From Myxococcota bacterium (lineage in GTDB: Bacteria; Myxococcota_A; Polyangia; Nannocystales; Nannocystaceae), in the NCBI GenBank assembly GCA_039028615.1, contig JBCCHT010000023.1, positions 32,001 through 96,000 of the forward strand: a stretch of 64,000 nucleotides of DNA. Direction: 5' to 3'. Positions 1-64,000 of this stretch are shown one piece after another. Under the pieces are notes generated by a model. It saw nothing but the letters and a program-made list of their open reading frames with translations. It made no database searches and was not told the origin of the DNA. Numbering within the stretch: position 1 is the first letter of the stretch; the number at the start of each line of letters is the position of its first letter. The position numbers and the translations under genes were made by a program.

Positions 1-363
1 TCGGCTCTGGTCTACGCACTGCCCACGGGTGAGACGGCACGCACGACCCTGGGCCTCGACACCGCCTCGCAGATGTCGCCCGCCGCCCTCGCCAAGACGG
101 CCGCCGCCGGTCTAACCGACGCCACGCCGCTGTGGTTCTACTGCCTGGGTGAAGCCGAGGACAACGGCGGTCAGCTCGGTGCCGTGGGCGGGCTCATCGT
201 GGCCTGGACCTTCTTGCAGATGCTGCGCTGCGATCCCCACTCGTACGTCAACGCGGCCACGCCGTGGCAGCCCGTGCTGCTGCCCAGCGAGCCGGGCAAG
301 TTCGAGATGGCCGACCTCATCCGCATCGCCGACGGCGAGCGCATCGACGCCTTCGGGTCCTAG
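1..363 (+). CDS. Heme peroxidase family protein, C-terminal part (5' end outside window)
   Basis: TPLWFYCLGEAE..GGQLGAVGGLIVAWTFLQML..DPHSY....PWQP resembles the C-terminus of bacterial animal-haem-peroxidase-like proteins; frame open from base 1. Confidence 0.7.
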   Translation, partial: SALVYALPTGETARTTLGLDTASQMSPAALAKTAAAGLTDATPLWFYCLGEAEDNGGQLGAVGGLIVAWTFLQMLRCDPHSYVNAATPWQPVLLPSEPGKFEMADLIRIADGERIDAFGS

Positions 364-609
364 CCCGAGGGCGCTCGGCCGGCACGGAGCAATCGGCAAT
401 TCAGCGGCAACATTCGATCGACTGCCCGGCTCGTCGCGTACGCCACCGTGTGGAGCACGAGCATCGTCGCCCACGAGGACTGACCGCGCCCACCGACGGG
501 CCGTCGTGAGGGAAACGCCGAGGCGCGGGCGAAATCTCCGGAAATCGAAATCCAAAGCGGTTCGGCCGGGCACCTCACGGTTGTGGGGCGTGACCTCAAC
601 GAAGCCGCG

Positions 610-2337
610 ATGAATGTCCGACTCTGTGCCGCGAGCGTGCGACCGACCGAGATCCGGGCCGCCGATCAGATCGTGCAGTGCCTGCGGCAGCACGGCGTGG
701 AGCGAGTCTTCGGGATTCCCGGGGGCACCATCTCGCCGGTCTTCGACGCCCTGATCGCGGCGGGGATCGAGATCGTGTCGTGCCAACACGAGACCATGGC
801 CGTCTACGCGGCGGCTGGTCACGCGCGGGCGACCGGGTGCCCCGCCGTGGTCGCGGTCACCTCCGGGCCCGGGGTGCTCAACGCCCTGACCGGACTGGCT
901 GCGGCCGACCGCGACGAGCTGCCCGTGCTGCTGCTGTGCGGAGAAGCGGACACCCGCAGCTTCGGCCGCGCCCCGCTCCAAGAAGGCGGCACGACGGGCC
1001 TGGACATCGTCACCATCGCTCGGTCGCTCACGCGTCACGCCGAGCTCGTGATGCAGCCGCAGCGAGCCGCCGCGGCGGTCGATCGTGCGCTGACGACGAT
1101 CGGCCAGGCTCCCTACGGCGCGGCCTTGCTGAGCCTCCCCTTCAACGTCACCCGAGCCCCGGTTTCCGCGGCATCGTTCGTCGGGCAGCGCACCCCGCCG
1201 CCCCGGTCTCCAGACCTCGGACTGTGTGCCGAGATCGCCACGCTGCTGGGCGAGGCCGAGCGACCCGCGATCATGCTCGGCGTCGGTGCCAAGCGAAGCG
1301 GGGTCGGTCCCATCGTACGCCGGATCGCGGAGCGGTTGGGCGTTCCCGTGCTCACCGACATCGAGGCCAAGGGCTGCATGCCGGAGAGCCATCCGCTGTC
1401 GCTCGGAGTCTTCGGCATCGGCAGCCGGGGGCACGCCACCGCCTATCTACGCCGTGGCGTGGACCTGCTCGTGACGGTGGGATGTCGACTCGACGACAAC
1501 ACCACCAATCGCTATGCCGACGTCCTGCGTCCCGCCGAGGGTCTGCTAGTCCAGCTCGATCACGATGCCGATCGCCTCGGTCGAGCCTATGCCGCCGATC
1601 GGATGCTGTGCGCGGACTTGGTGCTGACCTGCGAGGCGATCGAGCGAGCACTCCCGGCACCAAGCCCCGCCGATCACGACCGCCGTCGTCGCCTGGCCCG
1701 CGCCCCCGACCCCTGCTCGCGCCTCGAGGCTCCGAGCCGGGCTCCCCACGATCCCCGTCGCGTCGCCCCTGCCCTGGTGGCCGCGCTCGGCCCCGACGGC
1801 GCCTTGTGCTGCGACATCGGCAACCACCTGCTCTTCGCCGCGCAGAGCCTGGCGGTGGACGACCCCGAGGGGTTTTGGGTCTCGGCCGGGTTGGGCGGCA
1901 TGGGCTCAGGCCTCGGCGTGGCCATCGGCATGCAGGTCGCCTACGGAGACCGACGCAAGGTCGCGTGCATCGTCGGCGACGGCGGCCTGCTCATGTGCGG
2001 CAACGAACTGTCGACCCTCGCTCGGTACCAAGTGCCGCTGGTGATCGTGGTCTACGACGATCGCCGCTGGGGCATGGTGTCCGACGGGTTCGAGCAGATC
2101 TACGGCCACCGCCCGCCGCAATTCGACACGCCCCGAGCCGACCTCGTGGAGTACGGACGCTCGATGGGCGTCCGCTCGCATCGCGTCGATGCGTTGACCG
2201 AGATCGAGCCGCTGCTGCGCGCACACCCGGCCGAGCCTCTGCTGCTGGTGGTGCCGATCGATCCCCGCGTGCAGCCCACCAACGAACGCAATGACGTGCT
2301 CGGACCCGACTCGAAGGACCGCGCGCCACTCGGCTGA
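610..2337 (+). CDS. Thiamine diphosphate-dependent enzyme (acetolactate synthase-like superfamily)
   Basis: FGIPGG, HE catalytic Glu (CQHETMA), TSGPG, and ThDP motif GDGG...VYDD; ATG at 610. Confidence 0.9.
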   Translation: MNVRLCAASVRPTEIRAADQIVQCLRQHGVERVFGIPGGTISPVFDALIAAGIEIVSCQHETMAVYAAAGHARATGCPAVVAVTSGPGVLNALTGLAAADRDELPVLLLCGEADTRSFGRAPLQEGGTTGLDIVTIARSLTRHAELVMQPQRAAAAVDRALTTIGQAPYGAALLSLPFNVTRAPVSAASFVGQRTPPPRSPDLGLCAEIATLLGEAERPAIMLGVGAKRSGVGPIVRRIAERLGVPVLTDIEAKGCMPESHPLSLGVFGIGSRGHATAYLRRGVDLLVTVGCRLDDNTTNRYADVLRPAEGLLVQLDHDADRLGRAYAADRMLCADLVLTCEAIERALPAPSPADHDRRRRLARAPDPCSRLEAPSRAPHDPRRVAPALVAALGPDGALCCDIGNHLLFAAQSLAVDDPEGFWVSAGLGGMGSGLGVAIGMQVAYGDRRKVACIVGDGGLLMCGNELSTLARYQVPLVIVVYDDRRWGMVSDGFEQIYGHRPPQFDTPRADLVEYGRSMGVRSHRVDALTEIEPLLRAHPAEPLLLVVPIDPRVQPTNERNDVLGPDSKDRAPLG

Positions 2338-2371
2338 GTCCAGACCGACCGACGACACAGAGGACGACGAC

Positions 2372-3424
2372 ATGAACGGAATCTTGGGACTGGGTAAGTT
2401 CTTGCCCCCGGACGTTCGCCGCAACGATTGGTGGCCGAAGGCCACGGTCGACAAGTGGCGCCAACGCATGCGCATGGCCGCCACGCAGGAGCCCGTCGAC
2501 GACGACGCCCGCCGGGTGATGGAGGCACAGCTCGAGTACGCCGACGACCCCTTCTCGGGCGCGGTCGAGCGCCGCGTGATGTCGCCGGACATGAACGCCT
2601 CCGACATGGAGATCGCCGCCGCCCGAGCCGCCCTCGACGACGCGGGGGTCGATGCCAGGGACATCGACCTGGTGATCAACGAGTCGAGCACGCCCGACTA
2701 CCTCGGCACCAATACCGCCTGTGTAGTGCACGAAGCCCTGGGCTTGCCCCGCACCGCGCTGACCGTCTCCGTACAGGCGGCATGCAACGGGTTCCACCAG
2801 CAGGTCACGCTCGCCGATGCTCTCATCGCCAGCGGCCGTGCGCGCCGAGCCTTGCTCGTGCAATCGTGTGGCCTGTCGCGGCTGTTGCCCTACGACCAAC
2901 CCTTCTCGCCGCTGTTCGGCGACGCTGCCACCGCTCAGGTGCTCGGCCCGGTCGGTGAAGGGCGAGGGCTCCTCGCCGCTCATCACCGCACCGACGGTTC
3001 CCTGGGCCATACGCTGCTGCTCGAGACGCAGGAAGGGCGATGGTGGAACCGTGGCCCGGTGGCGCTGCGCAACGCCAACCCGAGTGCCTCCCATCAGATG
3101 CTGGTGACCCTTCCGCGCTACGCCCGGGAGACGGTCGGCGGCGTGCTGAAGCAGGCCGAGCTTCAGCCATCCCAGGTCGACTTCGTCGCCATGCACCAGG
3201 CCTTTCCCTGGTATCGCCGCGTCGTGCAAAAGGCGGTCGGTCTCGAGCACGCGCGAGCGCTCGACACCTTCAGCTTCGCGGGCAGCGTGTGGGCCTGCAA
3301 CGTGCCCTTGGTGCTGGCGACGGCGCAGCAACGGGGAGAGCTGAACGATGGAGACCTCGTCGTCACGCAAGGCGGCGGCAGCGGGATGACCTACTCCAGC
3401 CTCGCGCTGCGCTGGGGCCGGTGA
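2372..3424 (+). CDS. 3-oxoacyl-ACP synthase III (FabH)-like condensing enzyme
   Basis: AACNGF catalytic Cys, MHQ His, C-terminal GGGSGMTY; GAGGA RBS upstream of ATG 2372; 34 bp after ThDP gene. Confidence 0.88.
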   Translation: MNGILGLGKFLPPDVRRNDWWPKATVDKWRQRMRMAATQEPVDDDARRVMEAQLEYADDPFSGAVERRVMSPDMNASDMEIAAARAALDDAGVDARDIDLVINESSTPDYLGTNTACVVHEALGLPRTALTVSVQAACNGFHQQVTLADALIASGRARRALLVQSCGLSRLLPYDQPFSPLFGDAATAQVLGPVGEGRGLLAAHHRTDGSLGHTLLLETQEGRWWNRGPVALRNANPSASHQMLVTLPRYARETVGGVLKQAELQPSQVDFVAMHQAFPWYRRVVQKAVGLEHARALDTFSFAGSVWACNVPLVLATAQQRGELNDGDLVVTQGGGSGMTYSSLALRWGR

Positions 3425-3577
3425 ACGAGCGACGATCTTCTCGTTCAGCGCATACCAACCGGGAAGCCACGCGGGCGGACCCGCCGAGACCCCCGCGCCG
3501 ACGATCACCACCAGTCCGTCATCCAACGCGGAGGACAGGCGAGCGATCTCCGACGTCCACGAACCGGGCTTCATCAC
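3425..3577 (-). pseudogene. N-terminal fragment of SIR2-like NAD-binding protein
   Basis: LVVIVGAGVSAGPPAWLPGWYAL is the sirtuin-family N-terminal signature; after about 50 codons the frame runs into the antisense of the fabH-like gene. Confidence 0.6.
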
Positions 3578-3584
3578 GTCGACG

Positions 3585-3905
3585 TCAGCGACGCCCGGAG
3601 CCTTTCACCAACACCGCTCGCAGCTGCGTCGACACCTCGGGTGGCACATCGCCCGACCGCAGGATCCGCTTCGCTTCCGACTTCGCTTCCTCGAGTCGGC
3701 CCGACGCCGCCAGCGACACCGCCAACGAGACTGCCGCCTCGAGATCTGCGTCCACCTCGGTTTCGCCCTGTCCACGCACCGACGCCGCTTCGTCCCGCAG
3801 GCCGCGTTCGGCGTAGAGCTGGGCCAGCTTGGCGCGCGTCGAGGCACGCTCAGCGACTCCCGGGATCTCCCCCTTGAGGATGTCGACCAACGTCATCAGC
3901 TGCAT
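3585..3905 (-). pseudogene. Short TPR-like ORF, probably C-terminal remnant
   Basis: KLAQLYAERGLRDEA and SLAASGRLEEAKSEA TPR-like helices; in-frame stop at 3939-3941 just upstream. Confidence 0.4.
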
Positions 3906-3960
3906 TCGGATCGAGTACCGCTGCCGTCGATGGTGGCGCTACGTCGACTCCGTTCAGGTT

Positions 3961-4090
3961 GATCTCGGATTCCCCTTTGGTTTCGTGCGATCGAAAAAGG
4001 AGATCTCGTGGAAATCGACGGATCAGATCCCGGGATCTCGCAGATCAGATCTCGGGATCTCTTCGATCAGATCTCTTCGATCAGATCTCC
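3961..4090. repeat. GATC-dense degenerate tandem repeat (GATCAGATCTC units)
   Basis: 13 GATC sites between 3961 and 4087; GATCAGATC at 4021, 4043, 4065, 4079. Confidence 0.85.
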
Positions 4091-4093
4091 TCG

Positions 4094-4999
4094 TCACCCG
4101 TGCTTGAGATGGGGATCGAGCAGCTTGCCCCACGCCTTGCTCACCCGCCCGTACTCCTCGGGGCACTGCTCGGCGCGTTCACGCGGCAGCACGTCGTCCT
4201 CCACCATGTGCTCGTGCGAGTCGGGGTCTTGGCCGTAGACCAAGCACAGCGTGTTGTAGAAGCGCTGCTCGCCCAAAGAGTGCACGCCCCAAAACGGAAG
4301 CTCTTGGAGTTCGCTCTCGGCTTCGTCGGGCAAGAACGCCTCCGCTCCGTCGATCGCCATGTTGCGACCGTCCTCTCCGCTCGAGAGCAACGCGAGCGTC
4401 GCGAGCTGATCCACGGCGTCCTCTTCGTTGCCCGTGATCGGCAGCTCGAAGATGTGGGCCACCGCGTGCCCGAGCTCGTGATAGAGCGTGAACATGGTCG
4501 CGCCTTCGATCTGCGCGTCCGCCATCTCTTCGCTCTCGGCGTACTTGTCGAACATCGTCGCGAAGCTCTCGATCAGCTCGTAGCACATCGAGATCTGATG
4601 CTTCTCCGGGTCGTAGAAGGCGTTGGCTTCACCGCAGTCTTCGAGCACGACCGGGACGTCGAACGGAAACGCGAGCGTCGCGTTGTTGTACTCGCAAAAT
4701 TGCTCGAGCAGCTCGGCCCCCTGGAGCACCTCTTCGAGATCGTGGTTCTCGGTCTGGCCGTAGCGCGGCTTCAGATCGCCCGCATCGGCGGGTCCTTTCG
4801 CCTTCGCGTCGTCGTCCTTTTCGGCCGGGGCGGCATCCTTCTTCGCCGGCTCCTTCGCGTCCGCATCCGAGGACTTCTTCGCCGGGGCATCGTTGCTGGC
4901 CGACGGCTCGCTGTCCTTCTTGCACCCGACCGTCGTGAACACGAGCACGGTGGCAGCGAGAGCCGACAGACTGCGAATCAACGGGAGAGGCCTCGACAT
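4094..4999 (-). CDS. DUF4344-type putative zinc metallopeptidase lipoprotein
   Basis: Lipobox TVGC; CGEANAFYDP, HELGH, NEEDAVDQLA motifs. Confidence 0.85.
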   Translation of the reverse strand: MSRPLPLIRSLSALAATVLVFTTVGCKKDSEPSASNDAPAKKSSDADAKEPAKKDAAPAEKDDDAKAKGPADAGDLKPRYGQTENHDLEEVLQGAELLEQFCEYNNATLAFPFDVPVVLEDCGEANAFYDPEKHQISMCYELIESFATMFDKYAESEEMADAQIEGATMFTLYHELGHAVAHIFELPITGNEEDAVDQLATLALLSSGEDGRNMAIDGAEAFLPDEAESELQELPFWGVHSLGEQRFYNTLCLVYGQDPDSHEHMVEDDVLPRERAEQCPEEYGRVSKAWGKLLDPHLKHG

Positions 5000-5091
5000 C
5001 CAATCGATGGTACGCCCAAGCCGGACCCCACGACAGGAACGGGGCGCGGAGCCACTGCCCTCGCGCCCCCGCGGCGGGCTCGGACGGGCCC

Positions 5092-6390
5092 TCAGCGGAT
5101 GCGGAAGGCGTTCATGATGATGCCCGGCACTTCGAGACCGCCCCGAGGCACGTCGCCGGACAGGTCCATCATGCGTGCGGTGGCCAATAGCGCCGTGGCC
5201 TCCGTGGCCCAAGTCGTACCGTCGAGCTGCAGTACCCGGGTCGAGCCGGCCATCGGCGGAAGATCGGTGAACACTTCGATCGGCTCGTCGCCGGCCAGAT
5301 CCAGTCGGCCCCAACGCCACGCGGCCGCGCCGTTGGCATCACCCAGGGTCTCGACGTCGGCCGGCAGCAGGTCTTCGTCGAGGAGGCGCACGTACACCTC
5401 GGTGTCGCGCTGCTGCATGAGCGTGCCGCCCTGTCGCCCGCCCGTTCGCTCCGCGAAGGTGACGTAGCGATCGACCTCGTAGGTCCCCGCCGGGATCCGG
5501 AAGATGCACTCCGTGCCGTCGCTCAGCCCGCCGATCCGATTGAACACCGACGACACGTCCGATGCCCCCCACAGATCTCCATTGTCGGCCAACACCAGCG
5601 AGGTGAGTGCGGCGCAGTCCGGGATCTCCACCGTCCGGGTGACGGTATCCGTCTGCGGATCGAGAAACACCACGTTGGACATGGGGCCGTATGCGCTGGA
5701 GAACGACACGAAGGACTGCGAGTAGACCAGCTCGCCATCGCGATCGAGCGGACGGCCGCCGATGACCCCGATCCATCCCACCGCGCCCGTATCCCCCAGG
5801 TCGATGGTGCCCGTGATCTCGAACCGCGAAGGATCCCAGATGCCCACGAGTTGGGTCAGCGTGTCGATGACATAGGCCTTGGTGTCGGAGAGGAACACGA
5901 AGTTGCCGTGGCGAGCGCCCGACGAGCTCGCCGTGAACCCCTCCATCGACAGCGTGCGACCCTCGGTGATGCCCCCCGCCGAGTCGATCGAAAACTCGGT
6001 GAGCCGCGGCGTCGCCCCGTCGACGAGGTACACGACCTCGCCATCGTCGGGCCCGACCGCGATCCCCCCGTTGGGGATCTCCAGTGCCTGGCCGAGATCG
6101 ACGTCGATATCGTCCGCGGGTGAATCGACCATCACGACATAGCCCTGCCGTGGCGTCCCCGGCAGGACGACGGAGACCGCGTACTGGCCATCCGAAGCTC
6201 CCTCCGTCGTTGCCGACGCGGTCTCGTCCGCGTCGTCACTGGCGGGCATCGGTTCCGTCGACGCGACCGTGCTACCCGCGGCGGTGTCCTCCTCGGGCAC
6301 CGCACAAGCGGCGAAACTCGATGACGCGACGAACCCACACACTGGAAGCATGGCGAGGAGCCGTGAGCTAGGGCGGCGAAGAATCTGCAT
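5092..6390 (-). CDS. MxcI-like lipoprotein associated with TonB-dependent uptake
   Basis: Lipobox FAAC, acidic linker, beta-rich body, ECIFRIPAG motif shared with 11521 and 12856 paralogs. Confidence 0.65.
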   Translation of the reverse strand: MQILRRPSSRLLAMLPVCGFVASSSFAACAVPEEDTAAGSTVASTEPMPASDDADETASATTEGASDGQYAVSVVLPGTPRQGYVVMVDSPADDIDVDLGQALEIPNGGIAVGPDDGEVVYLVDGATPRLTEFSIDSAGGITEGRTLSMEGFTASSSGARHGNFVFLSDTKAYVIDTLTQLVGIWDPSRFEITGTIDLGDTGAVGWIGVIGGRPLDRDGELVYSQSFVSFSSAYGPMSNVVFLDPQTDTVTRTVEIPDCAALTSLVLADNGDLWGASDVSSVFNRIGGLSDGTECIFRIPAGTYEVDRYVTFAERTGGRQGGTLMQQRDTEVYVRLLDEDLLPADVETLGDANGAAAWRWGRLDLAGDEPIEVFTDLPPMAGSTRVLQLDGTTWATEATALLATARMMDLSGDVPRGGLEVPGIIMNAFRIR

Positions 6391-6481
6391 GTCTGGTTCG
6401 GTGGTCGGACCGCGAGACGATCGGTTCGTGAAACTCGCACCACGACGCGGGGGCGGGTTCCGATGCTCCTCGCAGCGAAAA

Positions 6482-6496
6482 CGCAAATCAATCTCA
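6482..6496. promoter_or_regulatory. Possible Fur-like box in divergent promoter region
   Basis: Reverse strand TGAGATTGATTTGCG, 9/14 matches to TGATAAT-N-ATTATCA; AT-rich patch next to TonB locus; weaker copy at 6608-6622. Confidence 0.35.
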
Positions 6497-6697
6497 ACAA
6501 TAACCGAAGGCGCTCAAAACGCAGAACTCGAACAACGTAGGTCGGCTCTCTGTGGGATCTGGTCGCATAGGGCGAGGAACACGCCGCTTCGTGAGGTGAA
6601 CCTTTATTGAAAGCGACATTCAGAATGCTTGACAGTTGCGCGGGGGTCGGGCCTTCTGGGTCGCCCCCGCGAAACCGGGTCTCACAGCTGTACAACG

Positions 6698-9457
6698 ATG
6701 TTCCCACTGCGAAAGCCCGCTCGATCTTCGGACGACCGGTCTGCGATCTCGAGACCACGAACGCTGGCTCGAATGGCGTGGGTCCTCGTCGCGCTGCTCG
6801 GCTGCCCTGCGTCGGTGTGGGCGGCTCCGCCGACCGAGTCGAGCAGCGCGGTGCCGCCGGTCCTTCGGGATTTCGTCCAGGCCGAGCGACCCCCCGAGCG
6901 GCCGGACGAGGCCGTCGTGGTCACGCTGCGACTGACCATCGACACCACGGGAGCGGTGACCGAGGCCGAGGTGGTGGAGTCCAGAGGCGAGGCGTTCGAC
7001 GACGCGGCTCGCACGGCGGCGCTCGGCTTCGTGTTCGATCCGGCCCGGGTCGACGGACAGGCCCGGGCCGCTCGCATCGTTTTTCAGTACGCCTTCGATC
7101 CCGCGCCGGCTCCGGCTCCCACTCCGGCCGAGCCGGAGCTGCCTCCGCCCGGAAACGTCGCCGGGCAAGTGTTCGAGGCAGACACGCAGACGCCGTTGGC
7201 CGGAGTCCTGCTGCGGCTGTCGGGCGACGCAGGCACCTTCGAAGTACGCTCGGACGCCGACGGCTCGTTCGCCCTCGACGACGTCCCCCCCGGTCGATAC
7301 GAGCTGACCGCGACCTCCGACGGGAACGGCACGTTGTCCATCCCGCTCGTGATCGAGCCCGGCGAGTCCGCGACTCCCGTGCTGCGCATGGTCGCGGCGG
7401 CCCGCGCTGCACCGCCCATCGAGGTCACGGTGGTGGGCGAGTCGGAGGCCGAGCGCCTCCGGCAGTCGGCCCAGGCCGTGTCCGTGGTCGAGACCGAGGA
7501 GGCGCGCCGACGCAGCGCCGACCTGGGCGAAGTGCTGGCACGAACCTCCGGCGTGGGCGTCCGACGGGGCGGAGGGCTCGGCTCCGGCACCCGCTTCTCG
7601 CTCAACGGCCTGACGGGCGACCAGATCCGCTTCTTCGTCGACGGAGTCCCGCTTCACTTCGCGGGCTACCCCTTCGGCATCGCGAACGTCCCCGTCAACC
7701 TGGTCGATCGAGCCGAGATCTACCGCGGGGTGGTGCCCGTGCGGTTCGGCGCCGACGCGCTCGGTGGCGCCGTCAACTTGGTCACCGACGACGACGTCGA
7801 CGGCACCCACGGCGGGCTTTCGTACCAGATGGGCTCGTTCGGCACGCATCGCATGACCGCGTCGGTGCGCCACAAGCACGATCCCAGCGGCTACTTCGTC
7901 CGCGCGGTCACCTTCATCGACTCCGCGGACAACGACTATCGCGTGCAGGTCGAAGTCCCGAACGACGTCGGGCAGCTGTCGGAGGCCACGGTCCACCGCT
8001 TCCACGACGGGTACCGGGCCGTCGGCGGCAACGTGGAGACGGGAGTCGTCGATCGTTCGTGGGCCGACCGGCTGCTGGTACGGGCCTTCGTGACCGATGC
8101 CCGCAAGGACATCCAGCACAACGTCGTGATGACCGTCCCCTACGGCGAGGTCGAGTTCGGGCGCATGACGACCGGCGCGAGCGCACGGTACTCGAATCGC
8201 TTCGCGGGACGCTTCCGGCTGGGGGTCATCGGGGGCTACGCCTATACCGCCACCGAGTTCCAGGACCTCGCCGAGTGTGTCTACGACTGGTTCGGTCGGT
8301 GCATCTTCGATCGAGCGACCCCCGGCGAGCTGGTGCCCGGCGGAGCCGACCAGATCCTGCACGAGCACGCGGGCTACGGGCGGGTGAGCTTCGAATGGCG
8401 GATTCACCCGCAGCACGCCCTGCGAGCCTCGCTTTCGCCCACGTACACCACGCGAGAAGGGGAAGATCGGCTCCTCGACAACCCGGACGCCGTCGACCCC
8501 CTGACCGCGCAGCGGGACCTGATGACCTGGGTCAACGGCGTGGAGTACGAGCTCAACCTGTTCTCCGATCGCGTCGAGAACATCGCCTTCGCCAAGCACT
8601 ACACCCAGCTGGCTCGGTCGGAGGAGCCGCTGCCCGGCGGCAGGCTCCAGGCACGCGATCGCGACACGCATCGCGGCGGCGTGGGCAATGCCCTGCGCGT
8701 GCGGATCGTCGACTCGCTCTACGCCAAGGCCTCCTACGAGTGGGCCACCCGGCTGCCGCGTCCGAACGAGATCTTCGGCGACGGCGTTCGCATCGTCGAC
8801 AACCTCGAGCTGCGGCCGGAGGTGAGCCACAACGTCAACGGCGGGCTCACCTTCGGGCTCGAGACCGACAAGGCCGGCGACTGGCGAGCCGACGTCAACG
8901 GGTTCCTGCGCGAGGTCGACGACCTGATCGTGCTGCTGGGTACCGCCGAGGTCTTCAGCTATCACAACGTGTTCGAGGCCCGCTCGACTGGCGTCGAGGC
9001 CTCGGCCGGTTGGACCTCGCCCGGCGACTACGGGAGCATCGACGGCAACGTCACCTACGTCGACTTCCGCAACACCTCCACCGAGGGGCCCTTCGGCGAC
9101 TTCGACGGAGACCGGATCCCCAACCGTCCGTATCTCACGGTCAACGGCTCGGCCAAGCTCGCGTACCAGGGCATCGCGGCCGCGGACGCACGGGACCAAC
9201 TCTCGCTGTCGTGGAACACGCGATACGTGCGGGAGTTCTTTCGCGGCTGGGAGAGCGTGGGCCTGGTGCAGTTCAAACAGACCGTGCCGTCGCAGCTGCT
9301 GCACACCGTCGGGCTCACCTACCTGACCCGAGGCACGACCGTGGATCTGTCGTTCACCGGCGAGATTCAGAACGTGACGGACCAGCAGGCCTTCGACTTT
9401 TTCGGCGTGCAGCGACCCGGCCGCGCCTTCTACTTCAAGACCACCCTCGACTTCTGA
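6698..9457 (+). CDS. TonB-dependent receptor (MxcH-like) with N-terminal TonB-C and carboxypeptidase-regulatory-like domains
   Basis: LTIDTTGAVTEAEV..FDDAA TonB-C-like segment; plug motif EIYRGVVPVRFGADALGGAVN; LRPE; terminal Phe; alternative start 6773. Confidence 0.9.
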   Translation: MFPLRKPARSSDDRSAISRPRTLARMAWVLVALLGCPASVWAAPPTESSSAVPPVLRDFVQAERPPERPDEAVVVTLRLTIDTTGAVTEAEVVESRGEAFDDAARTAALGFVFDPARVDGQARAARIVFQYAFDPAPAPAPTPAEPELPPPGNVAGQVFEADTQTPLAGVLLRLSGDAGTFEVRSDADGSFALDDVPPGRYELTATSDGNGTLSIPLVIEPGESATPVLRMVAAARAAPPIEVTVVGESEAERLRQSAQAVSVVETEEARRRSADLGEVLARTSGVGVRRGGGLGSGTRFSLNGLTGDQIRFFVDGVPLHFAGYPFGIANVPVNLVDRAEIYRGVVPVRFGADALGGAVNLVTDDDVDGTHGGLSYQMGSFGTHRMTASVRHKHDPSGYFVRAVTFIDSADNDYRVQVEVPNDVGQLSEATVHRFHDGYRAVGGNVETGVVDRSWADRLLVRAFVTDARKDIQHNVVMTVPYGEVEFGRMTTGASARYSNRFAGRFRLGVIGGYAYTATEFQDLAECVYDWFGRCIFDRATPGELVPGGADQILHEHAGYGRVSFEWRIHPQHALRASLSPTYTTREGEDRLLDNPDAVDPLTAQRDLMTWVNGVEYELNLFSDRVENIAFAKHYTQLARSEEPLPGGRLQARDRDTHRGGVGNALRVRIVDSLYAKASYEWATRLPRPNEIFGDGVRIVDNLELRPEVSHNVNGGLTFGLETDKAGDWRADVNGFLREVDDLIVLLGTAEVFSYHNVFEARSTGVEASAGWTSPGDYGSIDGNVTYVDFRNTSTEGPFGDFDGDRIPNRPYLTVNGSAKLAYQGIAAADARDQLSLSWNTRYVREFFRGWESVGLVQFKQTVPSQLLHTVGLTYLTRGTTVDLSFTGEIQNVTDQQAFDFFGVQRPGRAFYFKTTLDF

Positions 9458-9474
9458 TCGTCGACGCACACGCC

Positions 9475-10140
9475 ATGGACACCGTCGAGACCATCAAGAA
9501 CCTATTCATCAACTCGGGCGCCGGCTGGGTGCTCTGGCTCCTCTTCGGCCTCTCCGTGGGCAGTGTGATCGTCGCGGTGGAGCGGTTTTTCGTGTTTCGC
9601 AGCAAGAGCCAGGACCTCGATGGGGTGGTGGGCGTCGTCGATGCTCACCTCAAAGCGGGCGATCGCGAGGGCGGCATGAAAGCCCTGGCCGGCATCCGCT
9701 CGGTCGGGGCCCGGGTCGCGTCGGCCGGCATGCGACTGGCAGGGAGAGGCCCTCGTGCCGCCGAAAAGGCGATGGACAGCGCGATGGCGCTGGAGCGCAA
9801 GGGCCTCGAGGCACGACTGGCCTACCTCGGCACGCTGGGCAACAACGCTCCCTTCATCGGCCTGCTCGGCACGGTCATCGGAGTGATCCTGGCGTTCGAG
9901 GAGCTGGGGCAGGCGAACCAGGCGGCCGGCACCGGGGCGAGCCAGGCCGCCTCCAACGCAGTCATGAGCGCGATCGCGGAGGCCCTGGTCGCCACCGCGG
10001 TTGGCATCGCCGTCGCCCTGCCCGCGGTGGCGCTGTACAACTACTTCCAGCGGCGCATCGCCAACATCATGCACGACGCCGAGGCGCTGTCGAGCCTCGT
10101 CGTCGCCTACCTCGTGGACACCGACGAGGACCAGGACTGA
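9475..10140 (+). CDS. exbB: MotA/TolQ/ExbB proton channel protein
   Basis: LGTLGNNAPFIGLLGTVIGVI and IAEALVATAVGIAVALPA. Confidence 0.9.
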   Translation: MDTVETIKNLFINSGAGWVLWLLFGLSVGSVIVAVERFFVFRSKSQDLDGVVGVVDAHLKAGDREGGMKALAGIRSVGARVASAGMRLAGRGPRAAEKAMDSAMALERKGLEARLAYLGTLGNNAPFIGLLGTVIGVILAFEELGQANQAAGTGASQAASNAVMSAIAEALVATAVGIAVALPAVALYNYFQRRIANIMHDAEALSSLVVAYLVDTDEDQD

Positions 10141-10141
10141 G

Positions 10142-10579
10142 ATGGCCGGCTCCAAGCAGCCGTCCAGCGGCATCATCGAGGGCGTCAACGTCACCCCGCT
10201 GGTCGACATCACGCTGGTCCTGCTGATCATCTTCATCGTGACGGCCAAGATCGTCGTGGCGCCCGCCGTGCCTCTCGATCTTCCCACGGCATCGCAGAGC
10301 GAAGCCGTTCAGACCGTGCTGTCGGTCGCGGTCGAGGCCGACGGCCAGATCTCGGTCAACGGCGAAGCGTGTGCGCTGAGCGAGCTCGGAGCCAAGGCCC
10401 AGGCGGTGAAGTCGGAGAGTGCCGACCTGCGAGCGGTCATCGCTGCCGACGCGGCCGTGCCCCACGGGCGGGTCATCGCCGTGCTCGACACGCTGCGGGC
10501 GACCGGCATCGATCGCGTGGCGTTCGCGGCCAACCGCCCGACCGACGACGCGAACACCGAGGAGGCGGACGCTCCGTGA
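10142..10579 (+). CDS. exbD: ExbD/TolR biopolymer transport protein
   Basis: NVTPLVDITLVLLIIFIV; ADAAVPHGRVIAVLD. Confidence 0.92.
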   Translation: MAGSKQPSSGIIEGVNVTPLVDITLVLLIIFIVTAKIVVAPAVPLDLPTASQSEAVQTVLSVAVEADGQISVNGEACALSELGAKAQAVKSESADLRAVIAADAAVPHGRVIAVLDTLRATGIDRVAFAANRPTDDANTEEADAP

Positions 10580-11487
10580 GCGAGTCACCGCGCACGAGCT
10601 CGGCTGCCGTGGAAGACACGGCCGCCTCGGGGACGCCTGCGTCTCCCGGCTCGTTCGCGGCTGAAGTGCTCGGCACCGCCAAGGCTCAGCGACCCGCGCA
10701 GGGGCTGGGCATCGGCATCTTGGTCTCCGTGCTCCTGCACGGCTCGGCGGCCTACGGGGTGTCGCAGACCGCGAGCGACGAGGATGGAGCCGAGTCCGAG
10801 CCGTCGCGGCCCATGGTAGTGGAGCACGAGATCGACCTGACGCCGCTCCCCGAGCCAGAGCCCGAGCCCGAGCCGGAACCCGAGCCCGAACCCGAGCCCG
10901 TCCCCGAAGTGCCCGAGCCCGAGCCCGTCCCCGAGCCACCACCCGCCCGCAAGCGCTCGGAGCCGGCACCGACCAAGCCCGCCCCTCCCACGCCGCCGCC
11001 GCCCGCCGCCGCCGGTCAGGCGCTGTCGTCCGACAGCGACGAGCCCCTCGATTTCGACATCCCGATGGGCAACGCGGGCGTGTACGCGGGCGGCTCGACG
11101 TCGACCCAGGGCACGGGCACCAAGCCGGGAGGTACGGGCAGCACGCCCGCCACCCAACCCGCCCCGGTTGCCGCGGCTCGGCCCGCGCCGCCCAAGCCCA
11201 ACAGCAGCCGCGCCCGCCCGGTCTCCCTGCCCGCCAAGAACTGGAAGTGCGCGTGGCCATGGTCTGCGGACTCACTGGGCATCGACGAGCAGACCGTCGT
11301 GATCCGCGTGGTGGTGACGGCGAACGGCACGCTCCAGCGAGCCAGTCTATTGGCCGACCCGGGCCACGGCTTCGGCGACGCCGCGCTGAAGTGTGCCCGC
11401 ACCGCGAAGTTCGTGCCCGCCCGCGACGACGACGGCAATCCCTACACCGCAACTTCCCCTCCCATCCGCGTCCGCTTCACCCGTTGA
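10576..11487 (+). CDS. tonB: Energy transducer TonB
   Basis: TM helix with SVLLH, (PE)n linker, C-terminal TonB domain; GTGA overlap with exbD. Confidence 0.88.
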   Translation: MSESPRTSSAAVEDTAASGTPASPGSFAAEVLGTAKAQRPAQGLGIGILVSVLLHGSAAYGVSQTASDEDGAESEPSRPMVVEHEIDLTPLPEPEPEPEPEPEPEPEPVPEVPEPEPVPEPPPARKRSEPAPTKPAPPTPPPPAAAGQALSSDSDEPLDFDIPMGNAGVYAGGSTSTQGTGTKPGGTGSTPATQPAPVAAARPAPPKPNSSRARPVSLPAKNWKCAWPWSADSLGIDEQTVVIRVVVTANGTLQRASLLADPGHGFGDAALKCARTAKFVPARDDDGNPYTATSPPIRVRFTR

Positions 11488-11520
11488 CGAACGCCGACCG
11501 ACTCCAAAGACGACGCCATC

Positions 11521-12849
11521 ATGTCGAACCTCGATTCCCTACTCCGCTCCTTCCCGCCTGCGGGACCCCTTGCGCGGGTCGTGCTCGCGGCCTCCGTCTC
11601 CGTGCTTGCGAGCTGCAACGGCTCCACATCGTCGTCCGAAAACGGCGGCGGCGAGACCGGCTCCGTCACCTCGGAGACGGGAGCCGACGTCACCGGTAGC
11701 GAGACGGGAGCGGACACCGAGGTCGTGGCCAGCGATCACATCCTCGCCTCCGTCGTCATCACCGACGTCGGGCGGACCACGTACCTGCAGGTCACCAACG
11801 AGCTTTCGGGGCACCTCGGGAACGAGACGGGCATCGAGATCGCGGGCCAGGCCGAGTTCTTCGTCGAAGGACGCAACCTCTACGTCGGGCTCAGCGAAGA
11901 ACCCACGTGGGTCAAGTATGAGATCGGCGAGGACCTCCAGATCACCGAGGTGTCTCGCATGAGCCTGGCCACCTTCGGCCTGCCCAACATCGACTTCGGC
12001 AACGCGATCGTCGACGCCGACACGGCCGTGTCGATCTCGTCGCAGGCCCTGCTGGCCATCGTCTGGAACCCGCAGACGATGGAGATCACGGGCACGGTCG
12101 ACCTCGGGCACATGGCCGATCCCGACCTCGACCTCGAGAACTGGACCACCACCGCCCACGACGGGCTGGTGTACATCCCCGCCCGATGGGGCAGCGTGCT
12201 CGCGGCCTCCGTCGCGCCGCGGGTGCACCTCACCGTCGTCGACCCCGACGCCCTCGAGGTCGTGGCCATCGCCGAGGACGAGCGCTGCTCGAGCGGCGGC
12301 CGCATCGTGTTCGACGAGGCGGGCTACGGCTACGTCATGGGCGACGGCCGCAACTACGGGGCCCAGCTCGCCGCCCAGCTCGCCGGAGACCCGGTCCCCG
12401 AAAACTGCCTGCTTCGAATTCCGCCGGGCGGCACCGACTTCGAAGAGGGCTACTTCCACACCATCAAGAGCCTGACCGGCGGCGTCGAGTCCATTACCGA
12501 GCTCGAGACCAACGCCAATGGCGGCGGCTACGGCTTCGCGAAGATGTTCCACCCCGACCAGCTCCCCGATGGTGTGGACGCGGTGGACTTCTCGCTGTGG
12601 GGCTACAACGCCCATCGGCTGTGGCGAATCCAGCTCGGGGACGAGCCCAGCGCCGAGCCAGTCGAAGGAGCGCCGTACTCGATCGTCGGGTTCGCGGGCA
12701 GCGAGGTGGACGGCCAGCTCTACGTCGGCGAGAGCGAAGACGCCGGCGCCTCCTCGACCGTCTATGCCGTGGATGCCGAAGCCAACCTGGCGACGCCCGT
12801 GTTCACGATGGACGGCTACTTCCACGGGCTGTTCCGGCTCGAATCCTGA
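11521..12849 (+). CDS. MxcI-like lipoprotein
   Basis: Lipobox LASC; WNPQTMEITG, DERC, NCLLRIPPG motifs. Confidence 0.7.
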   Translation: MSNLDSLLRSFPPAGPLARVVLAASVSVLASCNGSTSSSENGGGETGSVTSETGADVTGSETGADTEVVASDHILASVVITDVGRTTYLQVTNELSGHLGNETGIEIAGQAEFFVEGRNLYVGLSEEPTWVKYEIGEDLQITEVSRMSLATFGLPNIDFGNAIVDADTAVSISSQALLAIVWNPQTMEITGTVDLGHMADPDLDLENWTTTAHDGLVYIPARWGSVLAASVAPRVHLTVVDPDALEVVAIAEDERCSSGGRIVFDEAGYGYVMGDGRNYGAQLAAQLAGDPVPENCLLRIPPGGTDFEEGYFHTIKSLTGGVESITELETNANGGGYGFAKMFHPDQLPDGVDAVDFSLWGYNAHRLWRIQLGDEPSAEPVEGAPYSIVGFAGSEVDGQLYVGESEDAGASSTVYAVDAEANLATPVFTMDGYFHGLFRLES

Positions 12850-12855
12850 GGGCTC

Positions 12856-14145
12856 ATGCACACTGAGACTCGCTCTTCCATCGTTCTCCCGGCCCACGCG
12901 TCGCTGGGCCTCGTCCTCGCGCTCGGCGGCTGCCCGTCGTCACCGAGCGGCGACGATGGCCCCAGCGCCGCCGAGACCGGAGGCGACACGGGCGGGGAGA
13001 CCACCGCTGGCGTCGACGAGAGCTCGGGCGGCGAAGACCCGGTCCAGGCCGCGTACTTCGTGTTCAACCGGATTCAGACGCCCGAGGGCCGCACCATGTT
13101 CGCGTCGATCCTGCCGCAGCTCGACCACGGCCTCGTCGACGTCGGCGAGGCACTCGAGCTGTCCGGCCTCAGCCGCGGGCGGATCTTCAACGACAAGCTC
13201 TACGCCTTCGACGGAGAGTCGGGCGTGATCACCCGCTTTGCCATCGCCGAGGACGGAACCCTCAGCCCCGATGCCCTGGACGATGGGTCGCCGGCCCAGG
13301 TGAGCTTCGCCAGCCTCGGGATCTCCGCCTTCCTCAGCACGGTGTCCTTCATCGACGAGAACCGGGCGCTGTACTTCGACCTGTGGGGCGACGTCGTGGT
13401 CGACTGGAATCCCACCACGATGACCATCGTCGACAACTTTCCCGCCGGTCTCCAGCGCGAAGGCTTCGACATCTCGGGCGGAGAGATGACGCGGATCGAC
13501 GACCAGCTCGTGATTCCGCTGTCGTGGCAGAACGCCGGCACGGCAGAAGCGATCGAGGTCAATGCCATCGGCGTGGTCGACCTGCAAGACCCCACGTCCA
13601 TTCGCGTCATCGAAGATGCCCGCTGCATGGGCACCGCCAGCACCTTCGTGTTCGAAGATCAGCTCTACGTCATGGCCGACAACTTCGGCGGGCTCGCGGT
13701 CACCCTGACCGACGACGAGCTGCCCCCGCCGTGCCTGCTCCGATGGACGCCCGGTGCCGATGCCTTCGATGCCGATTACCACCTCGACCTCTCCGCCCAC
13801 ACGGGCTACCAGCTCGTCGCGGGTGCGTTGTCGACGGGCGACGGCACCTTCATGACCCAGGTCTACACCTCGGACGAGGACCCGAGCACGCTCGGGCTCT
13901 TCGAGCTGCTCGATGGTGATCACTGGTCGCGCGCGTTCGTCTCGCTCGATGGCGAGACCACCATCGTCGAACAGATCCCGCCGGGCGCCGCGAGCTCGCA
14001 GGGGTGGATCGTCGACGGTCGGTACCTGTTCCCTCGAGCCGACGACACCGCCGGAGAGTCCACGCTGTTTTCGTTCGAGGACGGCACCGTGAGCGAGTTG
14101 CTCACCGTGCCCGGCGACCTGTTCATCGTCGATCGGGTGCGCTGA
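12856..14145 (+). CDS. MxcI-like lipoprotein
   Basis: Lipobox LGGC; WNPTTMTI, DARC, PCLLRW; paralog of upstream gene. Confidence 0.7.
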   Translation: MHTETRSSIVLPAHASLGLVLALGGCPSSPSGDDGPSAAETGGDTGGETTAGVDESSGGEDPVQAAYFVFNRIQTPEGRTMFASILPQLDHGLVDVGEALELSGLSRGRIFNDKLYAFDGESGVITRFAIAEDGTLSPDALDDGSPAQVSFASLGISAFLSTVSFIDENRALYFDLWGDVVVDWNPTTMTIVDNFPAGLQREGFDISGGEMTRIDDQLVIPLSWQNAGTAEAIEVNAIGVVDLQDPTSIRVIEDARCMGTASTFVFEDQLYVMADNFGGLAVTLTDDELPPPCLLRWTPGADAFDADYHLDLSAHTGYQLVAGALSTGDGTFMTQVYTSDEDPSTLGLFELLDGDHWSRAFVSLDGETTIVEQIPPGAASSQGWIVDGRYLFPRADDTAGESTLFSFEDGTVSELLTVPGDLFIVDRVR

Positions 14146-14432
14146 GCGTCCTGGGCCCTCGGCCGCCCGGGCGCGGATCGACGGACCGAGGGATTCACCT
14201 ACAAATGCGCGAGATGCGTATGCTGGGCGGCGCGGCACCAACCGTGCCGACCAGCGTGTATCCGCCCCAGTTCGGATCTCCGCGCAGAAAACGCACATAG
14301 ATCTAACTCATTGAACTCAGGGAGTTTATCCGCCATTGCGGGCAATGGGAGCACACGCACCTACAGTTAGGGAGAAAACCTCTTGTTCACGTCATATGCG
14401 CGAGCTAGACGGCCTCGCACATCGGCACCGCC

Positions 14433-15722
14433 ATGGACGCATTCACTCCGACTCACGCCGGCATGGTCCTGCTCTTCGTCCTCGGATACGGGGCGATCAT
14501 CTTCGAGCACAATCTGCGGATCAACAAAGGCGCCGTCGCCCTGCTGCTCGCCGCGGGCTTGTGGCTGCTCTACTTCTCCGGCCTCGCGCCGTCCGAGCAC
14601 GTCGCCACGCATCAGCTCTCCGAGCTGCTCAGCGAGGTCGCGCAGATCGTCTTCTTCCTGCTCGGTGCCATGACCCTGGTCGAGGTCATCGACCTGCACG
14701 GCTCGTTCAAGCTCGTCACCGATCAGATCCGCACCCGCTCCAAGTGGAAGATCATGTGGGTGCTCGCGACGCTGGCGTTCTTCATGTCCGCCGTGCTCGA
14801 CAACCTCACGACCACCATCGTGATGGTCTCGCTGCTCCGTCGCATCCTGCCCAACCGCGAGAACCGACTGCTGCTCGGCTCGCTCGTGGTCATCGCCGCC
14901 AACGCGGGCGGGGCATGGACCCCGATGGGCGACGTCACCACCACCATGCTGTGGATCGGCGGACAGGTCACCACCCTCGGCGTCATGGGTGCGCTCATCC
15001 TCCCGAGCCTCGTCACCATGATCGTCGCCGTGCTGCTGCTGGGTCGCAGCGAGAAGGCCGGTCACTACGGCGGGGAGGCGGCCGACGGCGATCAGCACGT
15101 CGAGCTCGGTGCCCGCCGCGTCCTCAGCCTCGGCCTCGGCGCCTTCATCATGGTGCCCGTCCTCAAGTCGGTCGCCCACATCCCGCCCTTCGTCGGCATC
15201 CTGCTCGGCCTCGGCGTCATGTGGCTCGTCACCGACGTCCTCCACCACGAGCACGAGAGCCGCCAGCACGTGAAGGTCCCCGCCGCCTTCACCAAGATCG
15301 ACGTCTCCGGCGTCCTCTTCTTCCTCGGCATCCTGCTGGGCATCGGCGCCCTCCAAGCCGCCGGCCTCCTCAACGCCCTCGCCCACGGCCTCGACAGCGT
15401 CGCCGGCAGCCCCACCGTTCTCGCGGGGGTCCTCGGCGTCCTCTCGGCCGTCATCGACAACGTGCCCCTGGTCGCCGCCACCATGGGCATGTACTCCCTC
15501 GAGCAGTACCCCACCGACAGCCAGTTCTGGGACCTCATCGCGTACTGTGCCGGCACCGGTGGATCGATCCTCATCATCGGCAGCGCCGCCGGGGTCGCCT
15601 TCATGGGCATGGAGAAGGTCGACTTCATGTGGTACCTGAAGCGGATCTCGCTGGTCGCGTTGGCCAGCTACGCGGCGGGTATGGCTACGTACCTCGGGCT
15701 GGCTGCTGTCGGCGTGGTGTAG
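14433..15722 (+). CDS. nhaD: Na+/H+ antiporter NhaD family
   Basis: SAVLDNLTTTIV, AANAGGAWTPMGDVTTTMLW, SAVIDNVPLVAA, GTGGSILIIGSAAGV. Confidence 0.92.
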   Translation: MDAFTPTHAGMVLLFVLGYGAIIFEHNLRINKGAVALLLAAGLWLLYFSGLAPSEHVATHQLSELLSEVAQIVFFLLGAMTLVEVIDLHGSFKLVTDQIRTRSKWKIMWVLATLAFFMSAVLDNLTTTIVMVSLLRRILPNRENRLLLGSLVVIAANAGGAWTPMGDVTTTMLWIGGQVTTLGVMGALILPSLVTMIVAVLLLGRSEKAGHYGGEAADGDQHVELGARRVLSLGLGAFIMVPVLKSVAHIPPFVGILLGLGVMWLVTDVLHHEHESRQHVKVPAAFTKIDVSGVLFFLGILLGIGALQAAGLLNALAHGLDSVAGSPTVLAGVLGVLSAVIDNVPLVAATMGMYSLEQYPTDSQFWDLIAYCAGTGGSILIIGSAAGVAFMGMEKVDFMWYLKRISLVALASYAAGMATYLGLAAVGVV

Positions 15723-15819
15723 CGGCTGCGGAGCGCGCGGGTAGCCGCTTCCCGGGCCCACGGGCGCTCGTCAGTGTCGCGGGTCGTCGACTCGAGACAT
15801 GGGATTCGCCGCGGGCAAC

Positions 15820-16437
15820 TCAGCCCATGCCCGCGCGAATCTCCTCGACCCAGTCCTCCAGGTTGCCGACGGCGCTCTTTGCCTCGTCGCTCGACTTGGC
15901 CACCGTCTCGACCGCCTTCTTCAGTAGCTCTTTCCCGCGTCGGATCCGGCTGCGGGCGGTGTCCTCCGGGACACCGAGCACCTCGCCGATCTCCGCGCCG
16001 GTCAGCCGCTCCCAGAAGTACAGCTCGAGTACGATCTGAAATCGCAGCGGGATACGGCGCAGCGCGAGCAGGAGGGCTCGTTGTTCGCGGACGGCATCGA
16101 CCATCGTGGTCGGACCGGCGCCGAGGTCGACCACCGAGCACTCGTCGATGTCCTCGGCGTTGTTCTTGGGTCGACGCCGCGCTCGATAGTGCTCACGCAG
16201 CACGTTGTGCGCGACGGCGAACAGGAAGGTTCGGAAGGTCGACCGCCCCTCGAAGCGCTCCTTGGCCTTGACGCACCCGAGGAAGGTCCGCTGGACCAGA
16301 TCGGCGGCCTCGTCGTCGTTGTCGATCTTGTTGATGAAGAACCGCCGGATCGGCTCGAAATGGCGTTGAAAGAGTCGGTTGCCTGCCCGCTGATCGCCGC
16401 CTTGCCATGCGGTCAGCAGGGCTTCGTCATCCTTCAT
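15820..16437 (-). CDS. ECF RNA polymerase sigma factor
   Basis: Region 2 DLVQRTFL...FRTFLFAVAHN; region 4 EIGEVLGVPEDTARSRIRRG. Confidence 0.9.
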   Translation of the reverse strand: MKDDEALLTAWQGGDQRAGNRLFQRHFEPIRRFFINKIDNDDEAADLVQRTFLGCVKAKERFEGRSTFRTFLFAVAHNVLREHYRARRRPKNNAEDIDECSVVDLGAGPTTMVDAVREQRALLLALRRIPLRFQIVLELYFWERLTGAEIGEVLGVPEDTARSRIRRGKELLKKAVETVAKSSDEAKSAVGNLEDWVEEIRAGMG

Positions 16438-16568
16438 CGGCGCCGAGGATGCCACGTGGCCCGCTGTGGCCGCCACCCGGGAGACATTTGGACCTTTCGT
16501 GCCACCCCGGTCCAAAAAAGAAACAACGGACTGCGAAACTTCGTGCACTACCATGGCCACGCCGTTCG

Positions 16569-19352
16569 ATGGATACGCGCGAGGACTCGCTTTCGCCTGA
16601 AGCCCCGCCTTCGCAGGGTCACGGGGCCAGGTCTTTGAGGGTCCGGGTCGCCAAATCGCTGTTTGACAAGCTCGACATCGAAGAAGTGGCGCCCCAGGAA
16701 TTTGGTCGCTACCTGCTCGAGGGGAAAATCGGGGAAGGCGGCATGGGCGAGGTCCACTTGGCGTGGGACCAGCAGCTCGGGCGGTACCTGGCACTCAAGG
16801 TGCTGTCGCCAGGCCGCGCGGGAGTCGAAGGCGAAGAAGGTGAGCGGGAGCGGAAACGCCTGACCCGCGAGGCCCAGGCCCTGGCGAAGGTCTCCCACCC
16901 GAACGTCGTGCACGTGTACGAGGTCGGCGAACACGAAGGCGACGTGTTCATCGCGATGGAGCACGTCGAAGGGTCGCCTCTGCACAAGTGGCTGCAAGGC
17001 GCGTCCAGGACCACAAAGGAAGTCCTCCAGGTCTTCCTGCAAGCCGGCGAAGGGCTGATCGCGGCCCATGATGCCGGCTTGGTGCATCGCGACTTCAAGC
17101 CGAGCAACGTTCTGGTGGGGGACGATGGTTGGGTGCGGGTCTTGGACTTTGGGCTCGCCCAAGGCCCCGGGCTCGAGGTGGGCGCGACTCGGTCAGCAAG
17201 CGGACGCGATGTCGCAGTCACGACGGGTCGGGTGACCAAGACGGGCGCGGTGGCGGGCACGCCCGCCTACATGGCGCCGGAGCAGTTCCGCGGTCACGAA
17301 CCCGATGCCCGAGCCGACCAGTTCAGCTTTTGCATGTCGGTCTACGAAGCATTGGCGGGATGCCGACCCTTCGAGGCCGAAGCGCTACGACGGGCGGGCG
17401 AACGAGCACTGCCCAGTCCAACGAAAGGCGATCGTCGAGTTCCCTGGCTGCTGGCGCGGGTGCTGCGACGCGGGCTCTCGGCCGAGCCGCAAAACCGCTG
17501 GGCGGACATGAAAGCGCTTTTGCAAGCGCTTCGCTCAGCCCAGCGTTGGCGAACGCTTCGATGGTGGGGTGCAGGACCCATCGTGTTCGGCTTGGCGGGC
17601 GCAGGGTTGATCACCATGGCCAATCAGCCCACCTGCGACCCCGCCTCTACGTCGCCCCCCGTGCGGTGGGCATCGGACCTCCCACAGCAAGTCGAAGAGG
17701 CGATGCTGTCGGTGAAGAAGCCCTATGCAGAAGACACGGCGAGGTTGTCCAACGATCGACTGGATGCCTTCGTAGGGGAGTGGACGCAAGCCTACAACTC
17801 GACCTGCCGGGCCGACGACGAGCGTCGCCAACGCGCTGAGGCGTGCTTGGCCAACTCCACCACGAGCTTCAACGCGGTCATCGACCGGCTGACGGAAGGC
17901 GATGAGCTGGGAGTCGTGAATGCGGGGTCAATCCTCGAGCAACTGGCATCTCCCAGCCCCTGTGCGGGTGCCGATCCGCCATCCGCGGATGCATCGGTCA
18001 CGGGAGAGCAGTTCCAGACGTTCGTCGAGGCCAAGGTGGACGCTGCGGCTGGCAGCTACGAGCGAGCCCTCGAGGAACTCGAGGAACTGAGCAACGAACT
18101 CCCCAAGACGGCAGACGACTTGCACGCCCAGACGTTGACGCTGCTGGGGCAGATGCAGGCAAAACGGGGGCGTCTCGACGAAGCGCGGTACCACCTGGGG
18201 CTTGCCAGCGGCCGAACCTACACACCAGAGCCGCAAGTCCAAGCCAAACTTGCGCTCACCGATCTTCTGCTGGAACTCGAAGACTACGACGCAGCGAAAG
18301 ACCAGCTCAACGGGGCCCAGCACTCCATCTCAGACACTTCGTTCGATACGCAGGCCGACTTCTTCGATCTCGATGGCAAGTACGAAATGTTCGCGAGGTA
18401 TGACGCGGAGGCAGGAGCCCAACGGCACGAGAAGGCCCTGGAGCTGAGACAGCGGCGGGAGGTCCCAGATCAGAGCCAGCTCTTCGCCACGCGGCAGCTG
18501 CTCGCCCACGCACTCGCCGCGAAGGAGGAGTTTGACAAAGCGACCAAGCTCTACGAGGCGGTCAGAGAATATCGAAAGGGGACCGTTGGCGAGGCACACC
18601 CGCTGTACGGGGAGGCATTGTTCAACCTGGGTGTTCACGAAGCGGACGACAGGGGGCGCTTCAACAACGCCAGAAAGTACCTCGAGGACGCACTAGAGAT
18701 CGTACGCAACGCGGAGGGCGAGAGTTCGCACTTCACGGCGCGGATCAAAGCCAAGCTGGCGGAGTCGTTGCTGGAGCTGGGGGAGAAGGAAGAGGCGCTG
18801 AAGCTCGCCAACGAGTCTTGGAGGACGCAGCAATCCTTGCCCCAAACCCACTCCGACTACCGCGCGAGCCTGGCCGCCCTGGCGTCGGTCGAGCAGGGCA
18901 ACGAGCTTTGGGAAGCGTCCCTGGAGCATCATCTACTACTAAATGCGGCCCAAGAGCTCGCCGGCTCCGTAGACCCCTCCGCGTTGCACAACCTCGCGTA
19001 TCTCAGTTGCAAGGCGGATCGATGCCCCGAAGCGAGAAAGTGGATCGAAGCCACGCGTGCGGAACTCGCAAAGCTCTCCCCCGAACAACGAGAGGAACTT
19101 GGTCTGCTCGTTCAGATGATGCTTCTGTACTCCCAAAGCATCGAGATGGTCGTAGAAATCGACGCAGGCAACCGGGAACGCGCAATCGAACTCGCCCGAG
19201 AGATCCGCGAAACAGCCGAAGCGTTAGAAATCGAGCCCGGCGACACGCGAAGCCAGGGCCAGCTCAAAACGCTCTACGAAGAGTTCGAGCCCTACGAAGA
19301 GCGCCTGGGCCTGCGCCCTACTCCTCCGCCTCCCGATACGGCACGTCCGTAA
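16569..19352 (+). CDS. Membrane Ser/Thr protein kinase with C-terminal TPR repeats
   Basis: GEGGMG, ALK, HRDFKPSN, DFG, GTPAYMAPE; TM; Cys-containing domain; TPRs. Confidence 0.93.
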   Translation: MDTREDSLSPEAPPSQGHGARSLRVRVAKSLFDKLDIEEVAPQEFGRYLLEGKIGEGGMGEVHLAWDQQLGRYLALKVLSPGRAGVEGEEGERERKRLTREAQALAKVSHPNVVHVYEVGEHEGDVFIAMEHVEGSPLHKWLQGASRTTKEVLQVFLQAGEGLIAAHDAGLVHRDFKPSNVLVGDDGWVRVLDFGLAQGPGLEVGATRSASGRDVAVTTGRVTKTGAVAGTPAYMAPEQFRGHEPDARADQFSFCMSVYEALAGCRPFEAEALRRAGERALPSPTKGDRRVPWLLARVLRRGLSAEPQNRWADMKALLQALRSAQRWRTLRWWGAGPIVFGLAGAGLITMANQPTCDPASTSPPVRWASDLPQQVEEAMLSVKKPYAEDTARLSNDRLDAFVGEWTQAYNSTCRADDERRQRAEACLANSTTSFNAVIDRLTEGDELGVVNAGSILEQLASPSPCAGADPPSADASVTGEQFQTFVEAKVDAAAGSYERALEELEELSNELPKTADDLHAQTLTLLGQMQAKRGRLDEARYHLGLASGRTYTPEPQVQAKLALTDLLLELEDYDAAKDQLNGAQHSISDTSFDTQADFFDLDGKYEMFARYDAEAGAQRHEKALELRQRREVPDQSQLFATRQLLAHALAAKEEFDKATKLYEAVREYRKGTVGEAHPLYGEALFNLGVHEADDRGRFNNARKYLEDALEIVRNAEGESSHFTARIKAKLAESLLELGEKEEALKLANESWRTQQSLPQTHSDYRASLAALASVEQGNELWEASLEHHLLLNAAQELAGSVDPSALHNLAYLSCKADRCPEARKWIEATRAELAKLSPEQREELGLLVQMMLLYSQSIEMVVEIDAGNRERAIELAREIRETAEALEIEPGDTRSQGQLKTLYEEFEPYEERLGLRPTPPPPDTARP

Positions 19353-19980
19353 GCGAAGCCTCGAAATCAACCCCCGGGTAGTCCACCGTCTCGGCCGTGT
19401 CGTAGTCATGGCAGCTGGTCAGCCGCGCCTTGATGGTGCCGGACAGGTGCGTGTCGTCGAACGCCGTCACCTCCATCATCAGGTCATCGGGCGTCCCTTC
19501 GTTACCGCCACAGCCCACGAGCTGCTCCTTGCCACCGACCATTGCCGAGAACCCCACGTTCATGCGAAACACCTCGTTGGGCCCCTTCTTGATCTCCATC
19601 TCGCGAAACTCGAAGCGCACGGTGGGCACGCGAGCTTTTCGAGCGTTGATGTCGATGGAGGGCTTGGGCTTGCCGGGGAGACCCTTGGGAAAGGGAGTCA
19701 CCCTGGCTCGGCCCTTGGCCTCGGTGAAGGGCTCCGCGTCGCCGATCTTCACGGAGAAGGCGTACTTTTCCTCGGGCTCGGCGTCGGCCTTTTTTGCACC
19801 GGCCTTCTTGGCATCCCCACCGCTCTTGGAGGACTTGGCGTCGGACTTCTTGCCATCGGCGGAGTCGCCGGCCTTGGCTTTCTCGCCTTTGTCGGCCGCG
19901 CCGTCGGAGTCGCAGCCGGCGGAAACGAGCACGAGCGCGGGAAGAAGCGAGAGGACGGAACGTCGGAAAGTCGTGGTCAT
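19318..19980 (-). CDS. Hypothetical lipoprotein
   Basis: Lipobox SAGC, Lys/Ala/Asp linker, beta-rich domain with Cys pair; 35-bp convergent overlap with kinase. Confidence 0.75.
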   Translation of the reverse strand: MTTTFRRSVLSLLPALVLVSAGCDSDGAADKGEKAKAGDSADGKKSDAKSSKSGGDAKKAGAKKADAEPEEKYAFSVKIGDAEPFTEAKGRARVTPFPKGLPGKPKPSIDINARKARVPTVRFEFREMEIKKGPNEVFRMNVGFSAMVGGKEQLVGCGGNEGTPDDLMMEVTAFDDTHLSGTIKARLTSCHDYDTAETVDYPGVDFEASLTDVPYREAEE

Positions 19981-20014
19981 GATGAAAAGCGGGGCGCGGA
20001 GGGCCCGATACGGG

Positions 20015-20041
20015 TAGTCCGCACGGGGGCACCCGTGATCA
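20015..20041 (-). promoter_or_regulatory. Putative ECF promoter TGATC-N16-GGACTA
   Basis: Same spacing and elements at 35569-35595 and 49146-49172; A7 tract upstream. Confidence 0.6.
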
Positions 20042-20150
20042 TGCGACCGGCGATTTTTTTGCACGAGGTGAACGGCTGATCACGGTGGATCCACCTCAGA
20101 GCCCGAATTCAGGCCATGAGCTGCTCCCAGCGGGCACACAGCAGGTCGAC

Positions 20151-20846
20151 CTAGGGCTCCGCGGCCAAGCCGGGGTAGCGGCCGAGCCCGTAACCCTCGT
20201 TGCACTCGACGACGACCCACCGCCCGTTCGCGAGGCGACCGACGTCGATCGAGAACCCGGCCACCGCCTCGTCGGTGCGACGCAGCCGGTTCAGGGCGTC
20301 GTCGAGGAACGCAGCCGGTGGCGCTTGGTCGTCCGCCCCGTGGTAGTGACACAGGCCGCGGACTTGGCCGTGCACGACGTAGGCACGGTACTCGGAGACG
20401 AACTCGACGACGGTGCTGCACTGCACCTCGAGGCGACCGGACGCGCCCTGAAAACGAAACGCGTCGTCGTAGCCGCCAAAGACGAAGCCGGTGAAGCGCT
20501 TGTCTTTGGCGAGCGGCTTGACGAACACGGGCAGGTCGCCCTCGTTGGTGAGCACGGCATCGACGGTGGAGGTCCACTGGCGTCGGCCCATCAAGGGAGC
20601 GAGCGAAGCGGGATAGGTCGGCAGGCGCTGCGCCTCGACCCCGAGCACCTTGAAGGCCGCGGCCATCATGTCGAGGTCTCCGGCGACGAGCGTGGTCGGG
20701 GACAGAGCCAGCTGCCGACGTCGCATCCGCTTGGCGGTGAAGGTCTGCACGTCGATACCACGCGCGGGCAGGATCTCGAGCACGGCCTGGGCCTCGACAT
20801 CGGGCCGGTTGGGGTCCACGACGTGGACGTAGGCGCGCTCGATCAT
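20151..20846 (-). CDS. ATP-grasp domain protein (DUF4343/R2K-like)
   Basis: VFVKP..KRFTG, EYRAYVVHG, DVG....WVVVECN. Confidence 0.75.
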   Translation of the reverse strand: MIERAYVHVVDPNRPDVEAQAVLEILPARGIDVQTFTAKRMRRRQLALSPTTLVAGDLDMMAAAFKVLGVEAQRLPTYPASLAPLMGRRQWTSTVDAVLTNEGDLPVFVKPLAKDKRFTGFVFGGYDDAFRFQGASGRLEVQCSTVVEFVSEYRAYVVHGQVRGLCHYHGADDQAPPAAFLDDALNRLRRTDEAVAGFSIDVGRLANGRWVVVECNEGYGLGRYPGLAAEP

Positions 20847-20877
20847 CGAAGGTCAGTGTAGACCAGTGTTGCTCGGA

Positions 20878-21219
20878 TCAAGTCACGTCCTGCCACGACC
20901 GAACGAACCGGACCACGATCCACGCAGCGGCGAGCAGCATCGAAGCGATGCCCAACGCGGTGAGCTTGGCGGCACGGATCACCCGGCCGTGCCTCGGGCC
21001 CAAGACCAAAGCACCGATGAAGGCCACATTCGCGGTGTTGAACAGCCGCACCGCGGTGTCTTCGGCCAACCACCAGGTCACCCGCTGGAGCGTTCCCGGG
21101 TCGACGTTGACGATGACGGCGTGGTCGTAGAGATCCGAGTATGTGAACACGAGCCAGCATCCGAAGACCCAAAGGGCCGGAAGCCAGATCTGGTGCCGAC
21201 GGGGCTCGGGGCTCTCCAC
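20878..21219 (-). CDS. Small membrane protein
   Basis: Three hydrophobic segments; start uncertain. Confidence 0.45.
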   Translation of the reverse strand: MESPEPRRHQIWLPALWVFGCWLVFTYSDLYDHAVIVNVDPGTLQRVTWWLAEDTAVRLFNTANVAFIGALVLGPRHGRVIRAAKLTALGIASMLLAAAWIVVRFVRSWQDVT

Positions 21220-21325
21220 GGTCGAAACAACGGGTGAATCGGCGCGTGCTTTCAGGCCCAACGCCGTCGATGAACCCCGCGGCCCGAGTCGAGCCGCAGG
21301 GTTCCGTTCGTCGGCGATCAGGAGC

Positions 21326-22348
21326 TCAGAACCCGGGCCCTTCGATCTCCCCCGCCTCGACCTCTTCGGCCGGCATGCCCATGGGGACATCGCTGGCCGG
21401 TAGCTCGGCGAGCGACACGATCGACCCGTCCTCGGCACGCGCGTGCAAGGCCCCGGACAGCGCCGCGCCGAGGGCGACGATGTCGTCGGAGGTCACGTCC
21501 TCGTCCTCCGGGTCGACCACGTGCTGCAGCGTGGTGCTGTACCCGAGCTGGGTCAGCTCGTTCTGCGTATTCTGGTAGCCGGCCAGGAACGCGGCGGGGG
21601 TCATCGACTGGGTCCAGGTGTGCTGACCGTTGACGGCGTTGTAGGTCCACAATCGCAGGGTCAACGAATCCACCGTCCACGGCACGGTCTGAGCGCACGC
21701 GACGAAGTCGTCGAAGAGCTGATGCGCGTTGCCGCCCTGGACGTGACAGGCCTGCGTGAGCGTGGGAGCACCCGGCGGTGTGGAAATGGTGACCGACTCG
21801 ATCATCGCGACTTCGGTGGCCCCGGTCGCGGTGGGAATGATGTAGTCGAAATAGGTGGGCGATCCCCAGCGATCCATGCCCAAGATCGCGATGGCGATGG
21901 TCTCGATGGGGCTGGGCGTCTCGGGGCACAGCCACTCCCCCGAACCGGGCTCGGGATCTCCTGCGGCATTCTCGTAGAGGAAGGGGCCGAAGAACGAGGG
22001 GTTGTTCTCCATATAGTTGAGGTCATCCGCGTGATGGCAGTGGACCCCCCAAGTACCCGCTTGGGGCACATTCTCGACGCCGTTGACGTTGATGCTGTAG
22101 TGCGGCGGGTTGTGGGTGACGATGTCCGGATCGGCGACCCCCTTCCAGTCGAGGGCGTGATAGCCGTACAGCGCGGTCTGTACGAGGGTATAGCCGGTCC
22201 CCGGATAGTTCATCGAGCCGAGGCCGGTGGGGGTGTAGGTGGTGACGGTCGGGGCCTTGTCGACCGAGGGGTCGACGATGCTGGACTCTCCGGCAAAGGC
22301 GGGCGTGGCCAGCAAGGCAAGGGCGAGCAGGGGGGCGTTTCGAAGCAT
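21326..22348 (-). CDS. Secreted hypothetical protein
   Basis: Signal peptide ending PAFA; AGGAG RBS; no family recognised. Confidence 0.75.
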   Translation of the reverse strand: MLRNAPLLALALLATPAFAGESSIVDPSVDKAPTVTTYTPTGLGSMNYPGTGYTLVQTALYGYHALDWKGVADPDIVTHNPPHYSINVNGVENVPQAGTWGVHCHHADDLNYMENNPSFFGPFLYENAAGDPEPGSGEWLCPETPSPIETIAIAILGMDRWGSPTYFDYIIPTATGATEVAMIESVTISTPPGAPTLTQACHVQGGNAHQLFDDFVACAQTVPWTVDSLTLRLWTYNAVNGQHTWTQSMTPAAFLAGYQNTQNELTQLGYSTTLQHVVDPEDEDVTSDDIVALGAALSGALHARAEDGSIVSLAELPASDVPMGMPAEEVEAGEIEGPGF

Positions 22349-22571
22349 GGGGGATTGACTCCTGTCGGGACGGGCCGCGACGTGCGGCCGGATACAGCGG
22401 CCAAACTGGCGTCCCCCCTCGGATTTGGCATCTGAACGCGATCTAAAACGAGGCATCAGAGGGGGCCTGGCGCCCGTGGTCGGGTCGATGGCCGCCCCTG
22501 CCCTGCTCCGCCGCCCACCGCCAATCCATCCCCGCGGTGAATGCACGCGTGCTCCATGCAAAACTGTCATC

Positions 22572-23471
22572 GTGCATCCCCATGCCGTGATCCAGTTGCC
22601 CGATGGTTCGGCTCATGAACTGGTGCCCGGAGACATCATCGGACGCATGCACACGGCGGCGCTCGTCGTGGACGACGGGCGGGTGAGCGAAGCCCACGCG
22701 ATGGTGAGCCTGCGGGGCGGCGATCTGCAGCTGCTGGGGCTGCGGGGCGCGTTCACGGTCGACGGGACTGCGCGCGACCAGGTAGTGCTGAAGACCGGGC
22801 TGCGGGTGGCGCTGGCCAAGGGCGTCGCCCTGCGCGTGCTGTCGGTGACGCTGCCCGACGATGTGCTGGGTCTCGAAGGACCCGACCTCCCGCTGCGTGC
22901 GCTGCCAGGGGTGTCGTCGATCGTGACGTCACCGCGGCTGCGCGTCGTTCGAGGCTGGGACGAACGCGCGACGGCGCGGGTCTGGAGCACGGGCGAGGCC
23001 TGGCGACTGCGCGTCGGTGACGGAGCCCACCGCCCGGTGGAGGCAGGCGACGAGATCGAGATCGACGGAGCGACCCTGCGCTTCCGGTCGATCCCGCTGT
23101 CGGGTGCGGGCCATAGCGCGACCCGCCGACCCGATCGCCCGGCCGCGTCGCTGACCATCGTGGCGAACTACGACTCGGTGCAGATCCACCGCGAAGGCCG
23201 GGTCGTGCTGCACTTCGGCGGGATCTTGGCGCGCTTGGTTTCGGAGCTGGTCGCGGTGCGAGGCCCGGTCGCGTGGCGAGTCTTGGCCGCGGAGCTGTGG
23301 CCGGATCAGGACGACGCGGCGGTGGTCCGCGGTCGGCTCGACGTCAACCTCAGCCGTCTGCGTCGCAAGTTTCGTGTGGCCGGGCTGCGCCCCGACCTCG
23401 TCCGCACCGATGGGGCCGGCCAAGTGGAGCTGGTGCTCGGGCCTCACGACACCATCGAGGACCGTACGTGA
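22572..23471 (+). CDS. FHA domain + C-terminal winged-helix transcriptional regulator
   Basis: FHA motif IGR...VSEAHA; C-terminal ELWPD...LDVNLSRLRRKF OmpR-like wHTH. Confidence 0.75.
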   Translation: MHPHAVIQLPDGSAHELVPGDIIGRMHTAALVVDDGRVSEAHAMVSLRGGDLQLLGLRGAFTVDGTARDQVVLKTGLRVALAKGVALRVLSVTLPDDVLGLEGPDLPLRALPGVSSIVTSPRLRVVRGWDERATARVWSTGEAWRLRVGDGAHRPVEAGDEIEIDGATLRFRSIPLSGAGHSATRRPDRPAASLTIVANYDSVQIHREGRVVLHFGGILARLVSELVAVRGPVAWRVLAAELWPDQDDAAVVRGRLDVNLSRLRRKFRVAGLRPDLVRTDGAGQVELVLGPHDTIEDRT

Positions 23472-26400
23472 GCGACACCCCGGCGCGCTTGCGGGTGCTG
23501 AGCGGAGGCCCGCTCGAGGGCACGGCCGACCGCGTAGGGACCGAGGGTTCGGCCTGCTTCGACGTGACCGAGCGCGAGCGCTACGACGATGCGGGGCGAC
23601 TGGGGCGAGGTGGCATGGGCGAGGTACGGGTCGCGGTCGACCAACGCCTCGACCGAGAGGTCGCCCTCAAGACGAGCCTGGCCCACGACGCGGAGACCGA
23701 GGCGCGAATGGTGCGGGAAGCGATGCTGGCTGCCCACCTGGAGCACCCCGGCATCGTGCCGGTCTACGGGGCGGGGCGACTGCCGGACGGGCGCCTGTAC
23801 TACACGATGCGGGTCGTCCGTGGCCGCTCGCTGCAAGATGCACTCGCAGACACCACCACGCTGGCCTCCCGGTTGCGACTGGTGCGACGGGTACTCGATG
23901 CCGCCGAAGCGGTCGCCTACGCCCACGATCGCGGCGTGCTGCACCGCGACCTGAAGCCGGCGAACGTGATGCTGGCCGAGCACGGGGAGACGGTGGTCGT
24001 GGACTGGGGCCTGGCGACGATGCTGTCTCCCGCGCCCCCCGTCGACGGGACCTCGGTGCCCGGTCACTCGTCCGAGCCTCCCGCGACACCGCTGTCGAGC
24101 GAGACGGGCACCGACCCGGGCGGAGCCGATCTCACGCTGCCCGGCGACGTGTTCGGGACCCCCGCGTACATGGCCCCGGAGCAGGCCCGCGGCGAACAGG
24201 TGGGCAAGCGGGCGGACGTCTTTGCGCTCGGCGGGATGCTCTTCCACCTGCTGACCGGACACCCGCCACGAGAGTGCGACGCCACGGCGGGTCCCACGGA
24301 GCCCGTGCGCGCGCGTCATCCCGAGGTTCCGGCCGAGCTCGCGGCCATCGCCGATCGGGCCCTGTCGGACGATGCCACCGCGCGCTATCCAGACGCGGGC
24401 GCGCTGGCAGCCGATCTCGCCGCATGGCTCGACGGTCGCCCCGTCACCGCCCACGACTATTCCCTCGTCGAGCTGCTGGCGCGCCTGGTTCGAGCCCACC
24501 GCCTCGCCATCACGGTGGCCCTGATCGCGACCATCGGAATCGTGGTGGCCATCGTCGTCGGCATGCAACGCACGATCGCCGAGCGCAACCGGGCCCGCGC
24601 GGCGGAGACCGAGGCGGTGCAGGCCCGCGAGAGCTCGGATGCCAACCTGGCGCGCGCGCTCGTGGCCCAGGCCATCGTCGCCGCCGATCGAGGAGACCGA
24701 GCCCGCGCCGAGCTCCTCGCCGCCCATGCGCTGCGTTTCGGCGAGGATCCGCGCGCACGAGGGCTGCTGGCCCGATCCGCGGGTCGACCCCGAGCGACCC
24801 GCGTGCACGTGGGTCCTCCTCTCGATTGCCTCGACGTGGAAGTCGACACCCGGGGCGAGCGCGTCGCGTGTCTGCGCGACGACGAGGTCCTGGTACTGGT
24901 ACCCGATCGAGGCCCGACGCCCCTCGCTCGCCGACCGATCCGAGCCTGGTCGGCCGCGTTCGGGGGTGACCTGCCGTGGCTGGCCATGCTCGACGAAGAG
25001 GGGATCTTGGGATGGGACCTCGCCACGAACCGAATCGACCGCTTGCCCGGGCCGTCGCTCGACTCCGAGCTGCGCACCACCGCCATCCCCGGCGTCGCGC
25101 TGCGCTTCGCTCGAGGCCGGGCGCACGTGGTCGATGCCGACGGCCACCCCGAGGCGCTGGGGCCCGAGTGTCCAGGGCGTACCCGACCGCTGCGCTCGGT
25201 CATGCTGCCCGGTGCGCGGGTCTTCTACGCCTGCGCGGGCCGAGGCTCGGCGGATAGCACCATCGTGCGAATCGAGGCCGACGGCACCCACGAACAGCTG
25301 CTGTCGATTCCCGTCGGGGATGGGCCGCCCTCCGCCTTGGACGTCGACCCCGACGACCCGCAGCGAGTCGTCGTCGGCACCGAGGACGGCCTCGTCACCC
25401 TCTACGAGCGAGGCCGCGTGCTGGTCCTTCGTCGACCCGAGGGCGGCCCCGGCGTGCGCGAGCTGGCGCTATCCGGCTCTCGCATCGCCATCGCGGGTAG
25501 CCAAGGGGGCGTGCAGGTCCTCGACCTCGAAGCGCCGCAGTGGAGCACGAGCCTCCCGGCGGGCCCCGCCACCGTGCGCTGGATCGAGGATGGGCAGGTG
25601 CTCCGAGTGGTGAGCGACGAGGTCACCGACTGGGAAGTCCCCGCCGTCCTGTGGCCCCACCGCCTGGAGCTCGGCTCCGGGCTCTCCGCGGTCGCGCTCA
25701 GCCCCGACGGCGAGACGATCGGCAGCACCCACGGCGACGGCACCCTGCGCCTGCACGAGCGCAGGACCGGCGCGCTCCGCTTTCGGCACTCGCTCCAAGG
25801 CGGCGTCGCCAAGGACCTGGCCTTCTCCCCCGATGGCCGCTTCGTCGCCGCGGGTACGGCCCAGGGCCTCGAGGTGGTGGTCTTCGACGTCGAGTCGGGG
25901 GCACGCGTGCGCTCCATTCCCACCAAGAAAACCCGCCGACTCGCCTGGGATGCGACCCAGCTATTCGTGGTCCCGAGTGCCTATGCCCTCACCAGCTGGG
26001 ACTCGGTCGGCACGCGCCGCGACTGGGCGGTGGACCTGCAGGTCGACGATCTCGAGCGCATCGTGGACGGACCCGGCGTGGTGATCGTCGAAAACCGCAG
26101 CTTCGTTCGCCGACTCGACCCCGCGGTGGGACTGCACGCCGACACGCCGCGGGCCGAGGTCACCAATGCCCACGCCGTCGCGAGCAGCCGCAACCGGACC
26201 TACGTCGCGGCCGGCCACATGGTGGTCACCTTCGACGCCGAGCTGCGAGAGCTCGATCGGCTACGAACCCCGGGGGCCGAGATCGAAGAGGTCGCCCTTT
26301 CTCCCGACGCTCGCTGGCTCGCGGTCGGTCACCGCGACGGCGCGGTGGGGCTGTGGCGAACCGAGGACTGGCAGCCAATCGCTCGGCTCGAAGGCCATAC

Positions 26401-26575
26401 GGGTCGGGTCCCGGCCCTCGCCTTCACTCCCCGAGGCGACGGGCTCGTCAGCGGGAGCTGGGACGGCACGATCCGCACCTGGGACCTCGGCGTCATGGAG
26501 ATCACCGCGGCCGACTTCATCGAGACGGCGCAAGCGGCCTGGGGCATGGACCTGGCCGCCGCGCTGCAGCGCTAG
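23468..26575 (+). CDS. Ser/Thr protein kinase with WD40 repeats
   Basis: GRGGMG, HRDLKPAN, DWG, GTPAYMAPE; LEGHTGRVPALAF...SGSWDGTIRTWD; GTGA overlap with FHA gene. Confidence 0.92.
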   Translation: MSDTPARLRVLSGGPLEGTADRVGTEGSACFDVTERERYDDAGRLGRGGMGEVRVAVDQRLDREVALKTSLAHDAETEARMVREAMLAAHLEHPGIVPVYGAGRLPDGRLYYTMRVVRGRSLQDALADTTTLASRLRLVRRVLDAAEAVAYAHDRGVLHRDLKPANVMLAEHGETVVVDWGLATMLSPAPPVDGTSVPGHSSEPPATPLSSETGTDPGGADLTLPGDVFGTPAYMAPEQARGEQVGKRADVFALGGMLFHLLTGHPPRECDATAGPTEPVRARHPEVPAELAAIADRALSDDATARYPDAGALAADLAAWLDGRPVTAHDYSLVELLARLVRAHRLAITVALIATIGIVVAIVVGMQRTIAERNRARAAETEAVQARESSDANLARALVAQAIVAADRGDRARAELLAAHALRFGEDPRARGLLARSAGRPRATRVHVGPPLDCLDVEVDTRGERVACLRDDEVLVLVPDRGPTPLARRPIRAWSAAFGGDLPWLAMLDEEGILGWDLATNRIDRLPGPSLDSELRTTAIPGVALRFARGRAHVVDADGHPEALGPECPGRTRPLRSVMLPGARVFYACAGRGSADSTIVRIEADGTHEQLLSIPVGDGPPSALDVDPDDPQRVVVGTEDGLVTLYERGRVLVLRRPEGGPGVRELALSGSRIAIAGSQGGVQVLDLEAPQWSTSLPAGPATVRWIEDGQVLRVVSDEVTDWEVPAVLWPHRLELGSGLSAVALSPDGETIGSTHGDGTLRLHERRTGALRFRHSLQGGVAKDLAFSPDGRFVAAGTAQGLEVVVFDVESGARVRSIPTKKTRRLAWDATQLFVVPSAYALTSWDSVGTRRDWAVDLQVDDLERIVDGPGVVIVENRSFVRRLDPAVGLHADTPRAEVTNAHAVASSRNRTYVAAGHMVVTFDAELRELDRLRTPGAEIEEVALSPDARWLAVGHRDGAVGLWRTEDWQPIARLEGHTGRVPALAFTPRGDGLVSGSWDGTIRTWDLGVMEITAADFIETAQAAWGMDLAAALQR

Positions 26576-26608
26576 AGTTCGTCGGCCCTCTGGTCTGCCG
26601 CCGAAAGC

Positions 26609-28114
26609 TCAGCGATCCATCCACAGGCGGCGATTGACATCGTCGACGGCATCGAGACGCCGTCGATGGCGTCGCTGATCGAGTTCCGACATGTCTTGGA
26701 ACGTCCTGTTCATGTGTCGGTACTGCTGATCGATCTGGCCGCGGATCCGTTCCCGCCGCTCGGCGTGCTCACGCGTGGCCGGGATCCCCTGATGCTCCCG
26801 CAACAGAGCACCGGCCTGCCGCTCGTGGTCACTGAAGCGATCGCGGATGATCTGCGCGGCCCCGGTTCGCTCGTCGTTGGCCTCCAACATCGTCGTCACG
26901 CCACCGACTCGGCGATCCAGCGCATCCTTGAGCGGCTGCAGCCGGCGCTGCGTCGCGTCGTCCAGCGCACCGAAGTGGGTCAACGCCGAGCGGTGCGCGT
27001 GGCGAATCTGGTCGCTGGTGGGGAGGTTCTCCGCTTGCCCCTGCACCAAGCGACTGTGCGCGGTGAGGACCTCGTGGGAGAAGGCCTCGAACTCTCGCGC
27101 GTCCGCGTCGTCGGCGTGCCGCCCCGCTCGGGCCTGACCCGCGTGGACCGACTCGTGCTCGATCGTGTTGACGAGGTTGCCCATCTGGTTGGTACGCGCC
27201 CACTGATCCATCCACTCGCGGTGAATGAAGATCTGCGGACCGTGGGGCCCGGGCACGGTGACCCCGAACGGGTTCCGGCCGCCACGTGAGACCTGCTGCG
27301 GGTCGGCGCCGACGCTCTTGAAGTCGTCGGTCATGCGGATCGACGCGGCGTTGCCGGCCAATCGCAAGTTGCGATGAAGATGAGCGAGCGCCTCGTCGTG
27401 CCGCCCGGCGAGGATCATCCGACGCGCCTCCTCGGCCCGCCCGGCCTCCATCGCATCACGACCACGCAGCTCTCGCTCGGCTTCGAGGCGCTCGTGCTCG
27501 GGCCGGGTGACATCATCGATCACCCGGTTGAGCTGGCGGCGCGAGTGCTCCTCGAACATGCACTGCGCGGGCGCAGGGGCACTCGCCATCGCCCCCGGCA
27601 TGGGGCCGGGCATCGCGGGGCCGCCCACGGGCAAGCGTGCGTCCAGGCCTCGAACCGCCCGATCCCCCAGCGTGTCGGCCTGCTGCTCGAGCGCGTGTTC
27701 GTCGTTGACGGCGACCCCTCCGATCAACCGTGTGACGCCCACGTTCCCCCGCCGTTGTTGCACGACATGGGCGAACTCGTGGGCCAGCACGCGACGCCCC
27801 TGGGCGTCACCCGGCTGCACGCGCCCGGGCGCCAAGTGAATCTCGTTGCGCCGCGTGAACGCGACCGCCCCCACTGCGGCCGCTTCGGCCGAGTCCGGTC
27901 GCAGACGCACATCGGAGAAGTCCTCCCCGAACGCTCGCTCCATGTGCCGCCGCAGGCCGGGCTCGACCGCCTGCCCTCCCCTCGCGCCCGAGACCCGGAT
28001 ATTGCTCAACGAAAACGGGACCCGCGGCACCGCCTCGACGTCCGACGGCTCCGAGGTGGGACTCGGCGTCACGACCGACGGCTCCGGCCTATGTAGTGCT
28101 CGACGCTCGCTCAC
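26609..28114 (-). CDS. DUF4157 domain protein with C-terminal HExxH domain
   Basis: MERAFGEDFSDVR, AFTRRNEIH, LAHEFAHVVQQ, EQQAD; second motif IEHESVH...EFEAF. Confidence 0.85.
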   Translation of the reverse strand: MSERRALHRPEPSVVTPSPTSEPSDVEAVPRVPFSLSNIRVSGARGGQAVEPGLRRHMERAFGEDFSDVRLRPDSAEAAAVGAVAFTRRNEIHLAPGRVQPGDAQGRRVLAHEFAHVVQQRRGNVGVTRLIGGVAVNDEHALEQQADTLGDRAVRGLDARLPVGGPAMPGPMPGAMASAPAPAQCMFEEHSRRQLNRVIDDVTRPEHERLEAERELRGRDAMEAGRAEEARRMILAGRHDEALAHLHRNLRLAGNAASIRMTDDFKSVGADPQQVSRGGRNPFGVTVPGPHGPQIFIHREWMDQWARTNQMGNLVNTIEHESVHAGQARAGRHADDADAREFEAFSHEVLTAHSRLVQGQAENLPTSDQIRHAHRSALTHFGALDDATQRRLQPLKDALDRRVGGVTTMLEANDERTGAAQIIRDRFSDHERQAGALLREHQGIPATREHAERRERIRGQIDQQYRHMNRTFQDMSELDQRRHRRRLDAVDDVNRRLWMDR

Positions 28115-28174
28115 GGGAATCCACCAACGCTCCCATGATACCCCGCGTCCCGAGCATGAGCCCAGGCCCCGGAA

Positions 28175-28591
28175 CTAGATCCGTCGCGCCATTGGCTCGG
28201 GCACGAGCTCCTCGATCGGCGTCTGCAAGTGCGAACGATCGAGAGGGCGCCGGATCCTCCCCGCCAGCTCGGAGAGAACGACGGACGCCTGCACCCCACC
28301 GCGGGACTTTTCGCGCATGAGCTCGACGAGGTCGGCCGGGGTCTGAACGGCGTGGATCTCCGCTTCTTCGGTGGTGAAACCGTGGAGCCCCTCGAAGATC
28401 CAGATCACCTCGGTGACGACGAAGTAGCGGGTCTGGGCGTTGGCATAGCGACGCATCGACAGCCCGAGCTCCCGAAACGAGTGTCCACATTTCGGGCATT
28501 TCGCCTCGAGCAGCACCACGTCTTCGAGCGCCATCGCCAGCGGCGCGGAGCACCCGGGACAATCGAGCCGGACCGGATCGTCGAACTTCAT
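28175..28591 (-). CDS. Zn-ribbon protein with acyl-carrier-like C-terminal helices
   Basis: CPGC...CPKC; TEVIWIFE..HGF..EEAEIHAVQTPADLVELM; ATGA overlap with upstream gene. Confidence 0.6.
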   Translation of the reverse strand: MKFDDPVRLDCPGCSAPLAMALEDVVLLEAKCPKCGHSFRELGLSMRRYANAQTRYFVVTEVIWIFEGLHGFTTEEAEIHAVQTPADLVELMREKSRGGVQASVVLSELAGRIRRPLDRSHLQTPIEELVPEPMARRI

Positions 28592-28911
28592 TGCTCGCAG
28601 CCGATGCCGTCGTTGTCCCGGTCGAGGCCGTACTCGTCGGGGCCGACCACCGTCACCGGTGCCGCTCCCAGAGCGATGACGTCGGCGCAATCGAGATCGT
28701 CTTCGACGGGCAGGCACGGGTCGTACGACGAGTGACACTGCGGCGTGGGCTCGAGCGTGGTCCCGTCCGTGGTGTCGTCCTCCCCACCGCTGGAGCTGGC
28801 CGCCACCAGGTCATCGTCGGAGAAATCTCGGATGGGGCCCCGCAAACAACCCACGATCTCCGCGCTCAGCAAGAGCACGGCGGCGAAGCGTAGGTGCTGG
28901 CTCGGCGCCAT
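28588..28911 (-). CDS. Small lipoprotein with Excalibur-like Ca-binding motif
   Basis: Lipobox IVGC; SYDPCLP..DLDC...GLDRDNDGIGCE. Confidence 0.75.
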   Translation of the reverse strand: MAPSQHLRFAAVLLLSAEIVGCLRGPIRDFSDDDLVAASSSGGEDDTTDGTTLEPTPQCHSSYDPCLPVEDDLDCADVIALGAAPVTVVGPDEYGLDRDNDGIGCEQ

Positions 28912-28968
28912 CACGTCGAGATTTTCAGAACGTCGCAGCCGCAGCAAGGGTTTTCGAGAGGCGCGGGC

Positions 28969-31900
28969 CTACGACTCGAACAGGGCCACGATCCGGGCTT
29001 CATCGGGGTGCGTGAACACGGCCGGATCGGCCAGCGCCCTGCCGTCCAGATGTGCCCGAAGCGCCGCCAGGTCCCGCGTCGTTCGAGCATCGAGATCGAC
29101 ATTCGCCGTCGCCCCGAGCGCCCTGTCCAGCACCTCGCGGGCGGTTTCCCGATCGCCCGTCGCCAACAGCGACAGCGTCGACTCCACGGCCAGCTCACCG
29201 AACCCATAGCCGACCGCCCCCCGCTCGATGGCCTCGTCCAGCACTCGGATCCCGCGGATCTGGGCCCGAGCGTGATCGCCGAGCACATGCATCACGCGAA
29301 CCTCGACGCCCATGAATTCCACCTGCTCCAGGTCCCCGAGCGGGCCATCGCCGACGAGTTCAGCGCGACGCCGCCGAATCTCGTCGACATCGCCGTCCCG
29401 CAGCGCCTGCCGCAGGCGCAGCGCGAGCAGAGTGCTGCCCGCGCTGGCATCGGGTTGCCGCTGGAACAGCGCATCGAGCTGCGCGAGCGCATCGTCGAAG
29501 CGAGGGTCCCCCGCCCGCTCGAACACGTTGACGAGGGTGGCGCTCGGTGCCCCGACCCTCGGGTGGTCCTCCCCGAGCAACCGGTCGGTCCGCTCGATCG
29601 CACTGACGCACGCCCGCTCGGCCTCGGCGTGGCGCCCGGACAGCATCAGGGCTTCACACCGCAGAAGATCGAGGTCCGCCCGCCACGGATGATCTTCGTC
29701 GACCAGCGACTCGCGCAGCGCCTGAGCATCGTCGAGTCGCTTCAGGGCCTGGGTGTAGCGCCCGCGCCGTTGGTCGATGATCGCCAGGTTCTGCACGTTC
29801 ACGGCCGCGTTGCGCTTGGTGCCGAGCCCCCCCTGCACATGCATGCGCAGCGTCTCCTCGAAGATCGCCTCGGCCTCGTCGAGCTTGCCTTGCAATAGGG
29901 TCACCGCCCCCAGGTTGGAGAACGGCACCAGCCGATAGGGATGATCGGGACCCAGCGTGCGCTCGGCCTGCCGCAATGCCCGGCGCAGATACTCTTCGGA
30001 TTCGTTGTGGCGGCCCGGCCAGCGGATGAGCAGCACCCCGAGCTCGTCGTACAGGTTGGCGAGCCGAGGGCTCTCATCACCAAAGAACTCCTGCTCGAGT
30101 TCCATGGCGCCTTGCAGGAGCACCTCGGACTCTTCGAAGTTGCCCGACTCTCGCTCGAGGCGCGCGAACACAAGGCCGTGGATCACCCGCATGCGGCTGG
30201 AGACCAGCCCCTGGGCGACCCGCTGCGCGGCCAACTCGAGCAGGGAGCGGCTCACCGGGTAGCGCCCCACGCCGAGCTCGAGTTCGGCGAGGCGGATCAT
30301 CACCGTGGTCTCCAGCTCCCCACGCCCCGCCTTGGCGGCCAAGGCCATGGCGGAGTGCAGGCTCGCCCGGGCATCGTTCTTGTCGGTGTCGGAGAGTAGC
30401 TGGCCATGCAGCGCGCTCGCCCGGGCCATGCCGTCGATGTCTCCGGCGCTGCGAGCCAACTCGAGCGCGTCGAGAGCAGCCGGGATCCCCTCCTCCCGGC
30501 GCTCGAGGTTGAGAGAGGAGAGGCCATCGGCCAAGTGCGACTCGATCTCCAGCACCGTGTCGCGATCGAGCGGCGCGAGACCGGAGGCCTCGACCGGTTC
30601 GAGGCACTCCTTGGGTGCGGGCAGGCTCACCGCGCTACGGGTCGCGCTGCGAATGGTGGCCGCATCGGAGCGCTGGAGCTGAGTGGTCAACGCGGCCAGT
30701 CGGCGCAAGCGCTTGTCGAGGCAAAGCGACGCGGCCGAGAGCTGGGGCCGGTTGGCGCCCCCGTCGATCGTGGCCCGACACACATCGTGCCGAGCCTCCG
30801 CCCACTCTCCGGCCCAGGCCTCCACCGCCGTCTCAACGCGATCGGCCGTGTCCGCGGCATAGGCCAGCTCGGACGCCACCATGGAGTCCCGAATCTCGCC
30901 CCGTACGGTCGCGTTCCAGACCCCGTCGAGGGCGGGATGGGTCGAGCAGCTCGCGTAGCGTCCCTGGTCGATCTGGTATCCACCCAGACCCACGAGGCCC
31001 GCCGTGGCGACGGCGGCTGCGGCCATGAACCATCGGCGACGGCGTTGATGCGGGTCGTCGGCCAGCGCAGCGAGCAGCTCCCCCATCGACGCGAAGCGCT
31101 CCTCGGCCCGAGGAGCCAGGCCACGAGCGATCACGGCGGCGATCCAGCCCGGCACTCGCTCGGCGTCGAACGATGGTGGGTCCTGCCGTTTCGCGACGAG
31201 CAGCTCTCCGGCGGTGAGCCCATCGAAGGGCCGTCGACCGTGCAGCATCTCGTAGAGCGTCACGCAGAAGGCGTACTGATCGGCTCTCGCGTCGAGCGGG
31301 TCGCCGTTTTGTTGCTCCGGCGACATGTACGGGGGCGTACCCACGACGCTCGACGAGCCGAGCGGGCCCTTCTTCCCCGCCGCCCGGGCGACGTCGACCA
31401 GCCGCGACAAACCGAAGTCCATCACCCGCGGGTGCCCGTCCTCGTCGAACATCACGTTGGACGGCTTGAAGTCCAGGTGCAGGATCCCGCGCTCGTGCGC
31501 CGCACTCAGGCCCCGGCCCGCATCGGCCAGGACCCCCACGATCTCCTGATGACTCCGGGGTGCGGCCTCGACCCATTCTCGTAGCGATGACCCGGGCAAG
31601 AACTCCATCACGATGAACACCCCGCCCGAGGGTGCTTCGCCGACGTCGTACACCGTGGCCACATGGCGATGAACGACCTTGGCCATCGCCCGCGCCTCTT
31701 CGAGTAGATCGATTTCCTGCTCCCCGGCGGTGTCCAGCGTGCGTGCCGGCTCGATGTGCAGCAGCTTGATCGCGACCCGCCGCGCGAGCTCGGGGTCGTA
31801 GGCCTCGTAGACCGTGCCGAACCCACCCTGGCCCACGCGATCGACCACGACGTAGCGCCCCAGCTGCTCCGGCCGCGACTTGGCGGTGCTATCACCGAAG

Positions 31901-32013
31901 AGCAGGCCATCGACCTGGTCGAGCAACGCGATGTCCTGCATCGGATCGGAGCGACCCGCCCGGCGGAGCAATCGACGAAAACGATCGTCGGGGGCCTCTC
32001 CGCTGCTGCTCAC
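28969..32013 (-). CDS. Membrane Ser/Thr protein kinase with TPR repeats (non-RD)
   Basis: GQGGFG, AIK, HLDFKPSN, DFG, GTPPYMSPE; LGPDHP repeats; 4-bp overlap with sigma gene. Confidence 0.92.
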   Translation of the reverse strand: MSSSGEAPDDRFRRLLRRAGRSDPMQDIALLDQVDGLLFGDSTAKSRPEQLGRYVVVDRVGQGGFGTVYEAYDPELARRVAIKLLHIEPARTLDTAGEQEIDLLEEARAMAKVVHRHVATVYDVGEAPSGGVFIVMEFLPGSSLREWVEAAPRSHQEIVGVLADAGRGLSAAHERGILHLDFKPSNVMFDEDGHPRVMDFGLSRLVDVARAAGKKGPLGSSSVVGTPPYMSPEQQNGDPLDARADQYAFCVTLYEMLHGRRPFDGLTAGELLVAKRQDPPSFDAERVPGWIAAVIARGLAPRAEERFASMGELLAALADDPHQRRRRWFMAAAAVATAGLVGLGGYQIDQGRYASCSTHPALDGVWNATVRGEIRDSMVASELAYAADTADRVETAVEAWAGEWAEARHDVCRATIDGGANRPQLSAASLCLDKRLRRLAALTTQLQRSDAATIRSATRSAVSLPAPKECLEPVEASGLAPLDRDTVLEIESHLADGLSSLNLERREEGIPAALDALELARSAGDIDGMARASALHGQLLSDTDKNDARASLHSAMALAAKAGRGELETTVMIRLAELELGVGRYPVSRSLLELAAQRVAQGLVSSRMRVIHGLVFARLERESGNFEESEVLLQGAMELEQEFFGDESPRLANLYDELGVLLIRWPGRHNESEEYLRRALRQAERTLGPDHPYRLVPFSNLGAVTLLQGKLDEAEAIFEETLRMHVQGGLGTKRNAAVNVQNLAIIDQRRGRYTQALKRLDDAQALRESLVDEDHPWRADLDLLRCEALMLSGRHAEAERACVSAIERTDRLLGEDHPRVGAPSATLVNVFERAGDPRFDDALAQLDALFQRQPDASAGSTLLALRLRQALRDGDVDEIRRRRAELVGDGPLGDLEQVEFMGVEVRVMHVLGDHARAQIRGIRVLDEAIERGAVGYGFGELAVESTLSLLATGDRETAREVLDRALGATANVDLDARTTRDLAALRAHLDGRALADPAVFTHPDEARIVALFES

Positions 32014-32636
32014 GACGCTTCGTCCTCGTCCGATCGATCGCGCAGCGACCCGGCCCAGCGCTCGAGGTTGCCGACCGTGCTCTCGCGCAGGGCCGGATCA
32101 TCGGTGAGCTGCTCGACCGTGGCCTGCAGCTTCTCGCGCGCCCGCCGAAGCCGGCTCTTGACCGTGCCCCGCGGGATCCCCATCACCTCCGCGATGGCCC
32201 CCGTGCCCAGGTCTTCCCAGTAGTGCAGCTCGATGACCAGCTGCAGATCGAGGGGCAGTCGTCGGAGCGCTTGGAGCAACAAGCGTTGCTCGGCCGCCTG
32301 GGCCACCGCCCGCGACGGGGTCACATCGTTGGCCGGCGTGCCCTCGGAGACCGCGTCCTTTCGGCCTCGCATCGACTTCTTGCTCTGGCGCAGCCACGTC
32401 ACCAGCACGCGCCGCGCGATGCCCAGCAGGTAGACCCGGAACTCCAGATCGCCGGGCACCCGGTCCCGCGATTCGACCGCGCCCAGCATCGTCTTTTGCA
32501 CGAGGTCGGCGATTCGATCGGACGGCACCTTGTCGCGAAAGAAGCGCGAGAGCATCGGTAGATGGCGGCGAAGCAGCAAGCTACCCGCGTCTCGCTCCCC
32601 GTCGCGCCATCTCCGCAGCAGCTCGATGTCCGCCAC
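32010..32636 (-). CDS. ECF RNA polymerase sigma factor
   Basis: DLVQKTML, FRVYLLGIARR, IAEVMGIPRGTVKSRLRRAR. Confidence 0.9.
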   Translation of the reverse strand: MADIELLRRWRDGERDAGSLLLRRHLPMLSRFFRDKVPSDRIADLVQKTMLGAVESRDRVPGDLEFRVYLLGIARRVLVTWLRQSKKSMRGRKDAVSEGTPANDVTPSRAVAQAAEQRLLLQALRRLPLDLQLVIELHYWEDLGTGAIAEVMGIPRGTVKSRLRRAREKLQATVEQLTDDPALRESTVGNLERWAGSLRDRSDEDEAS

Positions 32637-32780
32637 TTCCCACAGGATTCCACGTTCCTACGTTTTTTTCACGGAACGGTGATCCATTCCGACGCTTTTA
32701 CGAACCCCCCAACAGAGCCCGACCCCGAAGCGAGCCCTCCCCGCATTTCCGCAGCCAGCTGCGCCTCCCGGATCCCCTTC

Positions 32781-33920
32781 ATGATGCGTCCGTTCACCGC
32801 CCGCTGCCTGGGCTGCCTCGCCCTGCTCGCGCTCGCCAACTGCGGCACCACGGACCGCGACGACAACCCCTTCGATAGCTCTGCGCTGGAGACCGCGACC
32901 ACCAACGGCGCCAGCGAGGACTCGACCATGGGCGGCAGCGGGGAGGGCCAAGCCGACGGCAGCGGCTCCAACTCGGCCGACGGCACCGACGACGGCGATG
33001 ATGATGATGACGGCACTCCCAAGCTCGACATCATGGGCGGGGCCGACGATGGCATCGGCGAGCAGGAGGGCTGCCGGGGCATCGATTTCCTGTTCGTGAT
33101 CGACAACTCGGGCTCGATGGAGGACGAGCAGGCCAACTTGCTCGCGAGCTTCCCCGGCTTCGTGCAGGCCATGCAGGGTGCGTTGGCCGAATCGGCCCAG
33201 AGCTTCCGCGTGATGGTGGTCGACACCGACGGCATCGGTACCGGCTGCGCCCCCATCTGCGACATGTTCGGCCCCATGGGCTACTGCAGCGGCATCTCCT
33301 GCGCCGGTGAGCAGTGTGACGTCAACGTGGGCGGAGGCAACACGGTCAACCGCTCCAACGGGAGTGACTGTGGTCTACCCGGGGGCAGACGCTACGCCGA
33401 CACGGCGGACACCGACATCACCAGCGCCTTCAACTGCATGGCCCGAGTCGGCACGACCGGCAGCGGCGTCGAGCTCGTCGCCGACAGCCTCCAGACCGCC
33501 CTGTCCCCCGACTACCTCGGTGCGGGTGGCTGCAACGCCGAGTTCATTCGCGACGACGCCGTCCTGGTGGTCACCATCATCACCGACGAAGACGACGCGG
33601 GCAACGACCCCTACATGACCAGCCCGGGCGAACCCGCCGGTTGGTACAACGACTTGGCCGCGGTCAAGAACTACGACCCCGATGCCGTCGTCGTGCTCGG
33701 CCTGCTCGGCGACACCAACGAGCCCGGCGGCATCTGTACGCCCTACGAAGACGGCACGGGCGACGGGGCCGAGAACGCCACGCGACTGCGGGAGTTCGTA
33801 CAGCTATTCGGAGACAAAGGCCTGCTCGGCAGCGTCTGCGCGCCCAACTACACCTCGTTCTTCGACGAGGCCGTGGGGCTCATCGACACGACCTGCCAGG
33901 ACTTCGAGCCGGAGGGGTAA
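32781..33920 (+). CDS. Cys-rich lipoprotein with VWA-like domain
   Basis: Lipobox LANC; IDFLFVIDNSGSM MIDAS-like motif; ITDEDD. Confidence 0.8.
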   Translation: MMRPFTARCLGCLALLALANCGTTDRDDNPFDSSALETATTNGASEDSTMGGSGEGQADGSGSNSADGTDDGDDDDDGTPKLDIMGGADDGIGEQEGCRGIDFLFVIDNSGSMEDEQANLLASFPGFVQAMQGALAESAQSFRVMVVDTDGIGTGCAPICDMFGPMGYCSGISCAGEQCDVNVGGGNTVNRSNGSDCGLPGGRRYADTADTDITSAFNCMARVGTTGSGVELVADSLQTALSPDYLGAGGCNAEFIRDDAVLVVTIITDEDDAGNDPYMTSPGEPAGWYNDLAAVKNYDPDAVVVLGLLGDTNEPGGICTPYEDGTGDGAENATRLREFVQLFGDKGLLGSVCAPNYTSFFDEAVGLIDTTCQDFEPEG

Positions 33921-33973
33921 GAGAAACAAAAGAAGCAATCGTATGGCCTCGTAGGAGGCAGCCACGTCCAGTC

Positions 33974-34018
33974 GGCCACTCGCGGGAAAAACCCTCCGCG
34001 AGTGGCCATCCTTTTTTT
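33974..34018 (+). terminator. Rho-independent terminator
   Basis: Perfect 12-bp stem GGCCACTCGCGG/CCGCGAGTGGCC with a T7 run 4 nt downstream, between convergent genes. Confidence 0.8.
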
Positions 34019-34033
34019 GCAAACGGTGCGCAG

Positions 34034-34684
34034 CTACGCGCGGGTCGGTCGGACGAACGCGTCGCGTTGCTGCTCGATCGTCGCCCGGAACTCGCAGCCC
34101 TCGAGGTGGTCGTTGACCAGCCCCATCGCCTGCATGAAGGCGTAGACGGTGGTCGGCCCCACGAAGCTCCAGCCCCGGGCGCGCAGGTCCTTGCTGAGCG
34201 CGGTCGACTCGGGGGTGGAGGTCAGCTTCCGCAACGCCGCGTGCGTGAAGCGCTTGGGGCGAGAGGCGGGGCTCGGCTCGAAGCTCCAGAAATAGGCGGC
34301 GAGCGAGCCCCACTCGTCGACCAACTCACGGGCCCGCTTGGCGTTGTTGATGGTGGACTCGATCTTGCCGCGGTGCCGCACGATCCCCGCGTCCTTCAGC
34401 AAGCGCTCGACGCTGCGGCGGTTGAAGCGGGCGACCTTGTCGAAATCGAAGCCGGCGAACGCCTTCCGAAAATTCTCGCGCTTGCGCAAGATCGTCAGCC
34501 AGCTGAGCCCCGACTGAAATCCCTCGAGGCAGATCTTCTCGAACAGGCGGTGGTCGTCGCCCACCGGCACGCCCCACTCCTCGTCGTGATAGATGCAGTA
34601 GTCCTCGCGGTCGCCGGGCCACCAGCACCGTACGACCCCGTCTTCGCCTCGCATGAGGCCCTTGGCCAGGCGTTTGCTCGCCAC
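34034..34684 (-). CDS. tag: DNA-3-methyladenine glycosylase I
   Basis: YHDEEWG, LEGFQSGLSWLTILRKR, GIVRHRGKI, FVGPTTVYAFMQAMGLVNDH. Confidence 0.95.
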   Translation of the reverse strand: MASKRLAKGLMRGEDGVVRCWWPGDREDYCIYHDEEWGVPVGDDHRLFEKICLEGFQSGLSWLTILRKRENFRKAFAGFDFDKVARFNRRSVERLLKDAGIVRHRGKIESTINNAKRARELVDEWGSLAAYFWSFEPSPASRPKRFTHAALRKLTSTPESTALSKDLRARGWSFVGPTTVYAFMQAMGLVNDHLEGCEFRATIEQQRDAFVRPTRA

Positions 34685-34756
34685 CGATCGACCGTACCGT
34701 AGCGCCGCCGCGTGTCACAACCGGCGCGCGATGCTACGGGCACCGCAGCTCGTCGC

Positions 34757-35521
34757 TCACTCCGGGGTGCCCGACTCCGAGCCGGACCCGGAGTCCGAGC
34801 CCGACTCCGAGCCTGAGTCGGAGCCTGAGTCCGCCCCCGAGTCCGAAGAGCCCTCGGTCGCGTTGCCCGTCGAGTCACCTTCGCTGCCGCCGGTCCCTCC
34901 CGTGCTCGCTTCGGTGGCCGACTCGGTCTCGGCGTCCGTGTCGGTGGCTTCGCCCGCGTCACCGGTCGACGTCGGCATGTAGTCACACGAGTCGGGATCG
35001 TTGGGAGACCCGCCGACGTTGCACCCCGGGCTCTTGTTGTGGACGAGCACGCCGTTGGCGACGAAGTTGTGGAGCTCGGACTCCACCGTGATGTCGAATA
35101 CCCGATGCACGCCAGCGTCGGTCCGCACCGCTTGGACGCGCACGACCTCGGTGCCCTGCTCGTTCACCCGCAGCATCGTCTCGGCCTTGCCCTCCAAGAA
35201 GCTCACCGCCGGGAGGTAGGTGCCCGTCTCCGCCACGTACACGGGGTGATCGGGCGTGCACACCAACGACGTGGAGCCGAGCTGCAGCGTCAGGCACTCC
35301 CGCGTCGCCGTGCGTATCGCCGTCACCCGCGTGGCATGACGCTCTCCGCTGCCCGGATCCACCGCCCACACGAGATCGCCGACCGCCAGCGTCTCGATCG
35401 CGCGCAGCCCCGAGGGCGTGGCCACCCGCGCTCCCTCGGCCACACACGAGGTTTCTTCAATAATGCAGCCCGAGGTCAGCGCCAGCGCCCCGAGCCCCGC
35501 GATCGTCCATCGAATGTTCAT
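34757..35521 (-). CDS. Lipoprotein with Hint (bacterial intein-like) domain and acidic low-complexity tail
   Basis: Lipobox TSGC(19); Hint C26 (CVAEG) ... TPDH ... VFDITV..HNFVANGVLVHN162. Confidence 0.88.
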   Translation of the reverse strand: MNIRWTIAGLGALALTSGCIIEETSCVAEGARVATPSGLRAIETLAVGDLVWAVDPGSGERHATRVTAIRTATRECLTLQLGSTSLVCTPDHPVYVAETGTYLPAVSFLEGKAETMLRVNEQGTEVVRVQAVRTDAGVHRVFDITVESELHNFVANGVLVHNKSPGCNVGGSPNDPDSCDYMPTSTGDAGEATDTDAETESATEASTGGTGGSEGDSTGNATEGSSDSGADSGSDSGSESGSDSGSGSESGTPE

Positions 35522-35568
35522 GACCAAGTCCTGAGCGAGCAACGAGCCCACCACCGGACTCACGACGA

Positions 35569-35595
35569 TAGTGCCCCCACGGCGCGTCACGATCA
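35569..35595 (-). promoter_or_regulatory. Putative ECF promoter TGATC-N16-GCACTA
   Basis: Repeated motif; A6 tract upstream; about 48 nt before Hint lipoprotein ATG. Confidence 0.6.
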
Positions 35596-35629
35596 CGCGG
35601 ATTCGTCGTTTTTTGCCCCCGCGGCGGAA

Positions 35630-36436
35630 CTACTCGGTCAAGTACTGGCCCTTGATGCGCTCCGATAGCTTGTCGACCTCGGGGAACACCGAGAACTTGT
35701 TGATCCCGAAGGTCCGGAGCTGATTTCGTACGTGTTCGGGCTCGGTGACCTCGATGCATGCGAGGTGCGCCAGTTCCTTTGGGGCCTGAGCGAAAATCTC
35801 CTCGATCGGAGTCGAGTCGATGCCGTGCACCGTGAACACACCTTGTTGAGCCACGATTCGCGGCGTCGTGCGCTGCGGGTAGATGGCGATGGGCTTGCTG
35901 TTGTCGTACTTCTTGTCCTCGTGCTGAAACTTCGTGGTCTGCTCACGCTCCTTGACGACCGAAGGCAACCAGTTGGCAGCGAAGCTGAGTCCGGCCGCGA
36001 AGATGGCATCGATCCCGCAGGTCATCCGATTGAGAGTGCCTGCATCCATGATCCACACGCAGGGTGCATCGGCCGCGGGAGGGTCACAGACCGCGAAGTA
36101 TAGGGCTACCAGCGGGGAGAGGCTCCAGTCGGTCAGTCGGGTCGGCAAGCCATAGTGCTGCGCAGCGAAATACCACCCCCATTCGTCCCTCGGCAGCCGG
36201 CCCAAGTAGAGCTCGGCTTCGGCCCTGAACACGTGGAACATCGAGACCTCGTCGCACTTTCTCCACACCGCTCCTGGCAAGATCGAATACTTCTTGCTGA
36301 TGCTGCCGCGGTACCACAACTCCATTTCCGCCACGCCGTTCTCCTCCAGATCGGCCCCCCACTTCCCGCTGACCGACTCGACCGCGCTGACGAAACCCTG
36401 GAGATTCTTCACCGTGCGCTTCAACAACTTGGGCAT
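35630..36436 (-). CDS. FRG domain protein
   Basis: WYRG, AQHYGLPTRLTDWS.SPLVALYFAV, RIVAQQGVFT. Confidence 0.9.
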   Translation of the reverse strand: MPKLLKRTVKNLQGFVSAVESVSGKWGADLEENGVAEMELWYRGSISKKYSILPGAVWRKCDEVSMFHVFRAEAELYLGRLPRDEWGWYFAAQHYGLPTRLTDWSLSPLVALYFAVCDPPAADAPCVWIMDAGTLNRMTCGIDAIFAAGLSFAANWLPSVVKEREQTTKFQHEDKKYDNSKPIAIYPQRTTPRIVAQQGVFTVHGIDSTPIEEIFAQAPKELAHLACIEVTEPEHVRNQLRTFGINKFSVFPEVDKLSERIKGQYLTE

Positions 36437-36833
36437 ACCGAAATCGATTTTACATGACCGACATCGGCTCGACTCGACCCCATCACAGCTCTCGTCGAGG
36501 TATTGCCACCGCAGCGACGCATCAGGATGCCGCAGGCCCGACGACTCTCACGACTGACAAACGACCTTCGGCATGCGAGCCCACCGACGCGGAACGCCTG
36601 GTGCCGCGAGCGGTCCACCCGACAACGCGCGGGCTCCCCAAAGACCCCCGCGCGACCGTCACCACCCTGATGGTGCCTTTCGAGCGAGTAGCGAACTCGA
36701 CAGCCGTGGCGCAGATCGCCGCCGAGCGCTCCGCTGCGATTCTGCTAGAGTCCGTCGCGTCTTCGGGGGCAACGCTAGCGCATCATGCGCTAGGAGGGCG
36801 CGGCGTCCCGGTGTCCCCACACCCAGAGGACTC

Positions 36834-38021
36834 ATGGGCGACGCACAAAGCTCCACTTCCGGCACCGTCGACGCGGACGATGCACCCTGCCCCTTCCCCA
36901 CCGTCGGCATCCTCGGTGGCGGTCAGCTCGGTCGGATGATGGCCGCGGCCGCGATGCCCCTCGGGGTCGATGTTCGCTTCTACCAAGACGTCGACGCGGG
37001 ACCGGCCTCGCCCGCGGCTCATGTGACCACGGCGGCGTGGACCGATGCCGACGCGCTGAAGTCGTTTCTCGATGGCTGCTCGGTGGTCACGCTCGACAAC
37101 GAATGGGTCGATCTCGAGGCGCTGTCCAAGCTGCTGCCCGCGGGGGTGAAGCTGTGGCCCTCGCCCGACACGATGGCGCTCATCAGCGACAAGGGCCGGC
37201 AAAAGGACCACGCGCGTGCGCAGGGGCTGCCGCTGGGCGAGTACCGGGTCTGCGACAGCCTCGAAGGAGCGCTGGAGGCCGCGAAGACCCTGGGCTACCC
37301 CATGGTCGCCAAGCGACCGCACCACAGCTACGACGGCTACGGCAACGCGACGGTGCGCGATGAAGCCGAGCTTCGGACGGCGTACGAGAAGCTGGTCGGC
37401 GACGACGGGCGACTGTTGCTCGAGGCGTTCGTGGACTTCGTGCGCGAGCTGGCGGTGATGGTCGCGCGACGACCGGGCGGCGAGGACGTGGCCTATCCCG
37501 TCGCGCACACGGTGCAACGCGACCATCGCTGCGATGCGGTCGAGGTGCCGGCTCCGGTCTCCGACACGGTGACCTCGGCCGCGGCCGAGCTGGCCCGCAA
37601 GGTCGCCGCCGTCTACGGCTGCGTAGGCGTGGTGGGCGTGGAGCTGTTCGAGCTGGCCGACGGCACGCTGCTGGTCAACGAACTCGCTCCGCGACCGCAC
37701 AACTCCGGGCACTACACCATCGATGCCTGCGTGACCTCGCAGTTCGAAAACCACCTGCGAGCGGTGCTCGACCTCCCCCTCGGCAGCCCCGCGCTCAAGC
37801 GACCCGCCGCGGTGATGATCAACGTGCTCGGGCACCGCAAGGGCAGCACGTCCGCCGCGAGCCTGGGCCAGGCCCTCGCCGTGTCCGAGGCGTCGATTCA
37901 CCTGTACGGCAAGCAAAACGTACGACCCGGCCGAAAGATGGGGCACGTGACCGCCCTGGCCGATACCCTCGAAGCCGCCGAAGCGCTCGCCCGCGAAGCG
38001 GCCGACCACCTCCGCCTCTGA
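36834..38021 (+). CDS. purK: N5-carboxyaminoimidazole ribonucleotide synthase
   Basis: [43 protein letters not shown]. Confidence 0.96.
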
Positions 38022-38043
38022 GCGAACCACGGAGACCGAAGCG

Positions 38044-38562
38044 ATGACCAAGCCTCAGCCCCTGGTCGGCATCTGCATGGGCAGCAAGTCCGACCTCCCC
38101 GTCATGACCGCCGCCGCGGACATCCTCCGCAGCTTCGAGATCCCCCACGAGGTCCGCATCATCTCGGCTCATCGCACGCCGATCGCAATGGTCGAGTACG
38201 GCCAGACCGCGGTCGAGCGCGGGCTCGAGGTGATCATCGCGGGGGCCGGCGGTGCCGCCCACCTGCCGGGCATGCTCGCGTCCCTCACCCCGCTGCCCGT
38301 CATTGGCGTGCCGGTACCCCTCGCGCGCCTCGACGGAATGGACTCGCTGATGTCGATCGTGCAGATGCCCAAGGGCACGCCCGTGGCCACGGTCGCGATC
38401 GGTCAGGCCGCCAATGCGGGCCACCTCGCGGCGCGCATCCTCGGCGTCGGGCGGGCCTCGATCCGCGCGGCCATCGAGGGCTATCAGAAGCAGCAGGTGG
38501 TGACCGTGGGTGGTCACGACGACGAAGTGGCCGCGTCGTTCCGCGACGGCACGAACGAGTAG
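38044..38562 (+). CDS. purE: N5-carboxyaminoimidazole ribonucleotide mutase
   Basis: [36 protein letters not shown]. Confidence 0.97.
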
Positions 38563-38568
38563 TCGGGT

Positions 38569-39708
38569 TCAGGCCCGAAGCCTCGCGGCGACCACGATCA
38601 CCCACAAGCCCGCGAACCATCCCCACGAGTCGGACTGGGCTCGTGGGGCGATCGAACACCCCTCGGTCGATGGATCGGCGGCTGGGGGCTCGGGCGCTTC
38701 ACATGCGCTCGGGGTCCGGGCGACGCACTGCGCTCCGGTCACCACGCCGTCTTCGCACCACCAGACGTTGCCGTTGCAGTCGCAGCAGCCCTGAGCGTCG
38801 AGCGATCCGCAGGGCCCCCCGGGATCGAGCTCGGCCGGGCACGAAGGTGCAGAGAGCTCCCCTCCCCGGGCGCCGCCACAGGTCGCTCCCACGCCGTCGG
38901 TCCACCCGCACAGACCCCCCGAGACCCCTTCGCCGCGGCCACACACCAGGGGCTCGCGGTCGGCCCAGTCACAGGCAGGGGCACCCACTGCCGGATCGAC
39001 CCCCGCCGCCTCCCCCGGTAGCACCACCTCGGCATGCGACTGCACCCAGTCGATGTGCATCGAGGCGTCCGTGTACGCGGTCTGCCCTCGACACTCGGCA
39101 TCACCATGGGACGCGGCCCCGAACACGCGCCAAGAACCATCGCCGAGCCGAATGAAGGCCGGGCCCCCCGAGTCCCCGAAGCACGCGTCCACCCCTTCAC
39201 GGCCGAGGTCCACCTCGCCGTCTTCGATCGCCTGGATCTCGGTCGTCGCCTCGAGCTTGGACCCACAGGGCGCCCCCCGATCGTTGACCCCGTAGCCCAC
39301 GATCGTCACCTCGTGGCCGGGCGCGAGCACCCATGCCTCGTCGGGTCGCAAGATCGGTACGACGGGCACGTCGTCGACCGCTTCGGCCAGTCGACAATAG
39401 GCAAAGTCGCCCCCCGGCTCGCCCCAACGCGGCGAGCGATGACACTCGTCGATGTCGACGGATCCGCCCGTGCCCCGGCTGCCCAGATACACCCGCTCCC
39501 ATGCAGTGCCGCAGTGCGCCGCGTAGATGACGATCTCGGGGTGCACCAGCGTGCCCGTGCAGCCCCCGAGGCCCAGCGAGACCGCCGAAGGCCACGCGCA
39601 CGGCTCCGAGACCACCCCGCCGTAGATCCCCGACGGGTCCGCGGCCGTAGCGAGGGCACTCGCAGCATCGACCGCGATCACAGTGGCCAAGACAAAGGAG
39701 GTCAGCAT
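38569..39708 (-). CDS. Secreted trypsin-like (S1) serine protease with MYXO-CTERM-like tail
   Basis: IYGG, AAHC, DFA, GDSGGP; Cys-rich region; C-terminal GCS...hydrophobic helix + Arg. Confidence 0.9.
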   Translation of the reverse strand: MLTSFVLATVIAVDAASALATAADPSGIYGGVVSEPCAWPSAVSLGLGGCTGTLVHPEIVIYAAHCGTAWERVYLGSRGTGGSVDIDECHRSPRWGEPGGDFAYCRLAEAVDDVPVVPILRPDEAWVLAPGHEVTIVGYGVNDRGAPCGSKLEATTEIQAIEDGEVDLGREGVDACFGDSGGPAFIRLGDGSWRVFGAASHGDAECRGQTAYTDASMHIDWVQSHAEVVLPGEAAGVDPAVGAPACDWADREPLVCGRGEGVSGGLCGWTDGVGATCGGARGGELSAPSCPAELDPGGPCGSLDAQGCCDCNGNVWWCEDGVVTGAQCVARTPSACEAPEPPAADPSTEGCSIAPRAQSDSWGWFAGLWVIVVAARLRA

Positions 39709-39782
39709 GGGTGAGACCGATCGGCAGGCAAAAGGGGGGGCCGGGCCTCGACTCTCTTTTCGAGACCCGGCCCCCGTCGCGA

Positions 39783-40472
39783 CTAGAACTGAGCCGGCAG
39801 CACGCCGAGCCAGACCCAGCTGGCGAAGCGATGGCAACCGAATCCGGTGTTGCCGATCTGCGTCACACCGAAGCCGTCATCGTCGGTGTTGGTCCAGCAG
39901 GCCTGCGTGCTCGGCCAGGTGATGGGCTGAGGGAAGCCCTGCGGCTGCGTCTGCACGGTGTAGTCGGTCCAGGTCTGGAACTGGAACTCGTTGTAGTCCG
40001 CGACCGCGGCCACGTTGCCCGAGATCTGCATGGAGCCCCAGTACCAGTTGCCGTAGTAGAACCAGGCGTTGGTGCTGGTGGTGTTCTCGAAGCAGATCCG
40101 GTTCCCCGTGAAGTTGACGCCCGAGTACATCACCAGGGGCGAGACCGAGATCGAGCCACAGGAAACCTGCCCCCAGACCTTGGGCTCGGCGCCTTCCTCA
40201 TAGAGGCGCTGCATCTCGGCCGCATCGGCGAGCATTTCTTCTTCGGTGAGCTCCACCGCCCGCACCAAGTGCGGCACGCCGTCGTCGTCGACCTCGACGG
40301 TGGAGATCCAGTAGCTGTCCTCATCGGCGCCCTCGGGCAGCACGTTGAAGGCCTCGAGTTCGGGCGCCTGTCCCGGCACCATGGCTTCGCGCTCGACCTC
40401 ACCCTCGATTCCCTCGGGGTCGCAGGCAGTGGTGAGCATCACAGCGCAAAGAGCAAAGAGTGTCTTGTTCAT
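39783..40472 (-). CDS. Hypothetical lipoprotein, possible beta/gamma-crystallin-like motif
   Basis: Lipobox TTAC; MYSGVNFTGNRICF. Confidence 0.7.
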   Translation of the reverse strand: MNKTLFALCAVMLTTACDPEGIEGEVEREAMVPGQAPELEAFNVLPEGADEDSYWISTVEVDDDGVPHLVRAVELTEEEMLADAAEMQRLYEEGAEPKVWGQVSCGSISVSPLVMYSGVNFTGNRICFENTTSTNAWFYYGNWYWGSMQISGNVAAVADYNEFQFQTWTDYTVQTQPQGFPQPITWPSTQACWTNTDDDGFGVTQIGNTGFGCHRFASWVWLGVLPAQF

Positions 40473-40882
40473 GATCGTTTCTCTCTATCGACGCGGTCGC
40501 CATCACGGCGCCGCTCGAGAGGACCCGTGCGGCAAAACCCGGTGAACAATTTGTTCCGCGAGAGAAAAAAACGACGGGCCGACTCACGGTCAAAAAATGG
40601 CCATGACGAAACATGATCGACCTTCACGTGTACGAGGAAATCGTTGCGTTGATTGCAACGGCGGACAGGCCGATTGTTCGCGGAAGAACTCGTTCCGGGG
40701 TCACCAACTGTGACCAAAATACTCCACCGCAGAGCGGCCTTCGCCGATATGCATGGGGTCGAATGAAGGAGAAATCTGCGCAAGACGCCCTCGGCAAATT
40801 CGTCGGCCTTCACTCCCCTGCCTTTGCTCACCAACCGAAGCGCCACGGCTGCGGCCACGAGCGCTCGTGCTAGCTTGCCGAG

Positions 40883-41500
40883 GTGGAACGCGAATGTGAA
40901 CTCGTCGACGCCTGGCGGTCGGGCGACGAGCAAGCCGGGGAAGCGCTGGTGGAAGCGTACTTTCCCGCGCTTCATCGCTTCGTTCGCAACAAGATCGACC
41001 ACGGGGTCGAAGACCTCATCCAGTCCACGTTCCTCGCGTGCCTCGAGGGTCGCGATCGCTTCGAAGGGCGCTCGAGCTTCCGCGCCTACCTGTTTGGAAT
41101 CGCGCGTCACCTGCTCTATGAGCGATATCGCAAGAAGGCCACGCACGGGGCTGATTTCGTGGCCGAGCGCAGCTCGGTGGCCGACCTCGAGACCGGGGTG
41201 AGCACGCTGGTCCGCCGCCGCTCCGACGAAGAGCAGCTGTACCGGGCGCTGCGCTGCATCCCGGTGGAGCAGCAGCTCATCCTCGAGCTGTACTTCTGGG
41301 AGTCGATGACCGCGCGCGAGATCGGTGAGGTCCTCGATCAACCCGAGGGCTCCATCCGCACCAAGATCCGACGCGCCCGCCTCCAGCTGCGCGAGCGACT
41401 CGAGGCCGAGGGCAGCGAGACCTTCGACTCGATCCCCGTCGGCGGTGGCATCGAAGCCTGGGCCAACTCGATCCGCGAGCGCTGGAAGCCGCCCGCGTAG
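40883..41500 (+). CDS. ECF RNA polymerase sigma factor
   Basis: EDLIQSTFL..FEGRSSFRAYLFGIAR; EIGEVLDQPEGSIRTKIRRAR. Confidence 0.9.
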   Translation: MERECELVDAWRSGDEQAGEALVEAYFPALHRFVRNKIDHGVEDLIQSTFLACLEGRDRFEGRSSFRAYLFGIARHLLYERYRKKATHGADFVAERSSVADLETGVSTLVRRRSDEEQLYRALRCIPVEQQLILELYFWESMTAREIGEVLDQPEGSIRTKIRRARLQLRERLEAEGSETFDSIPVGGGIEAWANSIRERWKPPA

Positions 41501-41506
41501 CCGACC

Positions 41507-44500
41507 ATGGACATCGACGAGCCCACCACCGCCCCGCTGTCGACGGAGGCCGAGCACCCGGGCCCCTCGGGGACGCCTCAGGGGCCGAGCGACCTCGATG
41601 CCGAGGCGGTGCGGGCCGCCGTGTTCCGCGATCTGTTTCCACGCCGCTTCGACCGGGTGCTCCTCGGTCGCTACACCCTGCTGCACAAGCTCGGTGAGGG
41701 CGGCATGGGGGTCGTCTACGCCGCGTACGACGACGTGCTCGACCGCAAGGTCGCGGTGAAGTTCATCCACACTCGGCAGGCCCATCGCAGCACGGCCCAG
41801 GCGCGGCTGCTTCGCGAGGCCCGGGCCATGGCTCGCGTATCCCATCCCGCGGTGGTCACGGTCTTCGACGCGGGGCGTACCGACGAGCACGTGTTCATCG
41901 CCATGGAGTTCGTGGAGGGGCGCTCGCTGTCCAAGTGGATGGAGGAGGGGTCTCACCCCTGGCGGGACGCCCTGTCGCTGTTCATCGCGGCCGGTCGCGG
42001 GCTGGCGGCCGCGCACGGAAACGGCGTGGTGCACCGCGACTTCAAGCCGGGCAACGTGCTCATCGATAGCCACGGGCGGGCCAAGGTTGCGGACTTCGGC
42101 CTGGCCGGGCTCGAGGCGGGCGAGCCTCGTCCCATCGAGAGCACCAAAAACAGCGAAGCCGAGTCGGCCCTGACACGAACGGGGGCGGTGATGGGCACGC
42201 CTGCGTATATGGCTCCCGAGCAGTTCGCTGGCGAGGCGGCGACGCCCGCCTCCGACCAGTTTTCGTTCTGTGTCGCGCTATTCGAGGCGCTGTTCGGGGC
42301 CCGCCCCTTCGACGGGCAGAGCCTGCGCGCGCTCGAAGCCAACGTGAAGGCAGGCCGGCTGCTCTCCCCCCTGCCCCCCGCCGAGGTGCCCACGCGGCTG
42401 AAGGACATCGTCATGCGAGGGCTGTCGAGCTCGCCCTCGGAGCGCTTCGAGTCCATGGAGCAGCTCGTCGCCGCCCTCGAGCAGTCTCGCCGTGGTCGCT
42501 GGCAACGACCCTCCACGGTGGGGCTGGCCGGGGTCGGCCTGGGGAGCCTCGCGTTGCTCGGCGGGCTGGCCTTGCAGGAGCCGACGACGAGCCCGTGCTC
42601 GGGTGGCCGTCAGCAACTCGAAGGGGTGTGGGATCCCGAGCAGCGGCAGCGGATGGTCGATGCTCTGTCCGCCGTCGATCGTCCCTACGCCGAGGGCACC
42701 GCCACCGGGGTCGCCGAAGGCCTGAGTACGTACGCCGACGCATGGGTCGCGGGCTTCGAAGATGCCTGCCTGGCCACCCGCGTGCGCGGCGAGAGCTCGG
42801 AGACCCTGCTCGATCGCCGCATGGGCTGCCTCCAGGGCCGACGACGCGAGCTTTCGGCCCTGGTCGACGTCCTCGCCGAGCCCGACCCTCGAGTCCTCCG
42901 CGGAGCGGTCGAGGCCGTCGAGTCGTTGCCCGCGGTGCAGCGCTGCGACGACATCGACTACGTGCTGGCCGAAGTGCCACCGCCGGGCGCCGAGCGGGCC
43001 CCGGCCATCACCGCGGCCGAGGTCGAGATCTCCGAGGTCCGGGCCCGTCGACGGGCCGGCCTCTACGACGCCGCCGCGACCAAGAGCGCGAAGGTGCTCG
43101 AGCAGGCTCGTACCTTGGAGTATCGCCCGCTGGTGGCCGCCGCCCTGGTGGAGCACGCCGCGGTGCTCGAAGGCCAGGGAAACTACGCCGAAGCCCGCGA
43201 GCACTACCAGCGGGCCTACGCGGTCGCCGACGAAGTCGGCGCGGACGAGCACCGCCTCGATGCCGCGCTCGGGGTGGTCACCGTGACCGCGCAGCACCTG
43301 CGGGAGACCGACGCGCTGCAGCCCTGGGACGCCCTGGCCCCGGCCGCGTGGCGCCGGATCGGCGAGCCTCCGTTGCGCGAAGCCGATCTTCGCCTCGCTC
43401 TGGGCACCGGGTCCTATCTGCGGGGGAACCTCGACGATGCGATCGAGCAGCTTCGCCGCGCGCTCGAGGTGGTGATGCGAACTCGCGGCTCGGGCCTGCA
43501 CGCGGCGAGAGTCCGAGGCCAGCTGGGCACCGTGCTCTCCGACAACAGCGAGCGGGAGGCGGCCGAGGTGCAGCTGCGGCAAGCGCTGGACATTCGGCTG
43601 GCCGAGCAGGGCCCCGACCATCCCGACGTCGCCGCGGCCCATCGTGAGCTGGGCACCTTGCTCATGCTCGGAGACGACCCCGCCCCGGCCGCGGCCAGCC
43701 TACGCGAGGCGCTGCGGATCCAGCTCGAAGCTTTGGGGTCCGAGCACCCGGAAGTCGCGATCACCCGCAACCAGCTCGGTCGGGTGCTCCAGCTCCAGGG
43801 CGAACTCGAGGCCGCGCTGTCCGAACTCCGCAAGGCGCAACAGATCGCCGGCCAGAGCCTCGGCGGCGAGCACCTCGTGGTCGGACGGCTCCACAAGGAC
43901 ATGGGCAGCGTGCTCATCGAGATGGGTCGCATCGAGGAGGGCCTCGACGAGCATCGACGCTCCCTCGAGCACATGCGGGCGGCGTTCGGCCCCGAGCATC
44001 GAGCCCCGGTCATCGTGCAGCTCAGCTTCGGGCAAGCCCTCGCTGCGCACGGTCGGCACGCCGAGGCGCTCCAGGAGCTCGGGGAGGCGCGCGACGTGGC
44101 GCGCTCCGGGCTCGGGCCCGACGACATGCTGCTGGGCTTCATCCTGCACGGGATCGGCCGCAGCCACGAAGCCACCGGGCAGCTCCAGCAGGCGGGCGAC
44201 GCCTACCGAGAGGCGCTGCGGGTCCGCCGAGCGGTCGAGCCGAGCGACCCGGCCGCGATCGCGCAGAGCCGAGCCTTCCTTGCGCACACGATGGCTCGTT
44301 CCGGGCGCGGGGAAGAGGCGCTCGAACACGCGGAAGCGGCCATGGCGTACCTCGACGACCCCGACATCGGGCCCATGGCTCGGGTCGCCAAGGCCGAGGC
44401 TCGGCTCGGGATGGGTCGCGAGTCGGACGACGCTCTCGCCGTTCTTCGCGAGGTCCGAGCCGCCACGAAGGACCCCTGGCTACGCGCGCGAATCGACGAG

Positions 44501-44527
44501 AGCCTGGCCGGTCCACCCCCGCAGTAG
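41507..44527 (+). CDS. Membrane Ser/Thr protein kinase with TPR repeats
   Basis: GEGGMG, HRDFKPGN, DFG, GTPAYMAPE; GPDHPDVA repeats; 6 bp after sigma gene. Confidence 0.93.
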   Translation: MDIDEPTTAPLSTEAEHPGPSGTPQGPSDLDAEAVRAAVFRDLFPRRFDRVLLGRYTLLHKLGEGGMGVVYAAYDDVLDRKVAVKFIHTRQAHRSTAQARLLREARAMARVSHPAVVTVFDAGRTDEHVFIAMEFVEGRSLSKWMEEGSHPWRDALSLFIAAGRGLAAAHGNGVVHRDFKPGNVLIDSHGRAKVADFGLAGLEAGEPRPIESTKNSEAESALTRTGAVMGTPAYMAPEQFAGEAATPASDQFSFCVALFEALFGARPFDGQSLRALEANVKAGRLLSPLPPAEVPTRLKDIVMRGLSSSPSERFESMEQLVAALEQSRRGRWQRPSTVGLAGVGLGSLALLGGLALQEPTTSPCSGGRQQLEGVWDPEQRQRMVDALSAVDRPYAEGTATGVAEGLSTYADAWVAGFEDACLATRVRGESSETLLDRRMGCLQGRRRELSALVDVLAEPDPRVLRGAVEAVESLPAVQRCDDIDYVLAEVPPPGAERAPAITAAEVEISEVRARRRAGLYDAAATKSAKVLEQARTLEYRPLVAAALVEHAAVLEGQGNYAEAREHYQRAYAVADEVGADEHRLDAALGVVTVTAQHLRETDALQPWDALAPAAWRRIGEPPLREADLRLALGTGSYLRGNLDDAIEQLRRALEVVMRTRGSGLHAARVRGQLGTVLSDNSEREAAEVQLRQALDIRLAEQGPDHPDVAAAHRELGTLLMLGDDPAPAAASLREALRIQLEALGSEHPEVAITRNQLGRVLQLQGELEAALSELRKAQQIAGQSLGGEHLVVGRLHKDMGSVLIEMGRIEEGLDEHRRSLEHMRAAFGPEHRAPVIVQLSFGQALAAHGRHAEALQELGEARDVARSGLGPDDMLLGFILHGIGRSHEATGQLQQAGDAYREALRVRRAVEPSDPAAIAQSRAFLAHTMARSGRGEEALEHAEAAMAYLDDPDIGPMARVAKAEARLGMGRESDDALAVLREVRAATKDPWLRARIDESLAGPPPQ

Positions 44528-44541
44528 TCCGGCCGCCGCGG

Positions 44542-45516
44542 CTACGCCTCTCGCTGCAGCAACATCGCGTGGAGCGAGAACTCGCAGCGCAGGCGGTCGT
44601 GGATGCGCAACGACCAGGGAACATCGCGATCGCTCCAGCAAAGCCGCATGCGGGGCAACAAGGCCTGCACTCGTGCCTCGACTCCCTCCGCATGGTCATC
44701 GCCCGGAGCCACGTCGGCATCGAGGCGCAGCGAAGGCTCGGTCACCCCGTCGTCCCAGTTGAACGGACTGCTCAGCAACAGCCCCCCCCCCGGTGCCAGC
44801 AAGGCCTGCGCCTGCTGCAACAACACCGCGGGGTGGGTGATCGAGTCGACGAGGTTGAGCGCGAGCACGATGGCGAAGGTGCCCGGCCGCAGCGGCGGCT
44901 GGCGAGCATCGGCGGCGATCCACTGGAGCTTCCGCAGCCTCGCTCGCACCGGCTCGGGCAGCTCGATCCGGCGTCGCGTCCAGCGGTTGGGGGTCGTCTG
45001 CACGGGGAGCCACTGGTCGCTCCCGGCCAAGCTCGAGGCGAACGCGAGCTGGACGATGCTCCCGTCGAGCACCACCACGTCGCGCGAGGGTGGCAGGCAC
45101 AACGCCTCGGCTCCGGTCGCCGCCCCGAGCAACAGCGCGGGGCCAGGAGGAATGGACGGCACCCGCTCCAGCGCATCGGTGATCCACCGCAACGAGGACG
45201 TCGACAACGGCGGCCGAGCCCATTGCCCGAAGTGTGCCCCCCCGAAGATCGCCAAGGACGAGGCCTCGCTCGGGTGGGCAGCGAGGGCTTCGGCAAAGTG
45301 CTCCTGGTCGAGCCCCTCGAGGATCTGCTCGGTGGCACCGAGTCCGGCGGCGGCGTCGTCGTCATCCAGCAGCACTGCGACGGAGGGGCCATCCCCCACC
45401 GAGACCGATGGATGGCGGATTCCACAGCCCGGGCACGTCAGCTCGACATCCAGCACCCGCTGGTGGTCAGGGCGGCAGCGAGGGCAGACAAGCTCCACGC
45501 CCGAGGCCTCAGCCAT
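44542..45516 (-). CDS. Class I SAM-dependent methyltransferase-like protein with N-terminal Zn finger
   Basis: CPRC..CPGC; degenerate motif I LLLGAATG; ADA..PP; NLVDS..LAPGG.LLLSSPFNW. Confidence 0.7.
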   Translation of the reverse strand: MAEASGVELVCPRCRPDHQRVLDVELTCPGCGIRHPSVSVGDGPSVAVLLDDDDAAAGLGATEQILEGLDQEHFAEALAAHPSEASSLAIFGGAHFGQWARPPLSTSSLRWITDALERVPSIPPGPALLLGAATGAEALCLPPSRDVVVLDGSIVQLAFASSLAGSDQWLPVQTTPNRWTRRRIELPEPVRARLRKLQWIAADARQPPLRPGTFAIVLALNLVDSITHPAVLLQQAQALLAPGGGLLLSSPFNWDDGVTEPSLRLDADVAPGDDHAEGVEARVQALLPRMRLCWSDRDVPWSLRIHDRLRCEFSLHAMLLQREA

Positions 45517-45561
45517 CGCCGATGAACGCTCCGAGCATTGCGCGTGAACGTAGCACGGCGC

Positions 45562-48411
45562 TCATTCGAGCCGATGCGTCTCGAGCCACTGCTCGAACGC
45601 GGCGAGCTGTGCGGTGTGCTCTCCGGGGGAGGCCCGCAACACCGCCGCGGCATCTTCGACCAATGCCCGGCCGCGAGCTCGATCTCGCTGGTCGCCTTCG
45701 ATATCCCACAAGATGGCACCGAGCATCTGGCCCACGTTGCCTCGGTCGCGAGCGACGACGTCTTCGCGACCGTAGAACCGAGTCCAGGTCTCCTCGGCGA
45801 GCGCGAGAGCGGGCTCCAACCGACCCGCACTCACCATCGCAGTCGCCAGGCTGTCCCGTATCTCCGCCATCTTTGGATGATCTGGCCCCTGGGCGTCCTC
45901 CCAACGAGCCATGACCTCTCGGTACTCCGACTCGGACTCCGCGTGCTTGCCTTGCTCCGAGAGCGATTTGGCGAGCGTGAGCTGCACGTCCACGACGTTG
46001 GGGTGACCGGGGTCCATCACCTTCTCCATCGACCTCAGCACGGCTCGATACTCGAGCTCGGCCTCGGCGTCCTTGCCGGCTGCGCTGAGCAGGGTTGCGA
46101 GGTTGTGGCGCGCCCCCAGGACATACGAATGCTCCGGTCCGAGCGAGCGTTCCCACGATTCCAACGCGGCCCGAAACTCCGCCTCCGCCGGCTTGCCCTG
46201 CTGAGCGAGCACGCTGGCGAGGTTGTTGCGGGTGAGCGCGACCTCGGGGTGGTCGGGGCCCACGAGTCTTTCCCTGAGCACCAGCGCCTGTCGGTACAGG
46301 TCCTCCGCCTCGGCGAACTTCTGCTGGCGCTGCAAGGCGATGGCGAGCTGGATCTGCGCGGTCGAGGTCCTCCGCTCTTCGAGCTGAAGCTCGCCCGGCG
46401 GTCGCTCGAGCACCGCCCGGTACTCGGCCTCGGCTTCGGCGTACTTGCCTTCGATCTCGAGCACGCTGCCGAACAGGATCCTCGACCACGCCTCGCGACG
46501 GGGATCGCCACGCACCAACCCCTGGACCAGCGGCCAGTAGCGACGCGCTTCCGAGCTCCGCCGCTGACGCTTTCCCACGAGCGTCATCATGCGTATCGCG
46601 GCATCGGCGAGCAGCTCGCGGTACCAGCCCTCGGTCGCGCGCTGGAGAGCGACTTCGTAGGCCTCGCCGGCCTCCTCGTAGTCGCCCAAGACCTCGAGCA
46701 CGTGCCCCTCGAGGAGCTTCTGCTCGACGAGGATCGGGCCATAGGTCACGTCGGAAAGCAGCGCAGCGGCGGCTTCGGCCTCGCGCTGCGCTGCGTCGTA
46801 GCGCCCCGCCAGTCGCTCCGCTCGCACGCGGGCGAGTCGCTGCTGGGCCCGCGCCACCACCTCGGCTTCTTCGGGGAGCGGGGGCTCGACATCGGCCTCG
46901 AGCGCGTCGGTATCCGAGCAGCGCGACAGCGGCCGCAGACCCGCGACGAGCTTGTGCGCCTTGTCGACGACCTTGGTGTCCGCGTTGGCCAGCGTGTCCA
47001 CCGTCGCGCCGAGATCCACCGAAGCACGGTGCAAGCACGCCATGCGCAGATCGAGCAGGCGCTGCGACTGCTCGCGACGCACCGCGGTCGCCTCACACGC
47101 CTCGGTGTGCAGCGTCACCCAGGACTCCGCGTAGTCGTCGAGCACTCGCCCGGTTCGGGTCCACACGTCTTCGACGTAGGGCCGCTCGACCGCCGTGAAC
47201 GACGCTTCCACCTCGGCCCGACGGGCCTCGTCCCAGACCCCCTCGAGCTTCGCCCGCGCCCCGACGCAGGGCTCGGCGCGACGATTGACCCAGCCATGAG
47301 CCGCGGTGCCCCCCAGGCCCAGCACCGCCACCCCCAGCAGACCCAGGGTCCAGACCTGGCGGCGCCGCCCGGGGTCCAACCGCAGGGCGCCGAGCAGGAC
47401 GTCCATCGAAGGCCATCGCTCCGCTGGCACCGCTGCCAGCCCGCGTCGAAGCGCATCCGTGACCGCGCGCGGCAACGCAGGCGCCCCCGATGGCCAAGGC
47501 GGCGGACCCTCGAGCTTGGCGAGCAGCAGCTCCTCGAAGGTCGTGCCCGCGAACGGTCGAGTCCCGGTCAGCCCCTCCCACAACGCCACACAGAAGCCGT
47601 ATTGATCGCTGTGCTCGTCGACCGCCGTGCCCTCGTGCTGCTCCGGCGACATATAGGCCGGAGTCCCGACCACCACTCCCGCCTGGGTCAGCGCCTCGAA
47701 CGTCGACGAGGCGGAAAGGTCCGAAGTGTCGTCGACGTCGATGTCTTCGGCTGCGCTCGACTCGCGGGCGAGCCCGAAGTCCAGCACCTTCACCACCCCG
47801 TCCTCGGTTCGCATCACGTTGTGGGGCTTGAAGTCGCGATGCACCAACCCCGCCCCGTGGGCCGCCGCCAGCCCTCGGCCGGCTTCGACGTAGGCCGCCA
47901 GGAGGTCTTGCCACGGCGGGCTGGACCGCTGCCAGTCGCCCAGACTCTCGCCGCGCACGAACTCCATCGCCACGAAGACATGACCTTCGCTACGACCCAC
48001 CTCGTGCACGGTGACGACGTTGGGGTGCGAGAGCCGAGCGAGGGCTTGCGCCTCCCGCCACAGCCGCTGCTCGTCCTCTTCGCGGCCCAGTCGATCGACG
48101 CGGAGCACCTTGATCGCGATCTTGCGGTCGAGGTGCGGATCGTAGGCCGAATACACCAGGCCCATGCCGCCCGCCCCGAGGCGATCGAGCATCGTGAAGC
48201 GACCCATGCGAACGACGGCCAAGCCCTCGCCCTCGCCCTCGCCCTCGCCCGGCAACGAGTCGAGCCCGTCCTTGGCCGTGTCGTGCCCGGGGTCGTCGAC
48301 GGGGCGGGTCTGTTGCTCCCACCGCGCGCCCCCAACCGGCGCCGCGGCTCGGGTGTCCTCGTCGTCGAGTCCCGCCGACGGTGGCGCGCTGTCGTCATCC
48401 CCTGGCGCCAC
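45562..48411 (-). CDS. Membrane Ser/Thr protein kinase with TPR repeats (no adjacent sigma factor)
   Basis: GAGGMG, HRDFKPHN, DFG, GTPAYMSPE; GPDHPEV repeats. Confidence 0.92.
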   Translation of the reverse strand: MAPGDDDSAPPSAGLDDEDTRAAAPVGGARWEQQTRPVDDPGHDTAKDGLDSLPGEGEGEGEGLAVVRMGRFTMLDRLGAGGMGLVYSAYDPHLDRKIAIKVLRVDRLGREEDEQRLWREAQALARLSHPNVVTVHEVGRSEGHVFVAMEFVRGESLGDWQRSSPPWQDLLAAYVEAGRGLAAAHGAGLVHRDFKPHNVMRTEDGVVKVLDFGLARESSAAEDIDVDDTSDLSASSTFEALTQAGVVVGTPAYMSPEQHEGTAVDEHSDQYGFCVALWEGLTGTRPFAGTTFEELLLAKLEGPPPWPSGAPALPRAVTDALRRGLAAVPAERWPSMDVLLGALRLDPGRRRQVWTLGLLGVAVLGLGGTAAHGWVNRRAEPCVGARAKLEGVWDEARRAEVEASFTAVERPYVEDVWTRTGRVLDDYAESWVTLHTEACEATAVRREQSQRLLDLRMACLHRASVDLGATVDTLANADTKVVDKAHKLVAGLRPLSRCSDTDALEADVEPPLPEEAEVVARAQQRLARVRAERLAGRYDAAQREAEAAAALLSDVTYGPILVEQKLLEGHVLEVLGDYEEAGEAYEVALQRATEGWYRELLADAAIRMMTLVGKRQRRSSEARRYWPLVQGLVRGDPRREAWSRILFGSVLEIEGKYAEAEAEYRAVLERPPGELQLEERRTSTAQIQLAIALQRQQKFAEAEDLYRQALVLRERLVGPDHPEVALTRNNLASVLAQQGKPAEAEFRAALESWERSLGPEHSYVLGARHNLATLLSAAGKDAEAELEYRAVLRSMEKVMDPGHPNVVDVQLTLAKSLSEQGKHAESESEYREVMARWEDAQGPDHPKMAEIRDSLATAMVSAGRLEPALALAEETWTRFYGREDVVARDRGNVGQMLGAILWDIEGDQRDRARGRALVEDAAAVLRASPGEHTAQLAAFEQWLETHRLE

Positions 48412-48565
48412 CAGGAAATCTTTTCATCGATACCCGTGCCTTGGCAACGAAGCACCATCGCGCCAGAGGTCTCCAGCGGGACGTCGTTTTCTTCGCCCTC
48501 CCGCGAAAAGGCCGGGTCCCCTCGGAGACCCGGCCCGTGCTCGAGATCGATGGGAGGTCTCGAGG

Positions 48566-49135
48566 CTACTGGACGGCCTCGATCTCGATGGTCACCGCGT
48601 CGTCGCTGAAGTTGGCGGCACGAAGACCGCGGGAGAAGTAGTCGGCGTAAAAATCTACCGTCCACGTCAGGCGTACTTCGGCCGCGGGCTCCTCACCGAA
48701 GTACTCGAAGCGCATCCGCTGGGGCTCGGCGCAGCTGCGACCCGAGCCGCCCCAGTCGTCGTCGAGCCGAAGATCGAACGCGAGGTCGTCACCATCCTCT
48801 CCCCATTCGTCGATCTGTTGCGGAGCATCGAGATCCAGTTGGTCTTCGAAGCGCTCTTCGTCGCCCCCCTCGAGCAGGCCTCGGAGCAGACCGCCTCGCT
48901 CGCCCCCCGTGACCTCGACGTCCGCGTTCACGAAGATGGTGGTACTGCTGATGCTGTCGACGCGACGGGGGATGTCCATGCACACCGTGACATCGAACTC
49001 GGCGATTGAATCGGCCGCGGTCATCGTGACTTCGGGGCCTTGCACTTGCTGGTGGACATGCGGCGGCGAGCAAGCAGCGGCCGCCAAGAGCATTCCGCAC
49101 AACAACGACCGGGGATTCAGCTCGAGCATTTTCAT
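48566..49135 (-). CDS. Hypothetical lipoprotein
   Basis: Lipobox AAAC; beta-rich acidic domain; alternative ATG 49129. Confidence 0.7.
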   Translation of the reverse strand: MKMLELNPRSLLCGMLLAAAACSPPHVHQQVQGPEVTMTAADSIAEFDVTVCMDIPRRVDSISSTTIFVNADVEVTGGERGGLLRGLLEGGDEERFEDQLDLDAPQQIDEWGEDGDDLAFDLRLDDDWGGSGRSCAEPQRMRFEYFGEEPAAEVRLTWTVDFYADYFSRGLRAANFSDDAVTIEIEAVQ

Positions 49136-49145
49136 CGTGATCCGG

Positions 49146-49172
49146 TAGTGCCCCGAAGGACGTCGACGATCA
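49146..49172 (-). promoter_or_regulatory. Putative ECF promoter TGATC-N16-GCACTA
   Basis: Third copy of the motif, AT-rich upstream, very short leader. Confidence 0.6.
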
Positions 49173-49332
49173 GGACAATAATCAACAATTTCAGATCGTT
49201 GCAGTCCGCAACACCGCGACGGATCGGGGCATTGCAAAGTGCAACGACGCCGCGTCCGAACGGAACGCACTGGTCCGCCCACGGACGAAATGGCGCCACG
49301 TCGGTGATAGGGTCCGCGCAAGGTACGAAGAC

Positions 49333-50166
49333 ATGCTCTACGCATTGATTGGCGTTCCCGTCGTGGCGGTCTTGGGGCTGTTCGTCTACCTGGGCTGGCG
49401 GATCGACCGACCGCCTTCGGGGACCGCACGGCAGATCCGCGCCTCCGAAGGTCACCCCGTGCTGCTGTGCCTGGGGGACTCGATCACCCACGGCAACCTG
49501 GGGGGAAACTGGGTGGATGGGCTGCGCACTCGCTTCGCGGCCAGCGGAAGACTCGTGGCCAATGCGGGGATCAACGGGCAGCAGGCCTGGAACGTCGCCC
49601 AGCGTCTCGACCGCGAGCTTTCGTGCAAGCCGGATCTGGCGTGCCTGATGATCGGCAGCAACGACGTGATGGCCGCGGATCGGCCCGACCGCGCGGCGGC
49701 CTATGTCAAGCAGAACGAGCTGCCGCGCACGCCCGATCTCGAGTGGTCCCTCGCCGAGCTCGAGGCCCTGGTGCCGCGCATCGTCGCCGCGGTGCCTCGG
49801 GTCGCCCTGTGCACCATCCCGCCGCTCGGCGACGACGACCAGCAACCCATCGCCGCCCTCGTAGCCCGCTACAACGACCGCGTGCGAAGCCTCGCCGAGC
49901 AACACGGCTGCGTCCTGCTCGACGTGCACGAGGCCATCGTGCCGCTGCTCTCGGACGCCAAGACGGCCTACCAGGGCGCGCAGAAGACGGTGATCCGCCT
50001 GGTGGGCAAGGTGGCCGCTCATCACTATCTGATGAACAAGAGCTGGGACGACATCGCCCGGTCGCTGGGCTACGGGGCCACGGCCGAGGGCATCCACCTG
50101 TCCGACACGGCCGCCGCCCGGGTCGAAGAGCTGGTCGCGGGATTCGTTCGCGACGCCGAGGCTTGA
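49333..50166 (+). CDS. SGNH/GDSL hydrolase with N-terminal membrane anchor
   Basis: LGDSIT, NAGING, IGSND, EGIH. Confidence 0.9.
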   Translation: MLYALIGVPVVAVLGLFVYLGWRIDRPPSGTARQIRASEGHPVLLCLGDSITHGNLGGNWVDGLRTRFAASGRLVANAGINGQQAWNVAQRLDRELSCKPDLACLMIGSNDVMAADRPDRAAAYVKQNELPRTPDLEWSLAELEALVPRIVAAVPRVALCTIPPLGDDDQQPIAALVARYNDRVRSLAEQHGCVLLDVHEAIVPLLSDAKTAYQGAQKTVIRLVGKVAAHHYLMNKSWDDIARSLGYGATAEGIHLSDTAAARVEELVAGFVRDAEA

Positions 50167-50206
50167 CATCCCAGAACCATGGTTTAATAGTTATATAGTA
50201 AACTAT
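50163..50206 (+). promoter_or_regulatory. Sigma70-like promoter and palindromic operator of GntR gene
   Basis: TTGACA at 50163; inverted repeat ATAGTT-N8-AACTAT (50187-50206); AACCATGGTT palindrome. Confidence 0.6.
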
Positions 50207-50591
50207 GCCGCTCGACATCGAGCTCGACTACGATCGGGGCGTCCCGGTCTACCGCCAGATCTACGAGGCGGTCACGCGTGCGCTCGCCAATGGGCGCCTC
50301 GCCCAGGCGGAGAAGCTGCCCACCATCCATGGGCTGGCGGCTGCTCTGCAGATCAACCCCAACACCGTCGTGCGGGCCTATAAAGATCTCGAAAAGGACG
50401 GCTACATCGTCTCGCGGCGCGGCCGAGGCACCTTTGCTTCGGAGACGCCCAGCGGCGGCAAGGTCTCCAAGCGCGCCAAGGAAAAGGCCCTGCGCAGCAT
50501 CTACGACCGCGCCATGGTCGAGGCGGCACGTCACCAGATCGGACCCTCGCAGGTCGTTCGCTACTTCCAAAAGGCGCTCAACGATGAGTGA
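50205..50591 (+). CDS. GntR family regulator, YtrA subfamily
   Basis: PVYRQI, KLPT..LA..LQINPNTVVRAYKDLE..G....RGRGTF; 128 aa. Confidence 0.9.
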   Translation: MPLDIELDYDRGVPVYRQIYEAVTRALANGRLAQAEKLPTIHGLAAALQINPNTVVRAYKDLEKDGYIVSRRGRGTFASETPSGGKVSKRAKEKALRSIYDRAMVEAARHQIGPSQVVRYFQKALNDE

Positions 50592-51549
50592 ACCGAGCAA
50601 GGGCGGCAGCATTCGGCGTAGCCGCGCCATTTTGCGGGCCGCGTTCCAGACCCTGCGTCGAAATCCCCGACTGGCGTGGTTCCCCATCCTCAGCGGCCTC
50701 GGCATGGTCGCGCTGATGCTCGCGGGTGGGGCCATCGTGGGGCTCGGCACTGCGGTCTCCGAGCACTCCATCAGCGGCGTCGAGTCGGTGGTCGGCGCGG
50801 TGAGCTTCGGCGATCACGGCGACCCCGCGATCACCCGCGCCGCATCCATCGGCGGCATCTTGCTGTTCGTGGGCGGCCACCTGCTCATGGTCGGCATCGG
50901 CGTGGCCATGACCCACGCCGCGCTCGAGGCCCTGGCCGGCCGCCCCTGGTCGGTCCGTGGCTCCCTGCGGGTCGCGAGCCAGCGCCGTCGGGCCGTGGCG
51001 ACCTTTGCGTTGATCCAAGCGGTGGTCAGCCACGTGCTCCGCGGCGGTGGGTCCCGCAAGGGCAAGCGTGGGCGTCGGCGCAGGCCGGGGCTATTTCGCC
51101 GGCTGGCCCAGTTCGCCTGGTGGGCCCTCACTTACCTCGCCTTGCCGGTCATCGCCCGCGAGGGTCGGGGCGGCATCGCGGCCATCGAGCGCTCGGCCTC
51201 GCTGCTGCGCGAGACCTGGAAGGAAACCGTCGTCGCCCGGCTCACCCTGCGATGGCTGTGGGTGCCCGCCATCCTCCTGTCCGTCGTGCCCGTGGTGCTC
51301 TGCGCCGCCCTCGGCCTGCGCGACCCGGTGCTGCTCACCGTCACCGTCGCCATTCCCCTGTTCGGCCTGGGTGTGCTCGGTCTCGTGATCCACACCCTCG
51401 ACGGCATCTACCGCGCCGCGCTGTACACCTATGCCACCGAAGGCGTCGTCCCCGAGGCGTTCGTCCACGACGACCTCGACGAGATCTGGGAAACCCGGGT
51501 CGCCACCGGGGAGGTCATCGACGCCGAAGAAGTCGATCGCGAAGACTGA
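50584..51549 (+). CDS. Multi-pass membrane protein (DUF6159-like)
   Basis: L.WFPILS; LPVIAREG....AIERS..LLRETW.E; IYRAALY.YA. Confidence 0.65.
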   Translation: MSEPSKGGSIRRSRAILRAAFQTLRRNPRLAWFPILSGLGMVALMLAGGAIVGLGTAVSEHSISGVESVVGAVSFGDHGDPAITRAASIGGILLFVGGHLLMVGIGVAMTHAALEALAGRPWSVRGSLRVASQRRRAVATFALIQAVVSHVLRGGGSRKGKRGRRRRPGLFRRLAQFAWWALTYLALPVIAREGRGGIAAIERSASLLRETWKETVVARLTLRWLWVPAILLSVVPVVLCAALGLRDPVLLTVTVAIPLFGLGVLGLVIHTLDGIYRAALYTYATEGVVPEAFVHDDLDEIWETRVATGEVIDAEEVDRED

Positions 51550-51741
51550 TCGACACACCAGTTCCGTCCGCTCGCATCACCGTCACATCGTGCCCTCCCG
51601 CTGCGGGTCGACGACCGGCAGCGACGGCCGGGCGCCCACATGCCCTCCAAACCGGGGCGTCCGTCCTCGATGTGGCGTGATGCGAGCCCCCTTTCGAGGT
51701 CGTAGCCGCGGGCCGGAGCTGGTACGCTCGTAGGCGAATCG

Positions 51742-52287
51742 GTGGCTTGGATACGAACACGCAGCGCATCTGCGGCCCTGCTGGCCGTAGTCGTGACATC
51801 ACTCGGGGCATGTGGACCCCGCGCGGCCGAAGAGTGGATGTTCGGCGTGTTCTCGCAGGTCGAAACCGAGTCCGGGCCCAGCCGCTACAACACCGCGATC
51901 TGGACCATCGTGATCCTCGACGACGGCACGGGCTACCAAGAGAAGTACGCAGGGACATGTGAGCCGGCCGACACCCCGAGCTTCACGTGGGAGCGAGAAG
52001 GCGAGGACTCCATCCGGCTTTCGCCCATGCCCGGCGCGGTGGTGGGTCGGAGGATCGAGGGTCGACTCGCCCGAACCGGGCGGTGCTCCGAGTCGGGGCT
52101 CCGAGAGTTCGACTACGTCGCGCTGGCCAATGGCAGCGAGACAGAGGGCTCATCACACGTGTTCTACGAGAGCAACCCGTGCCCCTACTTCGCACCAGTG
52201 CCGGAGTGCGAGCCCAATACCGAGTGCGACGACGTGCTGTGCGGGATCGAGTGGTGTGATGCGCCACCCGAGCCCTGCGTACGATAG
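51742..52287 (+). CDS. Cys-rich hypothetical lipoprotein
   Basis: Lipobox LGAC; C-terminal Cys cluster. Confidence 0.65.
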   Translation: MAWIRTRSASAALLAVVVTSLGACGPRAAEEWMFGVFSQVETESGPSRYNTAIWTIVILDDGTGYQEKYAGTCEPADTPSFTWEREGEDSIRLSPMPGAVVGRRIEGRLARTGRCSESGLREFDYVALANGSETEGSSHVFYESNPCPYFAPVPECEPNTECDDVLCGIEWCDAPPEPCVR

Positions 52288-52406
52288 ACCACGTTCAGCG
52301 CATCTCCGCTGGCGGCCAAGGCGAACAAAACGTGCCGGCCGACGGCCTTGGGCGTGCCCGGGGGCGCTTCTCGATTGCGGCCGGGGTTGCTAGGTTTCGC
52401 CGACCG

Positions 52407-54140
52407 TTGTCCTCTCGACACCCAGAGGCGGGGCCGCAACGCCACGAGCTCGAGCTCAACCGAGTCCCCATCGTCTTCGACATGGAGCGCGGCTCGCTGA
52501 GCTTCTTCGGGCTGTCGTCGGCGCTGTTCTGGACGGACCCCTCGCTGCTCAAGCTGCTGCAGCCGCTGGTCGAGGAGATCGGCCGCGATCTGTTTCGGAT
52601 CTTGGTGGCGCACTCCTCGAGCCACGGCACCGACGAGGACTATCACCAGATGGTGACCTCGCTGGGCGAGAACTTCGAGGAGGGCTTTTTGGCCTGGGGC
52701 TCGGCGGTCTCGGTCGCGGGCTGGGGCCGCTTCGAGCTGCCGGTCTTCGACGCGGAGAACAAGAAGGCCACGGTGGTCATCCACAACCCGTGGGAGCTCG
52801 AGATGCAGCGCAACCTCGAGCCCTCGCAGCAGTGGGGCTGCCCCTTCGCCATGGGCAAGATCATCGGCATCTTCACCCATGCGCTCGGGACCACGTGCTG
52901 GGCCAACGAGGAGCTGCACTTCGACGCCGAGAGCAACCGGGTGAGCTTCTCGGTGTACCCCTCCGACCGAACCATCGCGCAGGAGCTCGCCAAGCTGCGT
53001 CGCATGCGAATGCAGGAGCGGGAGCGGGTCCTCACCGAGCAGGTCGACGGCAAGACGACGGAGCTGCGCGCCGCCCAGCACCGCCTCGAGCGTTACTCCG
53101 AAGAGCTCGAGCAGCGGGTCGACGAGCGCACCCACGAGCTGCGCCAGGCCCAGAGCCGGCTCGTGCAGTCGGAGCGAATCGCGGTGCTCGGCCAGCTCGT
53201 GGCCGGCGTCGCCCACGAGATCAACAACCCGCTGGGGGCGATCAAGGCCTCGGCCGCCAGCGTGCAAGAGGTGCTCGAAGAGTTCCCGCGCGACTGGGTC
53301 CGACTGCAGCAGTGGTGCCGGGCCCCGCAGGAATACGAGCTCGCCACCGCCCTGATGATGGAGGTCAACCGCCCGCGCGAGTTCCTCGACTTTCGCGAGC
53401 GTCGCAAGCTCAAGGCGAAACATCGCTGCACCCTCGAGACGCACGGGGTCGAAGATGCGGCGGCCTTCGCCGACGAGCTGGTGCACCTGGGCATCCACGA
53501 CGACGCCAGCCGCTGGGTGCCCTTGCTGCTGCACCCCCGCTGTGAGGACATCATGGGGGTGATCGGGCGCTACTCCACCATGAGCGCGGGCGTCAGCGAC
53601 ATCTCGGGGGCGGTGCTCCGCGCCTCGAAGATCGTGTTCTCGCTCAGCCGCTACGCCCACCAGGACGCGATGGGCAAGCCCACCCGCGATCGCATCCAGG
53701 ACGGCCTGGAGACGGTCCTCACCCTCTATCACCACCTGCTCAAGCGCGGGATCGAGGTCGAGTGCGACTTCGAGGACCTGCCGCCGTTGCTCGGCTACCA
53801 CGACGAGCTCAACCAGGTCTGGACGAACCTCATCCAGAATGCGGTGCACGCCATGGACGGCGAGGGGCGCCTGCGCCTGGTGCTGCGCGGGACCGAGGAA
53901 CACCAGATCTTCGAGATCCACGACACCGGCTGCGGCCTCACGGACGACGTCCGAGACCGGATCTGCGAGCCCTTCTTCACCACCAAGCCCGCGGGTGAAG
54001 GCACCGGCCTGGGCCTGTCGATCTCCAGCGAGATCGTCTCCCGCCACGGGGGCACCCTGGACGTGAAGAGCACGAAGGGCGAGGGCACCGCCTTCATCAT
54101 CCGCCTGCCCATGGCCTTCCTCGAGGAGAGCGCATCGTGA
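52407..54140 (+). CDS. Soluble sensor histidine kinase with N-terminal V4R-like domain
   Basis: AGWGRFE..NPWE...C V4R-like; H box HEINNPL; NLIQNA, DTGCG, PFFTTK, GTGLGL; start uncertain. Confidence 0.88.
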   Translation: MSSRHPEAGPQRHELELNRVPIVFDMERGSLSFFGLSSALFWTDPSLLKLLQPLVEEIGRDLFRILVAHSSSHGTDEDYHQMVTSLGENFEEGFLAWGSAVSVAGWGRFELPVFDAENKKATVVIHNPWELEMQRNLEPSQQWGCPFAMGKIIGIFTHALGTTCWANEELHFDAESNRVSFSVYPSDRTIAQELAKLRRMRMQERERVLTEQVDGKTTELRAAQHRLERYSEELEQRVDERTHELRQAQSRLVQSERIAVLGQLVAGVAHEINNPLGAIKASAASVQEVLEEFPRDWVRLQQWCRAPQEYELATALMMEVNRPREFLDFRERRKLKAKHRCTLETHGVEDAAAFADELVHLGIHDDASRWVPLLLHPRCEDIMGVIGRYSTMSAGVSDISGAVLRASKIVFSLSRYAHQDAMGKPTRDRIQDGLETVLTLYHHLLKRGIEVECDFEDLPPLLGYHDELNQVWTNLIQNAVHAMDGEGRLRLVLRGTEEHQIFEIHDTGCGLTDDVRDRICEPFFTTKPAGEGTGLGLSISSEIVSRHGGTLDVKSTKGEGTAFIIRLPMAFLEESAS

Positions 54141-54559
54141 GCAAGGAAGCAATCGTGTGCGTGGACGACGAGCCGCTCGTGCTGCGAGCGATGTCTCGGA
54201 TCCTCAGTCGCAAGCTCGGTGAGCGGTACGAGATCGAGATGGCGACCAACGGGGCCGAAGCCCTCGAGCTCATCGAGGAGCTCGACAACGAGCAGACCTC
54301 GCTGCGCATGGTCGTCTCCGACGCGATGATGCCGGTCATGGATGGCTACGAGCTCATCCGGTGGCTGCACGAGAACCGACCTCGGGTGCCGAAGATCATC
54401 GTCACCGGGTATGGGCAGCAGGCCAAGCTCGATCAGCTCCGCGAGGAAGCCGGGCTGCTCGCGAGCTTCGACAAGCCCTGGGAGCCCGACGAGCTCGTCG
54501 CCTTCATCCGGCAGACGCTCGAGGGGCCCGACCCCGACTCGAATACGCCGGCCGACTAG
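54137..54559 (+). CDS. Single-domain response regulator
   Basis: VDDE, SDAMMP.MDG, TG, KP; GTGA overlap. Confidence 0.92.
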   Translation: MSKEAIVCVDDEPLVLRAMSRILSRKLGERYEIEMATNGAEALELIEELDNEQTSLRMVVSDAMMPVMDGYELIRWLHENRPRVPKIIVTGYGQQAKLDQLREEAGLLASFDKPWEPDELVAFIRQTLEGPDPDSNTPAD

Positions 54560-55271
54560 CGCGCGGGCGACCGCGGGCGAGCACCCACTCGCCGACCGCC
54601 ACGTTGATGATCCAGCCCGCGCACATGCCGATGCCGATCACGAGATCGTCGACCTCGCCGAGCGCGACGAACACGGGGATGAGCAGCCAGCGCTGCGTGG
54701 CGGGAGCGAGCCCGATGGCGAAGGCCCGTACCATCCACATGCGGTGACGGGCGACGTCGCCACGCCGAATGGCCAGCACCGCGAGCACGAGCGAGAGCAC
54801 CATGGCCACGCCGAAGACGTGGGTCGACACGTACTTGAGCATGCCGCCCACGTTGGGGAGCACCGCGTTCATCCACACTCCGCCCAGGCCCATCACGAGG
54901 CCGGCCGCGACGAAGACTCGCCCCGCGACGCGGTGCCAGGCGGGAAAACGACGGCGAAAAGACGCGCTGAACTGCAGCGGTCCCAGAGCGACGAACACGA
55001 TGCCGAGCACCATGTGCGACCCGGCCACGAGCGCGTGATCGAGATAGTGCGCGCCGTCGTAGTCGTCGGGCACGGGCTGCCCTGCGAGACCCTGCCCGAT
55101 GAACACCAGGCGCGCGATGGCGGTGAGCACCGCGATGCTGCCCACCGCCCACAGCGTCGCGGGAGCCCGCCACGCTCGAGGTGGAGGGGGAGCGGAGGCC
55201 GGGTCGAGCAGAGGCATGGCCGACGAGGTGGCAGACGGAGGCGGAACGACGGGGGTGGGACGTGAGCTCAT
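54504..55271 (-). CDS. DUF2306-like membrane protein
   Basis: H...G...LGPLQF....R......HRVAGRVF; HRMWMVRAF. Confidence 0.75.
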   Translation of the reverse strand: MSSRPTPVVPPPSATSSAMPLLDPASAPPPPRAWRAPATLWAVGSIAVLTAIARLVFIGQGLAGQPVPDDYDGAHYLDHALVAGSHMVLGIVFVALGPLQFSASFRRRFPAWHRVAGRVFVAAGLVMGLGGVWMNAVLPNVGGMLKYVSTHVFGVAMVLSLVLAVLAIRRGDVARHRMWMVRAFAIGLAPATQRWLLIPVFVALGEVDDLVIGIGMCAGWIINVAVGEWVLARGRPRASRPAYSSRGRAPRASAG

Positions 55272-55371
55272 GGCGATGACTCCAACGCGCACGGGCGCGC
55301 GCATGCATGGCGCCGACGCGGATGCGCCGACGAACGAAGAACCGAAGAGCGAGCGAGCCGAGGCCGCGGGC

Positions 55372-55593
55372 TCACTCGTCGTGCGGATACCGGAAGACGT
55401 CGTCGAGCGTCACGCCGAAGACACGCGCGATCCGAAAGGCCATCTCCAGCGAGGGCGAGTAGCGACCCCGTTCGATGGCGATGATCGTCTGCCGGGTGAC
55501 ACCGAGCCGATCGGCGAGTTGAGCCTGGGTCATTTCACCGTGGGCAAAGCGCAACGCCCGAATCTGGTTTTCGACCTTGGTCGGCTTCACCAC
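55372..55593 (-). CDS. XRE family HTH transcriptional regulator
   Basis: MTQAQLADRLGVTRQTIIAIERGRYSPSLEMAFRIA. Confidence 0.93.
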   Translation of the reverse strand: MVKPTKVENQIRALRFAHGEMTQAQLADRLGVTRQTIIAIERGRYSPSLEMAFRIARVFGVTLDDVFRYPHDE

Positions 55594-56015
55594 GGCGCCA
55601 CCCCCCGGCGATAGGCAACGAGTTTAGCCACCGTGCCGACAACAGAAGCCACCACCAAGTTCAGGTACAGCGCATTGGCGATCCAGAAGTGAGCCACCTC
55701 GATCATCGCCAACACCAATGGCCCGAGCACGCCGAGCGACAGCACCCATAAGGCGATCGCATCGCCGTGACGACTGATGACCTCGTCGCGCTCATCGGTC
55801 CGATCGGCCTCGCGGGGGTTGGCCATCGACGCGATCACCGCCCCTACCACCGTGAGCACCACCGACGCCACGAAGCTGGTGACGAGGGGGCCGACATACG
55901 CCGTCTCGGCCAGCGGAGCGTCGCCCGCACGCACGAAAACCACAATGATGTAGGTCAAGTAGCTGATCGTCAGACAGGCGCTGAAGATCCAGGCGGTCTT
56001 CTCGAGGACGGACAT
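55587..56015 (-). CDS. Four-TM membrane protein with DERD motif, co-transcribed with XRE gene
   Basis: TM-TM-DERD-TM-TM; overlaps XRE start. Confidence 0.75.
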   Translation of the reverse strand: MSVLEKTAWIFSACLTISYLTYIIVVFVRAGDAPLAETAYVGPLVTSFVASVVLTVVGAVIASMANPREADRTDERDEVISRHGDAIALWVLSLGVLGPLVLAMIEVAHFWIANALYLNLVVASVVGTVAKLVAYRRGVAPW

Positions 56016-56024
56016 GAGGCTCCG

Positions 56025-56091
56025 ATGTCAATGATGTTTGACATGAGTCGATGTAAAGCACAAGCGACTTCATGTCAAAGATATTAAACAT
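56025..56091. promoter_or_regulatory. Tandem palindromic operators and -35 of XRE operon
   Basis: Perfect ATGTCAA-N6-TTGACAT (56025-56044); imperfect ATGTCAA-N6-TAAACAT (56072-56091); minus-strand TTGACA. Confidence 0.7.
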
Positions 56092-56394
56092 CTACGCGTC
56101 AATCACGCAGTCCCGCACACCCAACACCGGGTCGTGGTGTCGCACAGTTCGGCACCTGCGCGGGGCGGTGGCGGACGTCGAACCGCGGCGAAAAAGCATT
56201 GGTGCACCTCCTGCTCGTGTGACCAAAGCCGTGCCCAAACTGCACTGATCCGTTCGTCCATCGTGCGGACCTGGAACAGCGATGAAGCACGTCGTTCGAC
56301 TCTCGCCACAATTGGTCGAAACCGAACCTCTTCGATCGCTTCGACGCACGACACGAGCTGACCCAACGTCATTGCGACGACCACTCGGGCCTGC

Positions 56395-56409
56395 TGGCGA
56401 ACGCTTTGC
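56395..56409 (+). promoter_or_regulatory. Possible sigma54 promoter
   Basis: TGGC-N7-TTGC (GG-N10-GC) about 30 nt upstream of DUF2169 ATG. Confidence 0.4.
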
Positions 56410-56438
56410 GCCGTGGTAGCGTTTTGCACCGAACTTCG

Positions 56439-57434
56439 ATGTGGAGCCTCGCCAATCGGACCCCACTTGCGGTCGAACGCAATTGGATTCGCGACAAAGA
56501 CGGTGTGCACTGGTGGGTCGTGGCGATCCGAGCGACCTACGACGTGGACGCCCAGGGCAAGCTCGAGCTCGCCGAGGAGCAGCTCCCGCCGCTGCTGGCT
56601 CCCGAGTACTTCGGTGACGCCGGACAATCCAGCCTACGGCAAGACTCCGATCTCCTCGAGGCGAAGCCGGGCACCGACGTGCTCGTGCACGGCAGCGCGA
56701 TCGCTCCCCGTGGTCGTCCGGCGGAGAGCGTGCTCGTCAACCTCCGGCTCGGGCCGATCGACAAGCGCATCGTCGTCTTCGGCGACCGCGTCTACTACGA
56801 AGGCGCGCTGGGACAGAGCACCACGTCTCCCAAGCCCTTCGTCGACAAGGCCATCCGCTACGAGTCCGCGTTTGGCGGCGGCGACGTCAGCGATCCCGAC
56901 CCGGCGAAGTGGACGCTCGACGAGCGCAACCCGGTGGGGCTCGGGTTCGGGACCACCCAGGCCAACACCCCGGCGCACTCCATCGAGTACGCCTCGGGGC
57001 GCCCGAACGCCGCGGGCCCGGCCGGCTTCGGCCCCATCGATCGCGGGTGGCTCCCGCGGCGCACGTTGGCCGGCACCTACGACGCCGCGTGGGTCGAAGG
57101 CCGCAAGCCTCTGCTCCCCGCCGACTACGACCCGGCCTTCGCCCTGTCGGCGCCCGCCGATCAGCGCACGCCCGTGCCGCTGCAGGGTGGCGAGCGCATG
57201 GCGGTGTCGAACATGACGCCCGAGAGCATGCTGGTAGTGGAGCTGCCCCGAAAGCAGTTCGCCCTGAGCACTCGCTTCGGAGCCAAGGAGCAGCCGCACG
57301 CCGCCAAGATGACCACCGTGCTGCTCGAGACCGACGAGCGGCGGCTGTCGCTGGTGTGGCAGAGCTCGCTGAGAGTCCGAGCCCCCGAGGTCGACCATCT
57401 CGACGAGACCACCATCGAGGAGCTGCCCGCATGA
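56439..57434 (+). CDS. DUF2169 T6SS adaptor/chaperone
   Basis: SDL...KPGTDVLVHG.A, YESAFGG, NPVGLG, PAGFGPI...W.PR...AGTYD. Confidence 0.9.
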   Translation: MWSLANRTPLAVERNWIRDKDGVHWWVVAIRATYDVDAQGKLELAEEQLPPLLAPEYFGDAGQSSLRQDSDLLEAKPGTDVLVHGSAIAPRGRPAESVLVNLRLGPIDKRIVVFGDRVYYEGALGQSTTSPKPFVDKAIRYESAFGGGDVSDPDPAKWTLDERNPVGLGFGTTQANTPAHSIEYASGRPNAAGPAGFGPIDRGWLPRRTLAGTYDAAWVEGRKPLLPADYDPAFALSAPADQRTPVPLQGGERMAVSNMTPESMLVVELPRKQFALSTRFGAKEQPHAAKMTTVLLETDERRLSLVWQSSLRVRAPEVDHLDETTIEELPA

Positions 57435-58468
57435 TCGAAGTGGTCGGTATCGGAGCCCGCACCCCGGTTGGACTGACGGCGGCCACCAGCGCGGCCGCGA
57501 TCCGAGCCGGTGTGGCTCGTCTGCGCGAGTTCTCGTTCGTCTCCCTCGAGGGCCAGCCGATCGTGGTCGGAGCCGATGCGCTGCTGCCGGACTCGCTGCA
57601 GGGCGCAGAGCGCATGCTCGCCCTGGTCGAGGCGCCGCTGCAGGACGCGCTCGACGGCGTGAACCCCAAGGCCGTGCCCGCATGCAAGGTGTGGCTGTCC
57701 CTGCCCGAGGCTCGCCCCGGTTTCTCGGACGAAGACGCGACGAGGCTGGGCCAACACATCGTGCTTCGCATCCAGAAGCTCGGCTTTCGCTGCGATGCCG
57801 CCATCGGCGGTCGCGGTCACGCCGGGGTGATGGGCTGCGTACGCTCGGCGATCGCCACTCCGAACGACGAGGTCCTGCACATCGTGGTCGGCGTGGACAG
57901 CCACTGCGACGACGAGTGCCTGGTGTGGCTCGAGCGCGAGCGCTTGCTGGCCCAAGAAGGCACGCGCGGCGGCTTCACGCCGGGCGAGGCGGCGGGCGTC
58001 ATCGTGCTCGCCCATCGGCGGCTCGGAGAACGACTCGGACGCAAGAGCCTGGCCACGATCTCCGGCGCGGGCCTGCAGGTCGAGACCCGCCTTCGCGACT
58101 CGGACGCTGGCTCCTTCGGAGAAGCGATGAGCCGCGCGGTGCAAGAGGCGGGGCGCAAGCTCAGCCTCCCCGCCCAGGCGGCCGACGACGTCTACTGCGA
58201 CATCAACGGTGATCGGTACCGCAGCGAAGAATGGGGATTCTTCGCGATGCGCTCGTACTCGGCCGTGGCCTCCTTGGGCTACGAAACGCCGTGCCCGAGC
58301 GTCGGTGACATCGGGGCATCGTTCGGCGCCGTCGCGGCGGCGATGGCCACGAACGCGTTCGAGCGGGGCTACGCCCGGGGCCCCCGCGCCCTGGTGATGG
58401 CCGGATCCAACGCGGGCCATCGCGGCGCGATGTTCCTGCACGAACCACAGAGCAAGGCGAGAGCATGA
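57431..58468 (+). CDS. Thiolase/ketoacyl-synthase-like T6SS accessory protein (PRK06147-like)
   Basis: TPVGL.A..SAAAIRAG, GFTPGEAAG, DINGDRYRSEEW, GDIGA; between DUF2169 and DUF4150. Confidence 0.85.
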   Translation: MIEVVGIGARTPVGLTAATSAAAIRAGVARLREFSFVSLEGQPIVVGADALLPDSLQGAERMLALVEAPLQDALDGVNPKAVPACKVWLSLPEARPGFSDEDATRLGQHIVLRIQKLGFRCDAAIGGRGHAGVMGCVRSAIATPNDEVLHIVVGVDSHCDDECLVWLERERLLAQEGTRGGFTPGEAAGVIVLAHRRLGERLGRKSLATISGAGLQVETRLRDSDAGSFGEAMSRAVQEAGRKLSLPAQAADDVYCDINGDRYRSEEWGFFAMRSYSAVASLGYETPCPSVGDIGASFGAVAAAMATNAFERGYARGPRALVMAGSNAGHRGAMFLHEPQSKARA

Positions 58469-59790
58469 AGACCTACGTCAACCCACCGAAGACGCCCGTC
58501 ACCAAGGGCAGCATGGGGATCGCGGCCGCGACGATCCCCAACGTGTGCAAGATGCCGGGTCCGCCCGCTCCCTTCGTCCCCGTGCCCCTGCCCAACATCG
58601 GCAAGAGCGGCGACTCTCCCAAGGGCTACACCAAGAAGGTCAAGGTCGAGGGCAAGAACGTCGCGATCAAGGGCGCGACCTTCAAGTCGATGGGCGACGT
58701 GGCCAGCAAGGGCACGGGCGGCGGCCTCGTCTCCGCCAACACCCACGGCCCCACCAAGTTCGTCGGCCCCGGCTCGCTCGACACCAAGTTCGAAGGCAAG
58801 AACGTGCAGCTGCTGGGCGACCCCATGCTCAACAACTGTGGCGGCAGCGGCAGCCCTCCCAACTCGGCCACCCTGGTCGGCGTGCTGCAGTCTGCGGGGC
58901 TCACCGCGGTCGCGGGCGACGAGCCCTGCCCGCTGTGCAACAAGCAGCACGGCACCGACAGCAAGCTCGAGGAGGACGAGGACACCAAGGGGGCGTGCAG
59001 CACCCTCAAAGCCGCCATCGACACCACCATCGCCCAAGCCCGGGCCGCCAACGCGGCGCGCCTGGCCGCAGTCGAAGCGGAGATCGCCAACGAGAAGATC
59101 GTCAAGGCGTCCAAGCCCCGCAAACAGCGGGGCCCGCACACCGAGAAGATCAACGCGCTCGAGAAGGAAAAACGCGGCCTGGCGGTGAACCTCACCGGCA
59201 TGATGGGCGTGGTCAAGTGCAAGGACCACGGCTACATCTTCGCGGGCATGTCGCTGTTTCAATACACGGACCTGCAGGCCAACATGCCGGGCGGTTGGCA
59301 CTCGCCCAAGGCCTACGGAACCCTGAAAAAGAAGCCCGATCGCGACACCTTCGACAACAAGATGTCGAGCTACTTCGCGTACGGCAAGGGCTCGGTCGGC
59401 TCGTTCGCGGCCGAATGGGCCAAGCTGGAAGTGAAGTCGGAAGATTCGCTCAACAATCGAACCGACGAGGTCTACTACCCACCCGGAAGCTGCGCCGCCC
59501 AGCAGATGGTGCTGCTGTGCATGGACCACGGCGACCGCCCCATGGGGCTGACCGAGCGCTACTACACCACCAACCCTTCGGCGCCTCCGCTGTCGAAGCT
59601 GTGGATCCGCAAGCCGGGCAAGCACGGCCCCAAGCGTGCCCGCTTGGCCACGCCCGAAGAGCTCGGGCCCGGCAAGCCCATCCCGCCCTGCGGCACCTGT
59701 CAGGTCATTCTCACCATGATGATGTGCAATGACGACGACTGGAAGTGCGACCACAAGAAGCCGAAGGACGGCGTGTGTCACAAGTGCTAG
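58465..59790 (+). CDS. DUF4150 (PAAR-like) polymorphic effector with putative deaminase-fold C-terminus
   Basis: PNVCKMPGPPAPFVPVPLPNI...S.GD...GGG.VS...KFEGKNV; tip GSCAA...E...PCGTC. Confidence 0.82.
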   Translation: MKTYVNPPKTPVTKGSMGIAAATIPNVCKMPGPPAPFVPVPLPNIGKSGDSPKGYTKKVKVEGKNVAIKGATFKSMGDVASKGTGGGLVSANTHGPTKFVGPGSLDTKFEGKNVQLLGDPMLNNCGGSGSPPNSATLVGVLQSAGLTAVAGDEPCPLCNKQHGTDSKLEEDEDTKGACSTLKAAIDTTIAQARAANAARLAAVEAEIANEKIVKASKPRKQRGPHTEKINALEKEKRGLAVNLTGMMGVVKCKDHGYIFAGMSLFQYTDLQANMPGGWHSPKAYGTLKKKPDRDTFDNKMSSYFAYGKGSVGSFAAEWAKLEVKSEDSLNNRTDEVYYPPGSCAAQQMVLLCMDHGDRPMGLTERYYTTNPSAPPLSKLWIRKPGKHGPKRARLATPEELGPGKPIPPCGTCQVILTMMMCNDDDWKCDHKKPKDGVCHKC

Positions 59791-60536
59791 AGCCCGAACT
59801 CGAGGCCCTGCTGCTGCGGCTGGTGCCCAACCTCGAAAAGGAATGGGCCCCCGCACCGCAGGAGATCCTCGAGGAACTCGAAGATCGGGTGGAGCTGACG
59901 GGGCACGACTTCCCGCAGTGCCACCAGTGGTTCATGTCGAAGATGGGCGGTAGCGTGGGTGCGCTCGAGCCTTCGCTCGGCGGATTCACGGCGGCGAAGG
60001 TGCTCGAAGCCTACGAGAGCGCTACCGTCGATCTGGGCCCCAAGCAGTTCCTCATCGGTCGCATGCCCGATCCGCTGATGCCGCTCGACGTCTTCTACGA
60101 CTTCGAGCACCCGGTCCGCGACGACGCGTTGGTGTGTCGAGCCGTGGTCGAGGCGGGCCCCGTCGTGAAGATGATCGAGACCTTCCGCGAGTACATCGCG
60201 GTACAGGCTCTGATGAACCATAGGGTGATGACCGCCCCCCAGCGCTGCTTCGGAGCATTCGTCACTTCGAGCAGTGGCATGGGCGAAAAGCTCGACGAGG
60301 TCATGGGCACGCTCGGCTTCACCACGCCGGTCGCCACCGGCTCGTATTGCGGGCTCTACGAGACCGAGGACATGACGATGGTTGCCCGGGCCACCATCAC
60401 CCCGGAGAACGAAGGCATTCGCGTGTTCCACGTCAGTGGCCCCAGCGTCACCGCCATTCGTCGGCTACTCGGCGAGATTGCGACCGCCACGACGTTCCAG
60501 GTCGACGCCGACGAATGGACCCCCGCGGCGAGCTAG
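59775..60536 (+). CDS. Putative SMI1/KNR4 (SUKH) immunity protein
   Basis: APQEILEELE.....FPQCHQWFMSKMGG; overlaps toxin stop codon. Confidence 0.7.
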   Translation: MSQVLEPELEALLLRLVPNLEKEWAPAPQEILEELEDRVELTGHDFPQCHQWFMSKMGGSVGALEPSLGGFTAAKVLEAYESATVDLGPKQFLIGRMPDPLMPLDVFYDFEHPVRDDALVCRAVVEAGPVVKMIETFREYIAVQALMNHRVMTAPQRCFGAFVTSSSGMGEKLDEVMGTLGFTTPVATGSYCGLYETEDMTMVARATITPENEGIRVFHVSGPSVTAIRRLLGEIATATTFQVDADEWTPAAS

Positions 60537-60610
60537 CGCCCTTGTCCACCTCCGACGAGCTGGCAGCCGGCTGAAGCTCCCTCTTCGCCGGCCACCCGCG
60601 TCGCCCGCTC

Positions 60611-61138
60611 TCACTTTTCGGGCGACAGCTTCGCGATGTCCTCGCAGCTCGCCGAGCGCAGCACCATCACGGTAGCCCCGCTCGTGCGCTTTTCGGGGAT
60701 CTCCGCCATCGACGTGTAGTGGCCCGCCGTCAGCGGGAACGCGTCGTCGGCCGAGGCCGTCCGGACCAGTCGGGGCGCACGCTTGCCACCACCGATGTCG
60801 TAGTGACTGAGGGTGACGTCGAGGGTCGCGTAGCACTGGGTGGACAGCACGGGGACCACGGTCGTCTTGCGCTCGGTGATCTCGAAGCTGCGCTCGAGCT
60901 TGGCGGGGGAGAGCACCTCGATGGTGTGCGACCCCACCCCCAGCTCGGCCTCGTGGCGCCCCTTGGCGGAGATCTCGATCGGAGGACCGCCGTCGATCGA
61001 CAGCTTCACCGGCTCCCCCGGACCGAGGAGCACCACATCGCCCACGGGAGGGAGGTTGGAGAAGTAGAAGTACGCCCCGCCCATGCCCAGCACGAACACC
61101 GCGAGCAGGCTCCACAAGATCGCCTTGACGATCTTCAT
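60611..61138 (-). CDS. Membrane-anchored hypothetical protein
   Basis: N-terminal TM, beta-rich PEGA-like segment. Confidence 0.65.
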   Translation of the reverse strand: MKIVKAILWSLLAVFVLGMGGAYFYFSNLPPVGDVVLLGPGEPVKLSIDGGPPIEISAKGRHEAELGVGSHTIEVLSPAKLERSFEITERKTTVVPVLSTQCYATLDVTLSHYDIGGGKRAPRLVRTASADDAFPLTAGHYTSMAEIPEKRTSGATVMVLRSASCEDIAKLSPEK

Positions 61139-61464
61139 CGCTTCACCCCCAGCTCGGCCGAGAGAATGCCCTCGACGCGCTCCGCGAGCGCGCGCTGCTT
61201 GGGCATCACCGTGACGGCAAAGATGACCAGCCCGAGGCCGGTGAGCATGATCAGCAGCATGCCGAGCATTGCGGGCATGTCACGCACCAGCGGCATGACG
61301 GTGACCGTCTTTCCCTGGCTGTTGACGGCGGCAGCGACCCAACGGGAGCTCGACGCGGTGATCATGGGCCCCACGGAGCCCAGGTCCAGGTCGGGGCAAC
61401 GCGCCTGCAGGAGGCTACGGATCTGGTCCTTGGATACGGGTTCGGCGACTTTGATGTTGGCCAT
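61135..61464 (-). CDS. Small membrane protein
   Basis: Hydrophobic hairpin; ATGA overlap with next gene. Confidence 0.65.
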   Translation of the reverse strand: MANIKVAEPVSKDQIRSLLQARCPDLDLGSVGPMITASSSRWVAAAVNSQGKTVTVMPLVRDMPAMLGMLLIMLTGLGLVIFAVTVMPKQRALAERVEGILSAELGVKR

Positions 61465-61549
61465 TCACCCGGTCATCGCGACGCCCCGGGGCCGTGTGCA
61501 CACTTTCTCGAAAAAAGTGCACGACCGCGTCGCACCGCCGCTCCGTTCC

Positions 61550-63748
61550 CTATTCCAGCGCCTCGCGGTGCTGGGCGACCGCCTGCATCATGTCCGGGAC
61601 CAGCGCGTGGGCCTTGGCCACCCGGTCGAGCATGTCGGGAACCTCGTCTGCCCGCCCGGCCGCCCGCAGCTGGGAGACCAGCCCCTCGAGGGTGGGGACC
61701 GCGAGGTCCGGCTGCAGCGCGCCCTCCAGCGCACGTTCGAAGGCGGAGATGGCCGAGCCGCGGTCACGGTCCCGCGCCGCCAGATACCCCCGCACCACCT
61801 CGCGGCGGGCGAGCTCGGAGTCGGTGGGCGGCACCTTGCCGTCGAGCCGCTCCGCCGTCTGTAGCCAGCGCCGTGACTGCGCCACCTCGTCGGTGCCGAG
61901 CATGTACCAAAAGGCGAGCTGCTCCGCCGCCTCTCGCATGACGCGATGGTGCTCGGCCGGCTGAGCGAACCCCACCGCGTTGTGCAGCCCTTCGAGCGCG
62001 CCCTGAGTGTCGTTGGCCTCCGCCAGGATTCGCCCTCGCGACAGCCACACCTCGGCGAGCAGCGGCGGGTCACCCGTGTCTTCCGCGATCTTCAGCGCCT
62101 CGTCGATGTCGCTGCGAGCCCGGCTCACGCGGCGGGCCGCTCGAGCCGCTTCGGCCGTGGCCAGCAGCCCACGGGCTCGCTCGACCGCTTCGAGCGTCTG
62201 GCCTTCCGGCAGCGTCAGCGCCTCGACCATGTGCGTGCTGCACCGAGACAGCATGCTCCGATGCTCCCCCAGCGCCGCGCGGAAGGTTCGCTGCGGCGGC
62301 TGCTCGATGAGCGCGTCGACCCGCCGTAACACATCGACCAGGCACGCTCGCCGCAGCTGATGGGTCGAGGTCGTCGCCTGCTCGGGATCGATGCACGTGT
62401 CGGTATAGAGCGAGCGCCACGTGTCCCCGAAGCGTCGCACCCGATCCACGGTCGTCGTCGCGTTGACACGCCCCACACCCGACCAGCCCTCCACGAGCTT
62501 GGGATGGGCGTCCTTGCCGGGCCGCTCCGGCCACCACGACTTCTCGAAGGCCCGCAGCTCGGCCTTGCGCTCGTCGTTCCACACCGCCGACCACCGCTCG
62601 TCGACGTCTCGACACGCGTCCGCGGTCGGAGCCGCGGGAGCAACCGTCGCCGCGGCCGCAGGTGCACCGACCCGGGGCGCGGCTCGAGACGAAGACATCC
62701 ACACCGTGACCCCGGCCGCCAGCGCAGCGCTGACCAGCAGCCCGCCGCCGATCGCCACCACGTTCGCCCGCCCGGGTGTCGGACGCAGCTGAGCGAGCAG
62801 GTCCTGCATCGACGGAAAGCGATCCTCCGGTCGACGTGCCAGCCCACGTCGCAGGGCCCGATGGACGCGGCGAGGAATCGGTCGGCGCGGCGGTATGACC
62901 AGGCCCGCTTCCATCGCGGCCGCCAGCGCAGCCAAGGTCCCGCCCTCGAAGGGGCGATGACCCGCCAGCGCTTCGTACAGAGCAACGCAGAAGCTGAACT
63001 GATCCGAGCGCGGATCGGCGGGCGCCCCCGTCAGCTGCTCGGGTGCCATGTACGCGGGCGTCCCGAGCACCATGCCCGTCTGGGTGAGCGCCACGTCGGT
63101 GACCACCTGCGACCCGTCGGCGTGATCGGGCGTGCCGTCGCTGACGAGACCGAAGTCGGTCACCCGCACGTGGCCGCGCTCGTCGAGCATCGCGTTGGAC
63201 GGCTTGAAGTCGCGGTGCACCAGGCCCGCCTGGTGAGCGATGGCCAAGCCCTCGCCCGCCTCGACGAAGCGCGCCACGATCTCTTCGGCGGGCCGCGGCT
63301 GCCGGAGCCAGTCCTCCAGCGTGCCGCCCTGGACGTACTCCATCGTGATGAACAGCGAGCCCTCGAAGTCACCGACCTCGTAGATCGCCACGATGGAGGG
63401 GTGCACCACCCGGGCCAGCGCCCGCGCCTCGCGTTCCAGCCGCGCGTGCGCCCCCGGATCTAGGCGATCGCCCGACAGCACCTTGAGCGCGACGAGCCGA
63501 TCCAGCCGACGATCCCGTCCGCGGTACACGATGCCCATCGCCCCCCGGCCCGCGATGCCCTCCACCTCGAAACGGCCGATGGTGCGAGGCAGCTCGGGAC
63601 GACCCGCCCGTGGCCCCGTACCGCCCGCCGCCGCGGCCACCAGCATGCGACACGTCGAGCAGGTGTCGATATGCGCCAGGATCTCGTCCACCGCCGACAG
63701 CTCTCCACGAGCAAACGCCAGCGCGGTGGCATCGTCGAGGCAGCTCAC
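61550..63748 (-). CDS. Ser/Thr kinase with N-terminal anti-sigma-type zinc finger (HxxxCxxC)
   Basis: MSC...HIDTCSTC; GRGAMG, HRDFKPSN, DFG, GTPAYMAPE; TM; short TPR region. Confidence 0.9.
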   Translation of the reverse strand: MSCLDDATALAFARGELSAVDEILAHIDTCSTCRMLVAAAAGGTGPRAGRPELPRTIGRFEVEGIAGRGAMGIVYRGRDRRLDRLVALKVLSGDRLDPGAHARLEREARALARVVHPSIVAIYEVGDFEGSLFITMEYVQGGTLEDWLRQPRPAEEIVARFVEAGEGLAIAHQAGLVHRDFKPSNAMLDERGHVRVTDFGLVSDGTPDHADGSQVVTDVALTQTGMVLGTPAYMAPEQLTGAPADPRSDQFSFCVALYEALAGHRPFEGGTLAALAAAMEAGLVIPPRRPIPRRVHRALRRGLARRPEDRFPSMQDLLAQLRPTPGRANVVAIGGGLLVSAALAAGVTVWMSSSRAAPRVGAPAAAATVAPAAPTADACRDVDERWSAVWNDERKAELRAFEKSWWPERPGKDAHPKLVEGWSGVGRVNATTTVDRVRRFGDTWRSLYTDTCIDPEQATTSTHQLRRACLVDVLRRVDALIEQPPQRTFRAALGEHRSMLSRCSTHMVEALTLPEGQTLEAVERARGLLATAEAARAARRVSRARSDIDEALKIAEDTGDPPLLAEVWLSRGRILAEANDTQGALEGLHNAVGFAQPAEHHRVMREAAEQLAFWYMLGTDEVAQSRRWLQTAERLDGKVPPTDSELARREVVRGYLAARDRDRGSAISAFERALEGALQPDLAVPTLEGLVSQLRAAGRADEVPDMLDRVAKAHALVPDMMQAVAQHREALE

Positions 63749-63777
63749 GACGAGCAGAGTATAGGATTGCCGCCATC

Positions 63778-64000
63778 GTGGCCGACGAAACCCTCATCGC
63801 GGCATTCGAGACCGGCGGGCCTGCGGCCTCCGAGCGCTCGGACGCCGCCGAGATCGATGGTGCACTCCTGTCGGTGCTGCGACGGTCGCGGGAGCACGGC
63901 TCACGCCCCGCGGACGACGAGGCCTTCGTGGCCTACCTCGGGCAGCGCTGCGACACCGAAGACATCGTCGCGTTCCTCGAGCGCCTCGACGTCGAGGCCA
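63778..64000 (+). CDS. Myxobacterial-type ECF sigma factor, N-terminal part (runs out of window)
   Basis: GTG 63778 opens ADETLIAAF...DDEAFVAYLGQRC...FLERLDVE, resembling the N-terminal extension of myxobacterial sigma-70 family 1; divergent from ZAS kinase. Confidence 0.55.
   Translation, partial: MADETLIAAFETGGPAASERSDAAEIDGALLSVLRRSREHGSRPADDEAFVAYLGQRCDTEDIVAFLERLDVEA

Follow-up and report, generated by a model that had tools for sequence, protein, structure and literature searches.

The window, i.e., the whole stretch of 64,000 nucleotides of DNA that was analyzed, is part of contig C23 of a Nannocystaceae genome (G000; 12.27 Mb, GC content of 68%). It carries three copies of a bipartite motif on the minus strand, the target genes of which encode predicted lipoproteins, and three genes for ECF sigma factors of one family, each with a neighboring Hanks kinase gene. 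The features are as follows, with classes A and C denoting spellings of the motif.

15820..16437, minus strand: family ECF sigma factor 1, divergent from the kinase gene
16635..19352, plus strand: gene of uncertain start codon for a Hanks kinase that has TPRs and a TM-like segment
19318..19980, minus strand: target 1, predicted lipoprotein of 220 aa, VSAG-C23; start at 19980
20013..20041, minus strand: site 1, promoter-like motif of class C, TGATCA-N15-GGACTACC; likely reader is the paralog C41:6167-6811
20053..20060, minus strand: A-tract 5' of site 1, possible UP element
28969..31941, minus strand: Hanks kinase-TPR gene, downstream of sigma factor 2
32010..32636, minus strand: family ECF sigma factor 2
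32680..32706, plus strand: variant TGATC-N16-CGAACC before the lipoprotein gene 32781-33920; unsupported as promoter
34757..35521, minus strand: target 2, predicted lipoprotein of 254 aa, LTSG-C19; start at 35521
35567..35595, minus strand: site 2, motif of class A, TGATCGT-N14-GGCACTATC when read from the -35 element; 33.4 bits; likely reader is the paralog C54:71525-72142
35609..35614, minus strand: A-tract 5' of site 2
40522..40548, minus strand: variant TGTTC-N16-CGGGTC; unsupported as promoter
40883..41500, plus strand: family ECF sigma factor 3, TAGCTT 7 nt before the start
41507..44527, plus strand: Hanks kinase-TM-TPR gene, downstream of sigma factor 3
45562..48411, minus strand: Hanks kinase-TM-TPR gene, 155 nt downstream of target 3 and co-oriented with it
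48566..49135, minus strand: target 3, predicted lipoprotein of 189 aa, AAAA-C22; start at 49135
49144..49172, minus strand: site 3, motif of class A; 29.5 bits

The motif TGATC-N16-G[CG]ACTA is present on the minus strand at all three positions where the first-pass annotation had placed it; the expected number of matches in the window is 0.02 and three were reached in none of 100 shuffles. The spacers are mutually unrelated in sequence, A/T tracts are located upstream of the sites (20060-20053, 35614-35609 and 49191-49177), and the in-frame ATG of an ORF bearing a lipobox follows in the same orientation 34, 47 and 10 nt past sites 1, 2 and 3, respectively. As described before, the targets are non-homologous; comparing the three proteins gave no match between any two of them. 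Target 2 carries the Hint domain (C26, TPDH, HNK), and for target 1 no Pfam or NCBIfam family was matched. Because the ATG is located 10 nt past ACTA at site 3, this mRNA is predicted to be leaderless or nearly so, and the kinase gene at 45562..48411 is possibly co-transcribed with target 3 from the same site. Judged by its spelling, site 1 is of a promoter class other than that of sites 2 and 3; the single regulon that had been proposed for the three sites finds no support, as there are two classes and two paralogous likely readers.

Genome-wide distribution of the motif and its target genes

Across the genome, the motif yields 19 matches at the 16-nt spacing compared to 0–6 at each of 14 other spacers. 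Sixteen of the 19 are intergenic and 15 are in addition in sense orientation to the next gene, based on gene calls from a purpose-made codon model. A matrix of the motif, which was trained on the same sites that it scores, gives 37 matches of at least 20 bits at the true spacing and 0–3 at six shifted spacings. Moreover, positions outside the search pattern are conserved, with a C two bases past ACTA in all of the 69 pooled class A sites. Three spellings can be distinguished: class A, TGATCG[T/A]..GGCACTAYC, with a G before TGATC in 61% of the sites; class B, TGATCGGTT..CACTAA, which is absent from the window; and class C, TGATCA..G[G/T]ACTAYC. The G before TGATC is also found in the consensus of classes B and C.

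The motif is retained in front of homologs of the target genes while the spacers have changed. This was observed for six of seven homologs of target 3 and for two of 16 homologs of the Hint protein, the latter being two of five in genomes having an ortholog of the C54 paralog and none of 11 in genomes without it. For target 1, the single homolog (in genome G001) keeps the class C motif with both differences from class A and a changed spacer. The suspected enrichment upstream of lipoprotein genes is borne out: lipobox-like sequences were found in 21 of 33 targets compared to 633 of 2929 sampled genes (22%), and 29 of 33 targets look exported compared to 1257 of 2929 (43%), using an own heuristic for lipobox and export that is identical for targets and background genes. 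The target set comprises 35 non-coding sites of at least 18.5 bits, 33 with and two without a downstream ORF. In 19 of the 69 pooled class A sites, an ATG is positioned 7–10 nt past ACTA, the corresponding counts being 0–10 for eight other windows of 4 nt. This points to leaderless mRNAs, with site 3 as an example. The class A regulon likely consists of approximately 30 scattered genes, mostly for predicted lipoproteins, with approximately a quarter of the mRNAs being leaderless.

Leaderless-type promoters with a TANNNT element are widespread in this genome, with a peak 6–9 nt before the starts. A reading of the motif as a housekeeping TANNNT -10 element was rejected since its last T occurs in just 13% of the class A sites. 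In an unbiased scan of the intergenic DNA for bipartite words, a dispersed repeat dominated the result, and a search for words enriched near the family sigma factor genes brought up A/T tracts alone.

The motif is bipartite, has a fixed spacer, is located intergenically in sense orientation and is kept before homologs, as found for ECF promoters. Matrix matches of at least 15 bits lie within three genes of seven of 96 sigma factor genes of the family described below but of one of 142 other sigma factor genes, which agrees with the earlier proposal that the kinase-linked ECF family uses this class of promoter. Furthermore, the pattern YRATC-N17-NACT was found 22 times near family sigma factor genes of relatives compared to 3–8 times at other spacers. 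The motif, (c)gTGATC-N17-[C/G]ACTA, is very probably the -35/-10 promoter of this family, as far as can be judged from sequence comparisons.

The sigma factor family and the neighboring kinases

The genome encodes approximately 96 paralogous ECF sigma factors of this family (91 by a second count) with a median identity of 37%. The family is present in all of 18 genomes of the same taxonomic family and in none of 12 genomes of other families (E 1e-30), and the named homologs of the window sigma factors come from Nannocystaceae. As in group 4 ECF sigma factors, the proteins consist of sigma2 and sigma4 only, are approximately 200 aa long and give Pfam hits for r2 and r4; TIGR02937 scores above its cut-off and, among the models listed, no subfamily model does. 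The structural model shows a normal ECF fold, which matches AlgU and RpoE, with two extra C-terminal helices.

A Hanks kinase gene adjoins 61 of 96 family genes, compared to 15 of 142 other sigma factor genes and 7.8% of all genes, leaving 35 of 96 family genes without an adjacent kinase. The adjacent kinases typically have a kinase-TM-TPR architecture, with 37 of 64 passing a crude TM threshold. The neighbor of the C54, C3 and C41 sigma factors, which are the paralogs assigned to the three motif classes below, is a kinase in each case; in all three partner kinases the kinase domain is followed by a hydrophobic segment, and TPRs are present in those of C54 and C3. Moreover, 44 of 96 family genes have TANNNT 5–9 nt ahead of their start, compared to 9.7% of genes.

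For the signaling, the following order of events is proposed. Leaderless promoters of the housekeeping type would provide constitutive expression of the sigma factor genes. The TPR domain of the kinase would bind a periplasmic signal resulting in activation of the kinase, which would dock on its own sigma factor and phosphorylate it. Because of the intact DAED acidic patch, the Ser/Thr-rich end of the sigma2-sigma4 linker is considered the likeliest place, with Thr106 of EcfK as a precedent (PMC13147305). Once activated, the sigma factor would transcribe approximately 30 scattered genes (class A) or few genes (classes B and C), mostly encoding lipoproteins. Activation of the sigma factors by phosphorylation is regarded as moderately probable. 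A model of the kinase-sigma factor complex reached a score of 0.55 compared to 0.00 for the best control, with at least 50% of the contacts common to the runs and a partner pLDDT of 73. In the calibration, 116 of 157 solved and two of 215 mismatched pairs attained the mark, among them 18 solved pairs and both mismatches with scores of at most 0.60; the model points weakly to a complex of the kinase and the sigma factor.

A serious rival, judged rather unlikely, keeps the same promoters and readers but assumes that the kinase acts as a membrane anti-sigma factor releasing the sigma factor upon a signal, or that the sigma factors are active once made. In the former case, the sigma factor might be held via the N-terminal RAxLFG helix of the kinase or via its own C-terminal Trp helix; the RAxLFG helix is conserved, and so are the sigma factor helices 182–200 with the invariant W192. 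A DAED-like acidic patch of at least two acidic residues is kept in 90 of 96 family members (DVDD in the C54 sigma factor), which speaks for this rival, and against the phosphate switch since an intact DAED gives no known reason for the sigma factor to be inactive without phosphate. The weak complex score fits docking and sequestration alike. However, the catalytic loop HRD.KP.N is kept in 52 of 64 adjacent kinases (own pattern), and EcfK is phosphorylated on the linker residues Thr104, Thr106, Ser108 and Ser110, i.e., outside the DAED region (PMC13147305); in the family, 84 of 96 sigma factors have Ser or Thr at one column of the linker end.

Assignment of the motif classes to individual paralogs

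Class A follows the occurrence of one paralog. The strict class A motif is present in 28 of 73 family genomes, with no match in reversed controls, and an ortholog of C54:71525 (at least 74% identity; next best 68%) is likewise encoded in 28 of 73. Site and ortholog occur together in 27 genomes, the exceptions being G081, which has the ortholog and no strict site, and G015, which has one site and no ortholog. Counted by genus, class A is found in six of six genera with and one of 11 without the ortholog; the profile corresponds to one clade of genera, so that the genome counts are not independent. Physical proximity was also observed. In eight of 28 genomes, the C54 ortholog has a strict site at a distance of at most 7 kb, where approximately 0.2 are expected by a hand estimate, and in genera g10, g13 and g27 the sigma factor-kinase pair has as its neighbors one to three sites of class A, small lipoprotein genes, a conserved gene of unknown function and a VWA gene. 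In G000, the corresponding target block keeps its site (C54:2181), 69 kb from the C54 sigma factor gene, and the examined parts of the flanks of the C54 ortholog in G000, G002, G003 and G005 hold no class A site. The class A sites are scattered in this genome, three of 29 having a sigma factor gene of the family at a distance of up to 4 kb (background 7%). Among 40 class A loci the C54 ortholog was found in four and no other single sigma factor recurred more than twice; these loci were chosen from approximately 140 matches with tandem sites first, which biases the count of four in 40 and leaves that of eight in 28 unaffected. The relaxed pattern YGATC-N17-CACTA gave 12–20 matches in each of five genomes lacking the C54 ortholog; by eye, these do not show the flanks of class A, and they were interpreted as background from coding sequence.

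For class C, TGATCA sites were found in 14 of 17 genomes with an ortholog of C41:6167 (E 3.1e-71 or better) and in four of 56 without it. Of these four, two have their site inside called genes, and one genome, G001, is 72% complete and carries three class C sites with no C41 ortholog found. In the genera g4, g14, g28 and g29, the sole genome with a C41 ortholog has the site, which partly answers the objection of kinship. Class C site and ortholog are at most 8 kb apart in eight of 17 genomes, and six of 20 class C loci examined (of 37 matches) contain the C41 ortholog. Class B precedes the operon of the paralog C3:88541 in five of five genomes. In footprinting by clade, only class B and a weak set with TGATCC-N15-GGACC yielded shared words with unrelated spacers; the other matches are plain sequence conservation. 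It is likely that individual paralogs read their own spelling of the motif, with classes B and C covering few genes each. With good confidence, sites 2 and 3 can be assigned to the C54 paralog and site 1 to the C41 paralog as probable readers.

Both likely readers are encoded on other contigs, which does not fit the local reader that the first-pass annotation had envisaged, and the window sigma factors are probably not the readers of the three sites. Sigma factor 1 was rejected for site 1: its profile over 14 genomes misses G001, G032, G036 and G037, which have class C, and includes G004, G005, G017, G013 and G034, which are all without it. Moreover, its Glu at the Asn84 position (E. coli RpoE numbering) predicts a C and not the G of site 1. 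Sigma factors 2 and 3 were rejected for class A, being present in one of 73 genomes compared to class A in 28. The two variant sites upstream of lipoprotein genes exist as strings as previously written, but a role as promoters finds no support: they score -9.8 and -31.3 bits with the motif matrix, and for TGATC-N17-GAACC and TG[AT]TC-N17-GGGTC the spacing is not enriched near family sigma factor genes or elsewhere. No ortholog of sigma factor 2 or 3 was found in 72 relatives (E 1e-60 and 1e-65). That the window sigma factors read all three sites and the variants, or that many family members read them broadly, is for these reasons very unlikely, although motif-like sites within two genes of family sigma factors number nine compared to 0–1 at other spacers, and although family members resemble one another in the recognition helices of sigma4, making cross-talk plausible.

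The spelling differences can be compared with the residue-to-base code. For this purpose, the family sigma factors were aligned to E. coli RpoE, with the -13 register being an own count of 17 nt from TGATC. All three likely readers have Arg171 and an Arg at the Phe175 position, which are linked to C-31 and T-32 (PMC7776599). The -13 base is C in classes A and B and G in class C; the Asn84 position holds Ser/Ala and Asp/Glu in the clades of classes A and B, and Lys or Arg in the one clade formed by the sigma factors adjacent to class C sites. In Dataset S3 of PMC7776599, the preference for C-13 amounts by own sums to 0.62 with Ser and 0.74 with Asp, and that for G-13 to 0.51 with Lys. The -13 base thus appears to follow the residue at the Asn84 position as in the published mutagenesis; the match is partial, as with Ser and Asp the dataset favors G rather than the observed A at -12. 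Weaker local sites obey the Asn84 rule in part (by eye). The -13 position agrees with the earlier idea that the -10 element takes part in paralog specificity; that the -10 element alone confers it is not supported, as the base after TGATC differs as well, being G in classes A and B and A in class C. A further rule, Ser172 with TG and Thr172 with CA at -35/-34, was rejected as generally valid: it gave nine TG and no CA for Ser and seven CA and two TG for Thr in this genome, but one TG and one CA for Ser and one CA and no TG for Thr among 130 sigma factors of six relatives, and Dataset S3 gives G for Thr, against the rule (PMC7776599).

Also very unlikely is a reader outside the family or an activator site on a housekeeping promoter: the ECF11 -35 element GTGATC (PMC7826278 supplement), the five of 142 non-family sigma factors that also carry R/K171, S/G/T172 and R175, and the TA shared by ACTAYC and the common TANNNT would fit, but the -10 element of ECF11 is CGTA, none of the five candidates has a nearby site above 10.2 bits, and the recurrence of sigma factors at class A loci and the rarity of the last T of TANNNT stand against it. 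Taken together, the explanation as a whole, i.e., promoters of a kinase-linked ECF family of approximately 96 members with paralog-specific spellings and the proposed phosphorylation mechanism, is regarded as reasonably probable.

Comparison with known ECF systems

The analysis provides three named sets of sigma factor, kinase and promoter that are testable together, and a natural test case for how approximately 96 paralogs avoid cross-talk. In addition, the published residue-base code is checked independently, and a myxobacterial lineage that is unstudied obtains its first predicted regulon, with approximately 30 predicted exported proteins, mostly unknown, and often leaderless mRNAs. Tentatively, and with slightly less than balanced confidence for the combination, the Nannocystaceae may possess a network from receptor kinases to transcription in which up to approximately 100 pairs of TPR kinase and ECF sigma factor operate with a switch by linker phosphorylation and are insulated by promoter changes of one to two bases. 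This would comprise an unclassified ECF group keeping the acidic patch, docking on the conserved kinase helix and a promoter code readable from the genome.

Among the known systems, ECF11 (RpoE/ChrR of Rhodobacter sphaeroides) has a -35 element similar to the (c)gTGATC described here. It differs by its -10 element and the zinc/cupin anti-sigma factor ChrR, compared to [C/G]ACTAYC and a kinase here (PMC7826278 supplement), and the family profile shows a similarity to PDB 2q1z of just 6e-11. ECF283 shares the TM kinase as neighbor and the Ser/Thr-rich linker end as proposed phosphorylation site, but its predicted promoter is CCTT (-35) and AG (-10) instead of TGATC and ACTA (PMC7826278 supplement). 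The planctomycete groups ECF59, 61, 62 and 217 and the myxobacterial groups ECF210 and ECF267 are similarly lineage-specific with kinases nearby and proposed phosphorylation (PMC7826278 and supplement). However, they are stated to occur only in Planctomycetes, or in Sorangium, Chondromyces and Sandaracinus; for ECF61, 210 and 267 the promoters are stated as not conserved, and in ECF267 the anti-sigma factor is FecR-like (PMC7826278). Plesiocystis, Enhygromyxa, Nannocystis and Haliangium are not mentioned in the portion of the PMC7826278 supplement text examined. A published account of the sigma factor family or the motif was not found; Datasets S1-S2 of PMC7776599 and the ECF Hub might hold one.

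The closest resemblance is to ECF43, with EcfP/PknT of Vibrio parahaemolyticus and EcfK/PknS of Xanthomonas citri as examples. Alike are the lack of an anti-sigma factor, the adjoining Hanks kinase with one TM segment, extracytoplasmic TPRs and an N-terminal extension, and the Ser/Thr-rich end of the linker (PMC8999054, PMC13147305, PMC7826278 supplement). According to PMC8999054, phosphorylation of sigma factors has been shown for ECF43 members only, and kinase-linked ECF sigma factors that keep DAED are posed as an open question. In ECF43, DAED is replaced by S/T, whereas the Nannocystaceae family keeps it and therefore does not belong to ECF43. Moreover, ECF43 has a Sigma70_ECF domain, whereas in all three window sigma factors r2 or r4 outscores PF07638. 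Further differences are the position of the kinase gene at +1, -1 or divergent, the approximately 96 paralogs per genome, the distinct promoter spellings and the dispersed regulons. The motif thus appears to represent a real ECF-type promoter family belonging to a kinase-linked ECF signaling that resembles ECF43 in gene layout and is set apart from it by the DAED and domain tests.

Target loci of the three promoter-like spellings

For class A, one of three spellings of the promoter-like motif TGATC-N17-[C/G]ACTA, the conserved core of the regulon consists of a gene for a 520-540 aa protein followed by a VWA lipoprotein gene, with small Cys-rich lipoproteins encoded divergently. The 520-540 aa protein (RALLHPLWL..NDH) belongs to no Pfam or NCBIfam family.

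L162:2346-5585 (contig C54 of the source genome G000), class A core; further core loci at L121-L128, L140 and L171
L163:3772-7603 (contig C3 of G000), divergent class B pair

On one flank of the class B pair is a peptidoglycan-binding/KAP NTPase (QatA-like) gene; the opposite flank holds a 97-aa ORF, a kinase gene and the sigma gene.

Four genomes of genus g27 have a class C promoter-like site that faces into its own sigma gene, from a position on the other strand just beyond the gene's 3' end.

L214:8038, L215:8015, L217:3035 and G032:C377:1861, strand opposite sigma, class C sites

At the loci L218 and L220 the same site precedes, as its putative driver, a lipoprotein gene convergent on sigma. 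The inward-facing arrangement is possibly an antisense feedback or a relic.

The Hint lipoprotein and the kinases

Window 34757-35521, minus strand, target 2, predicted lipoprotein with Hint domain
Window 61550-63748, minus strand, kinase gene divergent from the following sigma gene
Window 63778-64000, plus strand, 303-aa sigma of a different family from the kinase-linked ECF family, at the window end

The Hint domain of target 2 begins 7 residues past the predicted lipidated Cys and ends C-terminally in HN-K, after which a low-complexity tail follows; it could cleave itself from a short lipopeptide. Homologues of the lipoprotein occur in 15 of 72 relatives. Of the 15 partner kinases in alignment A3, 14 carry a conserved helix N-terminal to the kinase domain; the helix ends in LFG and is a candidate sigma-docking element.

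Intergenic elements and leaderless transcription

Window 13920-13965, copy of a dispersed palindromic repeat also present in many intergenic regions
Window 16545-16556, plus strand, GCACTACCAT, upstream of the kinase gene

The repeat family comprises about 65-75 copies and dominates the word counts of intergenic DNA. Across the whole G000 genome, TANNNT is sharply peaked 6-9 nt upstream of start codons in about 10% of genes, which points to widespread leaderless transcription in this myxobacterium. For the element upstream of the kinase gene, kept at two orthologous loci as CACTACCAT and CACTACCAC, the best interpretation is a housekeeping TANNNT; this reading suggests that the kinase gene starts upstream of 16635.

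Private spellings at two sigma loci

The G000 sigma loci C5:194565 and C21:161899 carry private CAATC promoter-like spellings, present in duplicate: CAATCGACTCGG..GGACTACCG flanks one sigma on both sides, and tandem copies of CAATCAAAC..CGACTCA adjoin a sigma having Asn at the Ser172 position (E. coli RpoE alignment). Among the residue-base preferences tabulated in Dataset S3 of PMC7776599, Asn at this position is associated with A at -34.
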